Of a stretch of DNA of 64,000 bases, positions 1 to 64,000 are shown piece after piece. Origin of the DNA: a virus; the IMG/VR virus record IMGVR_UViG_3300002835_000007, positions 25,748 through 89,747 of that record; one strand, written 5' to 3'. The notes beneath the pieces were generated by a model that was not told the DNA's origin, searched no databases, and worked only from the letters and a program-made list of their open reading frames with translations. Position numbers and translations under genes: made by a program. Numbering within the stretch: position 1 is the first letter of the stretch; each line of letters begins with the position of its first letter.

Positions 1-1312
1 TGCAATCACACAAGAAGAATTAGATGAAGCATATGAGTACTTAGGTACTAAACATGGTGTATTTGGTCGTGATGATGTGTTTGATAAATCTAAATTCCAA
101 TACATTATAGATGTTCATGGTGGTAAACTACCAGTACGTATTAAAGCAGTACAAGAAGGTACAGTTGTAGGTGTTAAAAACGTTCTTATGACTATTGAGA
201 ACACTGACCCTAATTGTTATTGGTTAACTAACTTTTTAGAAACAATCATGATGCAATTATGGTATCCAATTACGGTTGCAACATTGTCACGTGAAGTTAA
301 GAAAATTGTTATCGAATACTACCAAAAAACATCTGCGTTACCACAACACATTATGGATACAGTTATTGAGTTCGTATTAAACGATTTCGGTTTTAGAGGT
401 GTATCATCAGTACAATCAGCTGGTTACGGTGGTTCAGCACACTTAATTAATTTTATGGGTTCTGACACAACAGTTGCATCAAAACGTATCTGTGAATACT
501 ATAATACTGACACAATATTTGGTTTATCAGTTCCAGCAACTGAACACTCTATCATGACAATGAAAGGTGAAGAAGGTGAAGTTGAAATGATGAGAAGAAC
601 ACTTGAGAAATACCCTACTGGAATTGTAGCGTGTGTATCTGACTCTTACCACATCTTACGTGCATGTTCTGAGAAATGGGGAACTGAGTTACGTGATTTG
701 ATTTTATCAAGACCATCAGAACCTGGAAATCAACTGGTTATTCGTCCAGATAGTGGTCACGTTGTCAACACATTAAAAGAAGTGTTTGCTATATTGTTTG
801 ATAAATTTGGTTACACTGTGAATGATAAAGGGTTCAAATTGTTACCACCACAAGTTCGTGTAATTCAAGGTGATGGTGTAAACATCAATTCAATTCGTGA
901 GATTTACGAAGAATTATACAGATTAGGTATTTCTGCTGAGAACATCGTGTTTGGTATGGGTGGTAAATTGTTACAAGCTGATATTAATAGAGATACACAA
1001 AACTTTGCAACTAAAGCATGTTTCGCTGTCGTAAATGGTGAACAACGTGATTTGGTTAAATCACCAACAGAAGTTGATGAAAATGGTGAATTAAAACCAT
1101 CATTCAAGAAATCTAAACAAGGTCGTTTGAAGTTGGTTAAACACTATACAAATGGTCAATACTACACTGTAACATCATTGGAAGATGGATATGAATCTGC
1201 ACATGATGAATTGAGAACTATTTTTGAAGATGGTAAACTATTGGTTGAAACGAAGTTTGAAGATATTCGTAGTAGAGCTAAAATTTTTAAATTAAACGTA
1301 GAATTAGTATAA
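1..1312 (+). CDS. nadV: nicotinamide phosphoribosyltransferase (NAMPT/NadV), 5' end truncated by window edge
   Basis: The frame is open from nt 2 (AITQEELDEAYEYLGTKHGVFGRDDV...) into the listed 77..1312 ORF. NAMPT-like motifs are present: GFRGVSS...GGSAHLINFMGSDT, IRPDSGH and GMGGKLLQ. About 436 aa are visible of an expected 470-490 aa. Confidence 0.85.
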   Translation, partial: AITQEELDEAYEYLGTKHGVFGRDDVFDKSKFQYIIDVHGGKLPVRIKAVQEGTVVGVKNVLMTIENTDPNCYWLTNFLETIMMQLWYPITVATLSREVKKIVIEYYQKTSALPQHIMDTVIEFVLNDFGFRGVSSVQSAGYGGSAHLINFMGSDTTVASKRICEYYNTDTIFGLSVPATEHSIMTMKGEEGEVEMMRRTLEKYPTGIVACVSDSYHILRACSEKWGTELRDLILSRPSEPGNQLVIRPDSGHVVNTLKEVFAILFDKFGYTVNDKGFKLLPPQVRVIQGDGVNINSIREIYEELYRLGISAENIVFGMGGKLLQADINRDTQNFATKACFAVVNGEQRDLVKSPTEVDENGELKPSFKKSKQGRLKLVKHYTNGQYYTVTSLEDGYESAHDELRTIFEDGKLLVETKFEDIRSRAKIFKLNVELV

Positions 1313-1800
1313 TGACAACAGATAAATTTATATTCTTTTGGGGAGGGACATACAGTCAATGGTGTCCTTCCACATTTGAAATCGGAGGTGTAAAATATAA
1401 TTGCTGCGAGCAATATATGATGGCACAAAAAGCATTATTATTCAATGACATAGAAAGTCACAAGATGATTATGTATGCTACTAGTCCACGTGACCAAAAA
1501 GCATTTGGACGTAGAGTAAAAGGGTTTGACAAAGACAAATGGGAAGCTGTTTGTAGAGAAATCGTTTACGATGCAAACTATGCCAAGTTTACTCAAAACC
1601 CATCTATGATGGCTGAGTTACTGGCAACTGGTGATAGAGAAATTGTAGAAGCTAGTCCAGAGGATAAAATCTGGGGAATTGGATTGCATGAAAACGATGC
1701 TAGAGTTCACGACAAGTCAAAATGGCAAGGAACCAATTGGTTAGGTGAAGCTATCATGCAAGTAAGAGAAAAATTAAGAACTATTAAAATAGAAATGTAA
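1312..1800 (+). CDS. NADAR (YbiA-like, DUF1768) ADP-ribose-processing hydrolase
   Basis: 162 aa with NADAR pattern (FFWG...EQYMMAQKA...DKIWGIG...GTNWLGEAIMQVREKL). The start overlaps the NAMPT stop (TAATG). Confidence 0.8.
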   Translation: MTTDKFIFFWGGTYSQWCPSTFEIGGVKYNCCEQYMMAQKALLFNDIESHKMIMYATSPRDQKAFGRRVKGFDKDKWEAVCREIVYDANYAKFTQNPSMMAELLATGDREIVEASPEDKIWGIGLHENDARVHDKSKWQGTNWLGEAIMQVREKLRTIKIEM

Positions 1801-2258
1801 TGATTAGATACGTAGAAGGCGATTTAGTGAAAATGGCCAAAGAAGGAGAATTCGATGTAATAGCACACGGTTGTAACTGTTTCTGTGCTATGGGTGCTGG
1901 TATTGCACCACAAATTAAAAATGCTTTTCCAGAAGCATATGAGGCTGATTGTGCAACAGTGGCTGGTGATGAATCAAAAATGGGTACTATTACTCATACG
2001 GTTAATTCTACACCGATAGTTGTAAACATTTATTCTCAATATGACACCAAAGGTAGACGTAGTGGTAACATGGATTTAGACTATGATGCTTTACGTTCTG
2101 GTTTAAAAGAGATGAAAGCTAAATTTTCTGGTAAAACAATTGGGTTACCGATGATTGGTGCTGGATTGGCTGGTGGTGATTGGGATATCATTGAGAAAAT
2201 AATTGAAGAAGAAATGATTGGTGAGTATGTAACAATCGTTCAATACGTTCCATGGTAA
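1800..2258 (+). CDS. macro domain protein (ADP-ribose / O-acetyl-ADP-ribose hydrolase family)
   Basis: 152 aa; glycine-rich macro signatures (HGCNCFCAMGAGIAPQI; GLPMIGAGLAGGDWDII). Translationally coupled to the upstream gene (TAATG). Confidence 0.75.
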   Translation: MIRYVEGDLVKMAKEGEFDVIAHGCNCFCAMGAGIAPQIKNAFPEAYEADCATVAGDESKMGTITHTVNSTPIVVNIYSQYDTKGRRSGNMDLDYDALRSGLKEMKAKFSGKTIGLPMIGAGLAGGDWDIIEKIIEEEMIGEYVTIVQYVPW

Positions 2259-2278
2259 TAATCTTTGTTAATAATCCA

Positions 2279-2551
2279 ATGCAAGATGCAAACACTCTTG
2301 AACCGCAATTAATTGATGGTAGAGTAGTTTATTGGACTGTGGTTAGTGAGTGTATGAAATCAAATGAAACATTCAAAGAATGGTTGGTTAGAAAGGAAGA
2401 AAGAATCAATACACATCCTAATTATAGTTCCATTGAAGGTCTTTTAATCTATGACATGCAACCAATTGTGTCTACCCCTTACGAAGGGGTGACACATGGT
2501 GGTATGATTATTAGGTATGCTTTTTTAAAGAAAAAAGAAGAAAACATTTGA
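2279..2551 (+). CDS. hypothetical protein, tandem paralogue of 2582..2839
   Basis: The track ORF 2252..2551 starts inside the macro gene. I chose the ATG at 2279 so the length matches its paralogue. Shared motifs: EGxxIYDxxxxxxxPY...HxGxIxxYxxLxK. Confidence 0.45.
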   Translation: MQDANTLEPQLIDGRVVYWTVVSECMKSNETFKEWLVRKEERINTHPNYSSIEGLLIYDMQPIVSTPYEGVTHGGMIIRYAFLKKKEENI

Positions 2552-2577
2552 TTTTTAATTTATTTTTAGTACATTTG
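2547..2577 (+). promoter_or_regulatory. Bacteroidota-type promoter (-33 TTTG / 19 nt / -7 TACATTTG); -7 box ends 4 nt before ATG 2582 (leaderless candidate)
   Basis: TTTG at 2547-2550 and TACATTTG at 2570-2577. Confidence 0.55.
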
Positions 2578-2581
2578 TAAC

Positions 2582-2839
2582 ATGAAAATAGTTTTTGAAA
2601 ATTTAGAAGAAGCGTTAAAAATACCATCTTCAGCATACACAATTAGAACTGAAACTCTTAAAGTTGAAGAGACTTTATTAGAGTGGATGAATAGAAAGAA
2701 TGAAATGTTATTAAATGACCCTAGATACGCTAACGTTGAAGGTGTTATTTTATATGACGTTGAGTCGTATTTTGATTCACCATACAAAGATAAGGTACAT
2801 AGTGGGTTAATCCTAAAATATAAGTATTTAAGAAAATGA
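2582..2839 (+). CDS. hypothetical protein, tandem paralogue of 2279..2551
   Basis: 85 aa; similar to the preceding ORF (VEGVILYDVESYFDSPYKDKVHSGLILKYKYLRK vs IEGLLIYDMQPIVSTPYEGVTHGGMIIRYAFLKK). The -7 box sits 4 nt upstream of the ATG. Confidence 0.5.
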   Translation: MKIVFENLEEALKIPSSAYTIRTETLKVEETLLEWMNRKNEMLLNDPRYANVEGVILYDVESYFDSPYKDKVHSGLILKYKYLRK

Positions 2840-3309
2840 AAGTAATATTTTTAGATATTGATGGAGTATTAGCAACAACATCTTGTTATGGTAAAGGAAA
2901 AAACAACAAGTGGGGTGCTTATATGTTTGACCAAAAAGCTGTTGTTTATCTCAATTTTATACTTAGTGAGACTGGTGCTGAAATCATTTTATCATCTGAT
3001 TGGCGAAATCAATATACTTTGCATGAAATGCGTGAAATTTTTTGTCATAACGGAGTGTTGAAAGGTCCGATAGGGTTTACACCATCGTTAAAAACATATA
3101 AGGGTGATAATCTTGAAGGTGGTCGTGCTGATGAAATAAATGCATGGTTAGAAATTAACGCATGGAAGAATGATATCAAATGGGTTGCCATTGATGATTT
3201 GAATATGGATGAATGGTTGTACCCTAACTTTGTTCATTGTCCTAATGAACATGAAGGAATCAAAAAACAAAACATAAAAGATAAAATAATACAAATATTA
3301 AATGGATAA
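2836..3309 (+). CDS. HAD-like hydrolase family protein
   Basis: 157 aa; N-terminal HAD motif I (VIFLDIDGVLATT). Start overlaps the upstream stop (ATGA). Confidence 0.5.
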   Translation: MKVIFLDIDGVLATTSCYGKGKNNKWGAYMFDQKAVVYLNFILSETGAEIILSSDWRNQYTLHEMREIFCHNGVLKGPIGFTPSLKTYKGDNLEGGRADEINAWLEINAWKNDIKWVAIDDLNMDEWLYPNFVHCPNEHEGIKKQNIKDKIIQILNG

Positions 3310-3736
3310 TTGGGATAAGAAGTTCATCAAGTTGTGTCAACACATTGCTGAATGGAGCAAGGATAAAAATAAAAAAGTTGGTGCTGTAATAGTTGATAAT
3401 GACAATGTAGTTATATCAATGGGTTATAATGGAATACCAAGAGGTTGTGATGATACTGAAGAGTGTCGTTATGAAAGACCAACAAAATATTTGTTCACAG
3501 AGCATGCTGAACGAAATGCAATATACCATGCAGCAAGACATGGTGTATCATTGAAAGATTGTAAAATGTATGTAACTTTGTTCCCATGTGCTGATTGTGC
3601 AAGAGCAATGATTCAATCTGGAATAACAAAAATAATAGCACCAGAACCAAATTTAGACCACGAAGTATGGGGTGTACACTTCAAGGCTGCGATTCAAATG
3701 ATGGAGGAAGCTAATATCGAAATAATTTTAATTTAA
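3302..3736 (+). CDS. dCMP deaminase (cytidine/deoxycytidylate deaminase family)
   Basis: 144 aa; zinc-binding deaminase motifs HAERNAI...PCADCARAMIQSGI. Confidence 0.85.
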   Translation: MDNWDKKFIKLCQHIAEWSKDKNKKVGAVIVDNDNVVISMGYNGIPRGCDDTEECRYERPTKYLFTEHAERNAIYHAARHGVSLKDCKMYVTLFPCADCARAMIQSGITKIIAPEPNLDHEVWGVHFKAAIQMMEEANIEIILI

Positions 3737-3912
3737 TGGAAACAGTTAAAGTAGGCTTGGCCAATGTTGGTGAAAAATTAATGCCAGTTGATATTGTCAT
3801 CAAATGGATGCCAACTGATATTGTATATGCTGGTGATACAGTGTTTTTTAAAAATGAAAAGTCCTATTATTCAATGAATTATATGGACTTTATGAGAATA
3901 TTTAATTTATAA
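3736..3912 (+). CDS. small hypothetical protein (58 aa, below track threshold)
   Basis: ATG overlaps the dCMP deaminase stop (TAATG). The ORF (METVKVGLANVGEKLMPVDIVIKW...) fills an otherwise empty 180-nt gap. Confidence 0.3.
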   Translation: METVKVGLANVGEKLMPVDIVIKWMPTDIVYAGDTVFFKNEKSYYSMNYMDFMRIFNL

Positions 3913-3915
3913 AAT

Positions 3916-4359
3916 ATGAGTATAGTAAGGTCAATAAAAATTAATCATTATGAACACATGGTTAATAGAAATTGGGATAAAACATATTGGGCGTTTGACA
4001 TCCATGGTACAATCCTAAAACCAAATTACGAGTATGGAAACATACCTAAAGAGTTTTACCCATTTGCTAAAGAAACACTTCAGTTTATTAGCAAGATGGA
4101 AGATGTTGTAATGATTCTTTACACATGTTCACATCCACATGAGATTGAACAATATATTGAGTATTTCAAAGAGAATGATATTCATTTTGATTACATAAAT
4201 GAAAACCCAGAGATAGCTACAAACCTAGAAGGTTATGGTAACTACGATAAAAAACCTTACATGAATGTATTATTTGAAGACAAAGCTGGATTCGATGGTG
4301 ACAGTGATTGGGATAGTGTTTTATGGTTATTAACTAGTAAAAATGGCGAGAATATCTGA
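3916..4359 (+). CDS. hypothetical protein
   Basis: 147 aa ORF; ATG start; co-directional and tightly packed. Confidence 0.5.
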   Translation: MSIVRSIKINHYEHMVNRNWDKTYWAFDIHGTILKPNYEYGNIPKEFYPFAKETLQFISKMEDVVMILYTCSHPHEIEQYIEYFKENDIHFDYINENPEIATNLEGYGNYDKKPYMNVLFEDKAGFDGDSDWDSVLWLLTSKNGENI

Positions 4360-4711
4360 CATACAAAGATACAATAAAGGTAGAAAAGATTTAACTAGGG
4401 ATAATGCCGATTTTGAAACATTAAGGTTTAAAAATGAAAATGGTGATGTTATGGTTATTAAACCACAAGAGGTTAGAGAAGTTTTACATGATTTTATTGA
4501 TAGTGAGATAGGTTTTTTGGGTGATGCAATGAAAACTCAAATAAAAGAAAGATTAGAGTTCAAAATTAAACAAGTTGAAAGAACTTTAATTGAACATTTA
4601 GATGATAAAATAAATAAAATTGCAGAATCAATATTAGAAAAAACTATTGATAGAATAGCAGAAGAAGAAATAAATAGAAGGGTTTTAGAAAAAATTAAAA
4701 AATGTTTATGA
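4343..4711 (+). CDS. hypothetical protein
   Basis: 122 aa ORF; charged helical C-terminus. Confidence 0.45.
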   Translation: MARISDIQRYNKGRKDLTRDNADFETLRFKNENGDVMVIKPQEVREVLHDFIDSEIGFLGDAMKTQIKERLEFKIKQVERTLIEHLDDKINKIAESILEKTIDRIAEEEINRRVLEKIKKCL

Positions 4712-5019
4712 AAAGAAGAAGAAGAATTGGTTTAATTATTTTTGCAATTGTAATTGCAATATTTTTGTTAAGTAGTTGTGCCGACACATCACATGTTAAA
4801 CAATGTTTACCACCAACAGAACACACTTATGGTTTCTGGGGTGGTACATGGCATGGTATGATAACAGTTCCATCATTTATTGGTAGTCTTATTTGGGACG
4901 ATGTTGCTGTATACGCAGTAAATAATAATGGTGGATGGTATGATTTTGGATTTGTAGGTGGATTATTTTTCATGCTAAAATTAGTTGGGATTGGTAATAA
5001 AAAAGTTAAAGAAAAATGA
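4702..5019 (+). CDS. hypothetical membrane protein
   Basis: 105 aa; basic N-terminus followed by hydrophobic segments (IGLIIFAIVIAIFLL; GGLFFMLKLVGI). Confidence 0.45.
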   Translation: MFMKRRRRIGLIIFAIVIAIFLLSSCADTSHVKQCLPPTEHTYGFWGGTWHGMITVPSFIGSLIWDDVAVYAVNNNGGWYDFGFVGGLFFMLKLVGIGNKKVKEK

Positions 5020-5780
5020 AAAAGAAAGTAGTAGTATTTAGTGGTGCTGGATTAGATAGAGAATCTGGTATCTTAACGTTTCGTGACTCTAAAGATGGGT
5101 TATGGAACAATTATAAAGTTGATGAAGTTGCGACAAAAGAAGGATGGTCTAAAAACCGTGAAAAAGTTTTGGCGTTTTACAACGAAAGACGTAGAGAATT
5201 ACCTAGTGTTGAACCAAACGATGCTCACAGAGCATTGGTGCGTTTAGAAGAAGGATATAGTGTATTAAACGTGACGCAAAACGTAACTGATTTGTTAGAA
5301 CGTGCTGGTGCAAGTGATATTATTCATTTACATGGTGAGTTAACCAAAGCAAGAGGTTGCTTCCATAAATCAGAAGGTTTTGACACTAATTACATTGTTA
5401 AAGAAATTGGTTATAACGACATTAACATCGGTGATAAATGTGAACATACTGATTCACAATTAAGACCACATGTTTGTTGGTTTGGTGAATGGCCTTATGA
5501 CACAGATAGAGCTTATGATGAAGTTCCATTTGCAGACATTCTTATCATTGTTGGTACAAGTTTAGAGATAACTTATACGTTATCAATGTTAGGTCAATTA
5601 AGACATAAAGTTTTAAGTGGTGAATGTGAAGTTTATTATGTTGACCCAAATCCATCAACTCACATGGAAGCTTATGGGATTAAACCTAATTACATTAGAA
5701 AAGTTGCTAGTGAAGGGTTAAATGAATTAGTTGACGAATTATTAAAAAGAGAAGAAAATCAAAAAAATATTGCTAATTAA
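5016..5780 (+). CDS. Sir2-family NAD-dependent protein deacylase / ADP-ribosyltransferase (sirtuin)
   Basis: 254 aa; sirtuin Rossmann signature VVFSGAGLDRESGILTFR...GLW, catalytic-region HLHGEL, and Cys pairs for a Zn ribbon. Confidence 0.8.
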   Translation: MKKKVVVFSGAGLDRESGILTFRDSKDGLWNNYKVDEVATKEGWSKNREKVLAFYNERRRELPSVEPNDAHRALVRLEEGYSVLNVTQNVTDLLERAGASDIIHLHGELTKARGCFHKSEGFDTNYIVKEIGYNDINIGDKCEHTDSQLRPHVCWFGEWPYDTDRAYDEVPFADILIIVGTSLEITYTLSMLGQLRHKVLSGECEVYYVDPNPSTHMEAYGIKPNYIRKVASEGLNELVDELLKREENQKNIAN

Positions 5781-5822
5781 TAATTTATTTAGTATATTTG
5801 AATTAATAAAATAAAAATAGAT

Positions 5823-6194
5823 ATGGAATATTACACGTTTGAAGGAGTTATCAAAGAGATTTTTGATACTCAAGAATTTAAAAACAATTTCAAGAAAAGA
5901 GAAGTTGTATTAGAAACAGAAGAGGATTATCCTCAATTAATAAAATTTGAGTTTACCGATGAAAATGGTATTAACAAATTAGATGACCATGCTGCTGGTG
6001 AAAAAGTTAAGATTGCTTTCTTACTAAAAGGTAGTGAATGGCAAGGTAAATATTTTACTAATTTAAGAGGTGTTGCAATTGCTTCATCAGAAGAACCAAC
6101 TTCTACTGATAAACCTAAAAAAGACACTAAGAAAGATGTTTTGTCTTCAATGACAAAAGTTAACAATAACGAAGAAGATGAATTACCATTCTAA
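5823..6194 (+). CDS. hypothetical protein (resembles Bacteroidota DUF3127-type small proteins)
   Basis: 123 aa; FDTQEF...KKREVVLET...WQGKYFTNL pattern. The family assignment is from memory only. Confidence 0.45.
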   Translation: MEYYTFEGVIKEIFDTQEFKNNFKKREVVLETEEDYPQLIKFEFTDENGINKLDDHAAGEKVKIAFLLKGSEWQGKYFTNLRGVAIASSEEPTSTDKPKKDTKKDVLSSMTKVNNNEEDELPF

Positions 6195-6196
6195 TC

Positions 6197-6550
6197 ATGA
6201 GTGTAGTTAAATTTGAATTGAAAGAAGAACACGTAAAGTTGTTAAAATATTTACGTTGGAGTAAATCAAAAGAACTTATTGTTAATATTTCTGATGATGA
6301 AGATTCTGTTCCATTTGGTTTTGATACTATCTATGAAGCAATAGATACAATATTAAACGGTAAACCAGAAGGGTTTGACCCATTTGAAGCAGATGATGTT
6401 ATTGAATATAGTGATGAACAAAAAGCTGAATGGGATAAATTATATGATGAGTTGCCAACAGCATTAGATGTCATATTACATAATCAATCATTTGATTTGG
6501 GGCGTTATAAGACCAAGTATCATGACAGAAACTGGAAAAAGATGAATTAA
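6197..6550 (+). CDS. hypothetical acidic protein
   Basis: 117 aa ORF. Confidence 0.45.
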   Translation: MSVVKFELKEEHVKLLKYLRWSKSKELIVNISDDEDSVPFGFDTIYEAIDTILNGKPEGFDPFEADDVIEYSDEQKAEWDKLYDELPTALDVILHNQSFDLGRYKTKYHDRNWKKMN

Positions 6551-6562
6551 TTTTCATCTTTT

Positions 6563-6594
6563 TTTGTTTATATGAAATATTATTCATACATTTG
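6563..6594 (+). promoter_or_regulatory. Bacteroidota-type promoter (TTTG / 20 nt / TACATTTG)
   Basis: TTTG 6563-6566; TACATTTG 6587-6594; ATG at 6618. Confidence 0.55.
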
Positions 6595-6617
6595 TAGAAA
6601 CTAAAAAATAAATAAAT

Positions 6618-6809
6618 ATGAAAAATGTAAAAAGTTACTGTATCATAAAGAAAGTGGTACAATCAAATGGGAAAACATTAAACGTGCTAATGTTAGATAT
6701 TAACACTGAAGTATTGGAATTCGATAATTTACAAGATGCTGAAAAATTTGCTGCATTGATGACACAAAACTCTGACTCTGGTTGGGAATACATCGTAAAA
6801 GAAATATAA
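6618..6809 (+). CDS. hypothetical protein
   Basis: 63 aa ORF with its own promoter (6563-6594). Confidence 0.4.
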   Translation: MKNVKSYCIIKKVVQSNGKTLNVLMLDINTEVLEFDNLQDAEKFAALMTQNSDSGWEYIVKEI

Positions 6810-6810
6810 T

Positions 6811-7857
6811 ATGAATCAATCGTTATTATTTACCTTAGATGGTAAAACAGAATTGGCTGAAGCCATTATTGACTCTGCTAATTTATTTAGCACGGAACAT
6901 GAAATTAGTTTAGGTTATTTAAACAAACAAAAATTCTCCGATGGTGAGTTATGTGTTGATTTCACTGACTCAGTTAGAGGTAAATCAGTGTTTTTGTTAT
7001 CTAGTCCAAACACATCAGATGCAATCATCAACTTAGCATTGGCTATTGATGCTGCAAAACGTGGTGGTGCTAAAGAGATTATACCTATCTTACCATATTT
7101 CCCATATGCTAGACAAGATAAGAAAGACCAAAGCAGAGGACCAATTGGTGCTAAGGTTATGGCTGAAATTATTGAACAACGTGGTGCAACATCAGTAATC
7201 ACTTTTGATTTACACGCTGACCAGATACAAGGGTTCTTTAATATACCAGTTACACACATTGAAGGTAAGCATGTTTTCGACAGTTACATCAACGATACTA
7301 TCAAAAACTTTACTGGTGGTGAAGTTGTATTGTGTGGACCAGATGCTGGTTCTGGTAAACGTGTTAAACGTATGCGTGACCAAATCAATAAAAGATATGG
7401 TGTTAACCTAAACATTGTCATGATTGACAAAACTAGGAAAAAAGCCAACGTGATTGATGAAATGATTATTATTGGTGATGTTAAAGGTAAACATGTTATC
7501 ATATTGGATGATATGGTTGATACTGCTGGTACGTTATGTAAAGCTGCTGAAGTATTGAAAGATGCTGGTGCGTTGACTGTAAGGGCGATAATTGCACATG
7601 GTGTGTTATCTGGGCCAGCAGTTGAACGAATTGGTGAAAGTAAATTAGCTGAATTAGTAATAAGTGATTCATTACCAATGAAAGATGCTAAAGAATTATG
7701 TCATAAAGAATTTAATGAAACAAAATGTCATCATATTATAAAAGGGTGCGAGAAAACAACTGTTATTAGTGTAGCACAACAAATTGGGATGGGAGTTTCT
7801 GCATCAATCAATAAACTAAGCTACGAAGCATTAAAATCAATTAAAGCAGTATATTAA
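6811..7857 (+). CDS. prs: ribose-phosphate pyrophosphokinase (PRPP synthetase)
   Basis: 348 aa; Prs signatures DLHADQIQGFFNIPVTHI and the PRPP-binding loop IILDDMVDTAGTLCKAAEVLKDAGA. Confidence 0.9.
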   Translation: MNQSLLFTLDGKTELAEAIIDSANLFSTEHEISLGYLNKQKFSDGELCVDFTDSVRGKSVFLLSSPNTSDAIINLALAIDAAKRGGAKEIIPILPYFPYARQDKKDQSRGPIGAKVMAEIIEQRGATSVITFDLHADQIQGFFNIPVTHIEGKHVFDSYINDTIKNFTGGEVVLCGPDAGSGKRVKRMRDQINKRYGVNLNIVMIDKTRKKANVIDEMIIIGDVKGKHVIILDDMVDTAGTLCKAAEVLKDAGALTVRAIIAHGVLSGPAVERIGESKLAELVISDSLPMKDAKELCHKEFNETKCHHIIKGCEKTTVISVAQQIGMGVSASINKLSYEALKSIKAVY

Positions 7858-7988
7858 TGAGTAAAAATAATTTTGACAACACAACGCTATTACAAATAGC
7901 ATTGGTTGGTGGTATTGTAACCCTAGCAGCATTGGGTGTGAATGGTTGGGGTTGGTTAGTTTTCGCACTAGTATTAACATTATAAAAA
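7857..7988 (+). CDS. small hydrophobic protein (43 aa, unannotated in track)
   Basis: ATG overlaps the prs stop (TAATG). MSKNNFDNTTLLQIALVGGIVTLAALGVNGWGWLVFALVLTL has two predicted TM segments. Confidence 0.3.
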
Positions 7989-7996
7989 ATAAAAAT

Positions 7997-8884
7997 ATGT
8001 CACATTTCGCAGTATTAGTTATCGGTGATAACGTTGAAGAACAATTGGCTAAATACGATGAAAGCATTGAAATGCCAAGGTATGTTAAACATACAAAAGA
8101 AGAATTGATTGTTGAAGAAAAACAATCAATTGAAGAGTATAAGAATGGTACTTATGCTCAATATTTAGCAGACCCAGTTAAGTATGCTGAGAATGTTAAT
8201 AATGAAAATCATTTGAAGTATGTATCAGAAGAGTTTCCTAAGAAATTGGAAATGAATGATGAGGAAATTTACCAACAAGCTATCAAATACTATGAAGAAG
8301 AATATTTAGGTCCAGATGGTGAAGTATATTCAACATATAACCCAGATTCTAAATGGGATTGGTATGAAGTAGGTGGTCGTTATGCTGGTCGTATTGCAGT
8401 GAAAGATGGTGTTGAAATTGATGAACCTAATTTCTCATGGGGTTGGCAAGAAGAAGATAAAGAAAAAGTAATTGCTGAAGGTTATAAAACTGATTCAGCA
8501 TACGTTGGAGATATTGATTTCTCTAAAATGCACAGAACTGAAGAAGATTACAATGAAGCTTTGCGTTATTGGGAACTAATTGTTGAAGGTGCTAAACCTA
8601 AAAACGAAGATGAAACAAACCAAGTTAAATGGAATTGGTATAAACCAGAGTATTACACTGAAAGATACAAAGATAAAGAAACGTATGCTAAATGTAATTC
8701 TTCATTCTCTATGTGGGCTGTTGTGAAAGATGGTGTGTGGTATGAGAAAGGTCAAATGGGTTGGTGGGCTATGTCCAATGAAACGCATGATGAAGCTTTG
8801 GATTGGGAAATGAATTTCTATGATAGATTCATCAAAGATTTACCAGAAGATACATTAATCACAGTTGTTGATTGTCACATTTAA
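7997..8884 (+). CDS. hypothetical protein
   Basis: The track ORF starts at a TTG (7946); the first ATG is at 7997 (MSHFAVLVIGDN...). About 295 aa; acidic and Trp-rich. Confidence 0.5.
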   Translation: MSHFAVLVIGDNVEEQLAKYDESIEMPRYVKHTKEELIVEEKQSIEEYKNGTYAQYLADPVKYAENVNNENHLKYVSEEFPKKLEMNDEEIYQQAIKYYEEEYLGPDGEVYSTYNPDSKWDWYEVGGRYAGRIAVKDGVEIDEPNFSWGWQEEDKEKVIAEGYKTDSAYVGDIDFSKMHRTEEDYNEALRYWELIVEGAKPKNEDETNQVKWNWYKPEYYTERYKDKETYAKCNSSFSMWAVVKDGVWYEKGQMGWWAMSNETHDEALDWEMNFYDRFIKDLPEDTLITVVDCHI

Positions 8885-8896
8885 AAAAAAAACATT

Positions 8897-9127
8897 ATGA
8901 GTGAAGAAAAAGAATATAAAGACGAAACATTCGTTTTGAGTGCTGCACAACACAAAAAGTACGATGAATGGAGGAAAGAAAAGAATGAAAAGGATGGGGA
9001 AGTATATGTAGGTGCCATTGGTGGTGCCTACTCCTTTTGTTTCACACCAACTGGATTGGGTGATATGGTAGTTGTTAAGTGTGCTGATGGTACACAATTA
9101 GATTTAACAGAATACGAATATTGGTGA
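8897..9127 (+). CDS. hypothetical protein
   Basis: 76 aa ORF. Confidence 0.4.
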   Translation: MSEEKEYKDETFVLSAAQHKKYDEWRKEKNEKDGEVYVGAIGGAYSFCFTPTGLGDMVVVKCADGTQLDLTEYEYW

Positions 9128-9129
9128 TT

Positions 9130-9672
9130 ATGAATGATAATGAATTATTTTGTGCTTGTGTAAAAGGTAATACACAAGCACAAGGTTTATTATATGAAAA
9201 ATATAATAAACATCTATTTAACATTTGTTTAAGATACCTAGGTAATGAATATGACGCTGATGATTGTCTTCAAGATGGGTTTTTACATATTTTAAACAAG
9301 TTAACTAAAATGGATGCCACAACTAATATTAAATTAAATGGTTGGTTAAGTGTGGTAATGAAAAACTATACATTAGATGTGTTAAGAAAGAAAAAGAATG
9401 AAATGTCATTTGAATCAGTTGAATATTTTACAACTGAAGTAGTTGATGAAGAGGAGTTTATGGTTTCTATTTCGCAAAATACATTATTAGAATTAATAAA
9501 TAATTTATCACCACAATTTAAGAAAGTGTTTGAAATGTATGCTATTGATGAATTACCACATAAAGATATTGCAAAAGAATTAGGTATTAGTGAGAGTACA
9601 TCTAAGACTAATTACCATAGAGCAAGAAAAAAATTAAAAAAAGCTTTATTTCATTTGGATATTATAAATTAA
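9130..9672 (+). CDS. ECF-type RNA polymerase sigma factor (sigma70 regions 2 and 4)
   Basis: Track start 9121 is a TTG; ATG at 9130. Region 2-like segment (LLYEKYNKHLFNICLRYLGNEYDADDCLQDGFLHIL...WLSVVMKNYTLDVLRK) and a region 4 helix-turn-helix (ELPHKDIAKELGISESTSKTNYHRARKKL). Confidence 0.7.
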   Translation: MNDNELFCACVKGNTQAQGLLYEKYNKHLFNICLRYLGNEYDADDCLQDGFLHILNKLTKMDATTNIKLNGWLSVVMKNYTLDVLRKKKNEMSFESVEYFTTEVVDEEEFMVSISQNTLLELINNLSPQFKKVFEMYAIDELPHKDIAKELGISESTSKTNYHRARKKLKKALFHLDIIN

Positions 9673-9701
9673 ATTAGTATTTTAGGGTAAAATATTTAAT
9701 T

Positions 9702-11282
9702 ATGAAATTTAAAGAATTAACGGATGAAGTAATCGAAAAAGCAAGACAAATCTACACTGATAAAAGTATCAGTTGGGACAATAGAATGTCACTGTTAACA
9801 AATTTACTTGGTCGTTCAGAAAGAACTGTTCGCAAATGGTGTTCAGAGAAACTAGGGTTTAAAGAAAAAGCTGAAGTAGAACCAGAACAATACACCCAAG
9901 CAAAAAGCAAAGTGTTTGATAAAGAAAAGAAAAGATTTATCATTACATGGGCCCAAAACAACACTCCAATACATGCTAAATTTCTTAAAAACATTGAGAA
10001 ATATGCTGAATTTATTGAAGCTGACATTCATGTTATTGCTGGACGATATAAAAACCCTACTAGTGTATGGTCTGCTGAACAAGAAAATGAAGAGTTTTGG
10101 GATGAAAGAGTTGTAAAATACTTAGATGCTAACAGACATGATATACACAAATATTTGTCTATATTATCTGATATTAAAATACCACCTACAGCGGTTAACC
10201 CTATGACTGGTATGCAAGCATTAAGTGGTGTCAATTCATGTGTTTTTGGTAGCCCTAAAGTGCAAATGGAGATGATTCCAGTGTTAGATGGTAACGCACC
10301 TAAAATGATGTTAACAACTGGTGCTGTAACGATGCAAAACTATACTGATTCAAAATCTGGTAAAGTTGGTGAGTTCCACCATACATTTGGGTTTGTTGTT
10401 GTTGAAATCAAAGATAATGAAATTTTCTTTGTTAGACAAGTAACTGCTGATGATAAGAATGGTAACTTTTCAGACCTATATTATAGAGTTGAAAATGGGT
10501 TAATCAAACCTATTAAAACAATGGAAGCCATCATATTAGGTGATTTACATTGTGGTCATCATGACATAGATGTGTTGAACACAACAATTAATATGATGTA
10601 TAAAATATTACCTAAACACGTAATATTACATGACGTATTTGATGGAGATTCTATTAGTCATCACCAAATGAAAGACCCATTTGTTCAATATGGTAAAGAA
10701 GTGCAAGGTACTAATGATTTAGGTAAGGAAATCGATGATATGATGGTTATATTAGATAACTTTAAAGAGTTTGAAAATGTAGTTATTGTTCGTTCAAACC
10801 ATGATGACTTTGTTGACCGATGGTTAAAGAATGAAGATTGGAAAAAACAACCTACATTTAAAAACGCACCATTGTATATGGACTTGAGTGCTAGACTTTT
10901 AAGACAATATGCAACTGGTGATGAAGTGATTGGTGTTATTCCAGAATTAATCAAAGAAAGATTCCCTAAGTTTAAAACATTGGGTAGAAGTGCTTCTTAT
11001 AGAGTTAAAGATTGGGAGTTGGGACAGCATGGTGATATTGGTTCTAACGGAAGTAGAGGTTCTTTGTTACAGTTTAGAAAATTGAACACAAAGATTGTAG
11101 TTGGACATTACCATTCTCCAGGTCGTAAAGATGGTGCATTAGCAGTAGGAACTACGACAAGACTTAGAGTTGGGTACAATAATGGACCTAGTACATGGTT
11201 ACAAAGTCACGTTATTATACACAATGATGGTAGAGCACAACATATTAATTTTATTAATGGTGAATTTACAACATTTGGGTAA
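9702..11282 (+). CDS. metallophosphoesterase-domain protein (calcineurin/Mre11-SbcD-like motifs) with an N-terminal HTH-like region
   Basis: 526 aa; motifs in order ILGDLHCGHHD, HDVFDGD, IVRSNHDDF, GHYHSPG in the C-terminal half. The N-terminal roughly 280 aa are unassigned. Confidence 0.55.
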   Translation: MKFKELTDEVIEKARQIYTDKSISWDNRMSLLTNLLGRSERTVRKWCSEKLGFKEKAEVEPEQYTQAKSKVFDKEKKRFIITWAQNNTPIHAKFLKNIEKYAEFIEADIHVIAGRYKNPTSVWSAEQENEEFWDERVVKYLDANRHDIHKYLSILSDIKIPPTAVNPMTGMQALSGVNSCVFGSPKVQMEMIPVLDGNAPKMMLTTGAVTMQNYTDSKSGKVGEFHHTFGFVVVEIKDNEIFFVRQVTADDKNGNFSDLYYRVENGLIKPIKTMEAIILGDLHCGHHDIDVLNTTINMMYKILPKHVILHDVFDGDSISHHQMKDPFVQYGKEVQGTNDLGKEIDDMMVILDNFKEFENVVIVRSNHDDFVDRWLKNEDWKKQPTFKNAPLYMDLSARLLRQYATGDEVIGVIPELIKERFPKFKTLGRSASYRVKDWELGQHGDIGSNGSRGSLLQFRKLNTKIVVGHYHSPGRKDGALAVGTTTRLRVGYNNGPSTWLQSHVIIHNDGRAQHINFINGEFTTFG

Positions 11283-11686
11283 TGAAAAAGAAATTTAAGA
11301 AGTATACAGAACTTACTAACATTAGAAAAAAAGAGTTAAATAAGTTGTTTAAATCTAAAATTGAATTATATGAATGGCAGCATCCAATTAGATGGTGCCA
11401 TAAGTATAGTGTTTCAAAAGAAGAGTGTAAGTTATGGTTGGCAGAATTAATTGCCAACCATGCTAAAACTCCAAAGAACACATTAGATTACGTACAATAC
11501 TGTTTAGGTGCTTGGGGTAAACATTTTGAAATGACTACTCAACAATTCGATGTGATTAAAGAATGTATTGATACTGGTGATGACGCTAAACAAATAGCTT
11601 TCAATGTCTTAAACACCGTTAAGTTTGACCAAATAGAATTAATTAGTACTGATGAACATTATTTTTTAGCTAAAGAATTAAAATAA
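11282..11686 (+). CDS. hypothetical protein
   Basis: 134 aa ORF; start overlaps the upstream stop (TAATG). Confidence 0.45.
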   Translation: MKKKFKKYTELTNIRKKELNKLFKSKIELYEWQHPIRWCHKYSVSKEECKLWLAELIANHAKTPKNTLDYVQYCLGAWGKHFEMTTQQFDVIKECIDTGDDAKQIAFNVLNTVKFDQIELISTDEHYFLAKELK

Positions 11687-11687
11687 T

Positions 11688-12140
11688 ATGATTAAAACAA
11701 TAGCAGCTGGTGTATTTATTATTAATAAAAATAATAAAGTATTGATTTGTCACCCAACAAATCATAAACCAAATACATGGAGCATACCAAAAGGTAAGAT
11801 TGAAGCATTAGAAACTTTTGCTGAAGCTTGTATAAGAGAAACTTTTGAAGAAACAAACATAGATTTATCAGATTATAAAGATAAATTGATTATGTTGGAT
11901 AGTGTGAACTATTCACATAAAAAGAAAATGTTAATTCCTTTTGTTTTATTTGAGAATGATTGTGAGTTATTAGATTTAACTATGGTAACTTTACAATGTA
12001 ACTCAAATGTTCCAGAAGATAGAGGTGGATTTCCAGAAATGGATGGTTATGATTGGGTTACAATTGATGAAGCAAGAAAACTATTACATCCAACACAAGT
12101 TGCATGTTTAGATAAGGTTAAACAATTATTTTCAAGATGA
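11688..12140 (+). CDS. Nudix hydrolase
   Basis: 150 aa; Nudix box GKIEALETFAEACIRETFEETNI fits Gx5Ex7REUxEExGU. Confidence 0.8.
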   Translation: MIKTIAAGVFIINKNNKVLICHPTNHKPNTWSIPKGKIEALETFAEACIRETFEETNIDLSDYKDKLIMLDSVNYSHKKKMLIPFVLFENDCELLDLTMVTLQCNSNVPEDRGGFPEMDGYDWVTIDEARKLLHPTQVACLDKVKQLFSR

Positions 12141-12355
12141 TGAGATTAGATTTACATGGGGTTAAACACCACGAAGTTTCCAGAAAAGTAGATGAATTTA
12201 TCTGGGAAACTATTCAGAAGAAGAAGACACAAGCTGTTATTATAACTGGCAAGTCTACACCAATGAAACAATTAGTTAAAGATTGTTTAAAAGATTATGA
12301 CGCTAAATGTTTTGATTTGTTTGATGGTGGAAGTTTAGTTGTAGATTTATTTTAA
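12137..12355 (+). CDS. Smr-domain protein (small MutS-related nuclease domain)
   Basis: 72 aa; LDLHGVKHHEV...AVIITGKS matches the Smr signature (LDLHG...ITGKG). Confidence 0.55.
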   Translation: MMRLDLHGVKHHEVSRKVDEFIWETIQKKKTQAVIITGKSTPMKQLVKDCLKDYDAKCFDLFDGGSLVVDLF

Positions 12356-12361
12356 AATAAA

Positions 12362-12393
12362 TTTGCAAAATAGAAAAAAAGTTAGTACATTTG
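12362..12393 (+). promoter_or_regulatory. Bacteroidota-type promoter (TTTG / 20 nt / TACATTTG)
   Basis: TTTG 12362-12365; TACATTTG 12386-12393; ATG 12418. Confidence 0.55.
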
Positions 12394-12417
12394 AGTATAT
12401 AATTAAAAAGTAAATAA

Positions 12418-13659
12418 ATGAGTGATGTAAAAAAAGTATGGAATGAAGATGATAGTAGATTATATCTTTCTTTTCCATCAAAAGAATTTGACCTATTAGA
12501 TAATGGTGCTGTTTACAGTATTGGTATTGATGAAATGGGCCGTTTCTTCTTAACGAAGAAAAGTGATGGTTATAAGTTTGATTACAAACTTTATGGTTTG
12601 GAAACAGATTTTGTTAACCGAGTTATTAAAACATACGGTAAAACACAAGGAAACTTGGGTATTTTATTGAATGGTATCAAAGGTACTGGTAAAACAGTTA
12701 GTTCTAAATTGATTGCAACAAAAATCAATTTGCCAATTATCGTAGTTGATAGAAAAATAGATGGTGTTCATACTTTCTTAAACACTATCACACAAGACAT
12801 CACAGTTTTTATTGATGAGTATGAAAAGATTTATGGTGAATCTTCTCAAATGTTAACCATTATGGATGGTGCGTTAAACTCAACATACAGACGTTTGTTT
12901 TTGTTAACTACCAACGAGTTATATGTTGATAGAAACATCATTGAACGTCCAAGTCGTGTACGTTATTTGAAAGTGTTTGGTAATCTTAAACCAGATGTAG
13001 TTGAAGAAATTGTTGATGATATTTTAGAATACACACAATTCAAAAAAGAATGCATTTCATTTATTTCTAGTCTTGAAACAATTACAATTGATATTGTAAA
13101 AGCAGTATTGAATGAAGTAAACATCCATGAAGAAGCTCCGTCTGCATTTGAAAACGTGTTCAACGTTAAGAAAATCAAAGGTAACTACAATGTTAACCTT
13201 GTTGAAGATGGAAGTTTAAGCAAATTGGCTAAAAACGTTAGAGTTTATCCAAAACCAACTTATGCTGATAATTCAATCGGTTACCACTTTGAAATTGATG
13301 GTCAATCAATCGGTATGATTACTAGAATCATTAACTGGACAACTATCGAGGTGTCACCATACACTGATAGAAAAGGTAAACTAGTAGGTTTTGATGAACC
13401 AATTATCTTAAAAATTGAAGATGCTGATACTGTTAACTACGCATACAGCTATGGTTCATTTGATGAGTTTGGTATTCCAACAAATGCAGCAGCAGTATCT
13501 ACAACAAAAGAAGTTTCACCAATTGCTAATAGAATTTTAAAAGCAATTGAAAAATCTGATGAAGAAGAAGATGAATCAGACAATGATGTTGTTGAAATGA
13601 AAGTATCATCTATACCATTAGTTGATGATAGTTTTGAATCTAAAACAATATGTGAATAA
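12418..13659 (+). CDS. AAA+ ATPase family protein
   Basis: 413 aa; Walker A GILLNGIKGTGKT and Walker B-like FIDEYE; acidic C-terminal tail. Confidence 0.6.
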   Translation: MSDVKKVWNEDDSRLYLSFPSKEFDLLDNGAVYSIGIDEMGRFFLTKKSDGYKFDYKLYGLETDFVNRVIKTYGKTQGNLGILLNGIKGTGKTVSSKLIATKINLPIIVVDRKIDGVHTFLNTITQDITVFIDEYEKIYGESSQMLTIMDGALNSTYRRLFLLTTNELYVDRNIIERPSRVRYLKVFGNLKPDVVEEIVDDILEYTQFKKECISFISSLETITIDIVKAVLNEVNIHEEAPSAFENVFNVKKIKGNYNVNLVEDGSLSKLAKNVRVYPKPTYADNSIGYHFEIDGQSIGMITRIINWTTIEVSPYTDRKGKLVGFDEPIILKIEDADTVNYAYSYGSFDEFGIPTNAAAVSTTKEVSPIANRILKAIEKSDEEEDESDNDVVEMKVSSIPLVDDSFESKTICE

Positions 13660-13668
13660 AAAATAAAT

Positions 13669-13689
13669 AAGGGGACAATTGTCCCCTTA
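13669..13689 (+). terminator. hairpin (possible terminator) after AAA ATPase gene
   Basis: Perfect palindrome AAGGGGACAATTGTCCCCTTA, followed by a T-rich tract. Confidence 0.55.
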
Positions 13690-13704
13690 TAAATTTAAAA
13701 TTAA

Positions 13705-14085
13705 ATGACTAATAAAGTTAAAATAAAATTAAAAGACATAGTTCAATCTAAAAAACAGATTCATTGGTCCAAAAAACAATTAAATATGATTGATGGGATT
13801 TCTGATAATTATGATGAGGATATAAGTTTAATATGGGTCACAAAATTTAACGAAATTATTGATGGACATCATAGATATGAAATATTGATTAATAAATTTG
13901 GTGGTGAACATGAGATAACGGTAAGACAATTTAATGTGTCAAAAAAAATATTTAAAACAATAGTTTATATTTTTTTACCATTATCTTTAATTATTTTATT
14001 ACCTTTGTATTTAATTATTGAACGTTTTAAATTTAAAAAATGGCAAAGAAAAAAAGAGAACATAGAATTAATGATGAAATCATAG
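13705..14085 (+). CDS. ParB-like nuclease-domain protein with C-terminal TM anchor
   Basis: 126 aa; DGHHR motif (IIDGHHRYEIL) followed by hydrophobic IVYIFLPLSLIILLPLYLII. Confidence 0.4.
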   Translation: MTNKVKIKLKDIVQSKKQIHWSKKQLNMIDGISDNYDEDISLIWVTKFNEIIDGHHRYEILINKFGGEHEITVRQFNVSKKIFKTIVYIFLPLSLIILLPLYLIIERFKFKKWQRKKENIELMMKS

Positions 14086-14537
14086 CAAGAACTGTAAGAG
14101 TTGATGGTGTTATTATGTCTATTCAAGAAGCATTACATAAAGCTGAACAATCTGAAATGGATTTGGTTTTAATTAATGATAATGCTGAACCTAAAATATG
14201 TCGCATATTAAACTATCAAAAGTTTTTATACGAACAAAAAAGAAAAGACAAAGAAAAGAGTAAATCACTTGAACTTAAAGAAATAAAGTTAGGACCAAAC
14301 ACATCTGAAAATGATTTATCTTATCGTTCTAAACACATTATTGAGTTTTTGGATAAAGGACATAAAGTAAAACTTACTATGCAGTTCAGAGGTCGTGAAA
14401 TGGCCTTTGTTTCCAAAGGTGAGTTGATTATGTTAAAATTGATTGATTCGATTTCAGAACATGGGTTGCCAGAAAGTATGCCAAAGATGGAGGGTAAAAG
14501 AATGCAATGTCTTCTAAAACCAAAAGTTAAGAAATAA
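14040..14537 (+). CDS. infC: translation initiation factor IF-3
   Basis: 165 aa. Colinear with bacterial IF3: N-domain INDEIIARTVRVDG...DLVLIN, linker, and C-domain KEIKLGPNTSENDLSYRSKHIIEFLDKGHKVKLTMQFRGREMAF. Overlaps the previous ORF by 46 nt. Confidence 0.85.
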   Translation: MAKKKREHRINDEIIARTVRVDGVIMSIQEALHKAEQSEMDLVLINDNAEPKICRILNYQKFLYEQKRKDKEKSKSLELKEIKLGPNTSENDLSYRSKHIIEFLDKGHKVKLTMQFRGREMAFVSKGELIMLKLIDSISEHGLPESMPKMEGKRMQCLLKPKVKK

Positions 14538-14573
14538 CCTTGACACTTTAAGAAAAAATACTTATTGTTGTGT

Positions 14574-15212
14574 ATGATTTTATTTATACAACAATATTTG
14601 TCGGAATACTACTATATTAAAACCAGTGAAGTTGGTAATGATGGAATTTATTCCATTATTGATGAAAGACGTATTCCGATACCATTCAATGGTGGCAAAC
14701 TCATAAAAGAGATTGTTACCATTTTTGGTTTAGAAGAAGATGTTTTAAAATCATATATAGAAAGTTGGGCTGTTTCAATAAAACCAGATGTAGATTTGGA
14801 ATTTTATTGGAAAACAACAGAAGACTTATTTGGTTTTCCAATTGCACACCAAATAGCAGCAACCACTATTGCTATGGATTTGGTTGCAGTACAACCGATG
14901 GACGGACCAAGAGGTGAGTTATTATATATGGATTTCCAATATGGTGTTGACACAGCAACTGGTGATTCACAAACAGTTACAGCAACAACTAGAAATGGTC
15001 GTGTTTATAATGAAGAAATATATAGACAGAGTTGGGGTGATATGGTAGCACAATTATCTGAAAACCAACAAAATCATATATTTGGAGAATTAGACCACCC
15101 AACACCAGCTATAAACATAACTGTAAATGATAGAGATGATTCGATAGTGTATAGTGCATTAAATAAATGGAAAGATATTATTGGGATATCTAGTAGAAAA
15201 TTTGGAGAATAG
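14574..15212 (+). CDS. hypothetical protein
   Basis: Track start 14565 is a TTG; ATG at 14574. Contains IAMDLVAVQPMDGPRGELLYMDF, which resembles the T4 gp23/gp24 signature (ICGVQPMNSPTGQVF). The protein is only about 212 aa. Confidence 0.45.
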   Translation: MILFIQQYLSEYYYIKTSEVGNDGIYSIIDERRIPIPFNGGKLIKEIVTIFGLEEDVLKSYIESWAVSIKPDVDLEFYWKTTEDLFGFPIAHQIAATTIAMDLVAVQPMDGPRGELLYMDFQYGVDTATGDSQTVTATTRNGRVYNEEIYRQSWGDMVAQLSENQQNHIFGELDHPTPAINITVNDRDDSIVYSALNKWKDIIGISSRKFGE

Positions 15213-15232
15213 AAAAGTTTTGTGTACATTTG
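15201..15232 (+). promoter_or_regulatory. Bacteroidota-type promoter (TTTG / 20 nt / TACATTTG)
   Basis: TTTG 15201-15204; TACATTTG 15225-15232; ATG 15248. Confidence 0.55.
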
Positions 15233-15247
15233 TAGATATTTACTAAT

Positions 15248-15595
15248 ATGAACGTTATGAATATGTTTAAAAGTAGGAAAGGTAAGATAAAAAGTGTTTT
15301 AGAATATAAACTTGGTAATAAGTTAGATGATAATGATATCAATGACATATTAGAAGTTTTTGATGTGTATCAAAAAGATAATTTAGATAGCATTGATAAA
15401 TTAAAGCGAGATAAAGTTTACGAAACAAAAAGAATTAGTGGTGCATTGAAACAAACAATCAATGCTCATGGACCAATTACTAAACAATTCATTGGTTCAG
15501 CAACCAAAAGGGTTTATGGGTCATTGTTAAACAACGAAAAGAAAGAAAGTTTTATAATAAGATTATGGAAAAAGATATGGAAAAAACAAAAATAG
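15248..15595 (+). CDS. hypothetical basic protein
   Basis: 115 aa ORF with its own promoter (15201-15232). Confidence 0.45.
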   Translation: MNVMNMFKSRKGKIKSVLEYKLGNKLDDNDINDILEVFDVYQKDNLDSIDKLKRDKVYETKRISGALKQTINAHGPITKQFIGSATKRVYGSLLNNEKKESFIIRLWKKIWKKQK

Positions 15596-16095
15596 CAATA
15601 TTTGATTTTGATGGGACATTGGTTAACACACCGATGCCAGATGAAGGTAAAGATTTATACAAAGAAAAGACTGGCAAAGAATGGCCGCATAAAGGTTGGT
15701 GGTCTAAACCAGAATCATTAGACTTAGATGTTTTTGAAATGCCTACAGTTGATGATGTAATTGTTGATTACGTATTAGAAGCAGCAACAAAAGATACAAT
15801 CATTGTTATGTTGACTGGTCGTATGCAAAACTTATCAGATAGTGTTAAAAAAATATTAGATGCACATGGTCTTATGTTTCACGAATACCATTTCAACAGA
15901 GGTGGCAGCACTGAATATGCTAAAATGAATACTATGGATGATTTACTTAATAAATACCCATCAGTTAGAGAAATAAAAATGTGGGATGATAGAGATGAAC
16001 ACATTCCAATCTTCAAAGAATGGGGAGATAAAAAAGTATCATCTGGTAGATTAGACAAGTTTAAAATTAAACATGTTATTCAAAATAGACATTGA
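15565..16095 (+). CDS. HAD-like hydrolase
   Basis: 176 aa; HAD motif I IAIFDFDGTLVNT. Confidence 0.5.
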   Translation: MEKDMEKTKIAIFDFDGTLVNTPMPDEGKDLYKEKTGKEWPHKGWWSKPESLDLDVFEMPTVDDVIVDYVLEAATKDTIIVMLTGRMQNLSDSVKKILDAHGLMFHEYHFNRGGSTEYAKMNTMDDLLNKYPSVREIKMWDDRDEHIPIFKEWGDKKVSSGRLDKFKIKHVIQNRH

Positions 16096-16100
16096 AAATG

Positions 16101-16130
16101 AACCCACTAAGAAATTAGTGGGTTTTTTAT
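16101..16130 (+). terminator. rho-independent terminator
   Basis: AACCCACTAAGAAATTAGTGGGTT followed by TTTTT; the next promoter's -33 box follows immediately. Confidence 0.8.
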
Positions 16131-16161
16131 TTGTAATTTAAGAATATTATACATACATTTG
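16130..16161 (+). promoter_or_regulatory. Bacteroidota-type promoter (TTTG / 20 nt / TACATTTG)
   Basis: TTTG 16130-16133, directly after terminator 16101-16130; TACATTTG 16154-16161; ATG 16183. Confidence 0.55.
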
Positions 16162-16182
16162 TAATAATTAATAATAAGAGTT

Positions 16183-16740
16183 ATGTTAAAAGAAAATTTT
16201 AAAAATAAGTTAATAGAAAGTTTCAATGATAATCAACATGATAATTTAAACGTTGGTGGGTTAATTTCATTTATGGAAAATTCAGATGTTAATTATTATA
16301 TGGCTGATTTGAATGGCCCTATGGGTATGGCAACTATTAATGGTGTTTATATAGATATTAACAATATATTATCTAAATTTGGGTTCCCAATTGGAACAAA
16401 CACTATGCTGCTTTATTTTATCATACTACACGAGACAGCTCATATGAAAAGAATAATTAAATTAGGTAAGGATAAAGTGTTAGAGAAATTATCATTAACA
16501 GACTTTAATGATTTTTTTGAACATATTATTAATGAAGAATTAATTGCTGATAATTATGGTTGTTTAATTTATTATCTTTTAAACAAAAAGAAATATCCTT
16601 CTTATTACACACAGAATTTAGGTGACGCAAAAAATAAAGAAAGATACAAACAAACTGCCAGAGGTTTTTACGGGCAAATACAAAATGATGAGACAAAATA
16701 TAACAAACTTGTCAATAGATTTATAAAAAAAATATATTAA
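16183..16740 (+). CDS. hypothetical protein with HExxH motif (possible metallopeptidase)
   Basis: 185 aa; ILHETAHM. Confidence 0.35.
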   Translation: MLKENFKNKLIESFNDNQHDNLNVGGLISFMENSDVNYYMADLNGPMGMATINGVYIDINNILSKFGFPIGTNTMLLYFIILHETAHMKRIIKLGKDKVLEKLSLTDFNDFFEHIINEELIADNYGCLIYYLLNKKKYPSYYTQNLGDAKNKERYKQTARGFYGQIQNDETKYNKLVNRFIKKIY

Positions 16741-18726
16741 ATGATTAAAATAAATGATATAATAGAAGGGAAGTTAAGTATGAACGCAAGTGGTTCTGCT
16801 TATTTGGTGAGTGAGAATATACCAAAAGATATTTACATACACAAATCTAAAACAAACAAAGCGTTACATTTAGATAAAGTTAAAATAGAGGTAATCCATG
16901 GACAAGGACGTTCTATAGAAGGTAAAGTAATTGAAATTGTAGAACGATTTAGAACAGAATTTGTAGGTACAATACAAATAAGTGAGAAGTTCGCTTTCTT
17001 TGTACCAGATTCAAATAAAATAATAATTGATTTCTTTATACCTTTGAATAAATTAAATGGTGCTATACATGGTCAAAAGGTTGTTGCAGCATTGACTGAA
17101 TGGAAAGAAGACGCTAAGAACCCTAATGGTAAAATAGTTAGAGTTATTGGTAATTCTGGTGAACACGAAACGGAAATACATTCAATCTTAGAAGAATACG
17201 GATTACCTTATGATTTCCCAGATGATGTAATAGCAGAGTCTGAAGCAATATCAGAAGAAATACTACAATCTGAAATAGAGAAACGTATAGATATGCGTGA
17301 TGTGTTGACATTTACCATTGACCCACATGATGCAAAAGATTTTGATGATGCGTTGAGTGTTAGATGGGTTGATGGAGTATTGGAAGTTGGTGTTCATATC
17401 GCTGATGTGGCACACTACATGCGACCAGAAACTGAATTGGATAGAGAAGCGTTTGCTAGAGGAACTAGTGTTTACCTAGTGGATAGATGCGTGCCAATGA
17501 TACCAGAGAAGCTTTCTAACGGACTTTGTTCACTAAGACCACACGAAGATAAGCTTTGCTTTTCAGTGGTGTTTAAAATCGACCAAAATGGACGTGTGAT
17601 GGATGAGTGGTTTGGTAGAACAGTAATACATTCTGACCATAGATTTACATATGAAGAAGCACAATCGATAATTGAGGTAGGTAAACTACCTAAAGATGCT
17701 ATCGCTGAAGGTGAAACCTTAATATTTGAAAAATCTGGGTTAGGTTCTGTTGTTGGATGGGATAAAGCAACCAATTTAGGTAATGCTATATTGGTGTTGG
17801 ATAAATACGCTAAGAAAATGCGTAAGGTAAGATTTAGCAAAGGTTCTATTTCATTTGACAAACATGAAGTTAGGTTCAAGTTAGATGAAAACAACAAACC
17901 AATTGATATTATATTCAAGATTGGTAAGGATTCCAACAAATTGATTGAAGAATACATGTTATTGGCTAACAGACATGTTGCTCAGTTTATTAATCAAAAA
18001 GGTTTACCAATGGTTAACAGAGCTCATGATAAGCCAGATGAAGCTAAATTAGAAAGTCTTAAAGATTTCATTCATCAATTTGGTTATGAGATTAAAGTTG
18101 ACACACCAGAAGAAACAACTAAATCTTTGAATAAGTTGCTGCGTGATGTAAGAGGTACTAGTGAAGAAGAAATGATTACTAATCTTGTAGTTAGAACAAT
18201 GCAGAAAGCTGATTATAGAACAAAGAATATTGGTCACTATGGTTTAGGTTTCAAACATTATGCTCACTTTACAAGTCCAATCAGACGTTATCCAGATGTT
18301 ATTGTACATAGATTGTTAGCGTTGTATTTAGATGATACTAGAAAGACTAACCCTAACATTGCTAAATTAGATGGTAAGTGTACACATTTATCTGAAAGAG
18401 AGAAGAAAGCACAAAAAGCTGAACGTGATAGCATTAAGTTCATGCAATGTGTTTATATGTCAGATAAGGTAGGTAAAGTTTACAAAGGTATGGTAACTAG
18501 TGTTGCTGAATTTGGGTTGTTTATTACTATCGAAGAGAATGGTTGTGATGGGTTAGTTAAATTATCTGACATAATGGGTGACACATTTGTTGCGGATACT
18601 GAAAATTACCGAGTTAAAGGTACTAAAACTGGTGCTTATTTACGTTTGGGGGATGAAGTTCATGTAGTCGTAACGTCTGTTGATATTGAAAAAAAGAACA
18701 TTAATTTATCATTAATTAACCTATAG
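16741..18726 (+). CDS. rnr: RNase R / RNase II-family 3'-5' exoribonuclease
   Basis: 661 aa; N-terminal OB/cold-shock-like region, RNB catalytic domain (DPHDAKDFDDALSV) and a C-terminal S1 domain (KGMVTSVAEFGLFITIEENGCDGLV). Confidence 0.85.
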   Translation: MIKINDIIEGKLSMNASGSAYLVSENIPKDIYIHKSKTNKALHLDKVKIEVIHGQGRSIEGKVIEIVERFRTEFVGTIQISEKFAFFVPDSNKIIIDFFIPLNKLNGAIHGQKVVAALTEWKEDAKNPNGKIVRVIGNSGEHETEIHSILEEYGLPYDFPDDVIAESEAISEEILQSEIEKRIDMRDVLTFTIDPHDAKDFDDALSVRWVDGVLEVGVHIADVAHYMRPETELDREAFARGTSVYLVDRCVPMIPEKLSNGLCSLRPHEDKLCFSVVFKIDQNGRVMDEWFGRTVIHSDHRFTYEEAQSIIEVGKLPKDAIAEGETLIFEKSGLGSVVGWDKATNLGNAILVLDKYAKKMRKVRFSKGSISFDKHEVRFKLDENNKPIDIIFKIGKDSNKLIEEYMLLANRHVAQFINQKGLPMVNRAHDKPDEAKLESLKDFIHQFGYEIKVDTPEETTKSLNKLLRDVRGTSEEEMITNLVVRTMQKADYRTKNIGHYGLGFKHYAHFTSPIRRYPDVIVHRLLALYLDDTRKTNPNIAKLDGKCTHLSEREKKAQKAERDSIKFMQCVYMSDKVGKVYKGMVTSVAEFGLFITIEENGCDGLVKLSDIMGDTFVADTENYRVKGTKTGAYLRLGDEVHVVVTSVDIEKKNINLSLINL

Positions 18727-18764
18727 ACTTTATTTTTTAAGTTTTATTTAGTATATTAGGGATT

Positions 18765-19568
18765 ATGAATGATGTTATATTTATTAATCAATATTTAGAT
18801 AAAAACTATACTGTTATTACTGGCAACCTTGATTATTTAATCAAGGATACTATAGATGATAAATCTATGGGGTTTTTAGATTTTAAAAAAGTTTTTATAA
18901 AAATATTTGGTGATTTTAAGTCAAGTGAAGAATCATCAACATCTATTATCATTTTAAATTCATGGTTTAATAATAAAAAAAGAATTTTAAATAAAAAACT
19001 ATTTGATTTATTTGATGAAGTTGATGATGGTAGTCTGAAAAGTCTTTTCCTATTAAATAAAATAAAAACTGTTTGTGATTCAGATTATAAATATGAATTT
19101 CACCATGATTTTATCACAAATGTGTTTATTGAATATTATAAAGATAAATACATGTTGCATAAATTAGAGAATTATGTTAAGACATTCAATACTGATTTTG
19201 GAAGTGTTAAAATGATGAACGATTTTCAAGATGATTTTATTTTAGAACATGAAAAAATAATATCATTCGCAAAAGAATATCTAAATAATTGGTATAGTGA
19301 AACTGTTATTGGTAGTAAAGTTAAAGATTTACTATCACAATTAGTATTGACACTAGGTTCTAGAAACTGGGTAGTGACTTGGATTGGTCATGGACCATTC
19401 AGCAAAAAAAGATTATTAGAAAAATTCATAAACGAAAGTACATATCATCATGATTACATATTAAATATGTATGACAAATGGTATGGAGATGCAGTTATTG
19501 ACGCATCTGAAAGAGTCATGGGAAGAAATCTAGGTATCTTTTCAAGTGGCAGAATAACATTACAATAA
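18765..19568 (+). CDS. hypothetical protein
   Basis: 267 aa ORF. Confidence 0.45.
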   Translation: MNDVIFINQYLDKNYTVITGNLDYLIKDTIDDKSMGFLDFKKVFIKIFGDFKSSEESSTSIIILNSWFNNKKRILNKKLFDLFDEVDDGSLKSLFLLNKIKTVCDSDYKYEFHHDFITNVFIEYYKDKYMLHKLENYVKTFNTDFGSVKMMNDFQDDFILEHEKIISFAKEYLNNWYSETVIGSKVKDLLSQLVLTLGSRNWVVTWIGHGPFSKKRLLEKFINESTYHHDYILNMYDKWYGDAVIDASERVMGRNLGIFSSGRITLQ

Positions 19569-19577
19569 AACTAAAAT

Positions 19578-19910
19578 ATGAAAACTATTATTAAAAAATT
19601 ATTAATTATAACCTTATCAATAGCATTACTATCATTTGATAATAAATCTGAACATCATTGCAAAGCAACGTGGTATGACACAGCACCACATCCAAGAGTA
19701 CATAGAAGCTATTCAACAGCAGCATTTAACATTTATCCAAGAGGAACATATTTATCAGTAACCAATAAAACCAATGGTAAAGTTGATACTGTTATGATAA
19801 CTGATATTCATGGTAAAGGTATTAACCACATTGATTTAAGTTTGAATTCATTTAAAAAGATTGCAAACCCAAAGGTTGGTGTAATAAACGTTGTAGTTAA
19901 AAAGTTATAA
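19578..19910 (+). CDS. RlpA-like double-psi beta-barrel (DPBB) protein, secreted/lipoprotein-like
   Basis: 110 aa; signal-like N-terminus, then ATWYD...HRSYSTAAFNIYPRGTYLSVTNKTNGKVDTVMITD, typical of the RlpA/3D domain. Confidence 0.55.
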   Translation: MKTIIKKLLIITLSIALLSFDNKSEHHCKATWYDTAPHPRVHRSYSTAAFNIYPRGTYLSVTNKTNGKVDTVMITDIHGKGINHIDLSLNSFKKIANPKVGVINVVVKKL

Positions 19911-19911
19911 A

Positions 19912-20277
19912 ATGAAACATTTTCTAATCGATATCGATGGAACTATATGTGATGATATAAAGAATGAAGATTCACATTTATACATAATAGCAAAGCCGAT
20001 AGAAGGTTCTATTGAACAAATAAATAAATGGTATGATGAAGGTCATACCATTACTTTTTTCACTGCACGTGAAGAAAAAGATAGAGGTCTGACAACATTT
20101 TGGTTAGATAAATATAAAATTAAATACCATGGTCTTATAATGGACAAACCTAGATGCGTCAACGATGATGATGAATACGTTTGGATTGACAACAGACCAG
20201 TTAGAGGTATTACCTATAAAGGTATCTGGGGTAATCTTAAAGAAGTTGTAAAAAAGATTTTAACTTTTGGTGATTAA
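19912..20277 (+). CDS. HAD-like hydrolase (possible nucleotidase)
   Basis: 121 aa; HAD motif I FLIDIDGTICDD. Confidence 0.45.
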   Translation: MKHFLIDIDGTICDDIKNEDSHLYIIAKPIEGSIEQINKWYDEGHTITFFTAREEKDRGLTTFWLDKYKIKYHGLIMDKPRCVNDDDEYVWIDNRPVRGITYKGIWGNLKEVVKKILTFGD

Positions 20278-20280
20278 AAA

Positions 20281-20311
20281 TTGTTTTATTAAAAATTTAT
20301 TCATACATTTG
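20281..20311 (+). promoter_or_regulatory. promoter with -7 TACATTTG and weak -33 (ATTG)
   Basis: TACATTTG 20304-20311; ATG 20332. Confidence 0.45.
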
Positions 20312-20331
20312 TAGAAACTAAATTATATTAT

Positions 20332-20880
20332 ATGAAGTATTCAATTAGAATTAGCGGATATGGTTCTGAGATAACCATAGGTGCCGTTTCAGAAGAAGAA
20401 AAAGCAATCCTTTCAAATACAGAAAAGGACTTACAAGAACTTGTATTTGAAGACCTAGAAGAAGTTTGTGGTTGGAGTGAGATTGATGACCAATTCCATT
20501 GCTTTGGTGCAACAACACCTTTTACAATTACAATTGAAGATGAAGAAGGTAAAGAGTTATATAAAATAGATGAAGAAAATATCTATGAATATGACACAGA
20601 AGAATTCTCATTGGTTGAGAATGAGTATCCAGAAATCGATGCAACACAAGACTTATTGATTTGTTACAGTGGTGAGAAAGGTTCTTTCTTCCTAGGGTAT
20701 GTTGAATTAGAAGGTGAGTTTGACATAACAAAATTAAAAATAGTTTTCTCCGATGTTGAAGTTGGTGATTTTTTCTATTTTGGCGATATCATTTCCAACG
20801 TTCTTTACGATGGTGAGGAATTAGATAACTGGGGTGGTGATACTAGTGGTAAATCATTTGACGTTCTTAAAAATTTTTAA
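20332..20880 (+). CDS. hypothetical acidic protein
   Basis: 182 aa ORF with its own promoter (20281-20311). Confidence 0.45.
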   Translation: MKYSIRISGYGSEITIGAVSEEEKAILSNTEKDLQELVFEDLEEVCGWSEIDDQFHCFGATTPFTITIEDEEGKELYKIDEENIYEYDTEEFSLVENEYPEIDATQDLLICYSGEKGSFFLGYVELEGEFDITKLKIVFSDVEVGDFFYFGDIISNVLYDGEELDNWGGDTSGKSFDVLKNF

Positions 20881-20881
20881 C

Positions 20882-22141
20882 ATGAGTTTATTAGATAGTT
20901 TTAAAAATACTTTTTTGTATTGTGATAAATACAAAACACATTCAGAAGCAGTAATTATTGCTTGTTATTTTAACCCACAAGGTAATCCTTATAGGAAAAT
21001 AGCGTTCAATAAGTTTTATGAATCAATTAAACATTTGAACCATAGAATAATTGAGTGCGTGATTGGTGATGCTGAAGCAGAATTACCAGAGAACAAATAC
21101 ATAAGTAGAGTTCATACATCTAATTTACTTTGGCATAAAGAATCTTTATTGAATAAAATCATATCTGAATTACCTAAGAAGTTTAAATACGTATTTTGGT
21201 TAGACACTGATGTATTGTTCACAAACAAAAAATGGTTAGTTGAAAGTGTTGAATCATTAAAAACTAACAAAATATTACAACCATTTGAATATTGTGTTCA
21301 TTTAGAAAAAGATTTGTATCAACCATTGTTTGATGTGGAAAAAGAAAAGAAATTTGTGGGTAATCCTACAACTAGACATCCAAAGATGTGGAGAAGTTTC
21401 TGTGCAAACCACAATACATCAAAATATATTTCATGTGACACAAACTATGACAAACATGGTCATGTTGGTTTTGCGTGGGGTGCTAGACGTGAAGTGTTAG
21501 ATGAAATGCCATTATACGATAAAGCACTTATAGGTGGTGCTGACCATATTATGGCACATGCTGCCGCTGGACAAATTGGTCACTCATGTATTACAAAAGC
21601 ATTTACTGATGACATTAAAGCAATTAATGATTGGTCTGTGTTGTTTTATAATGTAATCAATGGTGAGATTGGTTATGTTAAAGGTGAGTTGTACCATATT
21701 TGGCACGGTGATTTGGGTAAAAGACAATATTTAAAACGTATTCAAGACTTTACATCAAAAGCTAAAACTATTACTGAACGTGATGAAAATGGTTTGTTTA
21801 TCACAAAGAATGGTGATGATGAATATGTAAAACAATATTTTAATCATCGTGAAGATACAACTGAAGAAACATTAGTTGATGACGAAAGTAAGAATAAAAT
21901 AAGAGAAGAAGTACGCAAAAAACAAGCTCGTAATGTTCTTAGACAACAATACCCAGATGCTGATAATTCATTTATCGAATCTATGATTGTTGGTTATTTG
22001 AGTGATTCAACAATGTTGGGTACAGCAATAGGTGGTGATTTAACTGGTGCTATTATAGGAGACATGTTAAATTCCAATGATGATACTGATAAGTACAGCG
22101 GTGGTGATTTAAGTGAACATAACGAAGAAAACTTTTCATAA
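20882..22141 (+). CDS. hypothetical protein (possible nucleotide-sugar transferase-like, DxD-type LDTDV)
   Basis: Track start 20834 is a GTG inside the previous gene; ATG at 20882 (MSLLDSFKN...). 419 aa. Confidence 0.45.
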   Translation: MSLLDSFKNTFLYCDKYKTHSEAVIIACYFNPQGNPYRKIAFNKFYESIKHLNHRIIECVIGDAEAELPENKYISRVHTSNLLWHKESLLNKIISELPKKFKYVFWLDTDVLFTNKKWLVESVESLKTNKILQPFEYCVHLEKDLYQPLFDVEKEKKFVGNPTTRHPKMWRSFCANHNTSKYISCDTNYDKHGHVGFAWGARREVLDEMPLYDKALIGGADHIMAHAAAGQIGHSCITKAFTDDIKAINDWSVLFYNVINGEIGYVKGELYHIWHGDLGKRQYLKRIQDFTSKAKTITERDENGLFITKNGDDEYVKQYFNHREDTTEETLVDDESKNKIREEVRKKQARNVLRQQYPDADNSFIESMIVGYLSDSTMLGTAIGGDLTGAIIGDMLNSNDDTDKYSGGDLSEHNEENFS

Positions 22142-22144
22142 TAA

Positions 22145-22831
22145 ATGAATATAACATTCATAAGCGATACGCACAATCAACATAATCTTATCCCCAAAGA
22201 CTATTTGTCTGGTGGGGATATGATTATTCATGCTGGTGACATGACATCAAGAGGTGGTGAACATGAAATCGTAGCATTTTTAAATTGGTATAACGAATTA
22301 CCATATACATATAAAATACTGATAGCTGGTAATCATGATTTCTTTTTTGAAAGACCAGATAAAAAGATGATAACAAAACTATTATCCAAATACCCAAACA
22401 TTACTTATCTAAATGATAGTGGTGTTGAGATTGAAGGTATAAAGATTTGGGGTAGTCCAGTGCAACCTTATTTTGGTGGTTGGGCTTTTAATAGAGTTGG
22501 TGAAGAGATAAAGAAACATTGGGATTTGATTCCAAAAGACACAAACATCATTGTAACACATGGACCAATCTTTGGTTATTTGGATATGACGTTGGAAGGT
22601 GTTAGGACTGGTTGCGAGTATCTAAGAGAAATGTTACCAACGTTCACTGATTTAAAAATACATGTGTGTGGTCACATACATGAGCATTATGGTAGACATG
22701 AGTTTGCTGATGGTCAGTTGTTTCTTAACGCTAGTGTATTAAACAGACGTTATGAGATGCAGAATAGACCAATATTTTTAGAATATGGAAATAATTCTTC
22801 GTTAGAACTTGGTTATATTAAAAAAAATTAA
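22145..22831 (+). CDS. metallophosphoesterase (calcineurin-like phosphoesterase)
   Basis: 228 aa; motifs ISDTHNQHN, HAGD, AGNHDFF, VTHGP, GHIHEH. Confidence 0.7.
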   Translation: MNITFISDTHNQHNLIPKDYLSGGDMIIHAGDMTSRGGEHEIVAFLNWYNELPYTYKILIAGNHDFFFERPDKKMITKLLSKYPNITYLNDSGVEIEGIKIWGSPVQPYFGGWAFNRVGEEIKKHWDLIPKDTNIIVTHGPIFGYLDMTLEGVRTGCEYLREMLPTFTDLKIHVCGHIHEHYGRHEFADGQLFLNASVLNRRYEMQNRPIFLEYGNNSSLELGYIKKN

Positions 22832-22839
22832 TACATTTG
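22809..22839 (+). promoter_or_regulatory. promoter with -7 TACATTTG and weak -33 (CTTG)
   Basis: TACATTTG 22832-22839; ATG 22855. Confidence 0.45.
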
Positions 22840-22854
22840 TAAAAATAAATTATT

Positions 22855-23145
22855 ATGATGAATAACAAATACAAAGGGTTGCCTAGTGTTGTTCTATTGA
22901 ACTCTGAAGGTGACATACTAAAAGCATTTAAAACCGAACAAGGGTTTATGATTATGGACGAATATAAAGAAATCATTGCAACATTGAATCAAGATGAGTT
23001 GTTTGATTTTACACGTGGTAAATTAACACTTACAAACTCTAAGGATGAGTTCTTTGACTATACAACATTTTCTGGTGACATGAAACCAAATTTAAAGATG
23101 TTAGACGAGTTCATAGGAATAGATACTAATGGTTTAACTTATTAA
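22855..23145 (+). CDS. hypothetical protein
   Basis: 96 aa ORF. Confidence 0.45.
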   Translation: MMNNKYKGLPSVVLLNSEGDILKAFKTEQGFMIMDEYKEIIATLNQDELFDFTRGKLTLTNSKDEFFDYTTFSGDMKPNLKMLDEFIGIDTNGLTY

Positions 23146-23155
23146 AAATAGAATA

Positions 23156-23506
23156 ATGAAACAAAGAAGAAAAGCAATTGAAGGAAAATTGATAGGTGAG
23201 AGCAAGACCTCGCCTGGTTATTTTAAATACCAATTCACTATCTTAGAGTTAGATGGTACTACACATGAAATACCAGCATATGGTAAAGATATGGAAGATG
23301 CATTAGAACGTCTTGTATGGGTAGAAAGAACTGAAAAGAAACCATTCAACATTATGGTTATCACAGCATTGCTAACTATTATAGTCGTACCATCAATCAT
23401 TGCAGCGTTGACAAGTAATCCAGTTTGGGTATTGGGTGCATTAGGGTTGGCAATACTTTATGGTATTGTTATGGTAAGAGTTGATAAATACTTTAATAAG
23501 AAATAA
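23156..23506 (+). CDS. hypothetical membrane protein
   Basis: 116 aa; C-terminal TM helices. Confidence 0.45.
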   Translation: MKQRRKAIEGKLIGESKTSPGYFKYQFTILELDGTTHEIPAYGKDMEDALERLVWVERTEKKPFNIMVITALLTIIVVPSIIAALTSNPVWVLGALGLAILYGIVMVRVDKYFNKK

Positions 23507-23507
23507 T

Positions 23508-23705
23508 ATGTTTGACGGGTTAGCTACTTTACTTTTCGTAGGATTGGTATCCTTTGGTTTGTTGCTTATGGTAGGAGGGTATTTTTTGATTAATTATTTT
23601 TTTATAGAAGACACATATGAAGTATCAACACCCATAAAACCACAAATAAAATTGGTAACAGACGGAAAGACCGTTGACACCGTTTACGTATATAAATTTA
23701 ATTAA
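23508..23705 (+). CDS. small membrane protein
   Basis: Track start 23481 is a TTG; ATG at 23508 (MFDGLATLLFVGLVSFGLLLMVGGYFLI...). Confidence 0.4.
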   Translation: MFDGLATLLFVGLVSFGLLLMVGGYFLINYFFIEDTYEVSTPIKPQIKLVTDGKTVDTVYVYKFN

Positions 23706-23706
23706 G

Positions 23707-23901
23707 ATGAAATTAAGTAATAAAGTTTCGATTTGGGTATATTTCCTTGCTATGATTGCTGGTGTTTTTAATGCGTACCTATCTTATAAAGAAGGCAACG
23801 GTGATGCTGCATTCGCATGGATGGTATCAGCTGGTTTAGCTGGTGGTGCACTGGGTGCACATTTAGAAATTAAAGAAAATAAAGAAAACTATGACAAGTA
23901 G
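23707..23901 (+). CDS. small membrane protein
   Basis: Track start 23674 is a TTG; ATG at 23707 (MKLSNKVSIWVYFLAMIAG...). Confidence 0.4.
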   Translation: MKLSNKVSIWVYFLAMIAGVFNAYLSYKEGNGDAAFAWMVSAGLAGGALGAHLEIKENKENYDK

Positions 23902-24130
23902 AGATTTTGCATTCTGGTTGCAAGGCTTCTTTGAAGTTGCAAACCCAAGTACTATCGGCTCAAAAGAAACTGAATCGATTAAGAATCATTTAGCGTTAGT
24001 ATTTAAACATGAAATAGACCCAAGCATGGGTGATGAAAAACATCAGCAAATATTGAATGAAATTCATACTCCTAATAAATTTGATGGTTATTTAAGACCA
24101 CCTAATGAAGATGGTGTAATGCGTTGCTAA
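23891..24130 (+). CDS. hypothetical protein
   Basis: 79 aa ORF. Confidence 0.4.
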   Translation: MTSRDFAFWLQGFFEVANPSTIGSKETESIKNHLALVFKHEIDPSMGDEKHQQILNEIHTPNKFDGYLRPPNEDGVMRC

Positions 24131-24131
24131 T

Positions 24132-24326
24132 ATGGATAAGGTTGAAGTTATTGGATGTGAGGGTAAGATTTTTACACCTCACATCTTTTTAGATAGATTG
24201 GATACTAACATTACTAAAGGTGATTGGGTTGTATATTACGATGTTTTATATAAGTTTGATGATTCTTTCTTTTTGAGTAGACCAATAGTTGATTATAAAC
24301 AATTAATTAAAGTTAAATATGAGTGA
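24132..24326 (+). CDS. hypothetical protein
   Basis: 64 aa ORF. Confidence 0.35.
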   Translation: MDKVEVIGCEGKIFTPHIFLDRLDTNITKGDWVVYYDVLYKFDDSFFLSRPIVDYKQLIKVKYE

Positions 24327-24501
24327 ATTTCAAGTACACAATACTGCCGAATGTTCCGATGGACCAAAGTCTGGTGGTATAGTTTTAAAAGAATTTATCA
24401 TACGTTGGGATTACAACGGTGATGGAAAGATATTAGTTACATTGAATAATGAAAATGATAAACTAATACAAAGTATTGAACATGTAAAATCAAAAGCATA
24501 A
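24319..24501 (+). CDS. hypothetical protein
   Basis: 60 aa ORF. Confidence 0.35.
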   Translation: MSEFQVHNTAECSDGPKSGGIVLKEFIIRWDYNGDGKILVTLNNENDKLIQSIEHVKSKA

Positions 24502-25547
24502 TGGGAATCTGGGGTTTAATTGGAATGATAAGCGGTGCATTGGTATCAATATGGGCTGCATTTAAATTTATTATTGGTCAAAGTTTTAGATTAGATGATA
24601 ATCTTAGTAAGAATGTGCTGCCAATAGTACAAGGGTTAAAGTATAAGTTTGAGTTGAATAATGAAATTTCAATCAACAAAAGATACCCTAGCACATATAG
24701 TGCTTTTGCTTTCTTGGGTGGTATACCAATATACTTTACTAGAACTGAAAGGTTGTTAACTGCTGGTTGGCAATCAAAAGAATTAATTTCTGAAGTATAT
24801 TATTTCAGATGGCATCGTAAAAAGATTGAGAAAGTAATCAAAGATATTGCTGTTAATAAGAAACACACAAACGTTATGGCACTTATGCCATGGGGTTCTG
24901 ACAAGTTAGGTCAGATGACTAGGGAAAGTAACCCTAAAGTTTATATAGATGATAAACAATACAAGGATATTGAAAAGGATATTGAAGGTATCTTGGAAAG
25001 AAAGTCTGGTAAAACAAGTGCTTTATTACACGGAAAACCTGGTACTGGTAAGACAAGACTAATAAAATATCTGTCTTTGAAGTATGATTTACCTATATAT
25101 TCAATATTTTTGAATCCAGAGTACAATAACTTTGATATTTTAAGTATGTTTGCTGATGTACCAGAGAGATGTATTGTATTATTTGAAGATTTTGATAACT
25201 ATTTTAACAAAAGAGAATGCATAATGAAACATAATGAAGTTAAATTTACGTTCGATGTGTTACTTTCTGTGTTGGATGGCGTTTATAATGAATACAACCA
25301 AGTGTTTTTCGCTATGACATGCAACGATATTGAAAAAATAGATGATTCTTTGAAAGATAGACCATCAAGATTCAAGTTTGTAAGAGAAATTACTGGCCCA
25401 TCATACGCAAAACGATTAGAAATATTAGATGGGGATATAGAATTAGCCGAATTAACTGAAGGTTTAACTACTGATAAGGTATTCTTCGCTAAATCAATGT
25501 CTGGTTTATATAAAAATACTGAAATATTAGATAAAATAAAGGTATGA
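24501..25547 (+). CDS. AAA+ ATPase (BCS1-like) with N-terminal TM segment
   Basis: 348 aa; Walker A LLHGKPGTGKT and Walker B VLFEDFD; hydrophobic N-terminus. Confidence 0.65.
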   Translation: MGIWGLIGMISGALVSIWAAFKFIIGQSFRLDDNLSKNVLPIVQGLKYKFELNNEISINKRYPSTYSAFAFLGGIPIYFTRTERLLTAGWQSKELISEVYYFRWHRKKIEKVIKDIAVNKKHTNVMALMPWGSDKLGQMTRESNPKVYIDDKQYKDIEKDIEGILERKSGKTSALLHGKPGTGKTRLIKYLSLKYDLPIYSIFLNPEYNNFDILSMFADVPERCIVLFEDFDNYFNKRECIMKHNEVKFTFDVLLSVLDGVYNEYNQVFFAMTCNDIEKIDDSLKDRPSRFKFVREITGPSYAKRLEILDGDIELAELTEGLTTDKVFFAKSMSGLYKNTEILDKIKV

Positions 25548-25741
25548 AGATATTGAAAATAGAAGACCACAACTATAAAATCATCTATATAAACAATAAT
25601 GAAGTTTATAATGTGTATAGAAGATTAAGCAGCACTGGATGGGAAAAGTTTTCAGTTAATAGAAACAAATGGTACGCTGTTGAAGATAAAACAGATGTAC
25701 AAGAATTAGAAAAAGCATATGAAAATAGTAGCATTGGGTGA
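25544..25741 (+). CDS. hypothetical protein
   Basis: 65 aa ORF. Confidence 0.35.
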   Translation: MKILKIEDHNYKIIYINNNEVYNVYRRLSSTGWEKFSVNRNKWYAVEDKTDVQELEKAYENSSIG

Positions 25742-26423
25742 TACCCACGGAAGAGATAAATGGAAAGATATTGTAGCGAAAGAACTAGAATCTAGTGATA
25801 GGATAGTTTTTATTGGTGATTACTTTGATACACATGATGACGTTACACCAGAACAACAATTATCTAACTTCAATGAGATAATTGAATTCAAGAAAGCAAA
25901 CATAGATAAGGTTATCCTTTTAATAGGTAACCATGACTTCCATTATTTAAGTGGCATTAACGAAAGTTATTCTGGTTTTCAGTATGGTTGGTCTAAACAA
26001 TTTAATGAAGTTTTAGAGTCTGCATTAGCTGACGGGTTGATGCAGATGTGTTATGTATATGATAAGTATGTATTCACGCATGCTGGTGTTACCAACACAT
26101 GGTGTGTAACTTATAGTGTAAACAGATTACCTAACAAGATAGAAGATTCCATCAACAATTTGTTTAAAACTAATAAGTATGCGTTTTATTTCCAAATGGG
26201 TGAGAACTATAGTCAAAGTGGTAATGATGTAACGCAGTCACCTATATGGGTAAGAATTCCATCATTGTTCAGAGATGGAGTGGATGACTTTACGTTTGTA
26301 GTTGGTCATAGCACACTTAAAGAGCTGACTATCACTGATAGATTAATTGGTATTGACACATTGGGTGTGACTGGAGAATACTTAGTTATTAACAACGAAA
26401 AAATTACGGCAGAAATGCCGTAA
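25719..26423 (+). CDS. PPP-family Ser/Thr protein phosphatase (lambda-phosphatase-like metallophosphatase)
   Basis: 234 aa; GDTHGR, GDYFD and GNHDFHY motifs. Confidence 0.7.
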   Translation: MKIVALGDTHGRDKWKDIVAKELESSDRIVFIGDYFDTHDDVTPEQQLSNFNEIIEFKKANIDKVILLIGNHDFHYLSGINESYSGFQYGWSKQFNEVLESALADGLMQMCYVYDKYVFTHAGVTNTWCVTYSVNRLPNKIEDSINNLFKTNKYAFYFQMGENYSQSGNDVTQSPIWVRIPSLFRDGVDDFTFVVGHSTLKELTITDRLIGIDTLGVTGEYLVINNEKITAEMP

Positions 26424-26427
26424 AAAA

Positions 26428-26459
26428 TTTGTTTTAATCATTTTAATCTATTACATTTG
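26428..26459 (+). promoter_or_regulatory. Bacteroidota-type promoter (TTTG / 20 nt / TACATTTG); -7 box ends 4 nt before ATG 26464
   Basis: TTTG 26428-26431; TACATTTG 26452-26459. Confidence 0.55.
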
Positions 26460-26463
26460 CACT

Positions 26464-26670
26464 ATGGAAGAAAAAGATGAGATAGAATTATTACTAAAAA
26501 CACAATCGTTAGATATTGAAACCTTACGTAGGTTAAAATGTAGGTGTTTAAGTTTACGTGAATATGAATTAGCAGCAAAAATAATATTTGAGGAACGAAG
26601 GCTAAATGTTAGTAGATTAGAGAAGTTAGGACTAAATATAAAATCAAATGAAAACGATAGTAAAAAATAA
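26464..26670 (+). CDS. hypothetical protein
   Basis: 68 aa ORF; -7 box ends 4 nt before the ATG. Confidence 0.4.
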   Translation: MEEKDEIELLLKTQSLDIETLRRLKCRCLSLREYELAAKIIFEERRLNVSRLEKLGLNIKSNENDSKK

Positions 26671-27088
26671 GCGTGGGTACTATGAGTACACCATATTGGA
26701 GAAGTATGTTGCTGGAATCAAATTACAAGGTTCAGAAGTTAAATCTATTCGTTCTGGAAAGGTATCGATAGTTGAAGCATATTGTTTTATTGCCAACGAT
26801 GAAATCTTTATCAAAGGTATGCACATCGCAGAACACAAAGAGGGTGGTAAACATAACAACCACATACCAATTAGGGATAGAAAACTCCTTATGAATAAGA
26901 AAGAAATTGTTAAATTAAAACAACAAATTTCACAAAAAGGCTTGACTATTGTACCGTTAGAGGTTATATTAACTAATATTGGATTCATAAAGTTAGAGTT
27001 AGGTTTAGCCAAAGGTAAAAACTTACATGACAAAAGGGAGACAATAAAAGAAAAGGATTTAAAAAGAGAATTAGAACGTAATTTATAA
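26648..27088 (+). CDS. smpB: SsrA-binding protein SmpB
   Basis: 146 aa; colinear with bacterial SmpB (KNKRGYYEYTILEKYVAGIKLQGSEVKSIRSGKVSI...IPIRDRKLLMNKKEI...KLELGLAKGKNLHDKRETIKE). Confidence 0.9.
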   Translation: MKTIVKNKRGYYEYTILEKYVAGIKLQGSEVKSIRSGKVSIVEAYCFIANDEIFIKGMHIAEHKEGGKHNNHIPIRDRKLLMNKKEIVKLKQQISQKGLTIVPLEVILTNIGFIKLELGLAKGKNLHDKRETIKEKDLKRELERNL

Positions 27089-27110
27089 AAGTAAACTAAA
27101 AATAGAGAGT

Positions 27111-27971
27111 ATGAAACAAATTAAAATCGTAACAACAATTGCTAACATTGATGAAAATTCACTTAAATTTTATTTAAGAGATATCTATCAAGCAAAACCA
27201 TTCACAGTTGAAGAAGAATATGAATGTGCGTTAAGAGCACATAATGGTGATGAAAACGCTAGAGCTGAATTAATTTACCGAAACCTAAGATTTGTTGTTA
27301 CAGTTGCTAAACAATATTTAACTACAAATTTACATCTTGCTGATTTAATAAATGAGGGTAACATTGGATTGATATTGGCTGCCGATAGATTCCAACCAGA
27401 AAGAAATCTAAAGTTTATCTCTTATGCTGTTTGGTGGGTTAGAAAACTTATCGTTGAGTATATTGGTAAGAACGGTAAAATGATTAGATTACCATTCAAC
27501 AAAGTTCAATCAATGATTAAACTTAATAAAGTTTTATCTGAATTAGAACAAAAGAATGGTTACCATGTTAACGAATATGAAGCAGCAATCGAAACTAATG
27601 ATGAATCATTTAAATTGTTAGGTGAAATCAATTCAGTTAGAATGTTATCAATGGATAATCCATTGAGTGATGATGGTGATGGTTTAACGTTACATGAACT
27701 AATTAATGACCCAACAGCACAAACAACAGATTATTTAACAGTTAACTCTGATTTTAAAAGAGAAGTTAGAGAAAGTTTAAATATACTTAAACCTAATGAG
27801 AAAATAATAATTGAAGCTTTATTTGGTTTAGATGGTGGTGAACCTAAAACCTTAAAAGAGGTTAGTGAAATTGTTTTATTAACAAGAGAAAGAGTTAGAC
27901 AAATCAAAGAGAAATGTTTAATAAAACTCAGAGATAACAAAAAAATAATGGCAGCATATACTGATATTTAA
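27111..27971 (+). CDS. sigma70-family RNA polymerase sigma factor (SigA/RpoD-like)
   Basis: 286 aa; region 2 LRFVVTVAKQY...DLINEGNIGLILAADRFQPERNLKFISYAVWWVRKLI and a region 4 HTH (TLKEVSEIVLLTRERVRQIKEKCL). Confidence 0.85.
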   Translation: MKQIKIVTTIANIDENSLKFYLRDIYQAKPFTVEEEYECALRAHNGDENARAELIYRNLRFVVTVAKQYLTTNLHLADLINEGNIGLILAADRFQPERNLKFISYAVWWVRKLIVEYIGKNGKMIRLPFNKVQSMIKLNKVLSELEQKNGYHVNEYEAAIETNDESFKLLGEINSVRMLSMDNPLSDDGDGLTLHELINDPTAQTTDYLTVNSDFKREVRESLNILKPNEKIIIEALFGLDGGEPKTLKEVSEIVLLTRERVRQIKEKCLIKLRDNKKIMAAYTDI

Positions 27972-28318
27972 TGAAACAAATTGTTTTAAAATACTTAAAT
28001 GAAAATTATCTTATGACCCTTTCAACTTATGTTTCTTATAAGTTGAAGGACAAACATAAGAACGAAGATGTTTCATTAAAAGAGGTTTTAATTCAAATAG
28101 AAACCATTTTCGCATTAAATGAAGAAGAGCAGCGAATAATATTTGATGAATGGGCTGATTCAAAATCAGTTGAGTTAAATAACATCATTGTTGAAATTCA
28201 AGAAAAAATATACAGATTAACTGGTAAAGAAATATCTATTAACCCATCAGAAATGAATGGGTTAATAGATACACCAGATAATTTGGATAATTTCATTAGA
28301 AATTATATAGTTTTATAG
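27971..28318 (+). CDS. hypothetical protein
   Basis: 115 aa ORF; start overlaps the sigma factor stop. Confidence 0.45.
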   Translation: MKQIVLKYLNENYLMTLSTYVSYKLKDKHKNEDVSLKEVLIQIETIFALNEEEQRIIFDEWADSKSVELNNIIVEIQEKIYRLTGKEISINPSEMNGLIDTPDNLDNFIRNYIVL

Positions 28319-28347
28319 TTTTTGTAATATTTATAATAAAAAGAACT

Positions 28348-28731
28348 ATGAACAAGGAAGATATAAAAAAAATACTTAGAGAATCTATTTTTAGTTTAGG
28401 TGAAGCTGAAGAGCAATCACAAGGTGGTGATGATAAAGAAGTAGGACCTAAGAAAAAGAAAAAATTGGATGCTCAAGCTGTTGAGATTAAAAACAATGTC
28501 GGTCCAGGCAAGCCACTAAAATACACTCAAGTGTTAAGAGCTGCAAAGATTATAAAACCTGGTGATAGTGAAACTGATGTTGATACAAAGGTTAGTTTAT
28601 ACAGAAAAAAAATATTAAATAAGAGTGAAAAAATTGAAGGTAGTAAAGTAACTAGAAGTTTAAATCCTAAAGAAGCTGATAGTATTTACAAGGTAATTAA
28701 AAACCCAACTGCATTTAAAACTGCTGGTTAA
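28348..28731 (+). CDS. hypothetical basic protein
   Basis: 127 aa ORF followed by a strong terminator. Confidence 0.45.
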   Translation: MNKEDIKKILRESIFSLGEAEEQSQGGDDKEVGPKKKKKLDAQAVEIKNNVGPGKPLKYTQVLRAAKIIKPGDSETDVDTKVSLYRKKILNKSEKIEGSKVTRSLNPKEADSIYKVIKNPTAFKTAG

Positions 28732-28752
28732 TTATTAACCAGCAGTTTTTTT
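28719..28752 (+). terminator. rho-independent terminator
   Basis: AAACTGCTGGTTAATTATTAACCAGCAGTTTTTTT; the stem includes the stop codon of 28348..28731. Confidence 0.85.
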
Positions 28753-28772
28753 GTAAAAAAAATTAAAAAATA

Positions 28773-28804
28773 TTTGTTTTATTCTAGGTTTATCCATACA
28801 TTTG
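28773..28804 (+). promoter_or_regulatory. Bacteroidota-type promoter (TTTG / 20 nt / TACATTTG)
   Basis: TTTG 28773-28776; TACATTTG 28797-28804; ATG 28831. Confidence 0.55.
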
Positions 28805-28830
28805 TCATATAAATATTAAAACTAAAAGAT

Positions 28831-29484
28831 ATGGCAACTGAAATCAAGAAAATAGCAGAATTAGATTTTTCATCAACAATAACATTAGGTGTTATTGATA
28901 GAGATGAAGTCCTAAAAGAAATCTTTACAGATGAAATCAAATTACCTTTCTCAGTTTTATATAAACTATCAGAAGAAGGTCAGTTAAATGAACGCACACT
29001 TGAATTACTAACTGAAATCTTTGAAGGGTTAATCCTAACCAAAAAAGATTTGATTGACAAATACCTTAGAATCGCTAAAGCCAGCGACATAAATATTAGT
29101 TACCATAGAGAAGTCGAAATAGAGGTCGAAGAACCTAATTTAGAGGAAGAGGAAGAAGATAAAGTGGTTGTACCAACCATTGAGTCGCCAAAGCCAAAAA
29201 AGTCCGTTAAAAAGGAGAAAACTGGTAAAGAATTACCAAAGTGGTATGGTAAAGACAAAATCAACAAAGACATAGAAAGACAAGGTGGTAAACCAACCTC
29301 AGTGCAACGTGCAATGCTTAAATTAAACGATTTAAAGAACCTTTATTTTAATTTGAATACAAGGGGTATCAAAGATATGTTAGCTGATTCTAATACGTTA
29401 TCTGATGAAGATTGTCGTAAGATTGCTGCTGCTGTCACTACATTTGAAAGACAAATGGAAGATATTTTAAAAAATAAAAAATAA
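28831..29484 (+). CDS. hypothetical protein
   Basis: 217 aa ORF with its own promoter (28773-28804). Confidence 0.45.
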   Translation: MATEIKKIAELDFSSTITLGVIDRDEVLKEIFTDEIKLPFSVLYKLSEEGQLNERTLELLTEIFEGLILTKKDLIDKYLRIAKASDINISYHREVEIEVEEPNLEEEEEDKVVVPTIESPKPKKSVKKEKTGKELPKWYGKDKINKDIERQGGKPTSVQRAMLKLNDLKNLYFNLNTRGIKDMLADSNTLSDEDCRKIAAAVTTFERQMEDILKNKK

Positions 29485-29496
29485 TTTCATTGAAAG

Positions 29497-29528
29497 TTTG
29501 TATAATTAAAATATTATTTATACATTTG
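29497..29528 (+). promoter_or_regulatory. Bacteroidota-type promoter (TTTG / 20 nt / TACATTTG)
   Basis: TTTG 29497-29500; TACATTTG 29521-29528; ATG 29555. Confidence 0.55.
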
Positions 29529-29554
29529 TAATATAAATTTAAAAACCAGGAATT

Positions 29555-29788
29555 ATGTCAAATTCATTAAAAACACCAAAAGAGATGACGAGTGATATTT
29601 TATCATCGTTAAGAGACGAAAACAACCCATTAGCTATATTGATTGAGAGCTATTTGGAGAAATGCATCAAAGACCACGTTAGAGCTGCTAAAAACGAGTT
29701 AAAAGTTGGTATTTTACCTTTAATTGAAAACGAAAATGGTGAGTCTGTTATTTACGATGTTAAAACATTAAGTGAATTACTTGATTAA
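29555..29788 (+). CDS. hypothetical protein
   Basis: 77 aa ORF with its own promoter. Confidence 0.4.
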   Translation: MSNSLKTPKEMTSDILSSLRDENNPLAILIESYLEKCIKDHVRAAKNELKVGILPLIENENGESVIYDVKTLSELLD

Positions 29789-29840
29789 AAAATTTGTTTT
29801 TGTCAAAAAAAATCCGTACCTTTATTAAAAATTAATTATA

Positions 29841-30125
29841 ATGGATAAAATAAATAAAAAATTATTTGATTTAAATCAAGTTTATATGAAATTTTCACAT
29901 GGTGAAATTTGGAATAACTTAATCAAATTAAGAAACACTAGATTAGCATTTAATGAAATAATTAATGAAACTAATGATATTTTAGAGAAAAAAATATTAA
30001 AAGAACAATTAATTTATGTTATTAAAAACATAAGAACATTTGAAGATGCATTACTTTGTCATGAAACAAAGTTTACTGAAAAAAGAACATCGTTAGGTGA
30101 ATTAGGAATATTCATATTAAATTAA
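29841..30125 (+). CDS. hypothetical protein
   Basis: 94 aa ORF. Confidence 0.4.
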   Translation: MDKINKKLFDLNQVYMKFSHGEIWNNLIKLRNTRLAFNEIINETNDILEKKILKEQLIYVIKNIRTFEDALLCHETKFTEKRTSLGELGIFILN

Positions 30126-30132
30126 ATCAATC

Positions 30133-30552
30133 ATGAAAGGAATAAATTTTGTGCTACTTAATATATTAGCATTTACTGGTGGAATTATTGTTTCATCTAT
30201 TTTAATAACTAAATCAAATAGTTGGGTGTATACATCACCTATATTTTTAACAGCGTTAATTATTTTAATTATTAATTTAATTAAAACCAAACGTAGTGTT
30301 GCTAAAATAAACAACATAGAAAAAGTGAGAATTGAATATAATCAAAATGATGGTAATTTTCATTTCAATGATATAACTAATATTAAATTAGGTGTTGGTT
30401 ATAAATTAGTATGTCCAAATGTTAACTTAGATAAAGCAATTGAGTTTACTCATCATTTATCAAATAAGTTTGACGCATTCAACAGTGGTAATAAGCCTTA
30501 CCCAACATATTCAACAGTTTTAAAAGAATTTAATGATTTTGTTAGAAAATAA
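30133..30552 (+). CDS. hypothetical membrane protein
   Basis: 139 aa; two N-terminal TM helices. Confidence 0.45.
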   Translation: MKGINFVLLNILAFTGGIIVSSILITKSNSWVYTSPIFLTALIILIINLIKTKRSVAKINNIEKVRIEYNQNDGNFHFNDITNIKLGVGYKLVCPNVNLDKAIEFTHHLSNKFDAFNSGNKPYPTYSTVLKEFNDFVRK

Positions 30553-30630
30553 TAGTTTATTAAAATTATCATTTAGTTAATTATTAACTTAAAAACAAAA
30601 ATAATTTAATATTTATATATAAAAGAAACT

Positions 30631-31131
30631 ATGAGCGAAGATATAAGAAAAATGATTGATAAAGTTAAGAACTTTAAACAATTTGTAAATGAAAATTTAG
30701 AATTAACAAAATTCATAAATCTAAGTGAAAATGACATTGAAACCATGATTGATAAACATACAGAATTAGATGAATATCAATTTGATAATTCTAAAAATGC
30801 ATTATTAAATTTACAAAAAGTTTTAAAAACAAATACTAATCTTAAATTATATAGAGTTTTATCTGTAGCAAATATAGATGATATTAATACTAATGAACTT
30901 GGTAATCACTACACATTATCGTTGGATAATTTAGATGATGTCACTTTATTTGATATAGGTATTAATAAAGATGATAAATTATATTCTGTAGAAATAACTT
31001 CACCAATTAATAATATTGATGTTGAAGAAACTATAGATGCTAATATAAATTATCCTTTTGAACAAGAAATTTTTTTAAAAAGTTATGATAATATTAAAAT
31101 AATAACTGTATCACCATTTAAAAATGTTTAA
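30631..31131 (+). CDS. hypothetical protein
   Basis: 166 aa ORF. Confidence 0.45.
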   Translation: MSEDIRKMIDKVKNFKQFVNENLELTKFINLSENDIETMIDKHTELDEYQFDNSKNALLNLQKVLKTNTNLKLYRVLSVANIDDINTNELGNHYTLSLDNLDDVTLFDIGINKDDKLYSVEITSPINNIDVEETIDANINYPFEQEIFLKSYDNIKIITVSPFKNV

Positions 31132-31239
31132 AAGTTAATGAATAATTTATTTTAGATAAAATTGAAATTTGTCCATTTTAAATTAGGAATATCTAAATAA
31201 GATTCTTACATTTGTCAAATCTAATTAAAACTTTATATC

Positions 31240-31545
31240 ATGTCAAGAAAGAAAAAAACATTTGATGTATTAGCATTTAAAGAATACGTCAACATTCAAC
31301 TAGCAAGAACTGATGAACATGCAACAGAAGACTTTAAATGTGGTTTGTCTGTCGCTTTGGGAGAAGTGTTGCATCGTACTGGTAACTATAATGGGTTTAC
31401 CCATTTGTATTGGAACGAAATTGGTTGGCAAGAGTGGAGAACTATTGGTAAAGAAACCGAAGTTTGGGAAGAAAAGAAATTGTTTATCTACGGAACACCA
31501 GACAGCAAATATAAAGGAAGTAGATACGCTTTAAGATATTATTAA
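31240..31545 (+). CDS. hypothetical protein
   Basis: 101 aa ORF. Confidence 0.45.
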   Translation: MSRKKKTFDVLAFKEYVNIQLARTDEHATEDFKCGLSVALGEVLHRTGNYNGFTHLYWNEIGWQEWRTIGKETEVWEEKKLFIYGTPDSKYKGSRYALRYY

Positions 31546-31618
31546 TGATAATAGGGGACGCTGAAAACCTAGACAGAGTAGGCAAATAATAAAAGTTAAA
31601 TAAAAAAAAAAGAAAAAA

Positions 31619-32401
31619 ATGAGAAAAGTTTTAGGATTAGTAATGTTAGTAGTTGTATTAGCATCATGTTCAAGAGTGGAACCAAATTATGAAGGTATCC
31701 TTATGGAAAATTATGGTAGAAATGGAAAGTCTGATTTCCATATTGTTACTGGTAAACAATGGACAATGGCTCCAGGTACGCAATTGTATCAAGTGCCTAT
31801 GTTTGAGGCAAGTGGTGATGCAGAAGCTGTTAATATTAGTGCTTTGGATGCTGGTCAGTTCTCTGTAGACCCAGTTTATCAATACCAACCATTACGAGGA
31901 AAAGGTATTGACATCGTGTTCAACTATAAACACTTGGGTGTTGATGAACCAGAAGTTATGTTGAATAATGTTGAAGCAAGTATTTTAAATCGATTAGTAG
32001 TTAATGCATATAGAGAAGAAGCACGTAATTATACTACTGATAGTCTTATGACAAACTTGAATAAATTTGAAGCTCAAGTACAAGCAAGACTTAAACGTGA
32101 GTTTGCTGAGAAATATTTTGATTTGAATGAAGTTACATCTGGGTTAACACCTCCAGAGTCTATGAGAAAAGCTATCGAAACTCGTAACAACGCAATTCAA
32201 GAAGCTAACACAGTTCAGAATGAGTTAAGAGTATCTAAGATGAAGTTAGAGAAAGCAAAGATTGACGCTGAAGCAAACAAAATACGTTCAGTTGGTTTGA
32301 CTAAGGAAGTGTTAACTAAACAATGGATTGAAGCAGTTCGTTATTCTAAGAACAAAGTTATTATCACTGATGGTAAAACACCAATGATTTATAATAACTA
32401 A
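31619..32401 (+). CDS. putative lipoprotein
   Basis: 260 aa; lipoprotein signal peptide with lipobox (LVMLVVVLASCS). Confidence 0.5.
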   Translation: MRKVLGLVMLVVVLASCSRVEPNYEGILMENYGRNGKSDFHIVTGKQWTMAPGTQLYQVPMFEASGDAEAVNISALDAGQFSVDPVYQYQPLRGKGIDIVFNYKHLGVDEPEVMLNNVEASILNRLVVNAYREEARNYTTDSLMTNLNKFEAQVQARLKREFAEKYFDLNEVTSGLTPPESMRKAIETRNNAIQEANTVQNELRVSKMKLEKAKIDAEANKIRSVGLTKEVLTKQWIEAVRYSKNKVIITDGKTPMIYNN

Positions 32402-32577
32402 TGAGAAATACCATAACAAAAATGCTAGGATTTATACTTATGAACCTAGCATTTGTTTGGATTCATAGAGTATGTTTCCAATTCGAACCAATCATGGCTT
32501 TAATAAGTGTATTAATACACATATTAATATTAATTTATTTCCCTTACAAAGGATTAAAACCAAAAGAGGATTAATTT
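32401..32577 (+). CDS. small hydrophobic protein (58 aa, below track threshold)
   Basis: ATG overlaps the previous stop (TAATG). MRNTITKMLGFILMNLAFVWIHRVCF...; followed by terminator 32564-32592. Confidence 0.3.
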
Positions 32578-32592
32578 CCTCTTTTTTTTTTT
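32564..32592 (+). terminator. rho-independent terminator
   Basis: AAGAGGATTAATTTCCTCTT followed by T10. Confidence 0.85.
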
Positions 32593-32600
32593 ACAAAAAG

Positions 32601-32632
32601 TTTGCATAATTAAAAAACATTAACTACATTTG
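32601..32632 (+). promoter_or_regulatory. Bacteroidota-type promoter (TTTG / 20 nt / TACATTTG)
   Basis: Follows terminator 32564-32592; TTTG 32601-32604; TACATTTG 32625-32632; ATG 32656. Confidence 0.55.
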
Positions 32633-32655
32633 TATTATAAATAAAAATAATAGTT

Positions 32656-32883
32656 ATGGAAACAACATTTAACAACAGAGTATTGAATAATGACATTAGA
32701 GAACTTATGTCTAATTTAGAGAATTTTGAATTCTCAGTAGGTAAAGTTAGCGGCAACTCAATTGAAGTATACGATAAAAGTAATCAATCACAAGGTAGTT
32801 ATGTTTATAATAAAAACATTAAACACAGAGATGAAGATTATAATACTTTATTAGAAGTTATCGAAAATAATTTGGTTAATTAA
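32656..32883 (+). CDS. hypothetical protein
   Basis: 75 aa ORF. Confidence 0.4.
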   Translation: METTFNNRVLNNDIRELMSNLENFEFSVGKVSGNSIEVYDKSNQSQGSYVYNKNIKHRDEDYNTLLEVIENNLVN

Positions 32884-32902
32884 AAAATTTTACATACATT
32901 TG
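32871..32902 (+). promoter_or_regulatory. Bacteroidota-type promoter; -7 box ends 4 nt before ATG 32907 (leaderless candidate)
   Basis: TTTG 32871-32874; TACATTTG 32895-32902. Confidence 0.55.
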
Positions 32903-32906
32903 TACT

Positions 32907-33377
32907 ATGAATATATTTGTTTTAGATACCGACCCAAGAACATGTGCTGTTTATCACAATGACAAGCACGTTGTTAAAATGATACTTGAGACAGCACAGT
33001 TATTATGTGGTGTACATCATGCGACTGATAGTCAATATGACATACCATACAAGTTATCACATAAAAATCATCCATGTGCTATTTGGGCTCGTGAGTGTTA
33101 TGAGAATTACATTTGGTTATGTGATTTAGGTTTAGAATTGTGTGCTGAATACACATATCGTTATGGTAAACGTCACAAATCAGAAGACATCATTGAATGG
33201 TGCTTGCTGCATAAACCAAACATACCAGAGAAAGGTGATATTACACCATTTGCATTGGCAATGCCAGACGAATGCAAGGTAGGTGATGCAGTTGCATCAT
33301 ACAGAGCATACTATATGGTAGAGAAACGTGGGTTTGCTGTATGGAAGAATAGAGAAGTACCACAATGGTTTAATTAA
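32907..33377 (+). CDS. hypothetical protein
   Basis: 156 aa; Cys/His-rich; -7 box ends 4 nt before the ATG. Confidence 0.45.
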   Translation: MNIFVLDTDPRTCAVYHNDKHVVKMILETAQLLCGVHHATDSQYDIPYKLSHKNHPCAIWARECYENYIWLCDLGLELCAEYTYRYGKRHKSEDIIEWCLLHKPNIPEKGDITPFALAMPDECKVGDAVASYRAYYMVEKRGFAVWKNREVPQWFN

Positions 33378-33387
33378 AAATAGAATA

Positions 33388-33582
33388 ATGAATGATATAT
33401 TTTACGTTATTTTTATTGCATTGTTCACATTATTGGGTGCTTGGTATGCACCTAAAATGACATTGGCAATGTATTTGTTTGGTATTGGTTTAACTCCAAT
33501 AGCTATTGTTGTTATGATTATGAGTCTTATGACTGAAATAACAATAAAATTTGATAAAAAAGATTTGGATAATCTAAATTAA
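33388..33582 (+). CDS. small membrane protein
   Basis: The track ORF 33328 starts inside the previous gene; ATG at 33388 (MNDIFYVIFIALFTLLGAWY...). Confidence 0.4.
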   Translation: MNDIFYVIFIALFTLLGAWYAPKMTLAMYLFGIGLTPIAIVVMIMSLMTEITIKFDKKDLDNLN

Positions 33583-33621
33583 TTTTATACCTTTGTATTA
33601 TAAATTTTAAAACTAAAAAAA

Positions 33622-33942
33622 ATGGAAGCGAAAATTTTTAAATTCGAAAAAGAAAAGAATAATAAATGGTACATTGTGTTACCAGAATGGCAAGGCGACA
33701 AAGAAGAACTAGAAATGGTTGCTGGTGCTGACAAATTGTTAGATATCTTATCTAACAAAACAAACGAAGTTGATGTTAAGTTTGGTGCAGAACCATTTGA
33801 TGGTTGCAACACATTAACGCATGATAGCAACGGTAACTATTTGAACGATGCTGAACATGGACCTAACAAGGTTTGGTTATGCCACGTTACTAAGTTCGTT
33901 TTTGGTGATTACCCAGATAACATTTATTACTCTAAAAACTAA
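33622..33942 (+). CDS. hypothetical protein
   Basis: 106 aa ORF. Confidence 0.45.
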   Translation: MEAKIFKFEKEKNNKWYIVLPEWQGDKEELEMVAGADKLLDILSNKTNEVDVKFGAEPFDGCNTLTHDSNGNYLNDAEHGPNKVWLCHVTKFVFGDYPDNIYYSKN

Positions 33943-33946
33943 AATT

Positions 33947-34117
33947 ATGAAAAAATATCTAATTAGTTCGTTTGTTTGGTACCTTATTTTATCTTTTGGT
34001 ATGTTTGTAATCTGGTTGTTAACTGGTATAACTGGTCTTATTTTAATCAGAGTTATTGTGTCATTGATACTAGGTTATTTTAAACCAATACAAAATTTAA
34101 ATTTACCTTTTAAATAA
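33947..34117 (+). CDS. small membrane protein (56 aa)
   Basis: Track ORF 33848..34117 lies almost entirely inside the previous gene in another frame. I started at the ATG at 33947, just after the upstream stop (MKKYLISSFVWYLILSF...). Confidence 0.35.
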   Translation: MKKYLISSFVWYLILSFGMFVIWLLTGITGLILIRVIVSLILGYFKPIQNLNLPFK

Positions 34118-34118
34118 A

Positions 34119-34370
34119 ATGGAAAAATATAGAATTATATCAGAGAATCCTAGTGATGTAACAAAAACTGAATGGTTCATTCAACGCAAAAAGTTTTGGG
34201 GTTGGAGAACTATTGAAGTAAATGAAAACAATAGGTCAACAGAATTATCTTTTGGTTCATTGGGTGAAGCTGAATTCTATATGTATAAAAATTATTTCAG
34301 AGATGGGTGGGTTTATCAACCAACACCTAACGAATATCGGTATGAACGTAACACTTATTATGGTTATTAA
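34119..34370 (+). CDS. hypothetical protein
   Basis: 83 aa ORF. Confidence 0.4.
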   Translation: MEKYRIISENPSDVTKTEWFIQRKKFWGWRTIEVNENNRSTELSFGSLGEAEFYMYKNYFRDGWVYQPTPNEYRYERNTYYGY

Positions 34371-34372
34371 TT

Positions 34373-34666
34373 ATGAAGACATTAAACGTAAACGGTAGAG
34401 AATTTCAATATGAAGTTGAAACTTATATGGGGGAGTTTGGTACTTTCGAAGAAACTGTATTTTATGAGGGTTTTAAAACTTATAGTAGAAAGAGATATTT
34501 TTTATTTGGTGATATGATAACCATATCAAAACCAATATGGGTTTTTACTATCCATTGTAATATTGAAAGTGAAGGATATACTAAATCTGAAATCAAAGAA
34601 AAAATAGATAGACAGATACAATTGTTGGAACGTAAAAAACAAATAGAAAATGGAGAAATCATTTAA
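34373..34666 (+). CDS. hypothetical protein
   Basis: 97 aa ORF. Confidence 0.4.
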   Translation: MKTLNVNGREFQYEVETYMGEFGTFEETVFYEGFKTYSRKRYFLFGDMITISKPIWVFTIHCNIESEGYTKSEIKEKIDRQIQLLERKKQIENGEII

Positions 34667-34943
34667 CTTTGAAACACTGGAAGAACGTTATTTAAAACAA
34701 ATGGCTAACTCCATTACAGTTTCAGTGGAAGACTTAACAGACAACGAAAGAACTCTTATAAGAGAATCTTTTGATTTGTTTGAAGCAAAATTGGAAGAGA
34801 TTAAAACGCTGCAAGATGATGTTAAACGTTTGTCAATTGATTTAGCTAACATCAAAGTGATGCATGAGGATGCTTATAAACCTAGACATAAAGATGATTA
34901 TGATGATAGTACATTTGATTCACACGACTTAGATTATAAATAA
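34650..34943 (+). CDS. hypothetical acidic protein
   Basis: 97 aa ORF. Confidence 0.4.
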   Translation: MEKSFNFETLEERYLKQMANSITVSVEDLTDNERTLIRESFDLFEAKLEEIKTLQDDVKRLSIDLANIKVMHEDAYKPRHKDDYDDSTFDSHDLDYK

Positions 34944-34944
34944 T

Positions 34945-35262
34945 ATGGAAAATTTTAAAGAAGAAAATTTTTTTGAAAGAATATCTAATTCATTTAAAAA
35001 GAAATTAGTATTAAAAATAGGTCAATTAGGTGTTTATCACGATAAGTTAGCGTTTTACACTGAGAACGATGGGTCTGATGTCATTAAGCATAATATTTAT
35101 GTAAAGATAAAGATTGTGGAGGTATACGACCAACTGGTTGAAATTGAAGTATTGGATTTTACTATATCAGATTCAGCTAGTCAAGACATAATAAACTTAG
35201 TTAAAAACAACATGCCTAAATATGTTAATCCAAGAATAGTTAGGTGGCAAAAATTAGATTAA
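34945..35262 (+). CDS. hypothetical protein
   Basis: 105 aa ORF. Confidence 0.4.
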   Translation: MENFKEENFFERISNSFKKKLVLKIGQLGVYHDKLAFYTENDGSDVIKHNIYVKIKIVEVYDQLVEIEVLDFTISDSASQDIINLVKNNMPKYVNPRIVRWQKLD

Positions 35263-35348
35263 TATGGTAGCAATTGGCATTATAACATTGATTGGTTTCT
35301 CATTGGTAGCATGGTGGATTATTGATGGTGAACGTAAACTTAGAAAAA

Positions 35349-35651
35349 ATGATTAACTGGGAACATTATGAATTCAATGATGAACAAGAAGTTCAGATTA
35401 TTGATGGAGATAAAACTTTTACATTGAAAGTTAAACTAATCGAATATGAATGGTCGCTGCACAGAGAACCTTATCTTGCAGACTTAAAGGTTATTGATAC
35501 TACCAATGAAGAAGAATATCCATTAGAAAGCATAATGCGTTTGCCAATAGAAACAAAAGATTATGTTAATTTCTTATTGTTTGCACCAACTGATAAAGCA
35601 CCTGGACGTGAGTTAAAAAGAAAAGGTAACATTACATTGTTAAACTTATGA
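35349..35651 (+). CDS. hypothetical protein
   Basis: Track start 35322 is a TTG. The ATG at 35349 follows a 31-aa TM mini-ORF (35264..35359). Confidence 0.4.
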   Translation: MINWEHYEFNDEQEVQIIDGDKTFTLKVKLIEYEWSLHREPYLADLKVIDTTNEEEYPLESIMRLPIETKDYVNFLLFAPTDKAPGRELKRKGNITLLNL

Positions 35652-35998
35652 TTAAACAAGAAGCAACTTACTATGATAACTATAACATTAAAACATCTTC
35701 AGAATATAATGAAGGTGTTTTAGTTGCTTATGCAAAATACAACGAGAAAGGTAATGTAATCTTAAATAATGTTATTGATGAATACGAAGAAAGATTTGAG
35801 TATGATAAGAAAAATAGATTGGTAAGATGGTCTTGTATTTATTCTACAAAAGAAAATTCATGGAAAACATTTTCTTATTCAAAAGATAAAATGACAATTC
35901 TACATAGAAGGATAGGAAACCCACCAGTTATACATAAAATGGTATTTGGACCAGAAGAAAACGGTATGCGAGATATGATTTCTGAAAAATTTCTATAA
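35648..35998 (+). CDS. hypothetical protein, member of a 3-copy paralogue family (MORN/YwqK-like repeats?)
   Basis: 116 aa; the N-terminus MIKQEATYYDNYNIK... is shared with 38627..39271 and 50953..51330. Confidence 0.45.
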   Translation: MIKQEATYYDNYNIKTSSEYNEGVLVAYAKYNEKGNVILNNVIDEYEERFEYDKKNRLVRWSCIYSTKENSWKTFSYSKDKMTILHRRIGNPPVIHKMVFGPEENGMRDMISEKFL

Positions 35999-36003
35999 TT
36001 TTA

Positions 36004-36035
36004 TTTGGTGGATTAAAAAAGAATTTGTACATTTG
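36004..36035 (+). promoter_or_regulatory. Bacteroidota-type promoter (TTTG / 20 nt / TACATTTG)
   Basis: TTTG 36004-36007; TACATTTG 36028-36035; ATG 36052. Confidence 0.55.
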
Positions 36036-36051
36036 TTAAAAATAAAACAAT

Positions 36052-36420
36052 ATGAAAAAGGTTTCAATTAAAACTGGTATGTTAGCCACAGATTTAGGTT
36101 ATCGTGACTCTAATGATATGTGGTTGTTTAAAACAGAAAAGGGTAGTTTGTATGGTACTAACACTAGAGGTGGTATCAGTGGCAAAGAAAAGACATTCAA
36201 ACAACCTACTCAAACTGAATTACAATCATGGTTAAGAAAGAAAGGTATCGATGTATATGCTATCCCAACAACTTATGAAGGTGATAAGACATATGCAGCA
36301 GTGTTGCATACTGGAGATAAAATGGAGTATGTTAAGACTGGTGTTAAATCATATGAAAAAGCAATTGAGTTAGGTTTGAAGGACGCATTACTAATCTTAA
36401 AACAAAAGAAAAATGGATAA
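36052..36420 (+). CDS. hypothetical protein
   Basis: 122 aa ORF with its own promoter. Confidence 0.45.
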   Translation: MKKVSIKTGMLATDLGYRDSNDMWLFKTEKGSLYGTNTRGGISGKEKTFKQPTQTELQSWLRKKGIDVYAIPTTYEGDKTYAAVLHTGDKMEYVKTGVKSYEKAIELGLKDALLILKQKKNG

Positions 36421-36634
36421 TAGTAGAAGAATAGTATTTGTTGTGATTTTTATAGTGGCAGTACTCACGTTACTTGGTATTGTTAGTAAATCACATAGAC
36501 AGAATAATATTGTAATCAGAACAGCAACACAAGAATTTATTGTTAATGATTATTATCAAGATGAAAATTGTATTGAGTTTAATTATGATGGTGAATTGAG
36601 AACCATTTGTGGTGACTACGAAATAATAGAATGA
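36413..36634 (+). CDS. small membrane protein
   Basis: 73 aa; N-terminal TM helix. Confidence 0.4.
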   Translation: MDNSRRIVFVVIFIVAVLTLLGIVSKSHRQNNIVIRTATQEFIVNDYYQDENCIEFNYDGELRTICGDYEIIE

Positions 36635-36855
36635 GTAGGTGTGATGAATGGAATGGGACATATGGTCACATTGCTAATTACCTTATAGACAAAAAAGGTA
36701 TGCCAGATAGAAAAGCATTTGCTGCCGCTAAAACATTGGTGTATAAATACACTGATTCAGTTAAGTTCAAAGGTTCTTTCAGCGACAGAGTTATGTATGT
36801 CAGAAAGAATTATAGTAGTTTTATGAATTATTTAAATAATAATTTGGTTGTTTAA
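36631..36855 (+). CDS. hypothetical protein
   Basis: 74 aa ORF. Confidence 0.4.
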   Translation: MSRCDEWNGTYGHIANYLIDKKGMPDRKAFAAAKTLVYKYTDSVKFKGSFSDRVMYVRKNYSSFMNYLNNNLVV

Positions 36856-36874
36856 ATTATTATTAGTACATTTG
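36843..36874 (+). promoter_or_regulatory. Bacteroidota-type promoter; -7 box ends 4 nt before ATG 36879 (leaderless candidate)
   Basis: TTTG 36843-36846; TACATTTG 36867-36874. Confidence 0.55.
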
Positions 36875-36878
36875 TTTT

Positions 36879-37211
36879 ATGAAAAGATTTATAATTTTAT
36901 TGTTTTTAATTTCAACGAATTTTTCTTTTACTCAAGTATCAAAAGGAAAAATAATTGACAGCGTATATTCTTATGTTAAAATAACAAAGATTGATGAAGG
37001 TAAGTATACTAAAATCGAAGGTATAGGAAAATACAAAGACAAAGATATCACAGTTTACAATAATTGGTATGAACCACTTTGGCCAATATACAGTTTAAGT
37101 GTAGGAATATATATTTATCGTAAGATTTATATTGTAAAAGAAACAAAAAATGGTAAAACGATAAAATTTGGAAGAACTAATTATATTGATTTTATAGTTC
37201 CAGCAGAATAA
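36879..37211 (+). CDS. secreted hypothetical protein
   Basis: 110 aa; N-terminal signal peptide (MKRFIILLFLISTNFSF). The -7 box ends 4 nt before the ATG. Confidence 0.45.
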   Translation: MKRFIILLFLISTNFSFTQVSKGKIIDSVYSYVKITKIDEGKYTKIEGIGKYKDKDITVYNNWYEPLWPIYSLSVGIYIYRKIYIVKETKNGKTIKFGRTNYIDFIVPAE

Positions 37212-37226
37212 TTAAAAATAAATTTT

Positions 37227-37748
37227 ATGAAGTTAACATTATTAATGATATTACTATCATTCACATTATTTGGTCAAGATTCTATTGAAGTTGTAGAAAG
37301 AACTTATTTAGATAAAAACACATTAACTTTTAGTGATTTTAAAGGTTGTGACTCTAATCAAACAATTAGAGTTGTTTATGATTATGATATATCAACTGCT
37401 GTTTCTTCTATTTTATCTGAAAGATATAAAAAATTTGAAGTCTTTCATGAAGATATCGTTGAAGGTAACTATTATTTTATTAAACGAGCAGCAATTGATT
37501 CTAATAAAAATGTTTTAGCTATAAACATATTCTCAAATGGTCTTGAAGATTTTATTCAATACGTTATATGTAATGTTGAAAGCGATAATGAAATCATGAC
37601 TGATTTGCTAAGACGCAGAACAAAAAAGATTTATGTTAATTACTTTCAAGTGATATCGAAAAACAATGAGCAAAGTGAGTTTGTTGCTGTTACTATTGAA
37701 AGAAGAATGTCAATAGAAAAGTATTTACTGTTTAATAAAAAAGAATGA
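37227..37748 (+). CDS. secreted hypothetical protein
   Basis: 173 aa; signal peptide (MKLTLLMILLSFTLFGQ). Confidence 0.45.
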   Translation: MKLTLLMILLSFTLFGQDSIEVVERTYLDKNTLTFSDFKGCDSNQTIRVVYDYDISTAVSSILSERYKKFEVFHEDIVEGNYYFIKRAAIDSNKNVLAINIFSNGLEDFIQYVICNVESDNEIMTDLLRRRTKKIYVNYFQVISKNNEQSEFVAVTIERRMSIEKYLLFNKKE

Positions 37749-37948
37749 ATATGATATTAGTTTGGACACTTAGAATTATAACTTTTATATTAGGTATAGT
37801 ACCTCTTATATTAGCAATACCAGCTGGATTGTTATATGTAATCTCAGAAGGTTTAGAGGATTATCTTTACTTTAAGGAGATTAAAGATAAAGATAGATTT
37901 CAAAAAGAAATGTTAGATAACATAAAAGAAAAATCAAAAAACCTATGA
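37745..37948 (+). CDS. small membrane protein
   Basis: 67 aa with a TM helix. Confidence 0.4.
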   Translation: MNMILVWTLRIITFILGIVPLILAIPAGLLYVISEGLEDYLYFKEIKDKDRFQKEMLDNIKEKSKNL

Positions 37949-38622
37949 AGTGGTTAATTGTGTTTTTATTATTGGTTAGTTTTAAAAGTGTTGGTCAGAC
38001 TTATAATTTGAGCAACACTTTAGGTTTTAACTATACCGATAATCAAGTTAAAGCTTATTCTGGTTCTTTCATTTCATCTAATGGTTATGAAAAAAAATGG
38101 TTTTCTATTAATAATTCATTGAATGAAAACATTACATACGTAGGTAAAATAACACAACATGAATTCGCTAATAAACTAACGTTGGCTTTATCACAAGGAA
38201 AACATAGTGCGTTCATTAACTATCAGACAAACTATTCGTTGACCAGAAATTTAAACATGGATAACTTATTAGGGATTGGTTATGGCAGACGTGATTCTAT
38301 TGGTTCATTTAAAATAAGATATTCATATGGTGTGTTGTATCAAAAGATAAACAATACTGGTGCAACATATCTTAGACATTCAGTTAGGTTGAAGTTAAAT
38401 CACACTATAAATAAGTTTACACTATCTTCTGAATACTACTACCAACCATATATTATGAATATTAGAAACACAACACTATATGGTACTACTACTATTAGTT
38501 ACAAACTTAAATACATTTCAATTAGTATTGTTGACGTATTGAATGTTTTTACCATATCTAATATTAAAACAATTCACTCCTTATCCATAGGTTTAAGTTA
38601 TCAAACAAATTTTACAAAATAG
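37945..38622 (+). CDS. secreted beta-rich protein (possible outer-membrane beta-barrel)
   Basis: 225 aa; signal peptide (MKWLIVFLLLVSFKSVGQ), alternating amphipathic Tyr/Ser/Thr-rich segments, and an aromatic C-terminus. Confidence 0.4.
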   Translation: MKWLIVFLLLVSFKSVGQTYNLSNTLGFNYTDNQVKAYSGSFISSNGYEKKWFSINNSLNENITYVGKITQHEFANKLTLALSQGKHSAFINYQTNYSLTRNLNMDNLLGIGYGRRDSIGSFKIRYSYGVLYQKINNTGATYLRHSVRLKLNHTINKFTLSSEYYYQPYIMNIRNTTLYGTTTISYKLKYISISIVDVLNVFTISNIKTIHSLSIGLSYQTNFTK

Positions 38623-38626
38623 CGTT

Positions 38627-39271
38627 ATGATTAAACAAGAATGTACTTTTTATCCAGAAACTTATAACATAAAAAGTTATAAAGAGTTTAATGATGATAA
38701 TCTTATTGTTCATACGGAATACGATGAAGATAACAATAAGGTTTACATGGAATTTAACTACCCAGATAAACCAACTGAATGGATGAGAAGAAAATTTAAA
38801 GAAGGTACTAAAAACGAAAATGGTGAAATAGTATTTTATGAGGATAATAAAGGTATATTCAAACATGTCTATTATGAAAAAGATGTTAGAATATCTGTTA
38901 AAAATGGTTTTGATACTATCAATAGACTTAATTACACTAAGAGAATTGAAACCGTAGATGTAAGTATCAATGGCGAAGATTTAAATATTAAATTTCAAGC
39001 AATACTTGAAATAGATAAAGATTATTTATTTTATACTAATAGATATGAGCACCACTCTACTTATATGTCAATAGAGTACAATAGTGGTTATTTTGAAGAA
39101 ATATATTATAAAGACTTACATAATAATAAAACAATAATACATTCTGATTTATTATATGACTTATTTAATTATAAATGGATATTGGATAAGTATAGAATTG
39201 TTCTGCATTCTAACAATTATAGAAAAGATAATTATTTTTCTAGAGAAAATAACCGATTGTACTTGTATTAA
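38627..39271 (+). CDS. hypothetical protein, paralogue of 35648..35998 and 50953..51330
   Basis: 214 aa; MIKQECTFYPETYNIKSYKEFNDDNLIV... Confidence 0.45.
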   Translation: MIKQECTFYPETYNIKSYKEFNDDNLIVHTEYDEDNNKVYMEFNYPDKPTEWMRRKFKEGTKNENGEIVFYEDNKGIFKHVYYEKDVRISVKNGFDTINRLNYTKRIETVDVSINGEDLNIKFQAILEIDKDYLFYTNRYEHHSTYMSIEYNSGYFEEIYYKDLHNNKTIIHSDLLYDLFNYKWILDKYRIVLHSNNYRKDNYFSRENNRLYLY

Positions 39272-39310
39272 TTACTATTATTTTGTACATTTGTAGAAAC
39301 AATTAAAAAT

Positions 39311-39538
39311 ATGGAATCATTTAACCAATACATGAAAGACTTTTTACTTATGCAGCAAAAAGCAATGGGGTTTATGTATGAAAATACACCAACTCCAGTA
39401 TCGATTACAAAAGATTTTGATAAATTCGTTAAAAACAGCATAGAGTTTCATCTTGCTGCACAAGATTATCACAAATCAATAGTTAAAATGTTAGAATCTA
39501 TGAAAAATATATCTGACATTTACAAAATAAAACCTTAA
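39311..39538 (+). CDS. hypothetical protein
   Basis: 75 aa ORF with its own promoter. Confidence 0.4.
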   Translation: MESFNQYMKDFLLMQQKAMGFMYENTPTPVSITKDFDKFVKNSIEFHLAAQDYHKSIVKMLESMKNISDIYKIKP

Positions 39539-39549
39539 TACTTAGTATC

Positions 39550-39945
39550 ATGTTAGAAATATTACTTATGGATGATGAACTCACTAGCAGAATAGCTAGG
39601 CTCATCATACACGCAGAAGCAAATCCGTTTGATTTTGACACAATGAAACATGCGTCTGAAAACAGATTACCTATTATACCAGAAGGTTGTGATGATTTTG
39701 AAATATTATTACCATTAGATATTAGAGTTGTCTATACAGTGGAAGAACATCCAAAAGGTGTTTGTAAACACATATCTATATCACAAGATATGGACAGCCC
39801 AAGTAATGGTAATTTGTTAGTTATTTTAAATCATTTTGGGTTTAATACTAATTTAAAAGATAGCAAAGCTTATGCTTACATTGAAAACTGTATTGTTAAT
39901 GGTGTGAAGTGTAAAGCAGTTAATGTAATTGAAAACTTATATTAA
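39550..39945 (+). CDS. hypothetical protein
   Basis: 131 aa ORF. Confidence 0.45.
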   Translation: MLEILLMDDELTSRIARLIIHAEANPFDFDTMKHASENRLPIIPEGCDDFEILLPLDIRVVYTVEEHPKGVCKHISISQDMDSPSNGNLLVILNHFGFNTNLKDSKAYAYIENCIVNGVKCKAVNVIENLY

Positions 39946-39946
39946 T

Positions 39947-40504
39947 ATGGATGATATATTAAAAGAAATTTATAATTTTTCTAGTCAAAAATGTATTAAT
40001 AATACGTTATTCGATTATGGTATTGTTGGGAGTGAAGGGTATGGCGAAACTGGGTATAAATCTTTTAATATAATCATTGATAACTATAAAGAATATTTTA
40101 ATGAAGATACCGTTTTTTATGATTTAGGTTCTGGTTTGGGGAAATTAGTTTTCCATGTAGGAATCATGTGCAATGCTAAAAAATCATGCGGCATTGAATA
40201 TAGTGAAAGACGATATCAACATTCAATTAATACTTTAAACCAATATAAGTTTGATAATATAAGTTTTATTAATGACAATTTTATAAACGTTGATATATCT
40301 GATGCGACAGTAATTTATTTAGATAACACTTTGTTTCCAACACATATTGATGAACAAATTTATAATAAAATACCTAAAGATTGTATTGTATTTTCAAGAA
40401 AAATGTTTAAGCAATCAAAATTAAATGGTGAATTAATCAGAAAAAGAATAGCAGCAATTACTGAATATTGTACTATTGATGTTTACACAATGATAAAAAA
40501 ATAA
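39947..40504 (+). CDS. class I SAM-dependent methyltransferase-like protein
   Basis: Track start 39929 is a TTG; ATG at 39947. SAM motif I VFYDLGSGLGKLV. Confidence 0.5.
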   Translation: MDDILKEIYNFSSQKCINNTLFDYGIVGSEGYGETGYKSFNIIIDNYKEYFNEDTVFYDLGSGLGKLVFHVGIMCNAKKSCGIEYSERRYQHSINTLNQYKFDNISFINDNFINVDISDATVIYLDNTLFPTHIDEQIYNKIPKDCIVFSRKMFKQSKLNGELIRKRIAAITEYCTIDVYTMIKK

Positions 40505-40505
40505 T

Positions 40506-40670
40506 ATGAAACAACCTTGTAAATTTGACCATAATGGTGAATGTTTAATTTGTGATAATTGGATTAGTGATTGTGCCTATATTCGTATGCTGAATAAAGA
40601 TTACAAATACGAAACAAAAGAAGAATTAGAAGAAATGTTTAAAGATGAATTAGATGAAGAGAGTTTATGA
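40506..40670 (+). CDS. small Cys-containing protein (54 aa, below track threshold)
   Basis: MKQPCKFDHNGECLICDNWISDCAY...; fills the gap between 40504 and the next gene and overlaps the 40654 ORF by 17 nt. Confidence 0.3.
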   Translation: MKQPCKFDHNGECLICDNWISDCAYIRMLNKDYKYETKEELEEMFKDELDEESL

Positions 40671-41163
40671 ATATTTCAGTACTTATAAAACTGAAGACAC
40701 TTTAAAAAGACATGGCAGAGTAACACAACTTGATATTGATTTTATAGATAGTTTAGAATTAATTGACTTACACTACGATGGAGAAAAATATACTTGGAAA
40801 GATGAAGCAACAAACATATATAGTACGACTATAATTGTTTGCACCGAAGATGAGTTAAATAGAATAAAACAAATTGATTTTAACTTACATCATGATGCAG
40901 AAGGATATTCAAAAGTATCTGAAGTTACTGAAGAAGTATTGATGGGAATATATAATTACGATAAGTTTGGTTTTGCCAGAGAAAACGTAATGATTATGCT
41001 GCATGGTTGGAGAAAGATTTATCTAGAAGAAGATGATGTGTTGGATAAAATAAGCAGATATGGTGCTGACTCATTAACACAACAAGAAAAAGATTTTTTG
41101 GAAACTGGTGTATTAAATAATCCTTTTTTATACGAAATTATTGAAGATGATTTGGAAGATTAA
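40654..41163 (+). CDS. hypothetical protein
   Basis: 169 aa ORF. Confidence 0.45.
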   Translation: MKRVYEYFSTYKTEDTLKRHGRVTQLDIDFIDSLELIDLHYDGEKYTWKDEATNIYSTTIIVCTEDELNRIKQIDFNLHHDAEGYSKVSEVTEEVLMGIYNYDKFGFARENVMIMLHGWRKIYLEEDDVLDKISRYGADSLTQQEKDFLETGVLNNPFLYEIIEDDLED

Positions 41164-41182
41164 AATATTCTTCTTACATTTG
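41151..41182 (+). promoter_or_regulatory. Bacteroidota-type promoter (TTTG / 20 nt / TACATTTG)
   Basis: TTTG 41151-41154; TACATTTG 41175-41182; ATG 41202. Confidence 0.55.
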
Positions 41183-41201
41183 TAATATAAATTTAAAAAC
41201 T

Positions 41202-41417
41202 ATGGGAATAATAATTTTTGCAGCATTGATAATAACAATAGTTAATATCTTTAATACTAAAGAACTAACAGATGTTTTAAGTGAAACTATGTTTGATAAT
41301 AAAACATTTTATAGAATATGTCTTATACCTCCAATCGGTCTTATCACATATTGTATATTTATTATACTAATACTTATAGTGTCTTTAGTAGAAACCATTA
41401 TAAATATTTGGAAGTAA
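41202..41417 (+). CDS. small membrane protein
   Basis: 71 aa; two TM helices. Confidence 0.4.
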   Translation: MGIIIFAALIITIVNIFNTKELTDVLSETMFDNKTFYRICLIPPIGLITYCIFIILILIVSLVETIINIWK

Positions 41418-41532
41418 TATGAAACATAAAATATATGGTATAATAGGTGACATCCTAATTATAACTGGCGGCATCATGATTGGTATCGGACTTATTTCTG
41501 TGATAATGCTTTGGAAGATTAAATAAAACTGT

Positions 41533-42162
41533 ATGAAACTACTAAAAGACAATAACGAATATAGTCTTATCAATATTGATAGATTTTTAGTTGCAACCAC
41601 AGATAAAACTATATTAAAAACATCACCAGAGAAGTACAAACTTTCCAAAACTCAATGCGATGAAATCTTTGAGTTTGTTGATATTGAAAAACTAGGTGAA
41701 GAACTGGCATGGAAAATATCAAACAAAACCAATCATGGGTTATCAAGGTTTAATATAATTAGGTCGTCATTTATCAATGGCTACCATAATTGTCAAGAAG
41801 TGCAAGGGTTTAAATTTAAAGCCTCTGACATGATTGAATTTGCTGCTTGGATGAACAAGTTAACTCCAGCTCAAAAAGTCTCTGTATGGTCAAAAAATGG
41901 TGAGCATAAAGGGTTGTTCACAATGGATGAAGAACAACTATTTGAAAAATGGTTGCATGAAAAAAGCGAGATAAGAGTTAAGTATGAATTAGACTTGGAT
42001 GCACCTTGTCCTACATGTGGTGAATCAGAAAATCTACATGGTAACTATGATTATGCTCAGAAAGATAGACCATTAATAGAAACATTGTGTAACGAATGTG
42101 GAAACATATATGCTACACCATTGTTAGATAAAAACGGATGTATAACATTGATAAAACTATGA
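41533..42162 (+). CDS. hypothetical protein with C-terminal Cys4 zinc-ribbon-like motif
   Basis: 209 aa; CPTCGES...CNECGN. Confidence 0.45.
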   Translation: MKLLKDNNEYSLINIDRFLVATTDKTILKTSPEKYKLSKTQCDEIFEFVDIEKLGEELAWKISNKTNHGLSRFNIIRSSFINGYHNCQEVQGFKFKASDMIEFAAWMNKLTPAQKVSVWSKNGEHKGLFTMDEEQLFEKWLHEKSEIRVKYELDLDAPCPTCGESENLHGNYDYAQKDRPLIETLCNECGNIYATPLLDKNGCITLIKL

Positions 42163-42434
42163 GTACTAATAAACGTGTAAAAGAAACTTTTGATAAGTTG
42201 GGTAAAGATTTGATTATATCTAAACAAGGGTGTGATACAAAGAAGATGTTGGAAGATATAAAAAACAAAGTAGAAATCAAAAAAGCTGTCGGTGAAATAA
42301 TTGATATGTTAACAGAAGATTCTATAATGGTTGATGCATGGTGGACTGATTTAACCGATGAACAAGAACAAGAAATTTATGGTAAATTGGAAGAAATAAT
42401 CACCAGAAGATTTGGTAAAATAAAAAATTATTAG
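42159..42434 (+). CDS. hypothetical protein
   Basis: Track start 42138 is inside the upstream gene. I prefer the ATG at 42159, which overlaps the upstream stop (ATGA). The start is uncertain. Confidence 0.4.
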   Translation: MSTNKRVKETFDKLGKDLIISKQGCDTKKMLEDIKNKVEIKKAVGEIIDMLTEDSIMVDAWWTDLTDEQEQEIYGKLEEIITRRFGKIKNY

Positions 42435-42457
42435 TACATTTATAAAAAATAAATATT

Positions 42458-42637
42458 ATGACAATAGAAATGGAAGAAGGGTTTGAATTAACCCAAGAGA
42501 TTAAAGATATGGCTAGAGGCTATGACGCATACTATAGGTATATTGATAACTATGGTCAGATGAAAGACGCTGAATACGAAAATGAGAGAATAATGAAAAC
42601 ATTAAGACCTCTAGGTGTCAAACGTATAACTCAATAA
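42458..42637 (+). CDS. small hypothetical protein (59 aa, below track threshold)
   Basis: Preceded by a TACATTTA promoter-like box at 42435-42442. MTIEMEEGFELTQEIKDMARGYDAYY... Confidence 0.3.
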   Translation: MTIEMEEGFELTQEIKDMARGYDAYYRYIDNYGQMKDAEYENERIMKTLRPLGVKRITQ

Positions 42638-42640
42638 GTC

Positions 42641-42877
42641 ATGACACCAGAAGAAGCAGATAAGCTCAATTTAGAAGCAGCATTAGAAAATGGAGATGCT
42701 TTAGCTTTTCCATTTATTTCTAAATATGAAAGCCAAGAAGGTTTAACTAAAAGAGAATATATGGCAACTCAATTAATGTCTGGTTTGCTATCACATGGAC
42801 ATGATACTAGAACTGCTCTTGAGTATTCGGTAAAATCCGTTGATTTATTATTAGTTGAATTAAATAAAAATAAATAA
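42641..42877 (+). CDS. hypothetical protein
   Basis: 78 aa ORF. Confidence 0.4.
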   Translation: MTPEEADKLNLEAALENGDALAFPFISKYESQEGLTKREYMATQLMSGLLSHGHDTRTALEYSVKSVDLLLVELNKNK

Positions 42878-43027
42878 GATAGATGATAACTTATACTGAA
42901 GAAGATTTAATGAAAGCTATTAATCTTGCACAAGAACCAATCACTATGAAAGATAAAATTTGGGGGTTGCATAATGTGTATAGAACTATAGGTGAAATTA
43001 TTGAACAGATTAATTTAGAAAAAGAAA

Positions 43028-43492
43028 ATGAAGAAAATTGAATTAAATAATAGAACAATAGAAAATAAACAACTATATAATTTCTTTATGGTTGACCTTT
43101 TAATTGATGGCGAAACTATTGATACTGGCAACGCACCTAACGGTTCTTATTACTTCTGGAAAGACCTAGAAGAAGCAAGTCAAAAAGCTATGAAACGTCT
43201 TGAAGATAACAATGATGAAAAAATGAAAAGAACATTTCATGTTGGTGGGCTGCAATCAATTATGTTAACCAAAGAACAACGAGACACACAATTCAAAAAC
43301 TTTATGGTTAAACGCTATGATAACTTAGATATTGATAAATTAACTGGTATTATTAATCATGCAATCGATTCAATTGAACTGAAGGGACCAACTAATGGTG
43401 AACATCCAAATCCATTCCTTAAATTTAAATTGACAGATGATTTTATAAAAACAATCATTGCTAACGTTGTTTCAGAATATATTAAAGAATAA
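43028..43492 (+). CDS. hypothetical protein
   Basis: 154 aa ORF. Confidence 0.45.
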   Translation: MKKIELNNRTIENKQLYNFFMVDLLIDGETIDTGNAPNGSYYFWKDLEEASQKAMKRLEDNNDEKMKRTFHVGGLQSIMLTKEQRDTQFKNFMVKRYDNLDIDKLTGIINHAIDSIELKGPTNGEHPNPFLKFKLTDDFIKTIIANVVSEYIKE

Positions 43493-43494
43493 CT

Positions 43495-43677
43495 ATGATT
43501 ACATTAACTATCTTGTGTATCCTATACACATTCTTCGCTTTTAGAAGATTTAAAACTATTTATGGTACTTATGATATTTTTCATAAACCACCAAAAGTTT
43601 GGACGATTGCTTTGGTTTTGACAACTGCTTGGTCAATAAGTTCTGGTATTGTTTTTTGTTTAATTTATTTACCATAA
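43495..43677 (+). CDS. small membrane protein
   Basis: 60 aa; two TM helices; ends at the bidirectional terminator. Confidence 0.4.
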   Translation: MITLTILCILYTFFAFRRFKTIYGTYDIFHKPPKVWTIALVLTTAWSISSGIVFCLIYLP

Positions 43678-43710
43678 AAAAAAGTGGAGACTTAATCTCC
43701 ACTTTTTTTT
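43675..43710. terminator. bidirectional rho-independent terminator between convergent transcription units
   Basis: A8-GTGGAGACTTAATCTCCAC-T8; A-run on one side and T-run on the other; sits between the plus gene ending 43677 and the minus gene ending 43712. Confidence 0.9.
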
Positions 43711-43711
43711 A

Positions 43712-45151
43712 TTAGTTTAATTCAAATGGTTGGTTGCCAAAGGTCAATTCGACACCACCAATTCCATGTTTTAAATTCAGACCTAAAGATGATGAGTTTA
43801 TGTTTCTTATAATTTCGGTTGCATCTTCTTGGCTAACGCCAGTGATTGCAATTGTATCATTTGTTGGGTTATTAATCGTTACTTTATCTCTAATTTGACT
43901 AGACATTAATGCTTTATATAAATTAGGCAATTTGAAATATAAGTTTGAGTTTGTATTTATTTTAATTTTTAATACTTGATTACGTCTAGCTTCTTCAGCT
44001 CTTTGTCTAGCTTCTTCCTCTTCTCTTTCTATACGTCTTGCTTCTTCTCGTTCAGCTCTTTTTCTAGCCTCTTCTTCATCAGCAATTCTTTTTTCCTCTT
44101 TAGATTCTTCAGCTCTAAGTTTGTCATAAATACCAGATTCACTATAATATTTGAATTTAACAAAGTTCTTTAATAAAGGGTTTGTTGCAATTTGTTCATC
44201 ATAAGTTCTATTATATAGATTTTCCCTCATGGTACCTTCTCTTGCATCTATATCACGTGGATTTCTTTCTGCATTTCTAACTAAGTTTTCAGCATAAGTT
44301 GGTTCTCTGAAAACTTTATCACGTAATTTTGTTAAAATTCCTTTTGCGATATCATCTTCTAATGGATTTTCTACACCTAATGCTGCTATTTCTCGTTTTA
44401 CTTTTTCAGTTAAATTTCTTAATTTAAAATTATCATCAAACATACTTAAAAAAACAAATTCTGCTTTTGGACGCATACTTTGAAGTAAATCTCTTTTATC
44501 ACTATATTGACTTTGTTCATCATTAGTCATTTCATATTCACCGTATATGATATAATCTCTAAGTTTCTCGTAATAACTAGTTAATGTTTTTAAAATTCTT
44601 ACATAGTCTTTAACTTCTCTTTCAGCTAATTTACGGTCTGTAATTAAACGGTTTAATCTGTTGAAAGCTTCTTTTCTATCTCTATCGTTATCATCAGTTA
44701 TAGGTGATGAATATAACATAATAAGACGTTTACCATCATTATGTTTTTCATTAATAAATTCATTTATTGCATCACGATTAGTTGCCATTATTCTTGCAGC
44801 TTGACCACCATTTAAAGTAGGGTACATAGTAATATTAGGTCCATTAATACTAAAACTAATTTCTAAAGCATAATCGTTTTCACCCATATATTCGATACCA
44901 ACATCAGTTAATTTACCATCATGTTGAAAAGAATATCTTTCTTTAAGATATATTTTTAAAAATACATTTAATAAACCATATTGTTCTGTTTTTATTTCAT
45001 ATTTAACAGTTCTATAATCATCGCCTTCATGTGCAATAGTATAAGGTGCTGCTTGACCGATTTCTGTCATTAACATTCTTTCAAAAATGAAATATTGCTC
45101 CAACCTCAAATTAGCTTCACGTATATTTTTCTTTTTATCAAATCTTCTCAT
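43712..45151 (-). CDS. paralogue family protein, long form (479 aa) with ER/K-rich single-helix segment
   Basis: Minus-strand ORF. N-terminus MRRFDKKKNIREANLRLEQ is shared with three neighbours. Conserved core (GQAARIMATNRDAINEF...KRLIMLYSSPITDD), a C-terminal module (RENLYNRTYDEQIATNPLLKNFVKFK...SGIYDKL), then EEARKRAEREEARRIEREEEEARQRAEEARR. Confidence 0.7.
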   Translation of the reverse strand: MRRFDKKKNIREANLRLEQYFIFERMLMTEIGQAAPYTIAHEGDDYRTVKYEIKTEQYGLLNVFLKIYLKERYSFQHDGKLTDVGIEYMGENDYALEISFSINGPNITMYPTLNGGQAARIMATNRDAINEFINEKHNDGKRLIMLYSSPITDDNDRDRKEAFNRLNRLITDRKLAEREVKDYVRILKTLTSYYEKLRDYIIYGEYEMTNDEQSQYSDKRDLLQSMRPKAEFVFLSMFDDNFKLRNLTEKVKREIAALGVENPLEDDIAKGILTKLRDKVFREPTYAENLVRNAERNPRDIDAREGTMRENLYNRTYDEQIATNPLLKNFVKFKYYSESGIYDKLRAEESKEEKRIADEEEARKRAEREEARRIEREEEEARQRAEEARRNQVLKIKINTNSNLYFKLPNLYKALMSSQIRDKVTINNPTNDTIAITGVSQEDATEIIRNINSSSLGLNLKHGIGGVELTFGNQPFELN

Positions 45152-45170
45152 TGTTTTATATTAGTTTAAA

Positions 45171-46166
45171 TTAATTTATTTCTTCAATATTTTTTATTGT
45201 TTTATTATCATAATAAACAATAGCTTTATATGCCTTAAATAAATCATAACCAGTTTTCTCATTAAAATATTGAAAAAAGTTTTTAGCCTCAGTTGCTGTT
45301 ACAGATTTTAATAGGTATTCCATATATTCAATACTACCTTGTTGTTTAGGCTCTAATTTACCTTTTTGTACAAAGAAACTATCTTTATCTTCATCGAACA
45401 TTTTTATAAATGCATTGTAGAAATCTTCATCATCCAAATCCATTGAACCACGTTTTATCACGTGAATCATTAAATTTGCTTTTTTCTCATAATTTTTCAT
45501 TTCATCAGATAACAAATCAACATTAAAGATACCAGAAAGACTACGTATTCTAAATTTTTTAAAGTTATTCATTATTTTTGACCTTTTAATTTCAATATCA
45601 TAATATAAATTATAAAGTTTTTCTCTTAAATCAGTTTCTTTTTTACCACCAGTTACTGGATATGAATAAACCACTACTAATCTTTTACCTTCTTGAATAG
45701 TTTTTTCTACCACTTCTAAAATTGCTGCTCTTACAGTTGCCATAATAGAAAAAACTTTGTTAGTATTTAATTCTGGGAAAGAAACGTTACCACTTTCATC
45801 TTTAAAAACTCCAAATGAAATATAAACACCAAAGATATCATCTGGTAAATTTTCACCTTCAAAACCTAATTCTCTAATTAATGATTCAAAATCTGGGTCA
45901 AAACCAGAATACAAACTCTTTGCTTTAATACTAATAGATACAAACATGTTCCACTCTGTTGATGGGTCTTCATCAGTTATCTCATTTTCATCTTTTGGTA
46001 CTTTAAAACCAACTCTATGACCCATACTGCCCCAATCACTTACCACTTCATATGGATACCCTTTTGAATCTGCGATTTCATTCAAGGTTATCATTTCAAA
46101 TAAACGGTCTTGTTCCAATCTTAAATTGGCTTCATGTATAATTTTCTTTTTATCAAATCTTCTCAT
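45171..46166 (-). CDS. paralogue family protein, short form (331 aa)
   Basis: MRRFDKKKIIHEANLRLEQ...; core KVFSIMATVRAAILEVVEKTIQEGKRLVVVYSYPVTGG; module REKLYNLYYDIEIKRSKIMNNFKKF...SGIFNVDLL. Confidence 0.7.
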   Translation of the reverse strand: MRRFDKKKIIHEANLRLEQDRLFEMITLNEIADSKGYPYEVVSDWGSMGHRVGFKVPKDENEITDEDPSTEWNMFVSISIKAKSLYSGFDPDFESLIRELGFEGENLPDDIFGVYISFGVFKDESGNVSFPELNTNKVFSIMATVRAAILEVVEKTIQEGKRLVVVYSYPVTGGKKETDLREKLYNLYYDIEIKRSKIMNNFKKFRIRSLSGIFNVDLLSDEMKNYEKKANLMIHVIKRGSMDLDDEDFYNAFIKMFDEDKDSFFVQKGKLEPKQQGSIEYMEYLLKSVTATEAKNFFQYFNEKTGYDLFKAYKAIVYYDNKTIKNIEEIN

Positions 46167-46172
46167 ATTGTT

Positions 46173-47168
46173 TTAATTATTTAAATAAGGGTCATTTACA
46201 TCAGAAATAATTTTATTACCATGTTTTATTTCAACTCCATTATTAACATCACTTTTAAGTTCTGCATTAAATTTTTCTCTAAATTTATTTAAAAATGTTT
46301 TAACACTTTCTTTTGATAACATTCTTATACTAGAATAGATGTATGTTCTACCATTAACTTCAGAAAAGTTTACATTCAAATTTGGATAAGTATTGTTATC
46401 ATTTAACACATCTAAATATTTCCAAAATTTATTATATAATTCTTCATCACCATCTTTAAAAATTGTAACTTCAAAAGGTTTTGAATCCAATGTTTTAACA
46501 TTAGCATGAACACTATCATTAGGTTTTAATAAATCAGCATTATAAATCCCACTATACCCCCCATAATTGAATTTTTTGAATCGACTTAATATTTTTGACC
46601 TTTTAATTTCCATATCGAAATATGTATTATAAAGTTTTTCTCTTAAATAACCATCTTTACCACCAGATAATGGATATGACCATATTATTAATAATTGTTT
46701 ATTATCAGCAAGTTGTCTCAAAATAAATTCATTAATTGCTGCTTTTACAGTTCCCATAATAGACAAAACTCTTCTACCTTTTAATTCTGGGTAATGCGTA
46801 GTATCATATTCATCAATCACACCAAATGATACTTCAATACCAAATATGTTATTTGGTAAATTGTTAAACGTTTCAGTATCGTTATCGATTATTCTAAGTA
46901 TAAAGTTTTCAAGACCTAATTTATTTCTACCATCAACACTTATATACATATTCCATTCTGTTGACGGGTCTATAGCAGTTATCTCATTTTCATCTTTTGG
47001 TACTTTAAAACTTACTTTATATCCATTAGAACCCCAATCTTTTAATATTTCATATGGATATCCTTTTGAATCTGCGATTTCATTTAAGTCTATCATTTCA
47101 AATAAACGGTTAGCTTCTAATCTCAAGTTAGCTTCAAATATATTTTTCTTTTTATCAAATTTTCTCAT
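46173..47168 (-). CDS. paralogue family protein, short form (331 aa)
   Basis: MRKFDKKKNIFEANLRLEA...; core RVLSIMGTVKAAINEFILRQLADNKQLLIIWSYPLSGG; module REKLYNTYFDMEIKRSKILSRFKKF...SGIYNADLL. Confidence 0.7.
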   Translation of the reverse strand: MRKFDKKKNIFEANLRLEANRLFEMIDLNEIADSKGYPYEILKDWGSNGYKVSFKVPKDENEITAIDPSTEWNMYISVDGRNKLGLENFILRIIDNDTETFNNLPNNIFGIEVSFGVIDEYDTTHYPELKGRRVLSIMGTVKAAINEFILRQLADNKQLLIIWSYPLSGGKDGYLREKLYNTYFDMEIKRSKILSRFKKFNYGGYSGIYNADLLKPNDSVHANVKTLDSKPFEVTIFKDGDEELYNKFWKYLDVLNDNNTYPNLNVNFSEVNGRTYIYSSIRMLSKESVKTFLNKFREKFNAELKSDVNNGVEIKHGNKIISDVNDPYLNN

Positions 47169-47177
47169 TGTTTTATT

Positions 47178-48617
47178 TTAATTATTTGGAACGTCAAATG
47201 GTTGACCCCCATAAGTTATTTCTACATGGTCTTGACCATTATTAAAGTCAGAGTTTAAAGCTGCTCTTATTTCTCTAACTATGCTTTCAGCAACATTTCT
47301 ATCAATATCTTTTATCTCTATAGAATTACCAATAGTACTTAAAAGATGGTTTAAAGATGGACGATTCCTCTTTAAACTATTTAAAACACTAATTAATCTA
47401 CTGTTATCTGAATTTAAATCATATAAACTAGATTGTTCACCTATTTTAATTATTAACTTTTGAGCGTTTAATGCATTTGTTATATCGGCATCAATTTCTG
47501 CATTAGTCTTTACTGGTTTGTCTTCACCAACAGCTTTAAGATAATCATAGATACCTATCTCACCACCTTTCTTGAATTTCACAAAGTTTTTTAATAATGA
47601 GTTTGACGCAATTTGTTCATCAAAATATTTATTGTATAAACGTTCTCTCATAGAACTTTCATCTGCTGGTAAAGCTGTTGATGATACTGGAGCGTTAGCA
47701 ACTAAATTTTGAATATAATCTACATCGGTTGAATCTATTTTATCACGTAAAAAACGTAATACTGAAAAATAAGTTTTAATGTTAATAATATCTTCATTGT
47801 CACCCTCTTGAGTTTGTGTTGCAGCTTCTCTTTTTGCTTGTTTTAGTAAATTATCTAAATTATATTGTTTATCATATAAACATAACAAGATTCCTTTTTT
47901 TGAACCAGCAATATTAAGATTATTAATAAAAGTCTGAGTATTATTCTCATATTTTTCACTTTCATCACCAGTCATTTTAGGACGATATTCACCGTCAATT
48001 AATATTGCTCTAAAAATAATTTCATAATAATAATCCAATAATTTTTGAATTTTAACATAATTTCTAACCTCTCTTTCAGAAACTGGTCTATTATTCGAAA
48101 CATAACCTTTTAAAGTGTCTATAGCCCTTTCTCTAGCCTTATCATTATTATCTTCAACTGGAGATGAAAATACCATAATTAGACGATAACCTTTAGCTGC
48201 CATCTCATCAATATATTCACTAGTAGCTTTAGTGTTTGTCGCCATGATTTGTGCTGCTTGAGAGTTTATTGTACCGTAAGTACTAATATTACTCTTTTCA
48301 GTTGTTTTAACACCAAAACTAATACCAATACAATAATCTTTTTCATCCATTTCTTCAATACCAACACGGTCAAATCTATATTCTAGTCTGTTAAAATCAC
48401 TTTTAAAATATTTAGAAATAGTTAATTCCATAGTTACTAAACCATATTGTTCTGTTTTTATTTCATATCTAACGTTTCTATAACCGTCATCTTCATATGA
48501 AATAGTATAAGGTGCTGCTTCACCAATTTCTGTCATTAACATTCTTTCAAAAACAAATTCTTGCTCTAATCTCAAATTGGCTTCACGTATAATCTTCTTT
48601 TTGTCAAATCTTCTCAT
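47178..48617 (-). CDS. paralogue family protein, long form (479 aa)
   Basis: MRRFDKKKIIREANLRLEQEFVFERMLMTEIGEAAPYTI... is near-identical at the 5' nucleotide level to 43712..45151. Core SQAAQIMATNTKATSEY...YRLIMVFSSPVEDN; module RERLYNKYFDEQIASNSLLKNFVKFK...IGIYDYL. Confidence 0.7.
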   Translation of the reverse strand: MRRFDKKKIIREANLRLEQEFVFERMLMTEIGEAAPYTISYEDDGYRNVRYEIKTEQYGLVTMELTISKYFKSDFNRLEYRFDRVGIEEMDEKDYCIGISFGVKTTEKSNISTYGTINSQAAQIMATNTKATSEYIDEMAAKGYRLIMVFSSPVEDNNDKARERAIDTLKGYVSNNRPVSEREVRNYVKIQKLLDYYYEIIFRAILIDGEYRPKMTGDESEKYENNTQTFINNLNIAGSKKGILLCLYDKQYNLDNLLKQAKREAATQTQEGDNEDIINIKTYFSVLRFLRDKIDSTDVDYIQNLVANAPVSSTALPADESSMRERLYNKYFDEQIASNSLLKNFVKFKKGGEIGIYDYLKAVGEDKPVKTNAEIDADITNALNAQKLIIKIGEQSSLYDLNSDNSRLISVLNSLKRNRPSLNHLLSTIGNSIEIKDIDRNVAESIVREIRAALNSDFNNGQDHVEITYGGQPFDVPNN

Positions 48618-48730
48618 TAATAAATTATTTATTTATAAATATAACAAATTATTGTATAAATGGAATATTATTTGTAAATTTGTATCATTAAATTAATATT
48701 TATGACGCAAGAAGAATATAAAGAATTAGT

Positions 48731-48988
48731 ATGGGAAAGATATTAACAGCAGAAGAGTTTTTAATCATTAATGATGATAAAGATTTTAGATTATCAATGT
48801 CGGGTAGATATGTTTCTGAAATGATGATTGCATTTGCTAAAGTTCATGTAGAAGCTGCATTGAAAGAAGCAAGTGAGAATGCTGAAACAGAGGAAGGAAT
48901 AGGTAATCCTTATGACCCAAACGACATATATTATGTAGTAGATAAAGATTCAATCTTAAATAGTTACCCATTAACTAATATAAAATAG
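48731..48988 (+). CDS. hypothetical protein
   Basis: 85 aa ORF; divergent from the minus-strand cassette. Confidence 0.45.
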   Translation: MGKILTAEEFLIINDDKDFRLSMSGRYVSEMMIAFAKVHVEAALKEASENAETEEGIGNPYDPNDIYYVVDKDSILNSYPLTNIK

Positions 48989-49055
48989 TATGGAATATAC
49001 AGAGAAATATACCCCATGGGAATTGAAAGAATTATTGAAAAATGGTAAACTTTAA

Positions 49056-49087
49056 TTTGTTTTATTAAAATATTATTCATACATTTG
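49056..49087 (+). promoter_or_regulatory. Bacteroidota-type promoter (TTTG / 20 nt / TACATTTG)
   Basis: TTTG 49056-49059; TACATTTG 49080-49087; first downstream ATG at 49109. Confidence 0.55.
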
Positions 49088-49108
49088 TATTATAAAATAA
49101 CCAATGAT

Positions 49109-49519
49109 ATGGAAAAATTCGTAACATACGAACAAGCACTAGCACTAAAAGAAATTGGGTATGATAAATACTCATGGTTTGGTATGGAATACTCACTATA
49201 CAAAGCAGATGGTAAACATACTTTCTATGCTAATGGTATTGGTGATGAAACTTATATCTCTGCACCACTTAAATCAGAAGTTATGAATTGGTTTGAAACC
49301 GAACATCAGTTATTTGGCGACATACATACTGATTGTACAACTGAACCTAAGTTTTGTTATGTTGTTAATAAATTCTTTGGCTATCCAAATGATTTAACAG
49401 AAAAAGAATGGCGATGGGAACTTGGAAACTATTCTGTTTTATATAGAACAAGAGAACAAGCACAAAATGAACTTATAGATTATCTAATCGATATTGTTAA
49501 ATATAATTTGGATAAGTAA
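49109..49519 (+). CDS. hypothetical protein
   Basis: Track start 49085 is a TTG inside the -7 promoter box; the first ATG is at 49109 (MEKFVTYEQALALKEIGYDK...). Confidence 0.45.
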   Translation: MEKFVTYEQALALKEIGYDKYSWFGMEYSLYKADGKHTFYANGIGDETYISAPLKSEVMNWFETEHQLFGDIHTDCTTEPKFCYVVNKFFGYPNDLTEKEWRWELGNYSVLYRTREQAQNELIDYLIDIVKYNLDK

Positions 49520-49538
49520 AATATTATTCATACATTTG
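49507..49538 (+). promoter_or_regulatory. Bacteroidota-type promoter (TTTG / 20 nt / TACATTTG)
   Basis: TTTG 49507-49510; TACATTTG 49531-49538; ATG 49558. The block ATATTATTCATACATTTGTATTATAAAAT is shared with 49060-49095. Confidence 0.55.
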
Positions 49539-49557
49539 TATTATAAAATTAAAAGAT

Positions 49558-49860
49558 ATGATGTTAACTTTAAATAAAATAACAGAAAGAATCACTTTAA
49601 TAGTAGAACAATTAAGAGCAACAGATTGGAGAGATGCTATTCCACATTATGAATATGATTTAGCAAAAAGTTTGGAAGCTCAATTGATAATGTTTACTGC
49701 TGGATTTAAAGCATGTCAAGATGCTGTTATATTTGAAGCAAATCATGTGCTTGACCCAGAAACAGAAATCGAAGTTCCCAAACAATGGGAACAATATTTT
49801 GAAAAGGAACAAAAAGAATACCAAGAGTATTTAAGACTTAAAGCAAAATACGAAAAGTAA
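49558..49860 (+). CDS. hypothetical protein
   Basis: 100 aa ORF with its own promoter (49507-49538). Confidence 0.45.
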   Translation: MMLTLNKITERITLIVEQLRATDWRDAIPHYEYDLAKSLEAQLIMFTAGFKACQDAVIFEANHVLDPETEIEVPKQWEQYFEKEQKEYQEYLRLKAKYEK

Positions 49861-49901
49861 AATGTAAAATATTTAAACACTCATTAAAATACTATAACTA
49901 A

Positions 49902-50069
49902 TGTATAAACTACCTATATCAGAATTAAAGCAGATTAAAAACTCTTTAATTCAAACAAATAATTCTTTAATTGAATGTGAAGAAATATTAAAAAATTATA
50001 AGGTCGTTGATTTGATAAAAGAAAATCAACGATTAATAGAGTTACTAACAACTAAATATTACATATGAA
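49902..50069 (+). CDS. small hypothetical protein (55 aa, below track threshold)
   Basis: MYKLPISELKQIKNSLIQTNNSLIECEEILKNYKVVDLIKENQRLIELL... fills a 200-nt gap; the stop overlaps the next ATG (ATGA). Confidence 0.3.
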
Positions 50070-50289
50070 AACATTTAAAAGAAAATACCGAATAGTTAAA
50101 GATGACTATTTAGGATATGAAGTTCAATCACGTATATGGTGGTTTCCTTTCTGGTTGCAATGTAGAAGTAGTATAGGTGCTGCAAATACACACCCTACAA
50201 TTGAAAAGGCTAAAGAATTTATTTATAGACGAGTTAATGGACTCCACACACGTGTGGTAATGGAATACAATCCTCATTTAGAAAAGTAA
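50065..50289 (+). CDS. hypothetical protein
   Basis: 74 aa ORF. Confidence 0.4.
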   Translation: MKTFKRKYRIVKDDYLGYEVQSRIWWFPFWLQCRSSIGAANTHPTIEKAKEFIYRRVNGLHTRVVMEYNPHLEK

Positions 50290-50293
50290 TAGT

Positions 50294-50539
50294 ATGGAAA
50301 ATAATAACATTATAGGTGCAATCTTTGGGATGATTATTGTTGGTTGTTTATTTACACTTATTGGTGTTGATATACATAAAGACTTAACAGTAATCGATAC
50401 TCGTGTGCAAACAATTGATGGCAAAACATATGATTGTACCGAAGCACATGCACATAATAATGGTATGACGTATATAAGAAAACCTTATTATATGCAAATA
50501 CCAACAAAAACTGTTAAACTAATTAAAAGATTAGATTGA
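50294..50539 (+). CDS. small membrane protein
   Basis: 81 aa; N-terminal TM helix. Confidence 0.4.
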   Translation: MENNNIIGAIFGMIIVGCLFTLIGVDIHKDLTVIDTRVQTIDGKTYDCTEAHAHNNGMTYIRKPYYMQIPTKTVKLIKRLD

Positions 50540-50540
50540 T

Positions 50541-50777
50541 ATGAAAAAAGAAACATTAGAAGAAGCTGCTGAAAGACATGACGCAGATAGAGATTCATTT
50601 ATTGCTGGTGCTAAATACATGACTGAAAGAATGTATTCAGAAGAAGAAGTAAGAGCTATGATTGAGAAAGCATTGACTCATAATGATTATAATTTTTGTG
50701 GGTCATTGGTTACAGCACAAGGTGAAATAAGAACTGCCAATTTTGGAATCTGGTTTGAAGAAAATAAAAAGAAATAA
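50541..50777 (+). CDS. hypothetical protein
   Basis: 78 aa ORF. Confidence 0.4.
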   Translation: MKKETLEEAAERHDADRDSFIAGAKYMTERMYSEEEVRAMIEKALTHNDYNFCGSLVTAQGEIRTANFGIWFEENKKK

Positions 50778-50778
50778 G

Positions 50779-50949
50779 ATGAGACATGTTAAATTTACTT
50801 TTCACGATGATGAAATAAAAGAAGGCGTAATCGTTGAAGATGTACACTTCGCTGGTGGGTATAAAGTAATACACGAAAACTGCATCCTAGCACTACACCT
50901 AGTTACAATAATAGAAGAACAAACATCTCAACCCAAAGAAGAAGAATAA
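50779..50949 (+). CDS. small hypothetical protein (56 aa)
   Basis: Track start 50743 is a TTG; ATG at 50779 (MRHVKFTFHDDEIKEG...). Confidence 0.35.
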   Translation: MRHVKFTFHDDEIKEGVIVEDVHFAGGYKVIHENCILALHLVTIIEEQTSQPKEEE

Positions 50950-50952
50950 TCA

Positions 50953-51330
50953 ATGTATAGACAAGAAACAATACTATATAAAGATACATACAATATACAC
51001 ATAACAAAAGACTATGTAGATAATATCCTTATAGAAGAAATTCACTATAATAGAAACAATAGAATAATATATAAGAACAATATTGAATGTGAAGTAAAAT
51101 ATTTCTATGATGTAAATGTAAAATATGAACTACAGTTATCTAAAAATATTAAACAAGAAAATATCTTACGTAAAATAACACAAGATACAAAAAACTTTGG
51201 TAGTGAAAAACATTATATAATAAATGATAACACTTGTACATATTTCTGTACAATGAATAATCATGACGCAATAAAATACATAAAAGAATATATAAAAACA
51301 TATATACTAAAATCTAACAATCTTATATGA
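50953..51330 (+). CDS. hypothetical protein, paralogue of 35648..35998 and 38627..39271
   Basis: 125 aa; MYRQETILYKDTYNIHITKDYVDNILIEEIHYN... Confidence 0.45.
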   Translation: MYRQETILYKDTYNIHITKDYVDNILIEEIHYNRNNRIIYKNNIECEVKYFYDVNVKYELQLSKNIKQENILRKITQDTKNFGSEKHYIINDNTCTYFCTMNNHDAIKYIKEYIKTYILKSNNLI

Positions 51331-51557
51331 ATAATAACGCAAATAAGTATATAAGAAAAAAGTTTAAAGTATTCTTTGGCAATATGAAATCACCCACAAT
51401 GTACGCAGAACTTAATAACGGAAAATATACAAAAACATTCCAGAATGAACATGGTAATATAGTGTCAGATTTTATTACCATAGAAGAATATGCAGCAGCA
51501 CTAGGGCATATCCTCCTAAGAGAAAATGGCTACAAATACTTTGAGAATAAAACATAA
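51327..51557 (+). CDS. hypothetical protein
   Basis: 76 aa ORF; last gene before the 1-kb non-coding region. Confidence 0.4.
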   Translation: MNNNANKYIRKKFKVFFGNMKSPTMYAELNNGKYTKTFQNEHGNIVSDFITIEEYAAALGHILLRENGYKYFENKT

Positions 51558-52270
51558 CTATACTATGTCACATGTATACATACATAACAATTTTTATATG
51601 ACAATACTAATATCATCATATAACTTATACGATAATTTAATAGTAATATAACACCAGTGTACCACATACCCATATACTGTGGGGAACGTAGTTCCCATCA
51701 AGTACAACTTGTACAGATTTCTGTACAAGGTATGGATATGACGTACTTATTTGTACCTACATTAGCACGCAAATATTATGTGGCGATTTTGAGCCAAAAA
51801 ACGGGTTTTTGTGGTAAAAAGTGGTAAATAGTGTAAGTAAATGGTACAAAGAATTAGTAAATGGCGTTTTTTACCTAAAAATAGGGTATGGACATAGATT
51901 TTCCATAGGGGAAAATAAGTTAAAGAAACCTTTATGCCCTTTAAAAACACGCAACCACTTTTTCAGCCGAAATTTACGGACACAATGTTTCACGTGGAAC
52001 ATTACCACAAAAACGTGCATAGTAAGTCAGCCCAGCCCAGTAAAAATATTGGCACAAGTTATTGCCCCTACTTAAAAAAGTAAGGGTATAAATTTATGCA
52101 CCAAATCTCGTGGAAAGGGTGTGCAAATATAATATGTCAAATTTCACTTTGTCATAAGCGTTAAAATTAATATTTAAATTTCAGTATACAAATGTAAGCA
52201 TAATATTTTAATCTACCAAACTTTTTTGCAATTTATAATCATTCTAAATAAGGGTTGTTAAAAAAAGTTT
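51558..52270. other. ~1-kb non-coding region with palindromes and iteron-like direct repeats (candidate replication origin / regulatory hub)
   Basis: No convincing ORF. Perfect palindromes GTACAACTTGTAC (~51702) and TGTACACGTGTACA (~52425). TGGGGAACGTAGTTCCCA inverted repeat. Direct repeats GTGGTAAAAA / GTGGTAAATA / GTAAGTAAATGGTAC / AGTAAATGGCG (51800-51870). Repeated GGTATGGAYAT. Locally higher GC than the flanks. Confidence 0.5.
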
Positions 52271-52360
52271 AGGGTAGGTTGGAGTCTACTCTTCTGAAAC
52301 TTGTTAAGTCAGCACGTATCTCTTTCAAACCTACAATACAAATGTAGGTATAATAAATTT
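52271..52360 (+). repeat. ~90-bp intergenic repeat, copy A (GGTTGGAGTCTACTCTTC...GCACGTATC...CTACAATACAAATGTAG..ATAATAAATT)
   Basis: Shares the GGAGTCTACTCTT core, a CACGTAT motif, the palindrome CCTACAATACAAATGTAGG and an ATAATAAATT box with copies at 53786, 54991 and 59546. Confidence 0.65.
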
Positions 52361-52469
52361 AATATCCTAATAAAAAAAATTTTTTTATTAATTATTTTTT
52401 TATTATATTACACACGCACATATGTACACGTGTACATTTATAGAATAGTGGTATTAAAATTTTTTTTAA

Positions 52470-52540
52470 TTATTTTTTATAAAGTAGTAGGATATTAAAA
52501 AAGTTTATATATCTTTGTAGGGTATTAATCAATTAAAACA
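52470..52540 (+). promoter_or_regulatory. promoter of a distinct class: upstream GTAGTAGGATATTAAAAAAG, -7 TATCTTTG, downstream GTATTAATCAATTAAAAC
   Basis: -7 box TATCTTTG at 52509-52516 with no -33 TTTG. The same extended pattern occurs at 53295-53355, 53930-53985 and 60385-60445. Confidence 0.45.
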
Positions 52541-52547
52541 ATTACAT

Positions 52548-53264
52548 ATGAGTTTGGTATTTAAACACAAAGACACTATTCAAGTTGTTACGTTAGCAAC
52601 AACAAAGAATGACAAAATTGAATCTAATAAGAAACGTAAGATAGTACAAACGTACACGTTTTCTTATAAGCAATTTGAGTTAGTTAAGAAACGTTTTGAA
52701 ACGAATGAAGCAATTGGCATGAAAAACTTTTTTAGTAACGCAGATAGCAATTGTTTGGATTGTCCTTTCAATTCTTATGGCAAATGTTATACACATAAAT
52801 TTAATCAATACGTTGGTTTTATTTCATCTTTAAAAAGTGTATTTAGAAAGTTTGGTAGTATAGACAATATACCTAACTTTGATATTTCAATGTTAGACAA
52901 AGTTACCAAAATGAGCAAAGGTACTTATGTACGTTTCGGAACGTATGGTGAACCAAGTTTGCACCCAATTGAATTAATTCGTTCTATGGTAAAAGTATGC
53001 GACAATTGGACGGGTTATACGCACCAATGGAATAAAACTAATTTAGGTGATTATTTTATGGCAAGTACGCATACAACAAGTGAGCAACAAAGTGCTGAAA
53101 TTTTAGGTTATAGGTCGTTTGTAGCAACTGAAAATAAGTTAGGGTATGTTGGTTGCCCAGCGAGTAAAGAAATGGGTTATAAGTCGAGTTGTAGTGCTTG
53201 TAATTTATGTAGTGGAAAGTTAGGAACTAAAACAAATAAAAGTATAGAAATTATCCTACATTAA
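52548..53264 (+). CDS. hypothetical Cys-rich protein
   Basis: 238 aa; several CxxC pairs (CLDCP...CSACNLCSG). Confidence 0.45.
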   Translation: MSLVFKHKDTIQVVTLATTKNDKIESNKKRKIVQTYTFSYKQFELVKKRFETNEAIGMKNFFSNADSNCLDCPFNSYGKCYTHKFNQYVGFISSLKSVFRKFGSIDNIPNFDISMLDKVTKMSKGTYVRFGTYGEPSLHPIELIRSMVKVCDNWTGYTHQWNKTNLGDYFMASTHTTSEQQSAEILGYRSFVATENKLGYVGCPASKEMGYKSSCSACNLCSGKLGTKTNKSIEIILH

Positions 53265-53294
53265 TGTAGGGTAATTTTTTTTAAAACTTTTTAT

Positions 53295-53355
53295 ATAAAG
53301 TAGTAGGAAATTAAAAAAGAATGTTTATATTTGTAATGTATTAATCAATTAAATA
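53295..53355 (+). promoter_or_regulatory. promoter, GGAAATTAAAAAA / TATATTTG / GTATTAATCAAT class
   Basis: AGTAGGAAATTAAAAAAG 53301-53318; TATATTTG 53326-53333; GTATTAATCAATTAAAT downstream; ATG 53365. Confidence 0.45.
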
Positions 53356-53364
53356 AAATAAATT

Positions 53365-53724
53365 ATGGGACGTTATTATTCGGGTGACATTGAAGGAAAG
53401 TTTTGGTTTGCACTACAATCTTCGGATTGTGCAGATAGGTTTGGTGTAAGTGGACAACAACCAAACATATTAGAGTACTATTACGAAGAAAGTGATTTAG
53501 AAGGTGTGGAAGAAGAAATTGCTAATATTGAGCAAAGTTTGGGTGAACAAATAAAAGTCATAGAAGACTTTTTTAGAACAAACAATGGTTACAATGATAG
53601 TATGTTGGCAGAGGCAAATATTACCACAAGTGAATTAAGTGATTACGCAGATTTATGTTTGGGTATACAAATAAGGGATTGTATAAAAGAAAATGGTGCT
53701 TGTCGTTTTGACGCAGAATGTTAA
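53365..53724 (+). CDS. hypothetical acidic protein
   Basis: 119 aa ORF followed by terminator 53733-53765. Confidence 0.45.
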   Translation: MGRYYSGDIEGKFWFALQSSDCADRFGVSGQQPNILEYYYEESDLEGVEEEIANIEQSLGEQIKVIEDFFRTNNGYNDSMLAEANITTSELSDYADLCLGIQIRDCIKENGACRFDAEC

Positions 53725-53732
53725 AAAATTAT

Positions 53733-53765
53733 CCCCTACTAAAATAGTAGGGGTTTTTGTTTTTA
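53733..53765 (+). terminator. rho-independent terminator
   Basis: CCCCTACTAAAATAGTAGGGG followed by TTTTT. Confidence 0.85.
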
Positions 53766-53785
53766 ATTTTTATTTTTTTTATATG

Positions 53786-53880
53786 GACGTGACGGAGTCT
53801 AGTCTTCCATTCCCACGGCACGTATCGATTATCAATCATCTACAATACAAATGTAGAAATAATAAATTAGATATGCAAGA
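53786..53880 (+). repeat. ~90-bp intergenic repeat, copy B
   Basis: GACGGAGTCTAGTCTTCCATTCCCACGGCACGTATCG...TCTACAATACAAATGTAGAAATAATAAATT; follows terminator 53733-53765. Confidence 0.65.
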
Positions 53881-53933
53881 AAAAAGTGATTAAAAATAAA
53901 AATAATTTTTTTTTCATTATTTTATATAAAAAG

Positions 53934-53985
53934 TTTGGAAATTAAAAAAAAAGCGTTACATTTGTAATGTATTAATAATCTAAAA
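53934..53985 (+). promoter_or_regulatory. promoter, TTTGGAAATTAAAAAAAAG / TACATTTG / GTATTAATAATC class
   Basis: TTTG 53934-53937; TACATTTG 53957-53964; ATG 53996. Confidence 0.5.
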
Positions 53986-53995
53986 AACAAATAAG

Positions 53996-54880
53996 ATGAA
54001 CACACAAGAAAAAGTACAAGAAATTTTAAAGTCTAATGGATTAGATTTTACAATTGAAAAAGCACCTATGATGGCTTTAAATTCTAATGGTATCTATGTA
54101 CCAAGTGAGTATTTCGGTTTGATTAATTCAAGCACGAATGAAGTGATTAACACCGTAAAAGAGGGTTATACGGTATCTCAAAACGAAGAGGTTGTTGAGT
54201 TGGTTATGCGTGGAATTGAACCTTTCGGAAACGATATTCAAGTTACCAAAGGTGGTGCGTTGAATGGTGGACGCAAAGTGTTTTTACAACTTGCTATCAA
54301 TGGTGACGGCAAAGTTAATGGTGACACTATTAAGAAGTATATTACTATCGTGGATAGTAATGACGGCAGTACGGGTCTATCGGTAGGTATTGGTGATTTA
54401 ACTATGAGTTGCAGTAACCAATTTTTTAAGTTCTACAAAAGTGGACAATCTAAATTTCGTCATACGGCAAGTTTGGAACGTAGAATCAAAGAAATTCCTT
54501 TCCTTATTGAAACGGCTTTATCTGAATCATTAAGACAAATTGAAATCTACAATCAATTTGCAAGTACGCAAGTTTCACGTGATTTGGCACACAAAATGGT
54601 TAAACACTTATTAGGGTTTGACAAAGTGTATACAAGTGTAAAAGACTTGTCAGATAAGTCTACACGTAGTATAAACAAAATGGATGCTTTATACAACGCT
54701 ATTGAACGTGAAATGAATAGCAAAGGTGACACGTTGTGGGGTTTACATAGTGGAATTACATATTACACTACACACGAATTGTCAGCACCAAAACGTGACA
54801 ATGGTAAAGTTGAAACTTTGTTACAAGGAACGGGTTACAATATGAACCAAGCAAGTTTGGAATTTGCTTTAAATTACTAA
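53996..54880 (+). CDS. hypothetical protein (possibly DUF932 / phage-plasmid TIGR03299-like)
   Basis: 294 aa; N-terminal LKSNGLDFTIEKAPMMA...; the family call is from memory only. Confidence 0.4.
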   Translation: MNTQEKVQEILKSNGLDFTIEKAPMMALNSNGIYVPSEYFGLINSSTNEVINTVKEGYTVSQNEEVVELVMRGIEPFGNDIQVTKGGALNGGRKVFLQLAINGDGKVNGDTIKKYITIVDSNDGSTGLSVGIGDLTMSCSNQFFKFYKSGQSKFRHTASLERRIKEIPFLIETALSESLRQIEIYNQFASTQVSRDLAHKMVKHLLGFDKVYTSVKDLSDKSTRSINKMDALYNAIEREMNSKGDTLWGLHSGITYYTTHELSAPKRDNGKVETLLQGTGYNMNQASLEFALNY

Positions 54881-54888
54881 CAAAGTTA

Positions 54889-54913
54889 CAAGGGGGTTAT
54901 CAACACCCCCTTG
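54889..54913 (+). terminator. hairpin (probable terminator)
   Basis: CAAGGGGGTTATCAACACCCCCTTG immediately after the stop of 53996..54880. Confidence 0.6.
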
Positions 54914-54990
54914 TAAATAACTTTATTTGCAAAGGTCGAATTTATTTTGTACCTTTGCAAATTTTTTTCTTATATGGTAAAAAAAATATA

Positions 54991-55078
54991 AGGTAGGTTG
55001 GAGTCTACTCTTTCAAGATTTCCCTCGACCCGTTTCGGTTATCACCACCAACAAAACAAAGGTAGGGATAATATATTT
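54991..55078 (+). repeat. ~90-bp intergenic repeat, copy C (more diverged)
   Basis: AGGTAGGTTGGAGTCTACTCTTTC...CCCGTTTCGG...AACAAAGGTAGGGATAATATATTT; follows hairpin 54889-54913. Confidence 0.55.
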
Positions 55079-55130
55079 AAAAAACAAACTTTTGTTGCAT
55101 AAAAAAAAATAATTATTTTCTCACAAAATA

Positions 55131-55161
55131 GTTGCAGAATTAAAAATAATGTTTATCTTTG
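55131..55161 (+). promoter_or_regulatory. promoter (-7 TATCTTTG 55154-55161, weak -33 GTTG)
   Basis: GCAGAATTAAAAATAATG upstream element; ATG 55186. Confidence 0.45.
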
Positions 55162-55185
55162 TAGGGAACAATAAAACAAAACACA

Positions 55186-55725
55186 ATGAAAAATTTAAAT
55201 GACGTAAGATTAATGGCAGAAACATTAATGACAAAACAATTCACGTTTAACACGTACCATGGGGTTTATACATTGAGTGGTGAACAATTAGGTTATACGT
55301 TTAAGTTTGATAGTGCAAAACGTAGATTTGGTTGCTGTAGTTATGGTAAAAAAACTATTGGTTTATCTATGCCACTATGTAATGAAAATTTAGATAAAAT
55401 AGACACAAAGATTACTGACACTATGTTGCACGAATTGGCACACGCATTTTGTGTTCACGTGTATGGTGTAAGGGACGGAAGAGGTCATGGGTACAATTGG
55501 CAACATATTGCAAAACAAATTGGTTGTGACGCTAAAAGATGTTTTAGTAGTGATAGTGTTAATTTACCTAAATCAAAATATACTTTGTTATGTGAGAGTT
55601 GTGGTAAAGAAACACCAAAACACAAAGTGATTAGAAAGACTTATGCTTGTGCTAAATGTTGTGATGAACATAACAACGGAAAATTCAGTTATGATTATCA
55701 ATTAAAATTAGTTACGAATTATTAA
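55186..55725 (+). CDS. SprT-like zinc metalloprotease-domain protein with C-terminal zinc ribbon
   Basis: 179 aa; HExxH in an SprT context (TMLHELAHAFCVHVYG...GHGYNWQ) and CESCGKE...CAKCC. Confidence 0.55.
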   Translation: MKNLNDVRLMAETLMTKQFTFNTYHGVYTLSGEQLGYTFKFDSAKRRFGCCSYGKKTIGLSMPLCNENLDKIDTKITDTMLHELAHAFCVHVYGVRDGRGHGYNWQHIAKQIGCDAKRCFSSDSVNLPKSKYTLLCESCGKETPKHKVIRKTYACAKCCDEHNNGKFSYDYQLKLVTNY

Positions 55726-55763
55726 AAAAGATTTGCATAAGTGAAAACTTATGCTTATCTTTG
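55725..55763 (+). repeat. 40-bp repeated promoter element, copy 1: AAAAAGATTTG-[GCATAAGTGAAAACTTATGC]-TTATCTTTG
   Basis: -33 TTTG 55732-55735; perfect 7-bp-stem hairpin 55735-55754 inside the 20-nt spacer; -7 TATCTTTG 55756-55763. Identical copies at 58855-58894 and 60115-60155. Confidence 0.7.
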
Positions 55764-55785
55764 ATTAAACAAAACAATAAAAGTT

Positions 55786-56016
55786 ATGAAAGATTTATTT
55801 GAAACACCAGAGTTGATACCAAACGAAGTACAAGCAATATTGGAATCATTTGATGAGGATAGTGGAAACACCTATTTTGAGTTAGATAGGATATTGAGTG
55901 AGATAGAACCATTGGGTTATACCTTTGATTACTATTTGGACGCAGAACCATATGGGTTAAGACCTATGGGTATGGAATTGGAAGAGTTAGAGGGTTGGGA
56001 ACATATTAATGATTAA
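55786..56016 (+). CDS. hypothetical acidic protein
   Basis: 76 aa ORF; promoter with a hairpin-containing spacer upstream. Confidence 0.4.
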   Translation: MKDLFETPELIPNEVQAILESFDEDSGNTYFELDRILSEIEPLGYTFDYYLDAEPYGLRPMGMELEELEGWEHIND

Positions 56017-56278
56017 TGTTATGAAAATAGTTAAAAGTTGTTTACGTAGTACTGACGATATAAAATACGAGAGGGTATTAGAAACAAGTACACACATTTA
56101 TTTTTATCCAATGGGCGACCACAAAGATAAAAAATTATTTGCTAAAAAACATAATAGGGTTATGAATCTAATTGCCGAGGGTGATTATGTTGATAATGAG
56201 ATAATGGAAATTTTTGCAAGTGGGAATTATAGTTGGGTAAGTAAGAAATTTGAAAATAAATTTGGAAAATTGAAATAG
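56009..56278 (+). CDS. hypothetical protein
   Basis: 89 aa ORF. Confidence 0.4.
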   Translation: MINVMKIVKSCLRSTDDIKYERVLETSTHIYFYPMGDHKDKKLFAKKHNRVMNLIAEGDYVDNEIMEIFASGNYSWVSKKFENKFGKLK

Positions 56279-56292
56279 TTTATTTATCTTTG
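56260..56292 (+). promoter_or_regulatory. Bacteroidota-type promoter (TTTG / 21 nt / TATCTTTG)
   Basis: TTTG 56260-56263; TATCTTTG 56285-56292; ATG 56317. Confidence 0.5.
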
Positions 56293-56316
56293 TTGAAACA
56301 ATTAAAAACAAATATT

Positions 56317-57156
56317 ATGAGAAATGAATTTAACAATTTAGTAGAAACTTTAAAACGTTGGGACTTGTATCAAATAGGTGATGAAGTTGATATGGCGTTG
56401 ACAGATTTGTCTGATAAGATAGCAGAAGTTGAAAAACGTATTGAATGTGTTAAACGTACTAATGTTGATAGTCACGAGATACTATTTACTAATCAAGTTA
56501 AATTGGAAGAAAGTATTGGGTATGATAATGTAGAGATACTACAAAGAAGTGTTACTGATATTAACATTGCATTAGATTTAACCATTAATGAACCAATAGA
56601 GTGTAATTGGTATGGTTTATTCGAAGAACCAAAAGAAGAAATAGAGGATAAATTTAAACCTAGAAGTGTAGCAGAATATGTTGCAACATTACCCAAGGAA
56701 GAACCAAAGGTATTAATACCAAAAGATAGTATTGTTGAGTGGAAAGAAACAAGACAATATTATAGTGTTAATGGTGGTGCTAAAGCGAGAGTAACCGAAG
56801 ACTATACAACGGAACACGAAAGTAACGATAATTGTGTTAAAGTTGAATGGTTGGATGAAAAAGCAAATAACCAACAAAATGGTGGCTATTTTAGAGATAT
56901 GTTTAAAGAAGACTTTGAGTTACCAAGTGTACCAACTTTTTTATGTTATTCAGATGATAACCATAATATTGTAAAAGACATTATTGCGAAGTTAAAAGTA
57001 ATTGATGTTGACGGAGAAACTATGCAGTATATCTTAAAGGAAGTTGGTATGGAAGACCAAATGTTAAGGCAACTAATAATGAGTAGTACTGAAAGTAATA
57101 CAAAAGATTTGTTGGAAGAGAAACGAATTTTGAGTAACCAAGGTAAATTAGTTTAA
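56317..57156 (+). CDS. hypothetical protein
   Basis: Track start 56290 is a TTG inside the -7 box; ATG at 56317 (MRNEFNNLVETLKRW...). Confidence 0.45.
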   Translation: MRNEFNNLVETLKRWDLYQIGDEVDMALTDLSDKIAEVEKRIECVKRTNVDSHEILFTNQVKLEESIGYDNVEILQRSVTDINIALDLTINEPIECNWYGLFEEPKEEIEDKFKPRSVAEYVATLPKEEPKVLIPKDSIVEWKETRQYYSVNGGAKARVTEDYTTEHESNDNCVKVEWLDEKANNQQNGGYFRDMFKEDFELPSVPTFLCYSDDNHNIVKDIIAKLKVIDVDGETMQYILKEVGMEDQMLRQLIMSSTESNTKDLLEEKRILSNQGKLV

Positions 57157-57169
57157 AATAAAATTAAAA

Positions 57170-57216
57170 AGATTGGATGAATGTTATTGTTTATCCAATC
57201 TTTATTCTTATATTTG
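57170..57216 (+). promoter_or_regulatory. hairpin (AGATTGGAT...ATCCAATCT) followed by -7 TATATTTG
   Basis: 9-bp stem 57170-57178/57193-57201; TATATTTG 57209-57216; preceded by AAAAAGATTGG. Confidence 0.45.
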
Positions 57217-57246
57217 TTAAACAAACCAATTAAAACTTTAGAACCT

Positions 57247-57441
57247 ATGGATTATAGTATGTATTTATTTAGCAACCTTATCAAATTTTATGACAAGGAA
57301 TTTGCTGACGCTTGTTATGACGAGCAATGGGATGATTTGCCAAGTTTATATGATGAGTATGACAAAAGCAAATTCAATGTTGACACCAAAGGTGAATACG
57401 AATGTATGGAAAATTTCTTAAAAGATAAGTACAACAAATAA
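57247..57441 (+). CDS. small acidic protein
   Basis: Track start 57181 is inside a hairpin; ATG at 57247 (MDYSMYLFSNLIKFYDKEF...). Confidence 0.35.
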   Translation: MDYSMYLFSNLIKFYDKEFADACYDEQWDDLPSLYDEYDKSKFNVDTKGEYECMENFLKDKYNK

Positions 57442-57444
57442 TTT

Positions 57445-57495
57445 AATAATAATCCAATTTATATTTGGTAGATTGGATTATTATTCTTATATTTG
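57445..57495 (+). repeat. hairpin-promoter element, copy 1 (AATAATCCAAT-TTATATTTGGTAG-ATTGGATTATT + TATATTTG)
   Basis: 11-bp stem 57448-57458/57472-57482 with the -33 TTTG (57465-57468) in the loop; -7 at 57488-57495. Near-identical copy at 61908-61958. Confidence 0.65.
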
Positions 57496-57517
57496 TTAAA
57501 CATTAAAAATAAAGATT

Positions 57518-57955
57518 ATGGGAAGTTTTAGTTGGAACAAAGCAGATGAATTAACGAACACTGAAAATGTTGCTTATGGTACACCTTTTAAATTCTTAAT
57601 ACCAAAAGAATTTGGTGGTGGGTTTATCAAAGATTACTATCAAGATTATGGTGAACTAGGAACAAAAGAAATTAGTGGTGAACCTAAATACGATATGTAT
57701 GAACTATTAGCATTTTGGAACAATGCAGAGGATTTGAAATTTGAGGGTGAATATCCATTGATGAAACAAATTGATGAACATACTGATTACAATAGAAGTA
57801 AAGGTATTGACATTGGTTGTTACGATGAACAAATATTAAAACTTAAATACCCTTTAAAATTAGTTTCAGCTTCATTCAAAGGTACGTATGAAGATTTGGA
57901 GACTTGTAGTTTAGGTGACCCCGACCAAGGGTTTTTTCCAAGAAGAAGAAATTAA
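57518..57955 (+). CDS. hypothetical protein
   Basis: 145 aa ORF. Confidence 0.45.
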   Translation: MGSFSWNKADELTNTENVAYGTPFKFLIPKEFGGGFIKDYYQDYGELGTKEISGEPKYDMYELLAFWNNAEDLKFEGEYPLMKQIDEHTDYNRSKGIDIGCYDEQILKLKYPLKLVSASFKGTYEDLETCSLGDPDQGFFPRRRN

Positions 57956-57969
57956 AAATAATTTAAAAA

Positions 57970-58015
57970 TAACCTATCAAATATTTGGTAGGTTATTTTA
58001 TTTTTACTATATTTG
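57970..58015 (+). promoter_or_regulatory. hairpin with -33 in loop (TAACCTA-TCAAATATTTGG-TAGGTTA) + -7 TATATTTG
   Basis: TTTG 57985-57988; TATATTTG 58008-58015; ATG 58039. Confidence 0.5.
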
Positions 58016-58038
58016 TATTGTAATCAAAAACAAACATT

Positions 58039-58455
58039 ATGAAAACTAAAAGAGAATTAGCAGAAAAACAAATTGAGTTACAAAACAGAGTTAATGCAGT
58101 AGCAAGTATTAATATTGTAACGTGTGGAAATTGTGGTAGTGTATTATTACACGATAGAATGGATTCTGAAATTGAATGTGCGTGTTGCAAGTCAGTAATG
58201 GATTTATCTGATTGTCCCGATTTATGGTATGAGGGTTGCCAAAATAATAGTGAGTTTGACGAAGAAGAAATCTTAACAAAACAAATTAGTGTTGAAGACG
58301 TTGTAAGGGTTGCTATGGATTTAAAAATGAATCCGAGTATTGCAGAGATTAACGAAGTATTAAAATACTACGATAGTGAAGCAGAGGAAGACAAAACGGC
58401 AACGTGGGAATTGATTGTGGAGAACTTATTGTATAATTGTGTTGCACCAAAATAA
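58039..58455 (+). CDS. hypothetical protein with Cys4 zinc-ribbon motif
   Basis: 138 aa; CGNCGS...CACC. Confidence 0.45.
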   Translation: MKTKRELAEKQIELQNRVNAVASINIVTCGNCGSVLLHDRMDSEIECACCKSVMDLSDCPDLWYEGCQNNSEFDEEEILTKQISVEDVVRVAMDLKMNPSIAEINEVLKYYDSEAEEDKTATWELIVENLLYNCVAPK

Positions 58456-58477
58456 TTTAAAATAAAATAACAAAAGA

Positions 58478-58509
58478 TTTGGATAATCGAAATATTATCC
58501 TTATCTTTG
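58478..58509 (+). promoter_or_regulatory. promoter AAAAGATTTG-[GGATAATCGAAATATTATCC]-TTATCTTTG
   Basis: TTTG 58478-58481; 7-bp-stem hairpin 58481-58500 in the spacer; TATCTTTG 58502-58509; ATG 58537. Confidence 0.5.
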
Positions 58510-58536
58510 TTTCACAAACAAATTAAAACTAATATT

Positions 58537-58845
58537 ATGAATGACATCGCAAAATTAAAAAGTTTAATATCTGAAGTTAAAGATATTGATAGACCAAAGT
58601 TTGACAGAGTATACAATGAAGTACTTTTTCCAAGAATGGTTAACGTGGCAGAAAAATGGAAAAAAAATGAATTGTCCATTGGTAGTTATCAAAATGATGA
58701 TACACACAACAAAGTAGTTGGTGAATTATTTGATGATAGCAATCTACAAAGATTGGTTGAAACCAAAATGAAACCTTACCTTGAAGAAAAAGGATTCAAA
58801 GTTGTTATTTGCAGTCCGAGTTATTATGTTTATATTCGTTGGTAA
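58537..58845 (+). CDS. hypothetical protein
   Basis: Track start 58507 is a TTG inside the -7 box; ATG at 58537 (MNDIAKLKSLISEV...). Confidence 0.4.
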   Translation: MNDIAKLKSLISEVKDIDRPKFDRVYNEVLFPRMVNVAEKWKKNELSIGSYQNDDTHNKVVGELFDDSNLQRLVETKMKPYLEEKGFKVVICSPSYYVYIRW

Positions 58846-58854
58846 AATAAATTA

Positions 58855-58894
58855 AAAAAAGATTTGCATAAGTGAAAACTTATGCTTATCTTTG
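58855..58894 (+). repeat. 40-bp repeated promoter element, copy 2
   Basis: AAAAAAAGATTTGCATAAGTGAAAACTTATGCTTATCTTTG; -33 58863-58866; hairpin 58866-58885; -7 58887-58894. Confidence 0.7.
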
Positions 58895-58920
58895 TTTCAC
58901 AAACAAAAACAATAAGAGTT

Positions 58921-59184
58921 ATGGCAACAATGACAAAGACAGAATTTTTCGCAAAGTATGGTGGTGGATTGGTAGTGGCAGAAGAGGATAGTGTAGAATA
59001 TGGTGACTATCTTTTTTTACACCCCGAAGAAATTGATAGGGTGAAAGAATTTGATACGGAAGAGTATCAAGTTGTATCGGTACACGAAACCGAGGACGGA
59101 GAAGACATCGTTGATATGGGCGACATTGACTATGGTACACAACCATACAAATATGGTTATTTTGTAATTGAAAAAGGAATTTAG
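58921..59184 (+). CDS. small acidic protein
   Basis: Track start 58882 is inside the repeated hairpin; ATG at 58921 (MATMTKTEFFAKYGG...). Confidence 0.4.
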   Translation: MATMTKTEFFAKYGGGLVVAEEDSVEYGDYLFLHPEEIDRVKEFDTEEYQVVSVHETEDGEDIVDMGDIDYGTQPYKYGYFVIEKGI

Positions 59185-59187
59185 ATT

Positions 59188-59514
59188 ATGACACCAAGTG
59201 AAGTAAGAAACAAGTTAGAACTATTAGGGTTAATAGTGAATAACAAAGCAGTATCTTTTACAAAGTTTAAGAGTATTGCAGACGCACACCAATATGGTAG
59301 CAGAGGGAATAAAATCTACATAGTATTTTATGGACACCCAAAAGAAAATATGTTTGCGTTTTATCCCCCACAAACGACTAAAAAAGAGTCTATGGATATA
59401 GCATACCAATATTATCTTACAATGGTTGAGAACGCAGATATAAACGAATTTACCTATGGTAACGTTTGTTGGACTGATAGGGGTTATCCATTAAACTATC
59501 GCAAAGTGGGGTGA
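59188..59514 (+). CDS. hypothetical protein
   Basis: 108 aa ORF; the stop lies inside the terminator hairpin. Confidence 0.45.
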   Translation: MTPSEVRNKLELLGLIVNNKAVSFTKFKSIADAHQYGSRGNKIYIVFYGHPKENMFAFYPPQTTKKESMDIAYQYYLTMVENADINEFTYGNVCWTDRGYPLNYRKVG

Positions 59515-59527
59515 CCCACTTTTTTTG
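59505..59527 (+). terminator. rho-independent terminator
   Basis: GTGGGGTGACCCAC followed by TTTTTTT; overlaps the stop codon. Confidence 0.8.
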
Positions 59528-59545
59528 TGCGTGTAAAAAAATAAA

Positions 59546-59636
59546 AGGCACGTTGGAGTCTACTCTTCCATTCCCACGGCACGTCTAACTTGACAATACA
59601 AAGATTGCAATAATAATTGACATATGCAAGTAAAAT
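59546..59636 (+). repeat. ~90-bp intergenic repeat, copy D
   Basis: GGCACGTTGGAGTCTACTCTTCCATTCCCACGGCACGTCT...GACAATACAAAGATTGCAATAATAATTGACATATGCAAG; follows terminator 59505-59527. The tail TATGCAAG is shared with copy B. Confidence 0.65.
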
Positions 59637-59673
59637 AGCAAAAAAAATAATTTTATTTTTTTTTAATAAAAGT

Positions 59674-59704
59674 GTTGTGGGAATGGAAATAATTACTATC
59701 TTTG
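59674..59704 (+). promoter_or_regulatory. promoter (-7 TATCTTTG 59697-59704; weak -33 GTTG; upstream GGGAATGGAAATAAT)
   Basis: ATG at 59729. Confidence 0.45.
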
Positions 59705-59728
59705 TAGAGAACAATTAAACAAACGATT

Positions 59729-60106
59729 ATGAAACGAATTAAAGTTAGATTCAATTTAGGTAGAGGTAAGAACTTTATGAAATGGAAAGTTCAATACCCT
59801 AATGGTGAAGTTGAATATTATGACCCTACAAGCACTCAATTGGTGATGGTGAATTGTCAGTTAGGCAACCATAAGAAAGTCGCTGAAAAGATTTATAATG
59901 GGGGTGAAAAAGTTGTGTGTGCGTGGGTATTGTGTGAATCAATTGTGATTAACACAAATAAGTTTTTACAACTTGATACCTATTGTCATAGAATTAAATA
60001 CAATCCAAGGGTGCAACCAAATTGGTTGTTAAATGGTGAAGTAGTGGATAATCAAAAGTATGAACAAATTGGTAGTGTTGATTTTGGTTTATATAAAATA
60101 ATATAA
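59729..60106 (+). CDS. hypothetical protein
   Basis: 125 aa ORF. Confidence 0.45.
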   Translation: MKRIKVRFNLGRGKNFMKWKVQYPNGEVEYYDPTSTQLVMVNCQLGNHKKVAEKIYNGGEKVVCAWVLCESIVINTNKFLQLDTYCHRIKYNPRVQPNWLLNGEVVDNQKYEQIGSVDFGLYKII

Positions 60107-60114
60107 AACATTTT

Positions 60115-60155
60115 TAAAAAAGATTTGCATAAGTGAAAACTTATGCTTATCTTTG
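60115..60155 (+). repeat. 40-bp repeated promoter element, copy 3
   Basis: AAAAAAGATTTGCATAAGTGAAAACTTATGCTTATCTTTG; -33 60124-60127; hairpin 60127-60146; -7 60148-60155; ATG 60178. Confidence 0.7.
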
Positions 60156-60177
60156 ATAAACATTAAAACAAAACATT

Positions 60178-60390
60178 ATGAGTGAAGAAAAAGTTTATTT
60201 AGGACAAATTGAAAAAGGGTTAACAAAAGTAAAAGTATATTACAATCCGAATGGTTACGTAATTGACATTTACTTTAATGGTAGAATCCAAGCAGAGTGT
60301 GAGTTATTAGATGACGACCACGTATGGAGAGAATTGAAAGAAAGAGGTTTTAAAAAATCTTTTATAAAAGTTATAATTTCTATGTTATAA
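60178..60390 (+). CDS. hypothetical protein
   Basis: 70 aa ORF. Confidence 0.4.
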   Translation: MSEEKVYLGQIEKGLTKVKVYYNPNGYVIDIYFNGRIQAECELLDDDHVWRELKERGFKKSFIKVIISML

Positions 60391-60391
60391 A

Positions 60392-60445
60392 TTTGGAATT
60401 AACAAAAATAGTAATTATATTTGTAGTGTATTAATCAATAAAAAT
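60392..60445 (+). promoter_or_regulatory. promoter ATTTGGAATTAACAAAAATAG / TATATTTG / GTATTAATCAATAAAAAT class
   Basis: TTTG 60392-60395; TATATTTG 60416-60423; ATG 60454. Confidence 0.5.
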
Positions 60446-60453
60446 AAATAGTT

Positions 60454-61293
60454 ATGCCAAACTGGATTACAAACAACGTAAGAATCATTGCTGATGAAAC
60501 TTTATTAGCAAAGATTAGAGAAGAAGTAAAAGGAACACCATATAGTAATGGTGAAGACAAAGAATTTGATTTTAATCAAATTGCACCAATACCAACTGAA
60601 TTGGTAGGTACAACAAGTCCTTGTCGCATTATTACACAAGAGGAATACGATATACAAGAGGAACGTATTACCAAAGGTGAATTAACGGAAAGTGAAGTAC
60701 GTTTTGGAGTATCGAGAGGTATTACAAAAGAAATGCACGATGATTTTATTGAACGATTTGGTTATGCTGATTGGTATGGGTGGCAAATTAGTAATTGGGG
60801 TACAAAGTGGAACGCAAGTGATGTGTATTGGAGTGATGATAATGAGAGTGTAAGTTTTAATACTGCGTGGAGTACACCTTTCAACTTATTTTTAAAACTA
60901 TCTGAAAAATATCCCGAAGCACGTATTGAAGTTGAATATGCTGATGAAGACTTTGGTTACAATGTAGGAACTTATACTTTGGTAGGTGGAGTTGAAATTG
61001 AAGAAAATGTACCCGAAGGTGGCACACGTGAAGCATACGAAATGGCTCTTAATATTCAAGGTGGTGAAGACTATTATTTAGGTGATGATTTTTGTGATGT
61101 AGATGAAGACGAGGAATTATCAAAGTTTACAAATTCAATGATTGAAATTGCATACGATAGAGATTATATGCCAACCGAGGATTGTGGCTATGCAAGGAAT
61201 GTGTTGGAACGATTTAAAGAGATTGCGTTGGCAAATGAAAACTTTGAGTTGGTTGCAACAATACAAAAGGAATTAGAAAAAGTAGAAAAATAA
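60454..61293 (+). CDS. hypothetical acidic protein
   Basis: 279 aa; MPNWITNNV...; strongly acidic. Confidence 0.45.
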   Translation: MPNWITNNVRIIADETLLAKIREEVKGTPYSNGEDKEFDFNQIAPIPTELVGTTSPCRIITQEEYDIQEERITKGELTESEVRFGVSRGITKEMHDDFIERFGYADWYGWQISNWGTKWNASDVYWSDDNESVSFNTAWSTPFNLFLKLSEKYPEARIEVEYADEDFGYNVGTYTLVGGVEIEENVPEGGTREAYEMALNIQGGEDYYLGDDFCDVDEDEELSKFTNSMIEIAYDRDYMPTEDCGYARNVLERFKEIALANENFELVATIQKELEKVEK

Positions 61294-61300
61294 TTTAAAA

Positions 61301-61346
61301 TAATGGCACTATCATTTGGTAGTGTCATTTCTTTTTACTATCTTTG
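61301..61346 (+). promoter_or_regulatory. hairpin with -33 in loop (AATGGCACTA-TCATTTGG-TAGTGTCATT, one G:T pair) + -7 TATCTTTG
   Basis: TTTG 61315-61318; TATCTTTG 61339-61346; ATG 61372. Confidence 0.5.
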
Positions 61347-61371
61347 TTATAACAAATAAAACATAGAACTT

Positions 61372-61611
61372 ATGACAAACGGAGATTTAAACTTTGACAT
61401 TGATAAAATCAAATGGAATCAAGAATCAATTGAGAATGATATAACTAAAATGGCTATATCAAAAGAAGAGGATTTTAATTTAGATTTTCCTTATCTTATT
61501 GATGTGGAAGATACAAGTTACTCTTATGCTACGGAAGAAGAACGAGATAATGACTATGAAGAATTGTGTAAAATTTTAACAAAAAATACTCAAAAATATT
61601 TTTATAATTGA
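61372..61611 (+). CDS. hypothetical acidic protein
   Basis: 79 aa ORF. Confidence 0.4.
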   Translation: MTNGDLNFDIDKIKWNQESIENDITKMAISKEEDFNLDFPYLIDVEDTSYSYATEEERDNDYEELCKILTKNTQKYFYN

Positions 61612-61652
61612 AATATTATACTTATCTTTGTTAAAACAAAACAATAGAACTT

Positions 61653-61901
61653 ATGAGCAAGCCAAGATTTTTTCAAGCAGTATTAAAAGAAGTAAAAGGA
61701 AATGTGTTAGACCACGTTTACCCTTATTTGAAAGGTGCAGACCAATTAACATTAGAAGAACGTATGGGTAGTTTTAACGCTAATTGTCCAGAGTGTGATT
61801 GTAATAGTTGGATTTTATTACCAAAAGAAAGTGTAGCAGTTACACAAGGTGGGAAACCATATTGTGAGTGTATGAATTGTGGGTTAATGACGCACCTATA
61901 A
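61653..61901 (+). CDS. small zinc-ribbon protein
   Basis: 82 aa; CPECDC...CECMNCG. Confidence 0.4.
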   Translation: MSKPRFFQAVLKEVKGNVLDHVYPYLKGADQLTLEERMGSFNANCPECDCNSWILLPKESVAVTQGGKPYCECMNCGLMTHL

Positions 61902-61907
61902 AATTAT

Positions 61908-61958
61908 TAAAATAATCCAATTTATATTTGGTAGATTGGATTATTATTCTTATCTTTG
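61908..61958 (+). repeat. hairpin-promoter element, copy 2 (near-identical to 57445-57495)
   Basis: AATAATCCAATTTATATTTGGTAGATTGGATTATTATTCTTATCTTTG; -33 61927-61930; -7 61951-61958; ATG 61982. Confidence 0.65.
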
Positions 61959-61981
61959 TTAAAACAATAAAATAAAACAAT

Positions 61982-62494
61982 ATGAAAATCGAATTGAAAA
62001 ACTTAAAAGTTAATGTAGCGTTTAGTGAAGAAACAACTTGTTTTATTGCTGACGTATTTGTAAACGGAAAGAAAGTTGCACACGCTAAAAATGACGGACG
62101 TGGTGGTTGCACCGACTATTATCCTTATGAGGGGCAAAGAGAGTTGTTAAAACAAGCAGAATTATTTTGCAAAGGGTTACCAAAACGAGAATTTACCTTT
62201 GGAGATAAAACACACGAGTTTGACCAAACATTAGAAAGCGTTATTGATGATTTAGTATTTGCCAAAGAAAAAGAAAAAGAGCAAAAAAAGATTGATAAAT
62301 TATGTGAAAACCATATTGTTTGGGGTAAACCTAACGGATATAGTTATAAACAAATTTCATTCAAGGGCAATCCTAAATTTGCAGAGATTAAAAAATCTAT
62401 TACGGGACAAAAATCGTTGGAAAGATTAATTGACCGAGTAAAAGGGGAATTGAAAGTTGGGGAAATTATTTTCAATAAAAATTTGGAATTGTAA
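61982..62494 (+). CDS. hypothetical protein
   Basis: 170 aa ORF. Confidence 0.45.
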   Translation: MKIELKNLKVNVAFSEETTCFIADVFVNGKKVAHAKNDGRGGCTDYYPYEGQRELLKQAELFCKGLPKREFTFGDKTHEFDQTLESVIDDLVFAKEKEKEQKKIDKLCENHIVWGKPNGYSYKQISFKGNPKFAEIKKSITGQKSLERLIDRVKGELKVGEIIFNKNLEL

Positions 62495-62513
62495 TTTCTA
62501 ATTATTATCTTTG
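62482..62513 (+). promoter_or_regulatory. Bacteroidota-type promoter (TTTG / 20 nt / TATCTTTG)
   Basis: TTTG 62482-62485; TATCTTTG 62506-62513; ATG 62542. Confidence 0.5.
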
Positions 62514-62541
62514 ATATTATAAATCAATTAAAACAAATATT

Positions 62542-62835
62542 ATGAACGTAGAAGAAGCAAAAGCAGTATTGAAAGCAAATGGTTACTTTGTAGATAACCT
62601 TTGGCACGTGGAAGACGTTAAGTCTAAATTCAATTGTGATGATGATGAAGCACAATACATTTTGGAGCAGTCTTTGACCAATGAAGCAACAATGGAGCAG
62701 ATTTGGTTTAGTATTGATGAATTTGGAGAAATGGAAAATTTAAAACAAGTAAATGACGATGAAGAAGACCGAAAATTTGTTGATGAAAATTTGGAAGAGT
62801 TTAAAAAAATTGCAGAGCAATTAAAAAAGAAATAA
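62542..62835 (+). CDS. hypothetical acidic protein
   Basis: 97 aa ORF. Confidence 0.4.
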   Translation: MNVEEAKAVLKANGYFVDNLWHVEDVKSKFNCDDDEAQYILEQSLTNEATMEQIWFSIDEFGEMENLKQVNDDEEDRKFVDENLEEFKKIAEQLKKK

Positions 62836-62839
62836 AAAT

Positions 62840-62884
62840 ATATCCCATATTATTTGGTAGTATGGGATATTATTCTTATCTTTG
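62840..62884 (+). promoter_or_regulatory. hairpin with -33 in loop (ATATCCCATA-TTATTTGGTAG-TATGGGATAT) + -7 TATCTTTG
   Basis: 10-bp stem 62840-62849/62861-62870; TTTG 62853-62856; -7 62877-62884; first ATG downstream at 62910. Confidence 0.5.
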
Positions 62885-62909
62885 TATTATAAATAAAACA
62901 ACAAACATT

Positions 62910-63173
62910 ATGAAAACTTTAAAAATTAAAACGGCAGATTTTATCAATTGGATGTATAATAGTGGTGCAGACCAAGACCAAGAGGATATGGCGTTAAACT
63001 TAGGTTATAGAATCATTGAGGGATTATTAGACGGAGGTATAACAATTATGCCACAAGAAATTTTAGATGAGTGTAATCAAGATATTATACCTTTGAGTAT
63101 TGTTATAGGGTACGAAAATTCTGATGAGGAAATTGGTGAAGTATTTGATGACTATGAAGTTGAACTAATCTAA
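62910..63173 (+). CDS. hypothetical acidic protein
   Basis: Track start 62862 is inside a hairpin; ATG at 62910 (MKTLKIKTADFINW...). Confidence 0.4.
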   Translation: MKTLKIKTADFINWMYNSGADQDQEDMALNLGYRIIEGLLDGGITIMPQEILDECNQDIIPLSIVIGYENSDEEIGEVFDDYEVELI

Positions 63174-63182
63174 TCAAACGTT

Positions 63183-63470
63183 ATGAAAGCAGAAATCAAA
63201 ATTAGCAGCAGTTATGGGTTTGACCATAATTGGACACTAGAAGTATCAACACCTAAAAAGACTAAAAGTTTTTATTTAGGACAAGATGTTAAGTTTTGTA
63301 ATAGAGTGTTGGGAATGGAACCAAGTTATATTATAGAGCAAATTGGTACACGTGAAATTGACCAAGGGACTATAGGGAATAAAAAGTTAGCAGAATTCAT
63401 TTGCAAGCGTTTAAATGTAAACGGACGAACAATGACTAGTATTGAACCATGGGGTTTGTGTGCACAATAA
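63183..63470 (+). CDS. hypothetical protein
   Basis: 95 aa ORF. Confidence 0.4.
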   Translation: MKAEIKISSSYGFDHNWTLEVSTPKKTKSFYLGQDVKFCNRVLGMEPSYIIEQIGTREIDQGTIGNKKLAEFICKRLNVNGRTMTSIEPWGLCAQ

Positions 63471-63496
63471 AATATTAACTATAAAACTAAATCAAA

Positions 63497-63700
63497 ATGG
63501 GAATCGAAGAATTATGTATACGAAAAATAGAAAGTGGTATTAGAGCATTAAAATTCAAAAGTAAAAAACCAAGTGAGTTGAATCTTTCTCAATACTTTGA
63601 AAAACTTAAAAAAACAAATGAGGGTATGCACGATGACTTATTTGAAAAGTATCGTGGAGCATTAAAAATTTATAAAGAAAGTTTCGAAAACGTTTGGTAG
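63497..63700 (+). CDS. hypothetical protein
   Basis: 67 aa ORF. Confidence 0.4.
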   Translation: MGIEELCIRKIESGIRALKFKSKKPSELNLSQYFEKLKKTNEGMHDDLFEKYRGALKIYKESFENVW

Positions 63701-63724
63701 ATTAAAAAAAGAATAGTACATTTG
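63693..63724 (+). promoter_or_regulatory. Bacteroidota-type promoter (TTTG / 20 nt / TACATTTG)
   Basis: TTTG 63693-63696; TACATTTG 63717-63724; ATG 63750. Confidence 0.55.
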
Positions 63725-63749
63725 TAGAAACAACTAAACAATACAAGTT

Positions 63750-63956
63750 ATGAAAGTAAAAGATTTAATTAAACAATTAGAAAAAATTGAAAACCAAGAC
63801 GCTGAAATAAATTTATTAGGCAACATTGGACACCCCGAAGACGAAGACACCGATATGTATTTTAACTTTTTGGAACTTTGGGATGATGGTGAAGAAAGCA
63901 TTACATTATTTGTTGGGTTAACACCCGAAAATAATAAAGAAACTATTTGCGAGTAG
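63750..63956 (+). CDS. hypothetical acidic protein
   Basis: 68 aa ORF with its own promoter (63693-63724). Confidence 0.4.
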   Translation: MKVKDLIKQLEKIENQDAEINLLGNIGHPEDEDTDMYFNFLELWDDGEESITLFVGLTPENNKETICE

Positions 63957-64000
63957 TGTTTGTTTTGATTGATGGGAGAATGGGTGGTAGCAATACCACT

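Follow-up and report, generated by a model that had tools for sequence, protein, structure and literature searches.

A jumbo phage related to the Mahaphage lineage encodes Smr-domain, IF3, RNase R-type and SmpB proteins within 15 kb

The window analysed here is a stretch of 64,000 nt (positions 25,748 to 89,747) of the IMG/VR record IMGVR_UViG_3300002835_000007, and its coordinates are given within that stretch. Genes for a small Smr-domain protein, IF3, an RNase R-type exoribonuclease and SmpB, all on the + strand, span 14,952 bp of it (Table 1). A preliminary description of this DNA had placed these four proteins inside 15 kb, and all were confirmed where it had put them by profile searches, structure comparison and family cut-offs; the four matches were far above chance level and all four proteins passed the curated cut-offs of their families. 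The other 49 kb of the window contain no further translation-factor gene. The four genes are surrounded by phage-type genes and small ORFs running in one direction. Leaders are A-rich, and SD-like motifs occur in only 2 of 75 ORFs. The exact SmpB sequence was found on a 205,931-bp contig, more than 120 related clusters are on contigs of 200-350 kb, and the nearest bacterial SmpBs (44-57% identity) are those of Bacteroidota. The window comes from a jumbo phage whose genome measures at least 206 kb; it is a relative of the Mahaphage lineage, with Bacteroidota as presumed hosts, and the phage origin given in the preliminary description is borne out. The region is made up of accessory genes that mix host-derived functions in NAD+ salvage, nucleotide metabolism, RNA repair, RNA decay and translation.

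Table 1. Features of the four-gene region in the window and in the published genome RTP_PHAGE_33_21.
Genome	Feature	Coordinates	Strand	Evidence or annotation
Window	NUDIX hydrolase, 150 aa	11688..12140	+	Pfam NUDIX E=1.4e-16
Window	Stand-alone Smr-domain protein, 72 aa	12137..12355	+	Pfam Smr E=1.8e-8, 34.8 bits vs cut-off 25.7
Window	IF3, 165 aa, both domains, ATG start	14040..14537	+	IF3_N 70 bits, IF3_C 96 bits
Window	HAD_SAK_1 phosphatase-like protein	15565..16095	+	Pfam PF10307 E=5.5e-15
Window	185-aa protein, HETAH (HExxH) motif	16183..16740	+	Translation; conserved upstream of RNase R
Window	RNase R-type 3'-5' exoribonuclease core, 661 aa, CSD1-CSD2-RNB-S1	16741..18726	+	RNB 361 bits, CSD2, OB_RNB, S1
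Window	SmpB, 146 aa, full C-terminal tail	26648..27088	+	Pfam 178 bits
Window	Sigma-70 family factor	27111..27971	+	Sigma70 r1.2, r2, r4
RTP_PHAGE_33_21	NUDIX	164144-164599		
RTP_PHAGE_33_21	Smr, 74 aa	164596-164820		Annotated 'hypothetical protein' in published record
RTP_PHAGE_33_21	IF-3	167092-167583		Annotated; AAA between Smr and IF-3
RTP_PHAGE_33_21	RNase R	170799-172772		Annotated
RTP_PHAGE_33_21	SsrA-binding protein	178293-178739		Annotated

All four genes are genuine and probably functional versions of bacterial factors, because their ORFs are intact and dN/dS lies between 0.06 and 0.25 (14 Smr, 21 IF3, 18 SmpB and 79 RNase R intact distinct ORFs in relatives). Pseudogenisation in related phages, which the preliminary description had named as a sign against its reading, was not seen in the dozens of viral contigs that carry them. 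Among the relatives we compared two clades, A (35 loci) and B (45 loci). The identities, domain architectures, conservation and order of these genes are reported as observed; their activities and partners are those that we infer.

The AlphaFold (AF2) model of the Smr protein (pLDDT 85.5) has the fold beta-alpha-beta-alpha-beta-beta, and its top five Foldseek matches in the PDB are Smr domains of MutS2 and N4BP2 (TM 0.61-0.78). The family comprises 312 representative clusters, nearly all of 70-80 aa. In the clade alignment D5, L6, H7, G8, H11, T37, G38, S40, M43 and K44 are invariant; of the catalytic DxH/HGxG residues that the preliminary description had singled out, the first motif is kept as DLH, while the second is altered, reading TG[K/N]S and not (H/T)GxG. 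There is no ribosome-docking extension in this protein, that is, no N-terminal uS2 hook, KOW or MutS2 module, and E. coli SmrB reduced to its SMR domain alone does not bind ribosomes (literature). The stop codon of the NUDIX gene and the start of Smr share an overlap of 4 nt, and wherever a relative has Smr, NUDIX is its immediate upstream neighbour. The solved chains nearest to the NUDIX protein belong to Nudix domains of the mRNA-decapping Dcp2 (E=2e-7, over the N-terminal 60 residues only). The mini-Smr probably acts as an endonuclease, and its translation is coupled to that of a Dcp2-like NUDIX, which is probably its functional partner.

IF3 scored 151 bits against the NCBIfam infC equivalog (cut-off 60) and matched phrog_9787, and its orthologues in relatives show dN/dS values of 0.09-0.25. 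It would provide extra capacity for initiation and subunit dissociation. The infC gene of E. coli is autoregulated on the basis of its AUU start; the phage gene starts with an ordinary ATG, so this kind of autoregulation would not apply.

The RNase R-type protein reached 681.5 with TIGR02063 of NCBIfam (cut-off 597.85). Although it shares the CSD1-CSD2-RNB-S1 architecture of E. coli RNase II (rnb) and is close to it in length (661 vs 644 aa), it is clearly of the RNase R type, and an RNase II identity was rejected (191-229 bits with the RNase II equivalogs, far under their cut-offs of 542 and 642). It aligns to positions 83-725 of the 813 of the E. coli-type RNase R and to that of B. subtilis from residue 70 on, contains the Asp motif DPHDAKDFDDA and stops 3 aa past S1. 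The protein has neither an HTH at its N-terminus nor a K/R-rich tail at its C-terminus, and in the sense on which the argument of the preliminary description depends it is not a full-length RNase R. The same holds for all 79 complete viral orthologues (522-688 aa), which end at S1 and have neither HTH nor K/R tail. In E. coli the K/R-rich tail is needed for recruitment to ribosomes in a tmRNA-SmpB-dependent way, and the appendages also tie RNase R to SmpB-dependent proteolysis (literature); the requirements for this tail and for the Smr hook are known from E. coli only and may not hold for Bacteroidota. The phage enzyme, cut down to its catalytic core, would break down structured RNA. Because it is devoid of the appendages that link E. 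coli RNase R to tmRNA-SmpB recruitment and SmpB-dependent proteolysis, it probably acts as a free and unregulated exonuclease in the turnover of host or damaged RNA and in nucleotide recycling. Its start codon abuts the stop codon of the 185-aa HETAH protein, which had no match in Pfam, NCBIfam or PHROG and is conserved at this place in most clade-A loci. In all 35 of them a HAD_SAK_1 gene precedes RNase R by 0.6-4 kb. HAD_SAK_1 is an RNA-repair-associated HAD family.

SmpB passed both NCBIfam equivalogs, and its alignment with the SmpB of T. thermophilus covers both proteins from end to end (residues 2-143 vs 2-142 of 144). Its C-terminal tail is complete (GKNLHDKRETIKEKDLKRELERNL), with the motif kept across the clade, and its dN/dS is 0.08-0.13. 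In almost all relatives a sigma-70 factor follows 0.4-0.7 kb after SmpB (ca. 1.6 kb in loci L009 and L010). ARAGORN and Rfam (at the gathering score and at E<=1) found neither a tRNA nor a tmRNA in the window, in agreement with the preliminary description, which had seen no tmRNA there; nor was either found in ca. 14 kb of flanks recovered from other assemblies. A phage tmRNA may lie in the ca. 128 kb of the genome beyond these sequences. ARAGORN does detect the tmRNAs of Bacteroidota, used as positive control. Moreover, the complete 642-kb genome of a relative with SmpB, LR756502, had no tmRNA over its whole length (ARAGORN, Rfam). The phage SmpB most likely works with the tmRNA of the host, because its tail is complete and conserved. 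The preliminary description had suggested such a pairing, and it is plausible given this tail, the tmRNA-free relative and the precedent of H. pylori SmpB, which complements an E. coli delta-smpB mutant and is thus functional with a foreign tmRNA (literature). With the mRNA-channel tail intact, SmpB would most likely load host tmRNA on ribosomes stalled at broken mRNAs. A phage can be dependent on trans-translation by a factor of 10,000 (literature). One half of the trans-translation pair is also carried by the mycobacteriophage Bxz1 group, Bacillus phage G and the OM43 phage Melnitz, but there it is the tmRNA, with no smpB described in the available parts of those reports (PMC4131195, PMC9004378), while the window phage and LR756502 have SmpB and no detectable tmRNA.

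The order of the four genes is kept in ca. 35 IMG/VR contigs of up to 362 kb. This order could mean co-function and not the mere collinearity of a young clade, which would speak against a modular view. Of the 35 loci of clade A, 19 have Smr and 16 lack it, while 27 have IF3 and 8 lack it; the mini-Smr is dispensable within the clade. The spacing between RNase R and SmpB varies from 3.4 to 11 kb, with variable intervening genes. Outside clade A the four genes are dispersed or absent: clade B has RNase R without Smr, IF3 or SmpB within 10 kb to either side, and in LR756502 a distance of 295 kb separates RNase R (71 kb) from SmpB (368 kb), while neither IF3 nor Smr was detected. Among viral contigs RNase R, with at least 102 loci, is far commoner than Smr, IF3 or SmpB. 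In the Bacteroidota loci sampled rnr was never beside smpB, the two being adjacent in two Firmicutes loci only; the linkage in the phage was therefore not inherited from its presumed host. In the rnr-smpB operon of S. pneumoniae, as the available part of its report presents it (PMC3534368), RNase R and SmpB are likewise linked on one strand, but they are adjacent and co-transcribed, whereas in the phage 7.9 kb and ca. 17 genes separate them.

The four genes probably do not make up a single coordinated machine. The preliminary description had seen in them a toolkit. Worked out as a single pathway run by the phage, this would have Smr cutting mRNA at collided ribosomes, SmpB with a host or phage tmRNA rescuing the upstream ribosomes, RNase R destroying the non-stop mRNA and IF3 resetting initiation. 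The idea of the preliminary description that tagging of leaderless phage mRNAs might be avoided found no support. The four intact homologues stand, under purifying selection and collinear across the clade, and they share with the E. coli succession from SmrB to tmRNA-SmpB to RNase R, known from the literature, the catalytic domains (Smr DLH, the RNB core of RNase R) and the SmpB tail required for true trans-translation; co-transcription of RNase R and SmpB in some Firmicutes, in the accessible portion of PMC3534368, fits as well. However, that succession depends on E. coli features missing here: there is no uS2 hook or KOW on the Smr (GxG has become G-x-S), and RNase R has no HTH and no K/R-rich tail to mediate its recruitment to tmRNA-SmpB ribosomes. 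Together with the patchy, non-contiguous genes (2-8 kb of unrelated genes in between), their dispersal or absence in LR756502 and clade B, and the absence of a tmRNA gene from window and flanks, this makes the single pathway distinctly improbable. We favour, with confidence somewhat better than even, host-like factors that keep translation and RNA turnover working for the phage as separate add-ons, and not one co-evolved rescue pathway. The arrangement looks modular and not unitary because Smr and IF3 are patchy, the RNase R-SmpB spacing varies, RNase R stands alone within 10 kb to either side in clade B and the genes are dispersed in LR756502.

It is possible, if on the whole unlikely, that the region answers abortive-infection ribonucleases or NADases, with SmpB freeing ribosomes on cleaved mRNAs, RNase R clearing the fragments and repair enzymes mending tRNAs. 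Interspersed among the four genes are HAD_SAK_1 (kept near RNase R throughout clade A), HAD_SAK_2, a PNKP-like HAD and two metallophosphoesterases, directly upstream lie NAMPT, NMNAT-NUDIX-like, PRPP-synthetase-like, NADAR, Macro and SIR2 genes, and phage genes ligating tRNAs cut by host defences have been noted (Al-Shayeb 2020; PMC7162821); yet the domain searches of the window turned up neither an RNA ligase nor a polynucleotide kinase, the link from domain to defence is one of family name, and such a role overlaps with the separate add-ons that we prefer and does not exclude them. We consider it unlikely that host mRNA and rRNA are broken down to NMPs, for phage DNA synthesis and host shut-off, by the Dcp2-like NUDIX, Smr and an unregulated core of RNase R, SmpB and IF3 being unrelated passengers. 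An RNase R stripped of the elements for SmpB-dependent proteolytic control and much more widespread than the other three genes, the translational coupling of NUDIX and Smr, and a dCMP deaminase, a PRPP-synthetase-like protein and DHFR among the neighbours would agree with it, but the substrates of the three enzymes are putative, the decapping assignment of the NUDIX is weak and Smr domains are also able to nick DNA. That the four genes are simply those of the host, mis-assembled or mis-binned with phage, might be suspected from their close homology to universal bacterial genes and from several database records of 'phage' with rnr beside smpB that resemble bacterial fragments. This is effectively refuted by the recurrence of the arrangement in many independent assemblies (JGI, ENA, Logan, NCBI) besides the IMG/VR contigs, by the phage context, by the divergence of SmpB and by the distinct architecture of RNase R.

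The gene set is already known from a published huge-phage genome, RTP_PHAGE_33_21 (Mahaphage clade, 338,752 bp; Al-Shayeb 2020), in which the order NUDIX-Smr-AAA-IF3...RNase R...SmpB is that of the window. That work names IF3, SmpB and tmRNA among the translation genes of huge phages, while RNase R and Smr are not discussed there (PMC7162821). The window belongs to a separate genome, of lower GC and with no megablast match in the phage collection. The best bacterial matches of both phages are from Bacteroidetes, their RNase R N-termini are ca. 77% identical over the 44 residues compared, and the 4-nt overlap of NUDIX and Smr is identical in the two.

The four genes that we have focussed on, encoding an Smr-domain protein, the initiation factor IF3, RNase R and SmpB, lie on the plus strand within 14,952 bp (12137-27088), and all of them pass their Pfam cut-offs, IF3, RNase R and SmpB also those of the NCBIfam equivalogs. 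Their assignment in the preliminary description withstood the profile searches and no pseudogenes appeared among the relatives, from which intact reading frames were recovered for 14 distinct Smr, 21 IF3 and 18 SmpB sequences, together with 79 complete RNase R ORFs. Pairwise dN/dS values against the window were 0.06-0.20 for Smr, 0.09-0.25 for IF3, 0.11-0.15 for RNase R and 0.08-0.13 for SmpB. PHROGs families exist for phage IF3, RNase R and SmpB, and the PHROG search gave none for Smr. Among the 78 small or unassigned ORFs there was no S21, IF1 or other translation gene, and the window holds no further one.

The window has a GC content of ca. 30%, its genes are nearly all co-directional, and megablast retrieved no near match in the phage collection. 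Its exact SmpB protein was found in many independent assemblies (longest contig 205,931 bp), and IMG/VR contained eight SmpB loci (67-90% identical) besides at least 102 for RNase R, with contigs reaching 362 kb. A genome of more than 200 kb, with syntenic orthologues in IMG/VR contigs to 362 kb and in the published relative RTP_PHAGE_33_21, places this virus among the huge phages related to Mahaphage. The nearest bacterial SmpBs, among those sampled, were overwhelmingly from Bacteroidota (44-57% identity). Over the whole window a Shine-Dalgarno (SD)-like core preceded only 2 of the 75 ORFs, a frequency below the random background of 4.2%, and the 17 nt upstream of the start codons were 53% A. 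This scarcity of SD signals and the A-rich leaders are consistent with SD-independent initiation of the Bacteroidota style.

IF3 is a complete two-domain protein, with IF3_N at residues 10-73 (70 bits) and IF3_C at residues 78-162 (96 bits) joined by a basic linker, and it reached 151 bits against 60 for the infC equivalog TIGR00168. The gene starts with ATG after an A/T-rich leader, with no non-canonical AUU start, and the N-terminus (MAKKK or MKKNK) is kept in relatives. In E. coli infC the AUU start serves autoregulation, a regulatory trait that does not define the family.

SmpB (PF01668, TIGR00086, NF003843) exceeded the equivalog cut-offs (180.4 bits against 130 and 176.9 against 119.1) as well as that of Pfam (178.1 against 27), and its alignment with solved SmpBs covers the full length, residues 2-143 matching 2-142 of the 144-aa T. 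thermophilus protein. The C-terminal basic tail of SmpB enters the empty mRNA channel. Here this tail (GK..DKR...helix) is present and can be matched to the tails of solved SmpBs down to its final residues, and G123, K124, D128, K129, K136, D137 and R140 are invariant in the clade (GK..DK...KD..R pattern). Judged from sequence, a tail that is complete and under selection speaks for real trans-translation, and not for mere sequestration of tmRNA.

No tmRNA had been noticed in the window at first sight, and the searches agree: in the 64 kb ARAGORN found neither tmRNA nor tRNA, and Rfam gave no tmRNA at the gathering score or at E<=1. None was present in the window plus ca. 14 kb of flanks, out of a phage of at least 206 kb, nor, one false positive aside, in 93 related loci (1.6 Mb) at up to 10 kb from SmpB or RNase R. 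Two groups of loci are distinguished here, clade A with 35 loci syntenic with the window, and clade B with 45 more distant viral RNase R loci. A “permuted tmRNA” reported by ARAGORN in the clade B locus L078 was rejected, having no Rfam confirmation and an implausible tag peptide. A generic tmRNA 3'-end pattern run over IMG/VR hit, among the matches listed, unrelated contigs and no clade A contig. ARAGORN did detect Bacteroidota tmRNAs in control loci. In the whole genome of LR756502, a complete relative of 642 kb with 46 tRNAs, neither ARAGORN nor Rfam found a tmRNA, and a complete huge-phage genome that has SmpB and no tmRNA implies reliance on the tmRNA of the host. It has been published that SmpB can work with a foreign tmRNA (heterologous pairing), and that the dependence of a phage on host trans-translation can be 10,000-fold. 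Earlier work describes phages with a tmRNA of their own (PMC4131195, PMC9004378). In those phages the RNA is encoded, whereas the lineage of the window looks like the converse, with SmpB and no detected tmRNA, a mirror image of the phages with tmRNA only.

Several other RNA features were observed. A DUF805b motif (RF02914), barely over its gathering score (35.8 against 35.6 bits), sits 35 nt 5' of a Band_7/SPFH gene in the window and is also found in LR756502. The latter contains a full-length GOLLD RNA (RF02032, 275 bits) at ca. 434.7 kb, with a tRNA directly after it, in a tRNA-rich part of the genome. Unusually long tRNA-like genes (98-99 nt) occur ca. 2.4 kb upstream of SmpB in relatives, with a 4-base anticodon “gccc” according to ARAGORN and an Rfam tRNA score of 42-46 bits. 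Ordinary tRNAs lie between RNase R and SmpB in several relatives and are absent from the window. An RpoS/RpoD-like sigma factor is always found immediately downstream of SmpB in the clade, and it is one of two sigma factors in the window, the other being of ECF type.

RNase R scored 681.5 bits against TIGR02063 (cut-off 597.85), with CSD1, CSD2 and S1 flanking RNB (Pfam OB_RNB/CSD2/RNB/S1; RNB 361 bits) and with the four-Asp catalytic motif (DPHDAKDFDDA). The protein begins at CSD1, without the N-terminal helix-turn-helix (HTH) that separates RNase R from RNase II and is needed for protease recruitment; its alignment starts at residue 70 of the B. subtilis enzyme and covers positions 83-725 of the 813 in the E. 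coli-type model. It ends 3 residues past S1, with K/R making up 2 of the last 25 aa, and therefore has no C-terminal K/R-rich extension, the region through which RNase R associates with ribosomes, takes part in non-stop decay dependent on tmRNA-SmpB and undergoes SmpB-dependent proteolysis. The 79 complete viral orthologues (522-688 aa) all stop at S1 without a K/R tail, the viral RNase R being consistently a trimmed core devoid of regulatory or recruitment appendages. The earlier view of a full-length RNase R recruited by SmpB-tmRNA could not be upheld, because both appendages are missing. The stop codon of a 185-aa protein with a HETAH motif (HExxH, zinc-protease-like) abuts the RNase R start codon; this protein is kept in most clade A loci and matches no known family.

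The Smr protein (PF01713; Pfam E=1.8e-8, 34.8 bits against 25.7) is only 72 aa long. Its AF2 model (pLDDT 85.5) predicts a beta-alpha-beta-alpha-beta-beta fold, and the five best PDB matches found by Foldseek are all Smr domains, from MutS2 and N4BP2 (TM 0.61-0.78, probability 1.0). By sequence, the single protein had no significant match in the PDB, and a 14-sequence profile reached the MutS2 Smr at E=0.3 only. The catalytic DxH (D5-L6-H7) is invariant in 14 clade sequences, like G8, and the (H/T)GxG motif of the RNA-binding loop is not kept, the loop reading T37-G38-K/N-S40 and being one residue shorter than in MutS2 in the profile alignment; of the DxH/HGxG residues looked for, the former stood and the GxG loop did not. 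In SmrB the DxH is needed for activity, and a GxG to GAG change is tolerated without effect in vivo. The three bacterial SMR clades each have a docking module (the N-terminal uS2 hook of SmrB, the clamp/ATPase body of MutS2, and the KOW of Bacteroidetes KOW-SMR), and SmrB cut down to its SMR domain does not bind ribosomes. Unlike these collision sensors, the phage protein has no room for a docking module, as the domain runs from residue 2-4 to the C-terminus. An exhaustive representative search gave a family of 312 clusters, nearly all of 70-80 aa (a word-indexed search returned 3 proteins only); its top match, P0124, was a 3041-aa low-complexity repeat artefact and not a homologue. The start of Smr and the stop of a NUDIX gene share 4 nt, in RTP_PHAGE_33_21 as well as here, and the solved proteins closest to this NUDIX are Dcp2 decapping domains. 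These stand-alone Smr proteins form a widespread family, DxH intact and coupled to NUDIX, that goes as “hypothetical” in a published genome.

In clade A (RNase R 58-87% identical) the gene order is NUDIX-(Smr)-(AAA)-IF3-...-HAD_SAK_1-...-RNase R-...-metallophosphoesterase-SmpB-sigma, with Smr in 19 and IF3 in 27 of the 35 loci, and with 3.4 to 11 kb of variable contents between RNase R and SmpB. Clade B (ca. 47% identity) has RNase R, with Smr, IF3 and SmpB all absent within 10 kb. In LR756502, a Mahaphage, RNase R maps to 71 kb and SmpB to 368 kb, 5.5 kb from the array of 46 tRNAs; IF3 and Smr were not detected in that genome. Bacteroidota genomes, as sampled, never had rnr within 10 kb of smpB, the two being adjacent only in two Firmicutes loci. 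A naive calculation of chance clustering, 4 x (15/206)^3, gives ca. 0.0015, which suggests that the clustering is non-random, provided that no other such genes existed. Host-derived genes are routinely concentrated in the accessory islands of phages. No connection with ribosome rescue is evident for the genes in between (AAA ATPases, HAD and PNKP-like phosphatases, metallophosphoesterases, a glycosyltransferase-like protein and a DPBB protein). In our view the linkage amounts to an accessory island being collinear throughout the clade, with RNase R and SmpB as its most stable members. Within this stretch lies a 215-aa protein that over a short segment matches the N-terminal part of T4 Gp23 (profile positions 10-61), and that also matches major-head and prohead-protease PHROGs; it may carry a propeptide or a capsid-targeting-like element without being a capsid protein. 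In clade B a homologue is encoded on the strand opposite to RNase R, ca. 3.2 kb away from it.

The explanation that we favour, and hold to be rather probable, is that the four genes would be functional add-ons of host origin, each independent of the others, in an accessory island in which genes for NAD+ salvage and ADP-ribose, nucleotide enzymes and phosphatases of the RNA-repair type are found too. SmpB and host tmRNA would release ribosomes that have stalled on cleaved mRNAs, the trimmed RNase R would be an unregulated exonuclease acting on host or damaged RNA, IF3 would give extra initiation capacity in an SD-less system, and the mini-Smr would be an accessory nuclease tied to NUDIX. An island for counter-defence against RNA damage overlaps with this explanation, and the repair-type phosphatases would suit it; taken by itself we find it somewhat unlikely. 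Demolition of host RNA for nucleotides, to which the exonuclease and the nucleotide enzymes could contribute, we consider unlikely, and SmpB and IF3 would have no obvious part in it.

That the four genes form one phage-run rescue pathway, as first proposed, would amount to a viral takeover of translational quality control, beyond tRNAs and initiation; the collinearity of the genes in clade A is in its favour, the trimmed RNase R and the dispersed genes of LR756502 are not, and we think it quite improbable. Even more doubtful is the combination in which a Bacteroidota jumbo-phage lineage would have its own route of mRNA surveillance and decay, host tmRNA being the sole borrowing. Its parts would be the phage SmpB, an RNase R core freed of SmpB and protease control, and a minimal Smr with the Dcp2-like NUDIX; recruitment would follow rules other than those of E. 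coli, e.g., via the phage HExxH or AAA proteins, and the route would be tuned to Shine-Dalgarno-less translation. Mis-assembled or mis-binned bacterial DNA is hardly credible at all and was rejected, as the arrangement recurs in independent assemblies and the RNase R architecture is distinct.

RTP_PHAGE_33_21 (338,752 bp) was placed in the “Mahaphage” clade (Al-Shayeb et al., 2020, supplement), and the N-terminus of its RNase R, MINIGDILEGRLSMNASGSAYL, is ca. 77% identical to that of the window over the 44 residues shown. In the main text IF1, IF3, tmRNA and SmpB are named among the translation genes of huge phages, and Mahaphage houses the largest Bacteroidetes phages (Al-Shayeb et al., 2020; PMC7162821). 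With this genome and paper the gene set has therefore been published before, lacking there only an assignment of the Smr and any treatment of RNase R, and to a specialist IF3 or SmpB in a huge phage would come as no surprise. As the evidence stands, the window is one more genome for an already described pattern, with modest, testable additions: a viral RNase R that consistently lacks the appendages, a complete genome that has SmpB and no tmRNA, and the mini-Smr/NUDIX pair, so far unannotated. Just 5' of this pair RTP_PHAGE_33_21 has a 112-aa fragment annotated as methionine-tRNA ligase, which from its size may be a stand-alone tRNA-binding domain.

Positions of the features discussed, in the window and in related sequences
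Sequence	Feature	Position	Remark
Window and upstream flank L094	NAD+/ADP-ribose cluster	window 1-12140; L094 1-10000	includes a 329-aa NUDIX protein and YAcAr
Window	NAMPT	77-1312	C-terminal part of the 539-aa protein
Window	NADAR	1312-1800	
Window	Macro	1800-2258	
Window	HAD_SAK_2	2836-3309	
Window	dCMP deaminase	3302-3736	
Window	SIR2	5016-5780	
Window	PRPP-synthetase-like protein	6811-7857	
Window	ECF sigma factor	9121-9672	
Window	Smr	12137-12355	
Window	IF3	14040-14537	
Window	215-aa protein	14565-15212	
Window	HETAH protein	16183-16740	
Window	RNase R	16741-18726	
Window	SmpB	26648-27088	
Window	RpoS/RpoD-like sigma factor	27111-27971	
Window	DUF805b motif	31551-31584	
Window	Band_7/SPFH	31619-32401	
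Window	Minus-strand block	43712-48617	
RTP_PHAGE_33_21	Methionine-tRNA ligase fragment	163803-164141	
RTP_PHAGE_33_21	NUDIX	164144-164599	
RTP_PHAGE_33_21	Smr	164596-164820	74 aa; annotated “hypothetical protein”
RTP_PHAGE_33_21	AAA		between Smr and IF-3
RTP_PHAGE_33_21	IF-3	167092-167583	
RTP_PHAGE_33_21	RNase R	170799-172772	
RTP_PHAGE_33_21	SsrA-binding protein	178293-178739	
LR756502 (locus L107)	DUF805b motif	46751-46785	
LR756502 (locus L109)	GOLLD RNA	38685-39091	
Relative, locus L011	Long tRNA-like genes	7498-7596, 7875-7973	
Relative, locus L021	Long tRNA-like genes	16228-16326, 16605-16703	
Relative, locus L045	Long tRNA-like gene	18445-18543	

The NAD+/ADP-ribose cluster resembles the gene sets with which phages salvage or reconstitute NAD+ and reverse ADP-ribosylation (anti-defence). 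Further downstream is the only minus-strand block of the window, where GC and AT skew flip. It consists of four paralogous genes, of 479, 331, 331 and 479 aa, none of them with a Pfam match, that share a common N-terminus (MRRFDKKK.I.EANLRLE) and are 40-45% identical within each size class.

Follow-up and report, generated by a model that had tools for sequence, protein, structure and literature searches.

A minus-strand island of four paralogous phage genes encodes a portable N-terminal leader with features of a capsid-targeting propeptide

Four adjacent genes in a 64,000-nucleotide stretch of viral DNA (the window) run against the direction of their neighbours, and their products share an N-terminal peptide. 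The locus raises the question of what such a common peptide might do, and where it might direct the proteins that carry it. A preliminary description of this DNA had compared it with the capsid-targeting sequences of injected internal proteins, and we examined the gene structure, the predicted folds, the distribution of the leader and its genomic context to evaluate this proposal.

Organization of the minus-strand island

The island consists of four paralogous minus-strand ORFs in the order 479-331-331-479 amino acids, as described beforehand. The long-form gene D (47178-48617, 479 aa) is the first of the operon and is followed by the short-form genes C (46173-47168, 331 aa) and B (45171-46166, 331 aa), while the long-form gene A (43712-45151, 479 aa) is the fourth and last. 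A and D share 45% amino acid identity and B and C share 47%. From A to D the intergenic gaps measure 19, 6 and 9 nt, in agreement with the close spacing (6-19 nt) first reported. Beyond A, sequence reading and a terminator scan returned a hairpin at about 43677-43711 (A8-GTGGAGA-CTTAA-TCTCCAC-T8) with a 7-bp GC-containing stem and a 5-nt loop, reaching 17 pairs once the A and T runs are included. It reads as an intrinsic terminator in both directions, closing the operon as well as the converging plus-strand genes. At the opposite end, a divergent intergenic region of 113 nt (48618-48730) separates D from the next plus-strand gene, beginning at 48731. The view that this is the only minus-strand block was also sustained, as the window has 45 ORFs of 150 aa or more, none of which outside the island is a credible minus-strand gene, and both GC and AT skew change sign solely at 44-48 kb. 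Accessory metabolic genes surround the island.

Architecture and predicted fold of the island proteins

All four proteins begin with MR(R/K)FDKKK.I.EANLRLE and retain a conserved core that includes IMAT/IMGT, (Y/W/F)S.P and RE.LYN, so that both the shared N-terminus and the common core proposed earlier were recovered. The product of gene B comprises the leader (residues 1-30), a GNAT-like core (37-215) and a C-terminal ferredoxin-like domain (225-325). In the product of gene A, the leader (1-30) and the GNAT-like core are followed by a helical insertion of about 140 aa, the RE.LYN helix (alpha4) at 309, an ER/K single helix (344-390) and a C-terminal alpha/beta domain; the insertion lies between the core and the RE.LYN module in both long forms. 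This module is present once per protein (A309, B181, C176 and D324), and the second copy formerly attributed to the long forms was not found, since Smith-Waterman alignments of the module with the rest of the protein scored no better than shuffles. Likewise, the ER/K stretch assigned to both long forms is restricted to A and its orthologues and is missing from D. The C-terminal halves are divergent, as stated, but they can still be aligned and contain the same alpha/beta domain in both AlphaFold models, and hence are not unrelated payloads. A-D are in fact homologous along their full length, and the pattern of a constant N-terminus with a variable payload applies only to the wider leader family. 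In both models the leader is a detached, low-confidence helix preceding a well-folded two-domain body of 35-52 kDa (pLDDT of about 80). The leader is a predicted basic amphipathic helix (pI 8.2-10), while the putative mature proteins (35 and 51-52 kDa) are acidic, with a computed pI of 5.0-5.8.

Searches of Pfam, PHROG, NCBIfam and PADLOC returned no family match for the island proteins, which thus keep their standing as an undescribed family, and acetyltransferase HMMs did not match them either. The models suggest that, in the bodies of A-D, a divergent acyltransferase fold of the GNAT/Rtt109 type is joined to a small ferredoxin-like domain. Whether the core matches a well-known family, a point raised in the preliminary description, is answered in part: a distant GNAT-like resemblance of fold is present, but not family membership. 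We compared the proteins with GNATs, a group of acyl-CoA N-acyltransferases that includes Rtt109/p300-type enzymes and toxins such as TacT. According to a secondary-structure map, the family-invariant residues T144 at the start of alpha3, S168-x-P170 after beta5 and R181-E-x-L-Y185 in alpha4 would all occupy positions where GNATs bind the cofactor. p300 and Rtt109 have long insertions between beta5 and alpha4, and the long forms A and D hold a large insertion at the same place. However, the island proteins show only 6-15% identity with any GNAT, lack the Q/R-x-x-G-x-G/A pyrophosphate loop and differ in the order of elements in the N-terminal arm. The HAT-like domain of O-GlcNAcase appears among the structural matches, and an island protein could, by analogy with it, be a pseudo-enzyme.

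The leader as a portable peptide module

A total of 54 distinct leader-bearing phage proteins were gathered from the window, IMG/VR and metagenomes, with the 30-residue consensus MRRFDKK.NI..ANL..E...L......[LIVM].E. Their bodies fall into 22 mutually unrelated clusters by BLASTP. Judging from these sequences, the leader is a portable module, carried in related phages by the A-D family and by at least 21 other unrelated cargo families. D5, K6, N14 and E18 are invariant in all 22 cluster representatives and E30 is conserved in 18 of them, with [LIVM] at P3 of the E30 site in nearly all leader sequences. The boundary at E30 is sharp, as the information content, about 3-4 bits through position 30 (about 3.3 bits before the drop), falls to about 1 bit from residue 31 onwards. 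Leaderless versions of the A-D body also exist (P0020, P0022-24 and P0030), and leaderless homologues retain LLKE, LLNE, LINE or LIDE at the equivalent place; within the window, the ORF at 59729-60103 is homologous to another leader-bearing cargo but lacks the leader. The locus varies among relatives, from one to at least four leader gene copies, and the type-A gene is the one retained where a single copy is present. No cultured phage with the leader was found, and tblastn against deposited phages gave no match.

The leader is encoded on the minus strand by codons 1-30 of D (48528-48617, MRRFDKKKIIREANLRLEQEFVFERMLMTE), C (47079-47168), B (46077-46166) and A (45062-45151). These 5' ends had been called nearly identical and taken as a sign of ongoing gene conversion. 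The first 20 codons are indeed more alike (77-88% nucleotide identity) than the whole genes (52-64%), and the first four leader codons are almost invariant. Both observations would be expected if the 5' ends were kept at the DNA level, either by gene conversion between paralogues or as a translation or recombination signal, with no function of the peptide. However, synonymous differences occur among the four genes at 8 of the first 18 codons, and where residues are identical the codon is also shared in a fraction of 0.75-0.79 for the leader versus 0.67-0.79 gene-wide, which argues against ongoing conversion. At conserved residues, the third codon positions are free to vary in the 26 leader DNAs compared (D5, GAT 20 and GAC 6; K7, AAG 18 and AAA 7; A13, GCT 11 and GCC 8; L15, TTG 10 and TTA 11; E18, GAG 10 and GAA 14), which places the selection on the peptide. 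Codons 2-4 are invariant in a way that agrees with a preference for the AT-rich codons AGA and TTT, and conservation of the leader extends to phages with unrelated flanking DNA. A DNA-level explanation is therefore largely refuted and scarcely tenable, and the 5' likeness would reflect peptide conservation together with codon bias.

Promoter and genomic context of the leader genes

A late-type promoter motif, ATATTTATAAATAAA, is located on the minus strand at 48628-48642 and ends about 10 nt before the ATG of D. It contains TATAAATA, the T4 late consensus (PMC1524935). The palindromic core of the promoter, TATTTATAAATA, has its sole exact copy in the 64 kb window upstream of the operon, 12 nt before that ATG; by itself, TATAAATA shows no enrichment in the AT-rich sequence of the window. 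In at least 10 contigs unrelated to one another, the same motif was found upstream of leader genes. It also stands ahead of virion genes in L018, L013 and L008; genes preceded by it encode a tail tube protein (E = 2e-27) and a head structural protein (PHROG 1645, E = 4e-130). It also precedes the portal and other virion genes of the cultured Flavobacterium phage immuto, occurring 3 times in the 19.5 kb virion region versus once in the 50 kb early region. This association suggests that the operon is expressed late, from a promoter of the virion-gene type.

Around leader genes, functions over-represented among the neighbours are tail sheath, tail tube, baseplate hub, major capsid protein, portal and head closure. 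Contig L053, whose leader is of the EANLRLE subtype found in the window, encodes a Gp23 capsid protein (Pfam, E = 5e-72) with an acidic scaffold-like protein before it. The closest cultured capsid is that of immuto, which adjoins an S77 gp21-type protease; the window itself contains a Gp23/gp21 fragment. The source phage is uncultured and AT-rich and belongs to the T4 morphogenetic superfamily; its host is probably a member of the Bacteroidota.

Comparison with known systems and alternative explanations

On balance, and by analogy with T4, we lean towards the leader being a capsid-targeting propeptide that would load enzyme-like cargo into heads for injection and that a gp21-type prohead protease would cleave after Glu. 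The T4 proteins IPI, IPII, IPIII and Alt, the last a host-modifying enzyme, likewise carry a short conserved N-terminal peptide on otherwise unrelated sequences, are encoded by clustered genes that are highly variable among relatives, and have a hydrophobic-x-Glu prohead protease site at the peptide end (PMC3012670, PMC9958956, PMC5694885). The [LIVM]-x-Glu end of the leader has the form of a gp21-type site, and the prohead proteases of the T4- and SPN3US-type systems all cut after Glu. The resemblance pointed out earlier is thus borne out by portability over 22 families, this Glu-terminated end, the late-type TATAAATA motif and the Gp23-type capsid, while entry into the virion itself is proposed by analogy. 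The T4 peptide spans 10-20 residues instead of 30, and MKTYQEFIAE, which we take to be its sequence, shows no similarity to the leader. Moreover, the T4 internal proteins are small and basic, in contrast to the large and acidic mature proteins proposed here, the cargo families are all different, and packaging and cleavage of A-D are putative. The leader may have two Glu sites, but the window subfamily has Arg at P3 of E18 (NLRLE) and A and D have Met at P3 of E30, not the canonical T4 Leu/Ile. Further points against head loading are that E12, in an otherwise attractive I-x-E12 site followed by Ala, is not conserved, that the mature proteins would be acidic, and that the S77 protease was not found on the leader-bearing contigs examined, the sole protease-like sequence of the window being a truncated chimera.

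The head ejection proteins of giant phages offer a second precedent, and the genome context here shows giant-phage features. The SPN3US paralogues gp53 and gp54 are 34% identical, yet their first 15 residues, with A/S-x-E sites, are the same in both (PMC5694885). Together with phiKZ gp93/94/95/162/163 (Pfam PF12699), they resemble the island in forming tandem families about 30-45% identical with near-identical N-termini bearing x-x-Glu motifs, and in paralogue numbers that differ widely between related phages (PMC5694885). In contrast, SPN3US propeptides measure about 125 residues, the common N-terminus stays within a single paralogue family instead of spanning 22 unrelated ones, and a PF12699 search of the island proteins gave no match at E up to 1. 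As a separate observation on the SPN3US/phiKZ comparison, MANFVKSKLARE and MRRFDKKKNIRE have M1, F4, K6, K8, R11 and E12 in common. In the MuF-domain polymorphic toxins of temperate phages, reportedly described by Jamet et al. in 2017, a constant N-terminal part presumably brings the variable C-terminal effector into the capsid, from which it would be injected. That constant part is an entire head-morphogenesis domain several hundred residues long, unlike a 30-residue peptide, and a profile search did not find MuF in the island proteins.

Other destinations have to be weighed against head loading. The leader might remain uncleaved and act in the producing cell as a docking, oligomerization or localization helix that takes varied late-expressed, non-virion proteins to one shared partner, for instance an assembly factory, a chaperone, the membrane or the nucleoid. 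Its basic, detached helix and the position of the island among accessory genes are compatible with this, and the packaging of A-D is proposed by analogy; nevertheless, one intracellular address for 22 unrelated proteins is hard to reconcile with the shared virion-gene promoter and the frequent location in structural modules, and the strict [LIVM]-x-E junction would be left unexplained, so that we regard this reading as unlikely. Loading into the lumen or baseplate of a contractile tail, with expulsion on contraction, would resemble extracellular contractile injection systems (eCIS), in which transplantable N-terminal signal peptides load diverse PVC tube payloads with the AAA ATPase Pvc15 and payload genes lie near contractile-tail genes (PMC11495950). 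The diversity of the cargo families recalls such payloads, and in L008, L009, L012, L040 and L042 the leader genes come directly after the tail tube gene, with sheath/tube genes on one side and baseplate-like genes on the other, an arrangement that fits tail loading equally well. However, in the window, L004 and L066 they are far from any tail gene, and the tail tube lumen of true phages is occupied by the tape-measure protein. The eCIS are capsid-less, tailocin-like particles with a dedicated AAA ATPase, and no Pvc15-like ATPase was noticed beside the leader genes in the general survey of their neighbours. Conserved Glu residues both within the leader and at its end are in keeping with processing by a head protease, and we know of no conserved Glu-terminated motif in eCIS signals; tail loading appears quite unlikely.

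It is also conceivable that the proteins are expendable components of the prohead core or scaffold, such as T4 gp67, gp68 and gp22, which would enter the core through the leader and then be degraded by the protease with no delivery to the host. The evidence from promoter, neighbourhood and protease motif is the same as for head loading, several Glu-containing motifs lie inside the leader, and T4 core and internal proteins enter by the same route (PMC9958956). Yet the folded, enzyme-like two-domain bodies are unlike scaffold proteins, the bodies are extremely diverse, their copy number is variable and dispensable, and L053 already has its acidic scaffold candidate, making this explanation very unlikely.

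Proposed mechanism

Under the favoured head-loading reading, the island would be a separately regulated late operon within a long block of plus-strand accessory genes, in which the T4-late-type promoter would drive D-C-B-A and the bidirectional hairpin would end the unit. We infer that, during prohead assembly, the leader docks each protein on the scaffolding core as a T4 capsid-targeting sequence does, and that a gp21-type protease then removes it after [LIVM]-x-E30. A second candidate cut, probably after E18, would yield small fragments able to leave the head, while the acidic mature proteins would remain inside and enter the host with the DNA. Duplication and loss would account for the range of copy numbers across relatives. 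Given the GNAT/Rtt109-like fold and the ferredoxin-like domain, the delivered cargo would most likely act on host targets early in infection, either as an enzyme or as a pseudo-enzyme that binds a ligand.

Organization of the island

The island comprises four paralogous genes, A (43712-45151), B (45171-46166), C (46173-47168) and D (47178-48617), all on the minus strand, whose ORFs of 479, 331, 331 and 479 aa respectively were present precisely as the preliminary description gave them, with intergenic spacers of 19, 6 and 9 nt. The description of the island as the sole minus-strand block also held, as the 45 ORFs of at least 150 aa in the window yielded a single further minus-strand ORF, spurious and antisense within the RNase II/R gene, and the sign flips of GC and AT skew in the window are confined to the 44-48 kb bins. 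Both borders were recovered as previously proposed, namely a hairpin (A8-GTGGAGA-CTTAA-TCTCCAC-T8, about 43677-43711) forming a terminator that can be read either way at the 3' end, and a divergent intergenic gap of 113 nt at the 5' end. The spacers ahead of the internal genes (45152-45170, 46167-46172 and 47169-47177) are A-rich, reading AAAACA(AT), and carry no Shine-Dalgarno sequence; such spacers are typical of genes expressed in Bacteroidota, in agreement with the nearest cultured capsid relatives, which infect Flavobacterium and Rhodothermus.

The four proteins can be aligned end to end, with identities of 45% for A/D, 47% for B/C and 32-37% between long and short forms, and share a common layout consisting of the leader (residues 1-30), an N-terminal core, a helix bearing the conserved RE.LYN motif, two strands and a C-terminal alpha/beta domain. 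A and D are longer because roughly 140 helical residues are inserted between the core and RE.LYN. A second copy of the RE.LYN module, previously assigned to the long forms, was not recovered, each protein containing one RE.LYN and the remainder scoring no better than shuffled controls. The charged ER/K helix, also assigned to both long forms, was confirmed in A and its orthologues and is absent elsewhere.

The first 20 codons of the four genes show 77-88% DNA identity, versus 52-64% overall, and 75-90% amino-acid identity. This conservation had been taken to suggest gene conversion or recombination among the members; we found no sign of gene conversion. Among identical residues of the paralogues, the fraction encoded by the same codon was 0.75-0.79 in the leader versus 0.67-0.79 gene-wide, and alternative codons are used freely at conserved residues in 26 different leader DNAs from many contigs. 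Since same-codon use in the leader is at about the gene-wide level and synonymous codons vary freely, selection acts on the peptide; gene conversion was rejected on this evidence and a DNA-level cause of the conserved 5' ends is essentially excluded.

The leader as a portable N-terminal module

A profile search returned two database proteins, P0029 and P0036, in which the same leader precedes unrelated bodies, together with distant body homologues devoid of a leader. Scanning for DNA encoding MRRFDKK(K/N) then identified 9 loci in IMG/VR and 41 in JGI metagenomes. The leader-bearing proteins amount to 54 distinct sequences with the consensus MRRFDKK.NI.KANLLAEQRYL.SKGLI.E, and their bodies, once the first 30 residues were removed, fell into 22 clusters without mutual BLASTP similarity (E<1e-4). 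A short N-terminus common to otherwise unrelated proteins of a phage lineage, as expected of a capsid-targeting sequence (CTS), is therefore found in these 54 proteins and 22 clusters. When one representative per cluster was compared, D5, K6, N14 and E18 were invariant (22/22) and E30 was present in 18/22. Information content stays at about 3-4 bits through position 30 and falls to about 1 bit, the small-sample background, from position 31. Two or three leader genes with differing bodies lie in tandem in five of the phage contigs compared (L012, L014, L028, L055 and L059).

The MRRFDKKK leader was also sought on other proteins of the genome, as the preliminary description had suggested, and was not found elsewhere in the window. 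The leader DNA pattern gave six matches in a set of one genome per bacterial species, all of them chance occurrences of MRRFDKK without the leader, and so offered no clue to a host or prophage. A leader profile search of a 5.8-billion-protein collection, in which the minimum query is 40 aa and the leader measures 30 residues, gathered 62 candidates, only short or fragmentary proteins. No cultured phage carrying the leader was found by tblastn against 50,697 phage records or by a leader HMM run over about 70 kb of vB_FspM_immuto (immuto), a cultured phage of Flavobacterium, and no paper within the literature searched contains the string MRRFDKK.

Several further observations concern the N-termini of these proteins. 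In a 133-kb phage contig (L017, 10001-11108) the leader, as a 33-aa ORF, and a 337-aa body are put out of frame by a slip of a single base within a run of A, TCGAAAAGG. Either the assembly is wrong at this point or the frameshift or pseudogene is genuine; a number of "leader-only" database proteins of 29-69 aa may have the same type of origin. A leaderless 125-aa protein of the window (59729-60103, plus strand) is homologous (28% identity, E = 3e-11) to what follows the leader in a 283-aa protein of L028 (7758-8606, minus strand) and L063, and therefore the same domain occurs with and without the leader. Finally, a second class of N-terminus, M..[IL]K.LLRE.L[LI].E or MNKKLIITE.QY.KL..LLE..F.E, occurs on P0020, P0022-P0024 and P0030 and at L018 4318-5079, L008 6410-7846 and L009 7972-9729, where it heads leaderless homologues of the island bodies and several more genes under the late promoter described below. 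As it ends in [LI]-x-E too, it may represent an alternative targeting leader.

A candidate protease site at the leader junction

Residues 28-30 read [LIVM]-x-E in nearly all leaders, and most also carry L/I-x-E at positions 16-18. The leaderless body homologues retain LLKE, LLNE, LINE or LIDE at the matching position. The two AlphaFold models each show the leader as a lone low-confidence helix preceding the folded domain. The T4 prohead protease prefers Leu or Ile at P3; the copies in the window have Met at P3 of the E30 site in A and D, and Arg at P3 of the E18 site. Cleavage after Glu is common to the prohead proteases of T4, phiKZ, 201phi2-1 and SPN3US (PMC5694885). The sequence of the leader junction thus looks like a prohead-protease site of the hydrophobic-x-Glu type, and we consider it a candidate.

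An alternative main site, I10-x-E12|A13, was first favoured for its likeness to T4 IAE|A and SPN3US AxE-12 and was dropped because P0010 and two L001/L003 genes have Ala at position 12, and most of the wider family has Lys there. A reading of the leader as a Tat signal (RRxFLK) was rejected, the register being wrong and no hydrophobic segment following. The T4 CTS has the sequence MKTYQEFIAE, to which the leader bears no resemblance except in the terminal hydrophobic-x-Glu.

A putative late promoter motif upstream of the operon

The sequence ATATTTATAAATAAA lies upstream of D, and its core, TATTTATAAATA, has a single exact copy in the 64 kb, 12 nt ahead of the D ATG. The motif recurs 8-16 nt before the ATG of the first leader gene in at least 10 unrelated contigs. 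Leader-bearing contigs also carry it ahead of a head structural protein gene (PHROG 1645, E = 4e-130), a tail tube gene (E = 2e-27) and a T4-baseplate-like gene. In immuto it precedes the portal gene and other virion genes, with 3 copies in the 19.5 kb virion region versus 1 in the 50 kb replication region. The ATATTTATAAATAAA motif includes the T4 late consensus TATAAATA (PMC1524935). By itself, TATAAATA is not enriched in the window; it is the longer motif, with the genes it accompanies, that carries the argument for a late promoter. A generic sigma-70 promoter scan was uninformative in this AT-rich DNA (53 sites versus 48.6 expected).

By promoter association, the A-D operon would be expressed together with head genes. 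The island may then be inverted because it is a late unit surrounded by accessory genes whose expression is timed differently.

Elsewhere in the window the late-promoter 14-mer occurs once, as TATTTATAATAAAA at 28328-28341. There it is followed by a plus-strand ORF (28348-28731) for a 127-aa lysine-rich, low-complexity protein starting MNKEDIKKILRESIFSLGE|AEEQ. With a short N-terminal stretch that closes in L-x-E|A, this protein has the appearance of a small, basic internal head protein of the classical kind.

Predicted fold of the protein bodies

The predicted structures of the island bodies display the GNAT core fold (beta4-alpha3-beta5-alpha4-beta6, with a V-shaped cofactor cleft), in which the RE.LYN module forms helix alpha4 and the conserved IMAT motif marks the start of alpha3. 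According to the secondary-structure map, the invariant residues T144, S168-x-P170 and R181-E-x-L-Y185 (B numbering) would sit at GNAT cofactor positions. The C-terminal domain has a generic ferredoxin-like alpha/beta fold, and the mature proteins would be acidic, with a computed pI of 5.0-5.8.

At E up to 1, neither Pfam nor NCBIfam gave an Acetyltransf or GNAT match for A-D, and a profile search against PDB sequences found no acetyltransferase; the PDB-sequence matches obtained, de novo designed proteins and a ribosomal protein, were judged compositional. Inspection of the alignment showed that the motif A loop Q/R-x-x-G-x-G/A between beta4 and alpha3 is absent, its place being taken by a longer, glycine-poor, low-confidence loop (B 122-134) followed by a conserved S-I-M-A-T. 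Lacking both an acetyltransferase HMM match and this loop, the proteins are not established members of the GNAT superfamily and could be pseudo-enzymes. Foldseek searches of viral models retrieved only uncharacterised jumbo-phage proteins (Atu_ph07, Vibrio phages), with no functional lead.

In A (43712-45151), residues 344-390, KLRAEESKEEKRIADEEEARKRAEREEARRIEREEEEARQRAEEARR, are predicted to form one unbroken helix resembling an ER/K single alpha-helix spacer; this stretch sits between the GNAT-like and C-terminal domains and occurs in A-type proteins only. Between B and C, residue identity over codons ~130-190 is merely 40-57%, and in overlapping 30-codon windows codon choice is identical at all the shared residues (12/12, 12/12 and 17/17), versus 0.79 gene-wide. 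Small as these numbers are, they hint at rapid amino-acid change on a young duplicate, with possible diversifying selection around alpha3-beta5-alpha4.

Genomic neighbourhood and phage lineage

Virion genes dominate around the leader genes, with the tail tube gene at 5 loci, the tail sheath at 4, the baseplate hub at 2 and the major head protein, portal and head closure genes at 1 each. Contig L053, whose leader is of the same EANLRLE subtype as in the window, encodes a Pfam Gp23 capsid protein (E = 5e-72) with TTLINE|TST within its N-terminal region, preceded by a very acidic, scaffold-like protein of 399 aa (2302-3498). The nearest cultured capsids are those of Rhodothermus phage RM378 and of immuto, and in immuto the genes for portal, S77 protease, acidic protein and Gp23 follow one another as in T4. 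Within the window there is a chimeric 215-aa ORF with a TTG start beside the IF3 gene (14565-15212, plus strand). Its residues 92-145 resemble the N-terminal part of T4 Gp23 (PF07068, 29.5 bits, cutoff 24.4) and residues 106-183 share 36% identity with the N-terminal part of the immuto gp21-type protease, including GELDHP. This chimera links the phage of the window to the T4 morphogenetic lineage, to which the leader-bearing phages probably belong.

The chimeric ORF covers the N-terminal 45% of the gp21-type protease and stops before the catalytic Ser region; by analogy with the truncated protease paralogue of SPN3US, it may be a "cryptic protease" or decoy. With the immuto protease as query, no intact S77 protease was found on the leader-bearing contigs examined, the truncated window ORF being the sole match.

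Other features of these genomes were recorded. Large HNH homing-endonuclease genes (PHROG 3339, E down to 1e-138) lie on the minus strand within structural modules, one between a tail tube and a leader gene and another by the major capsid gene (L013 1218-2903 and L053 5315-6910). Between its portal and protease genes, immuto carries gene 199 (L068 5608-6690, 360 aa), whose start, MRTLQEKYNAIQEGKFSKEHFIAE|A, resembles the T4 CTS followed by its cleavage point (MKTYQEFIAE|A), so that immuto may use a T4-like CTS. The plus strand of the window bears an accessory repertoire in the style of huge phages, including an NAPRTase-family enzyme, PRPP synthetase, Sir2, NADAR, NUDIX, SmpB, IF3, RNase II/R, dCMP deaminase, HAD 'Swiss Army Knife' RNA-repair domains, DUF932, two sigma-70-type factors, two AAA ATPases and a T5 A1-like metallophosphoesterase (PHROG 1745). 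The nearest relatives of the RNase II/R (47% identity) occur in uncultured phages of 634-642 kb. No tRNA genes were found in the window.

Distribution and copy number of the family

No Pfam, PHROG, NCBIfam or PADLOC model matched A-D beyond sub-threshold noise, and megablast and tblastn searches of 50,697 deposited phages gave no match for the island, gene D, the leader consensus or L064, a second cargo family. The 5.8-billion-protein collection contained 8 relatives of D and 12 of B, all without a name, and an exhaustive profile search of 1.84 billion cluster representatives produced 25 matches only. Judging from these searches, the A-D family is rare and undescribed.

Copy number varies among relatives, a feature that the preliminary description had proposed to survey. 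The order D-C-B-A is found in the window, L001 and L002; L006 and L007 contain D, a single short form and A; L004, L005 and L066 have a lone A-type gene, still inverted with respect to its neighbours; and L003 carries at least four genes in tandem, giving 1, 3, 4 and at least 4 copies. The first gene of the L003 array (1-990) belongs to the short-form family and reads NVSTPPKPKQLNPLVDKYTYAITSPP from the leader position to the contig edge, which may mean that the assembly is chimeric here or that this member has had its N-terminus exchanged.

Interpretation of the island

The features described compose a pattern of six elements: a portable N-terminal peptide on unrelated proteins, its sharp end at a hydrophobic-x-Glu, a late promoter common to head and tail genes, frequent location in structural modules, a T4-type capsid and tandem arrays of variable copy number. 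From this pattern we interpret the island as a late operon encoding four cargo proteins that bear the leader, and we give this interpretation slightly better than even chances. A-D would be loaded into the prohead via the leader, which would be trimmed after Glu30, and the mature proteins would be delivered along with the DNA; targeting, cleavage, injection and enzymatic activity are what we infer for them. The pattern also matches that of the head-ejection paralogues of giant phages, such as SPN3US gp53 and gp54, which have 34% identity overall, an identical 15-residue N-terminus with protease motifs and a family size that differs between phages (PMC5694885). The island shares with the phiKZ/SPN3US inner-head family its tandem paralogues, conserved N-terminus and variable copy number, but none of the four proteins matches the corresponding model, PF12699, at E up to 1.

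Among the main rivals, loading of the leader proteins into the tail, in analogy with the signal peptides of eCIS (PMC11495950), is favoured by the many leader genes that sit right after the tail tube gene. An eCIS would be recognised by a Pvc15-type AAA ATPase and an operon without capsid genes, whereas the leader-bearing contigs carry a Gp23 capsid protein and a portal, and no ATPase adjoins the island. The other main rivals would confine the leader to the role of a shared intracellular docking helix without a virion function, or regard the leader proteins as expendable core proteins.

A broader reading, which we consider improbable, would make the leader a general 'address label' for all injected proteins of a large uncultured clade of the T4 superfamily, whose hosts would probably be Flavobacteria or other Bacteroidota of lakes and seas. 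The four GNAT-like paralogues would then be injected enzymes that, within seconds of infection, acylate targets in the host such as components of defence or translation; a metagenome search for the leader would provide a direct catalogue of first-strike effectors and anti-defence proteins, and the leader could be transplanted onto foreign proteins to have them packaged into these capsids. In a variant that is more unusual still, the label would load cargo into the tail lumen of a true phage, by analogy with eCIS.

The CTS principle is already known, so the finding is not categorically new; what is undescribed is the leader family, with its length and its breadth of 22 cargo families recovered by one pattern search, together with the GNAT-like cargo and the phage clade. 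Some of the best understood anti-defence and host-takeover factors, such as T4 IPI*, Alt and P1 Dar, are proteins that travel in the phage head and enter the cell together with the DNA. The great sequence diversity of such proteins makes them very hard to spot in uncultured phages. A searchable 30-residue leader together with a recognisable late promoter would mark injected cargo directly in metagenomes, where one DNA pattern already gave 22 unrelated cargo families. The T4 CTS has been used to load foreign proteins into capsids, and the leader is a candidate tag for the same purpose. The late operon of leader-tagged proteins suggests a new class of injected GNAT-like enzymes, and would extend the CTS principle beyond T-even phages and phiKZ-like giants to T4-like phages of aquatic Bacteroidota.
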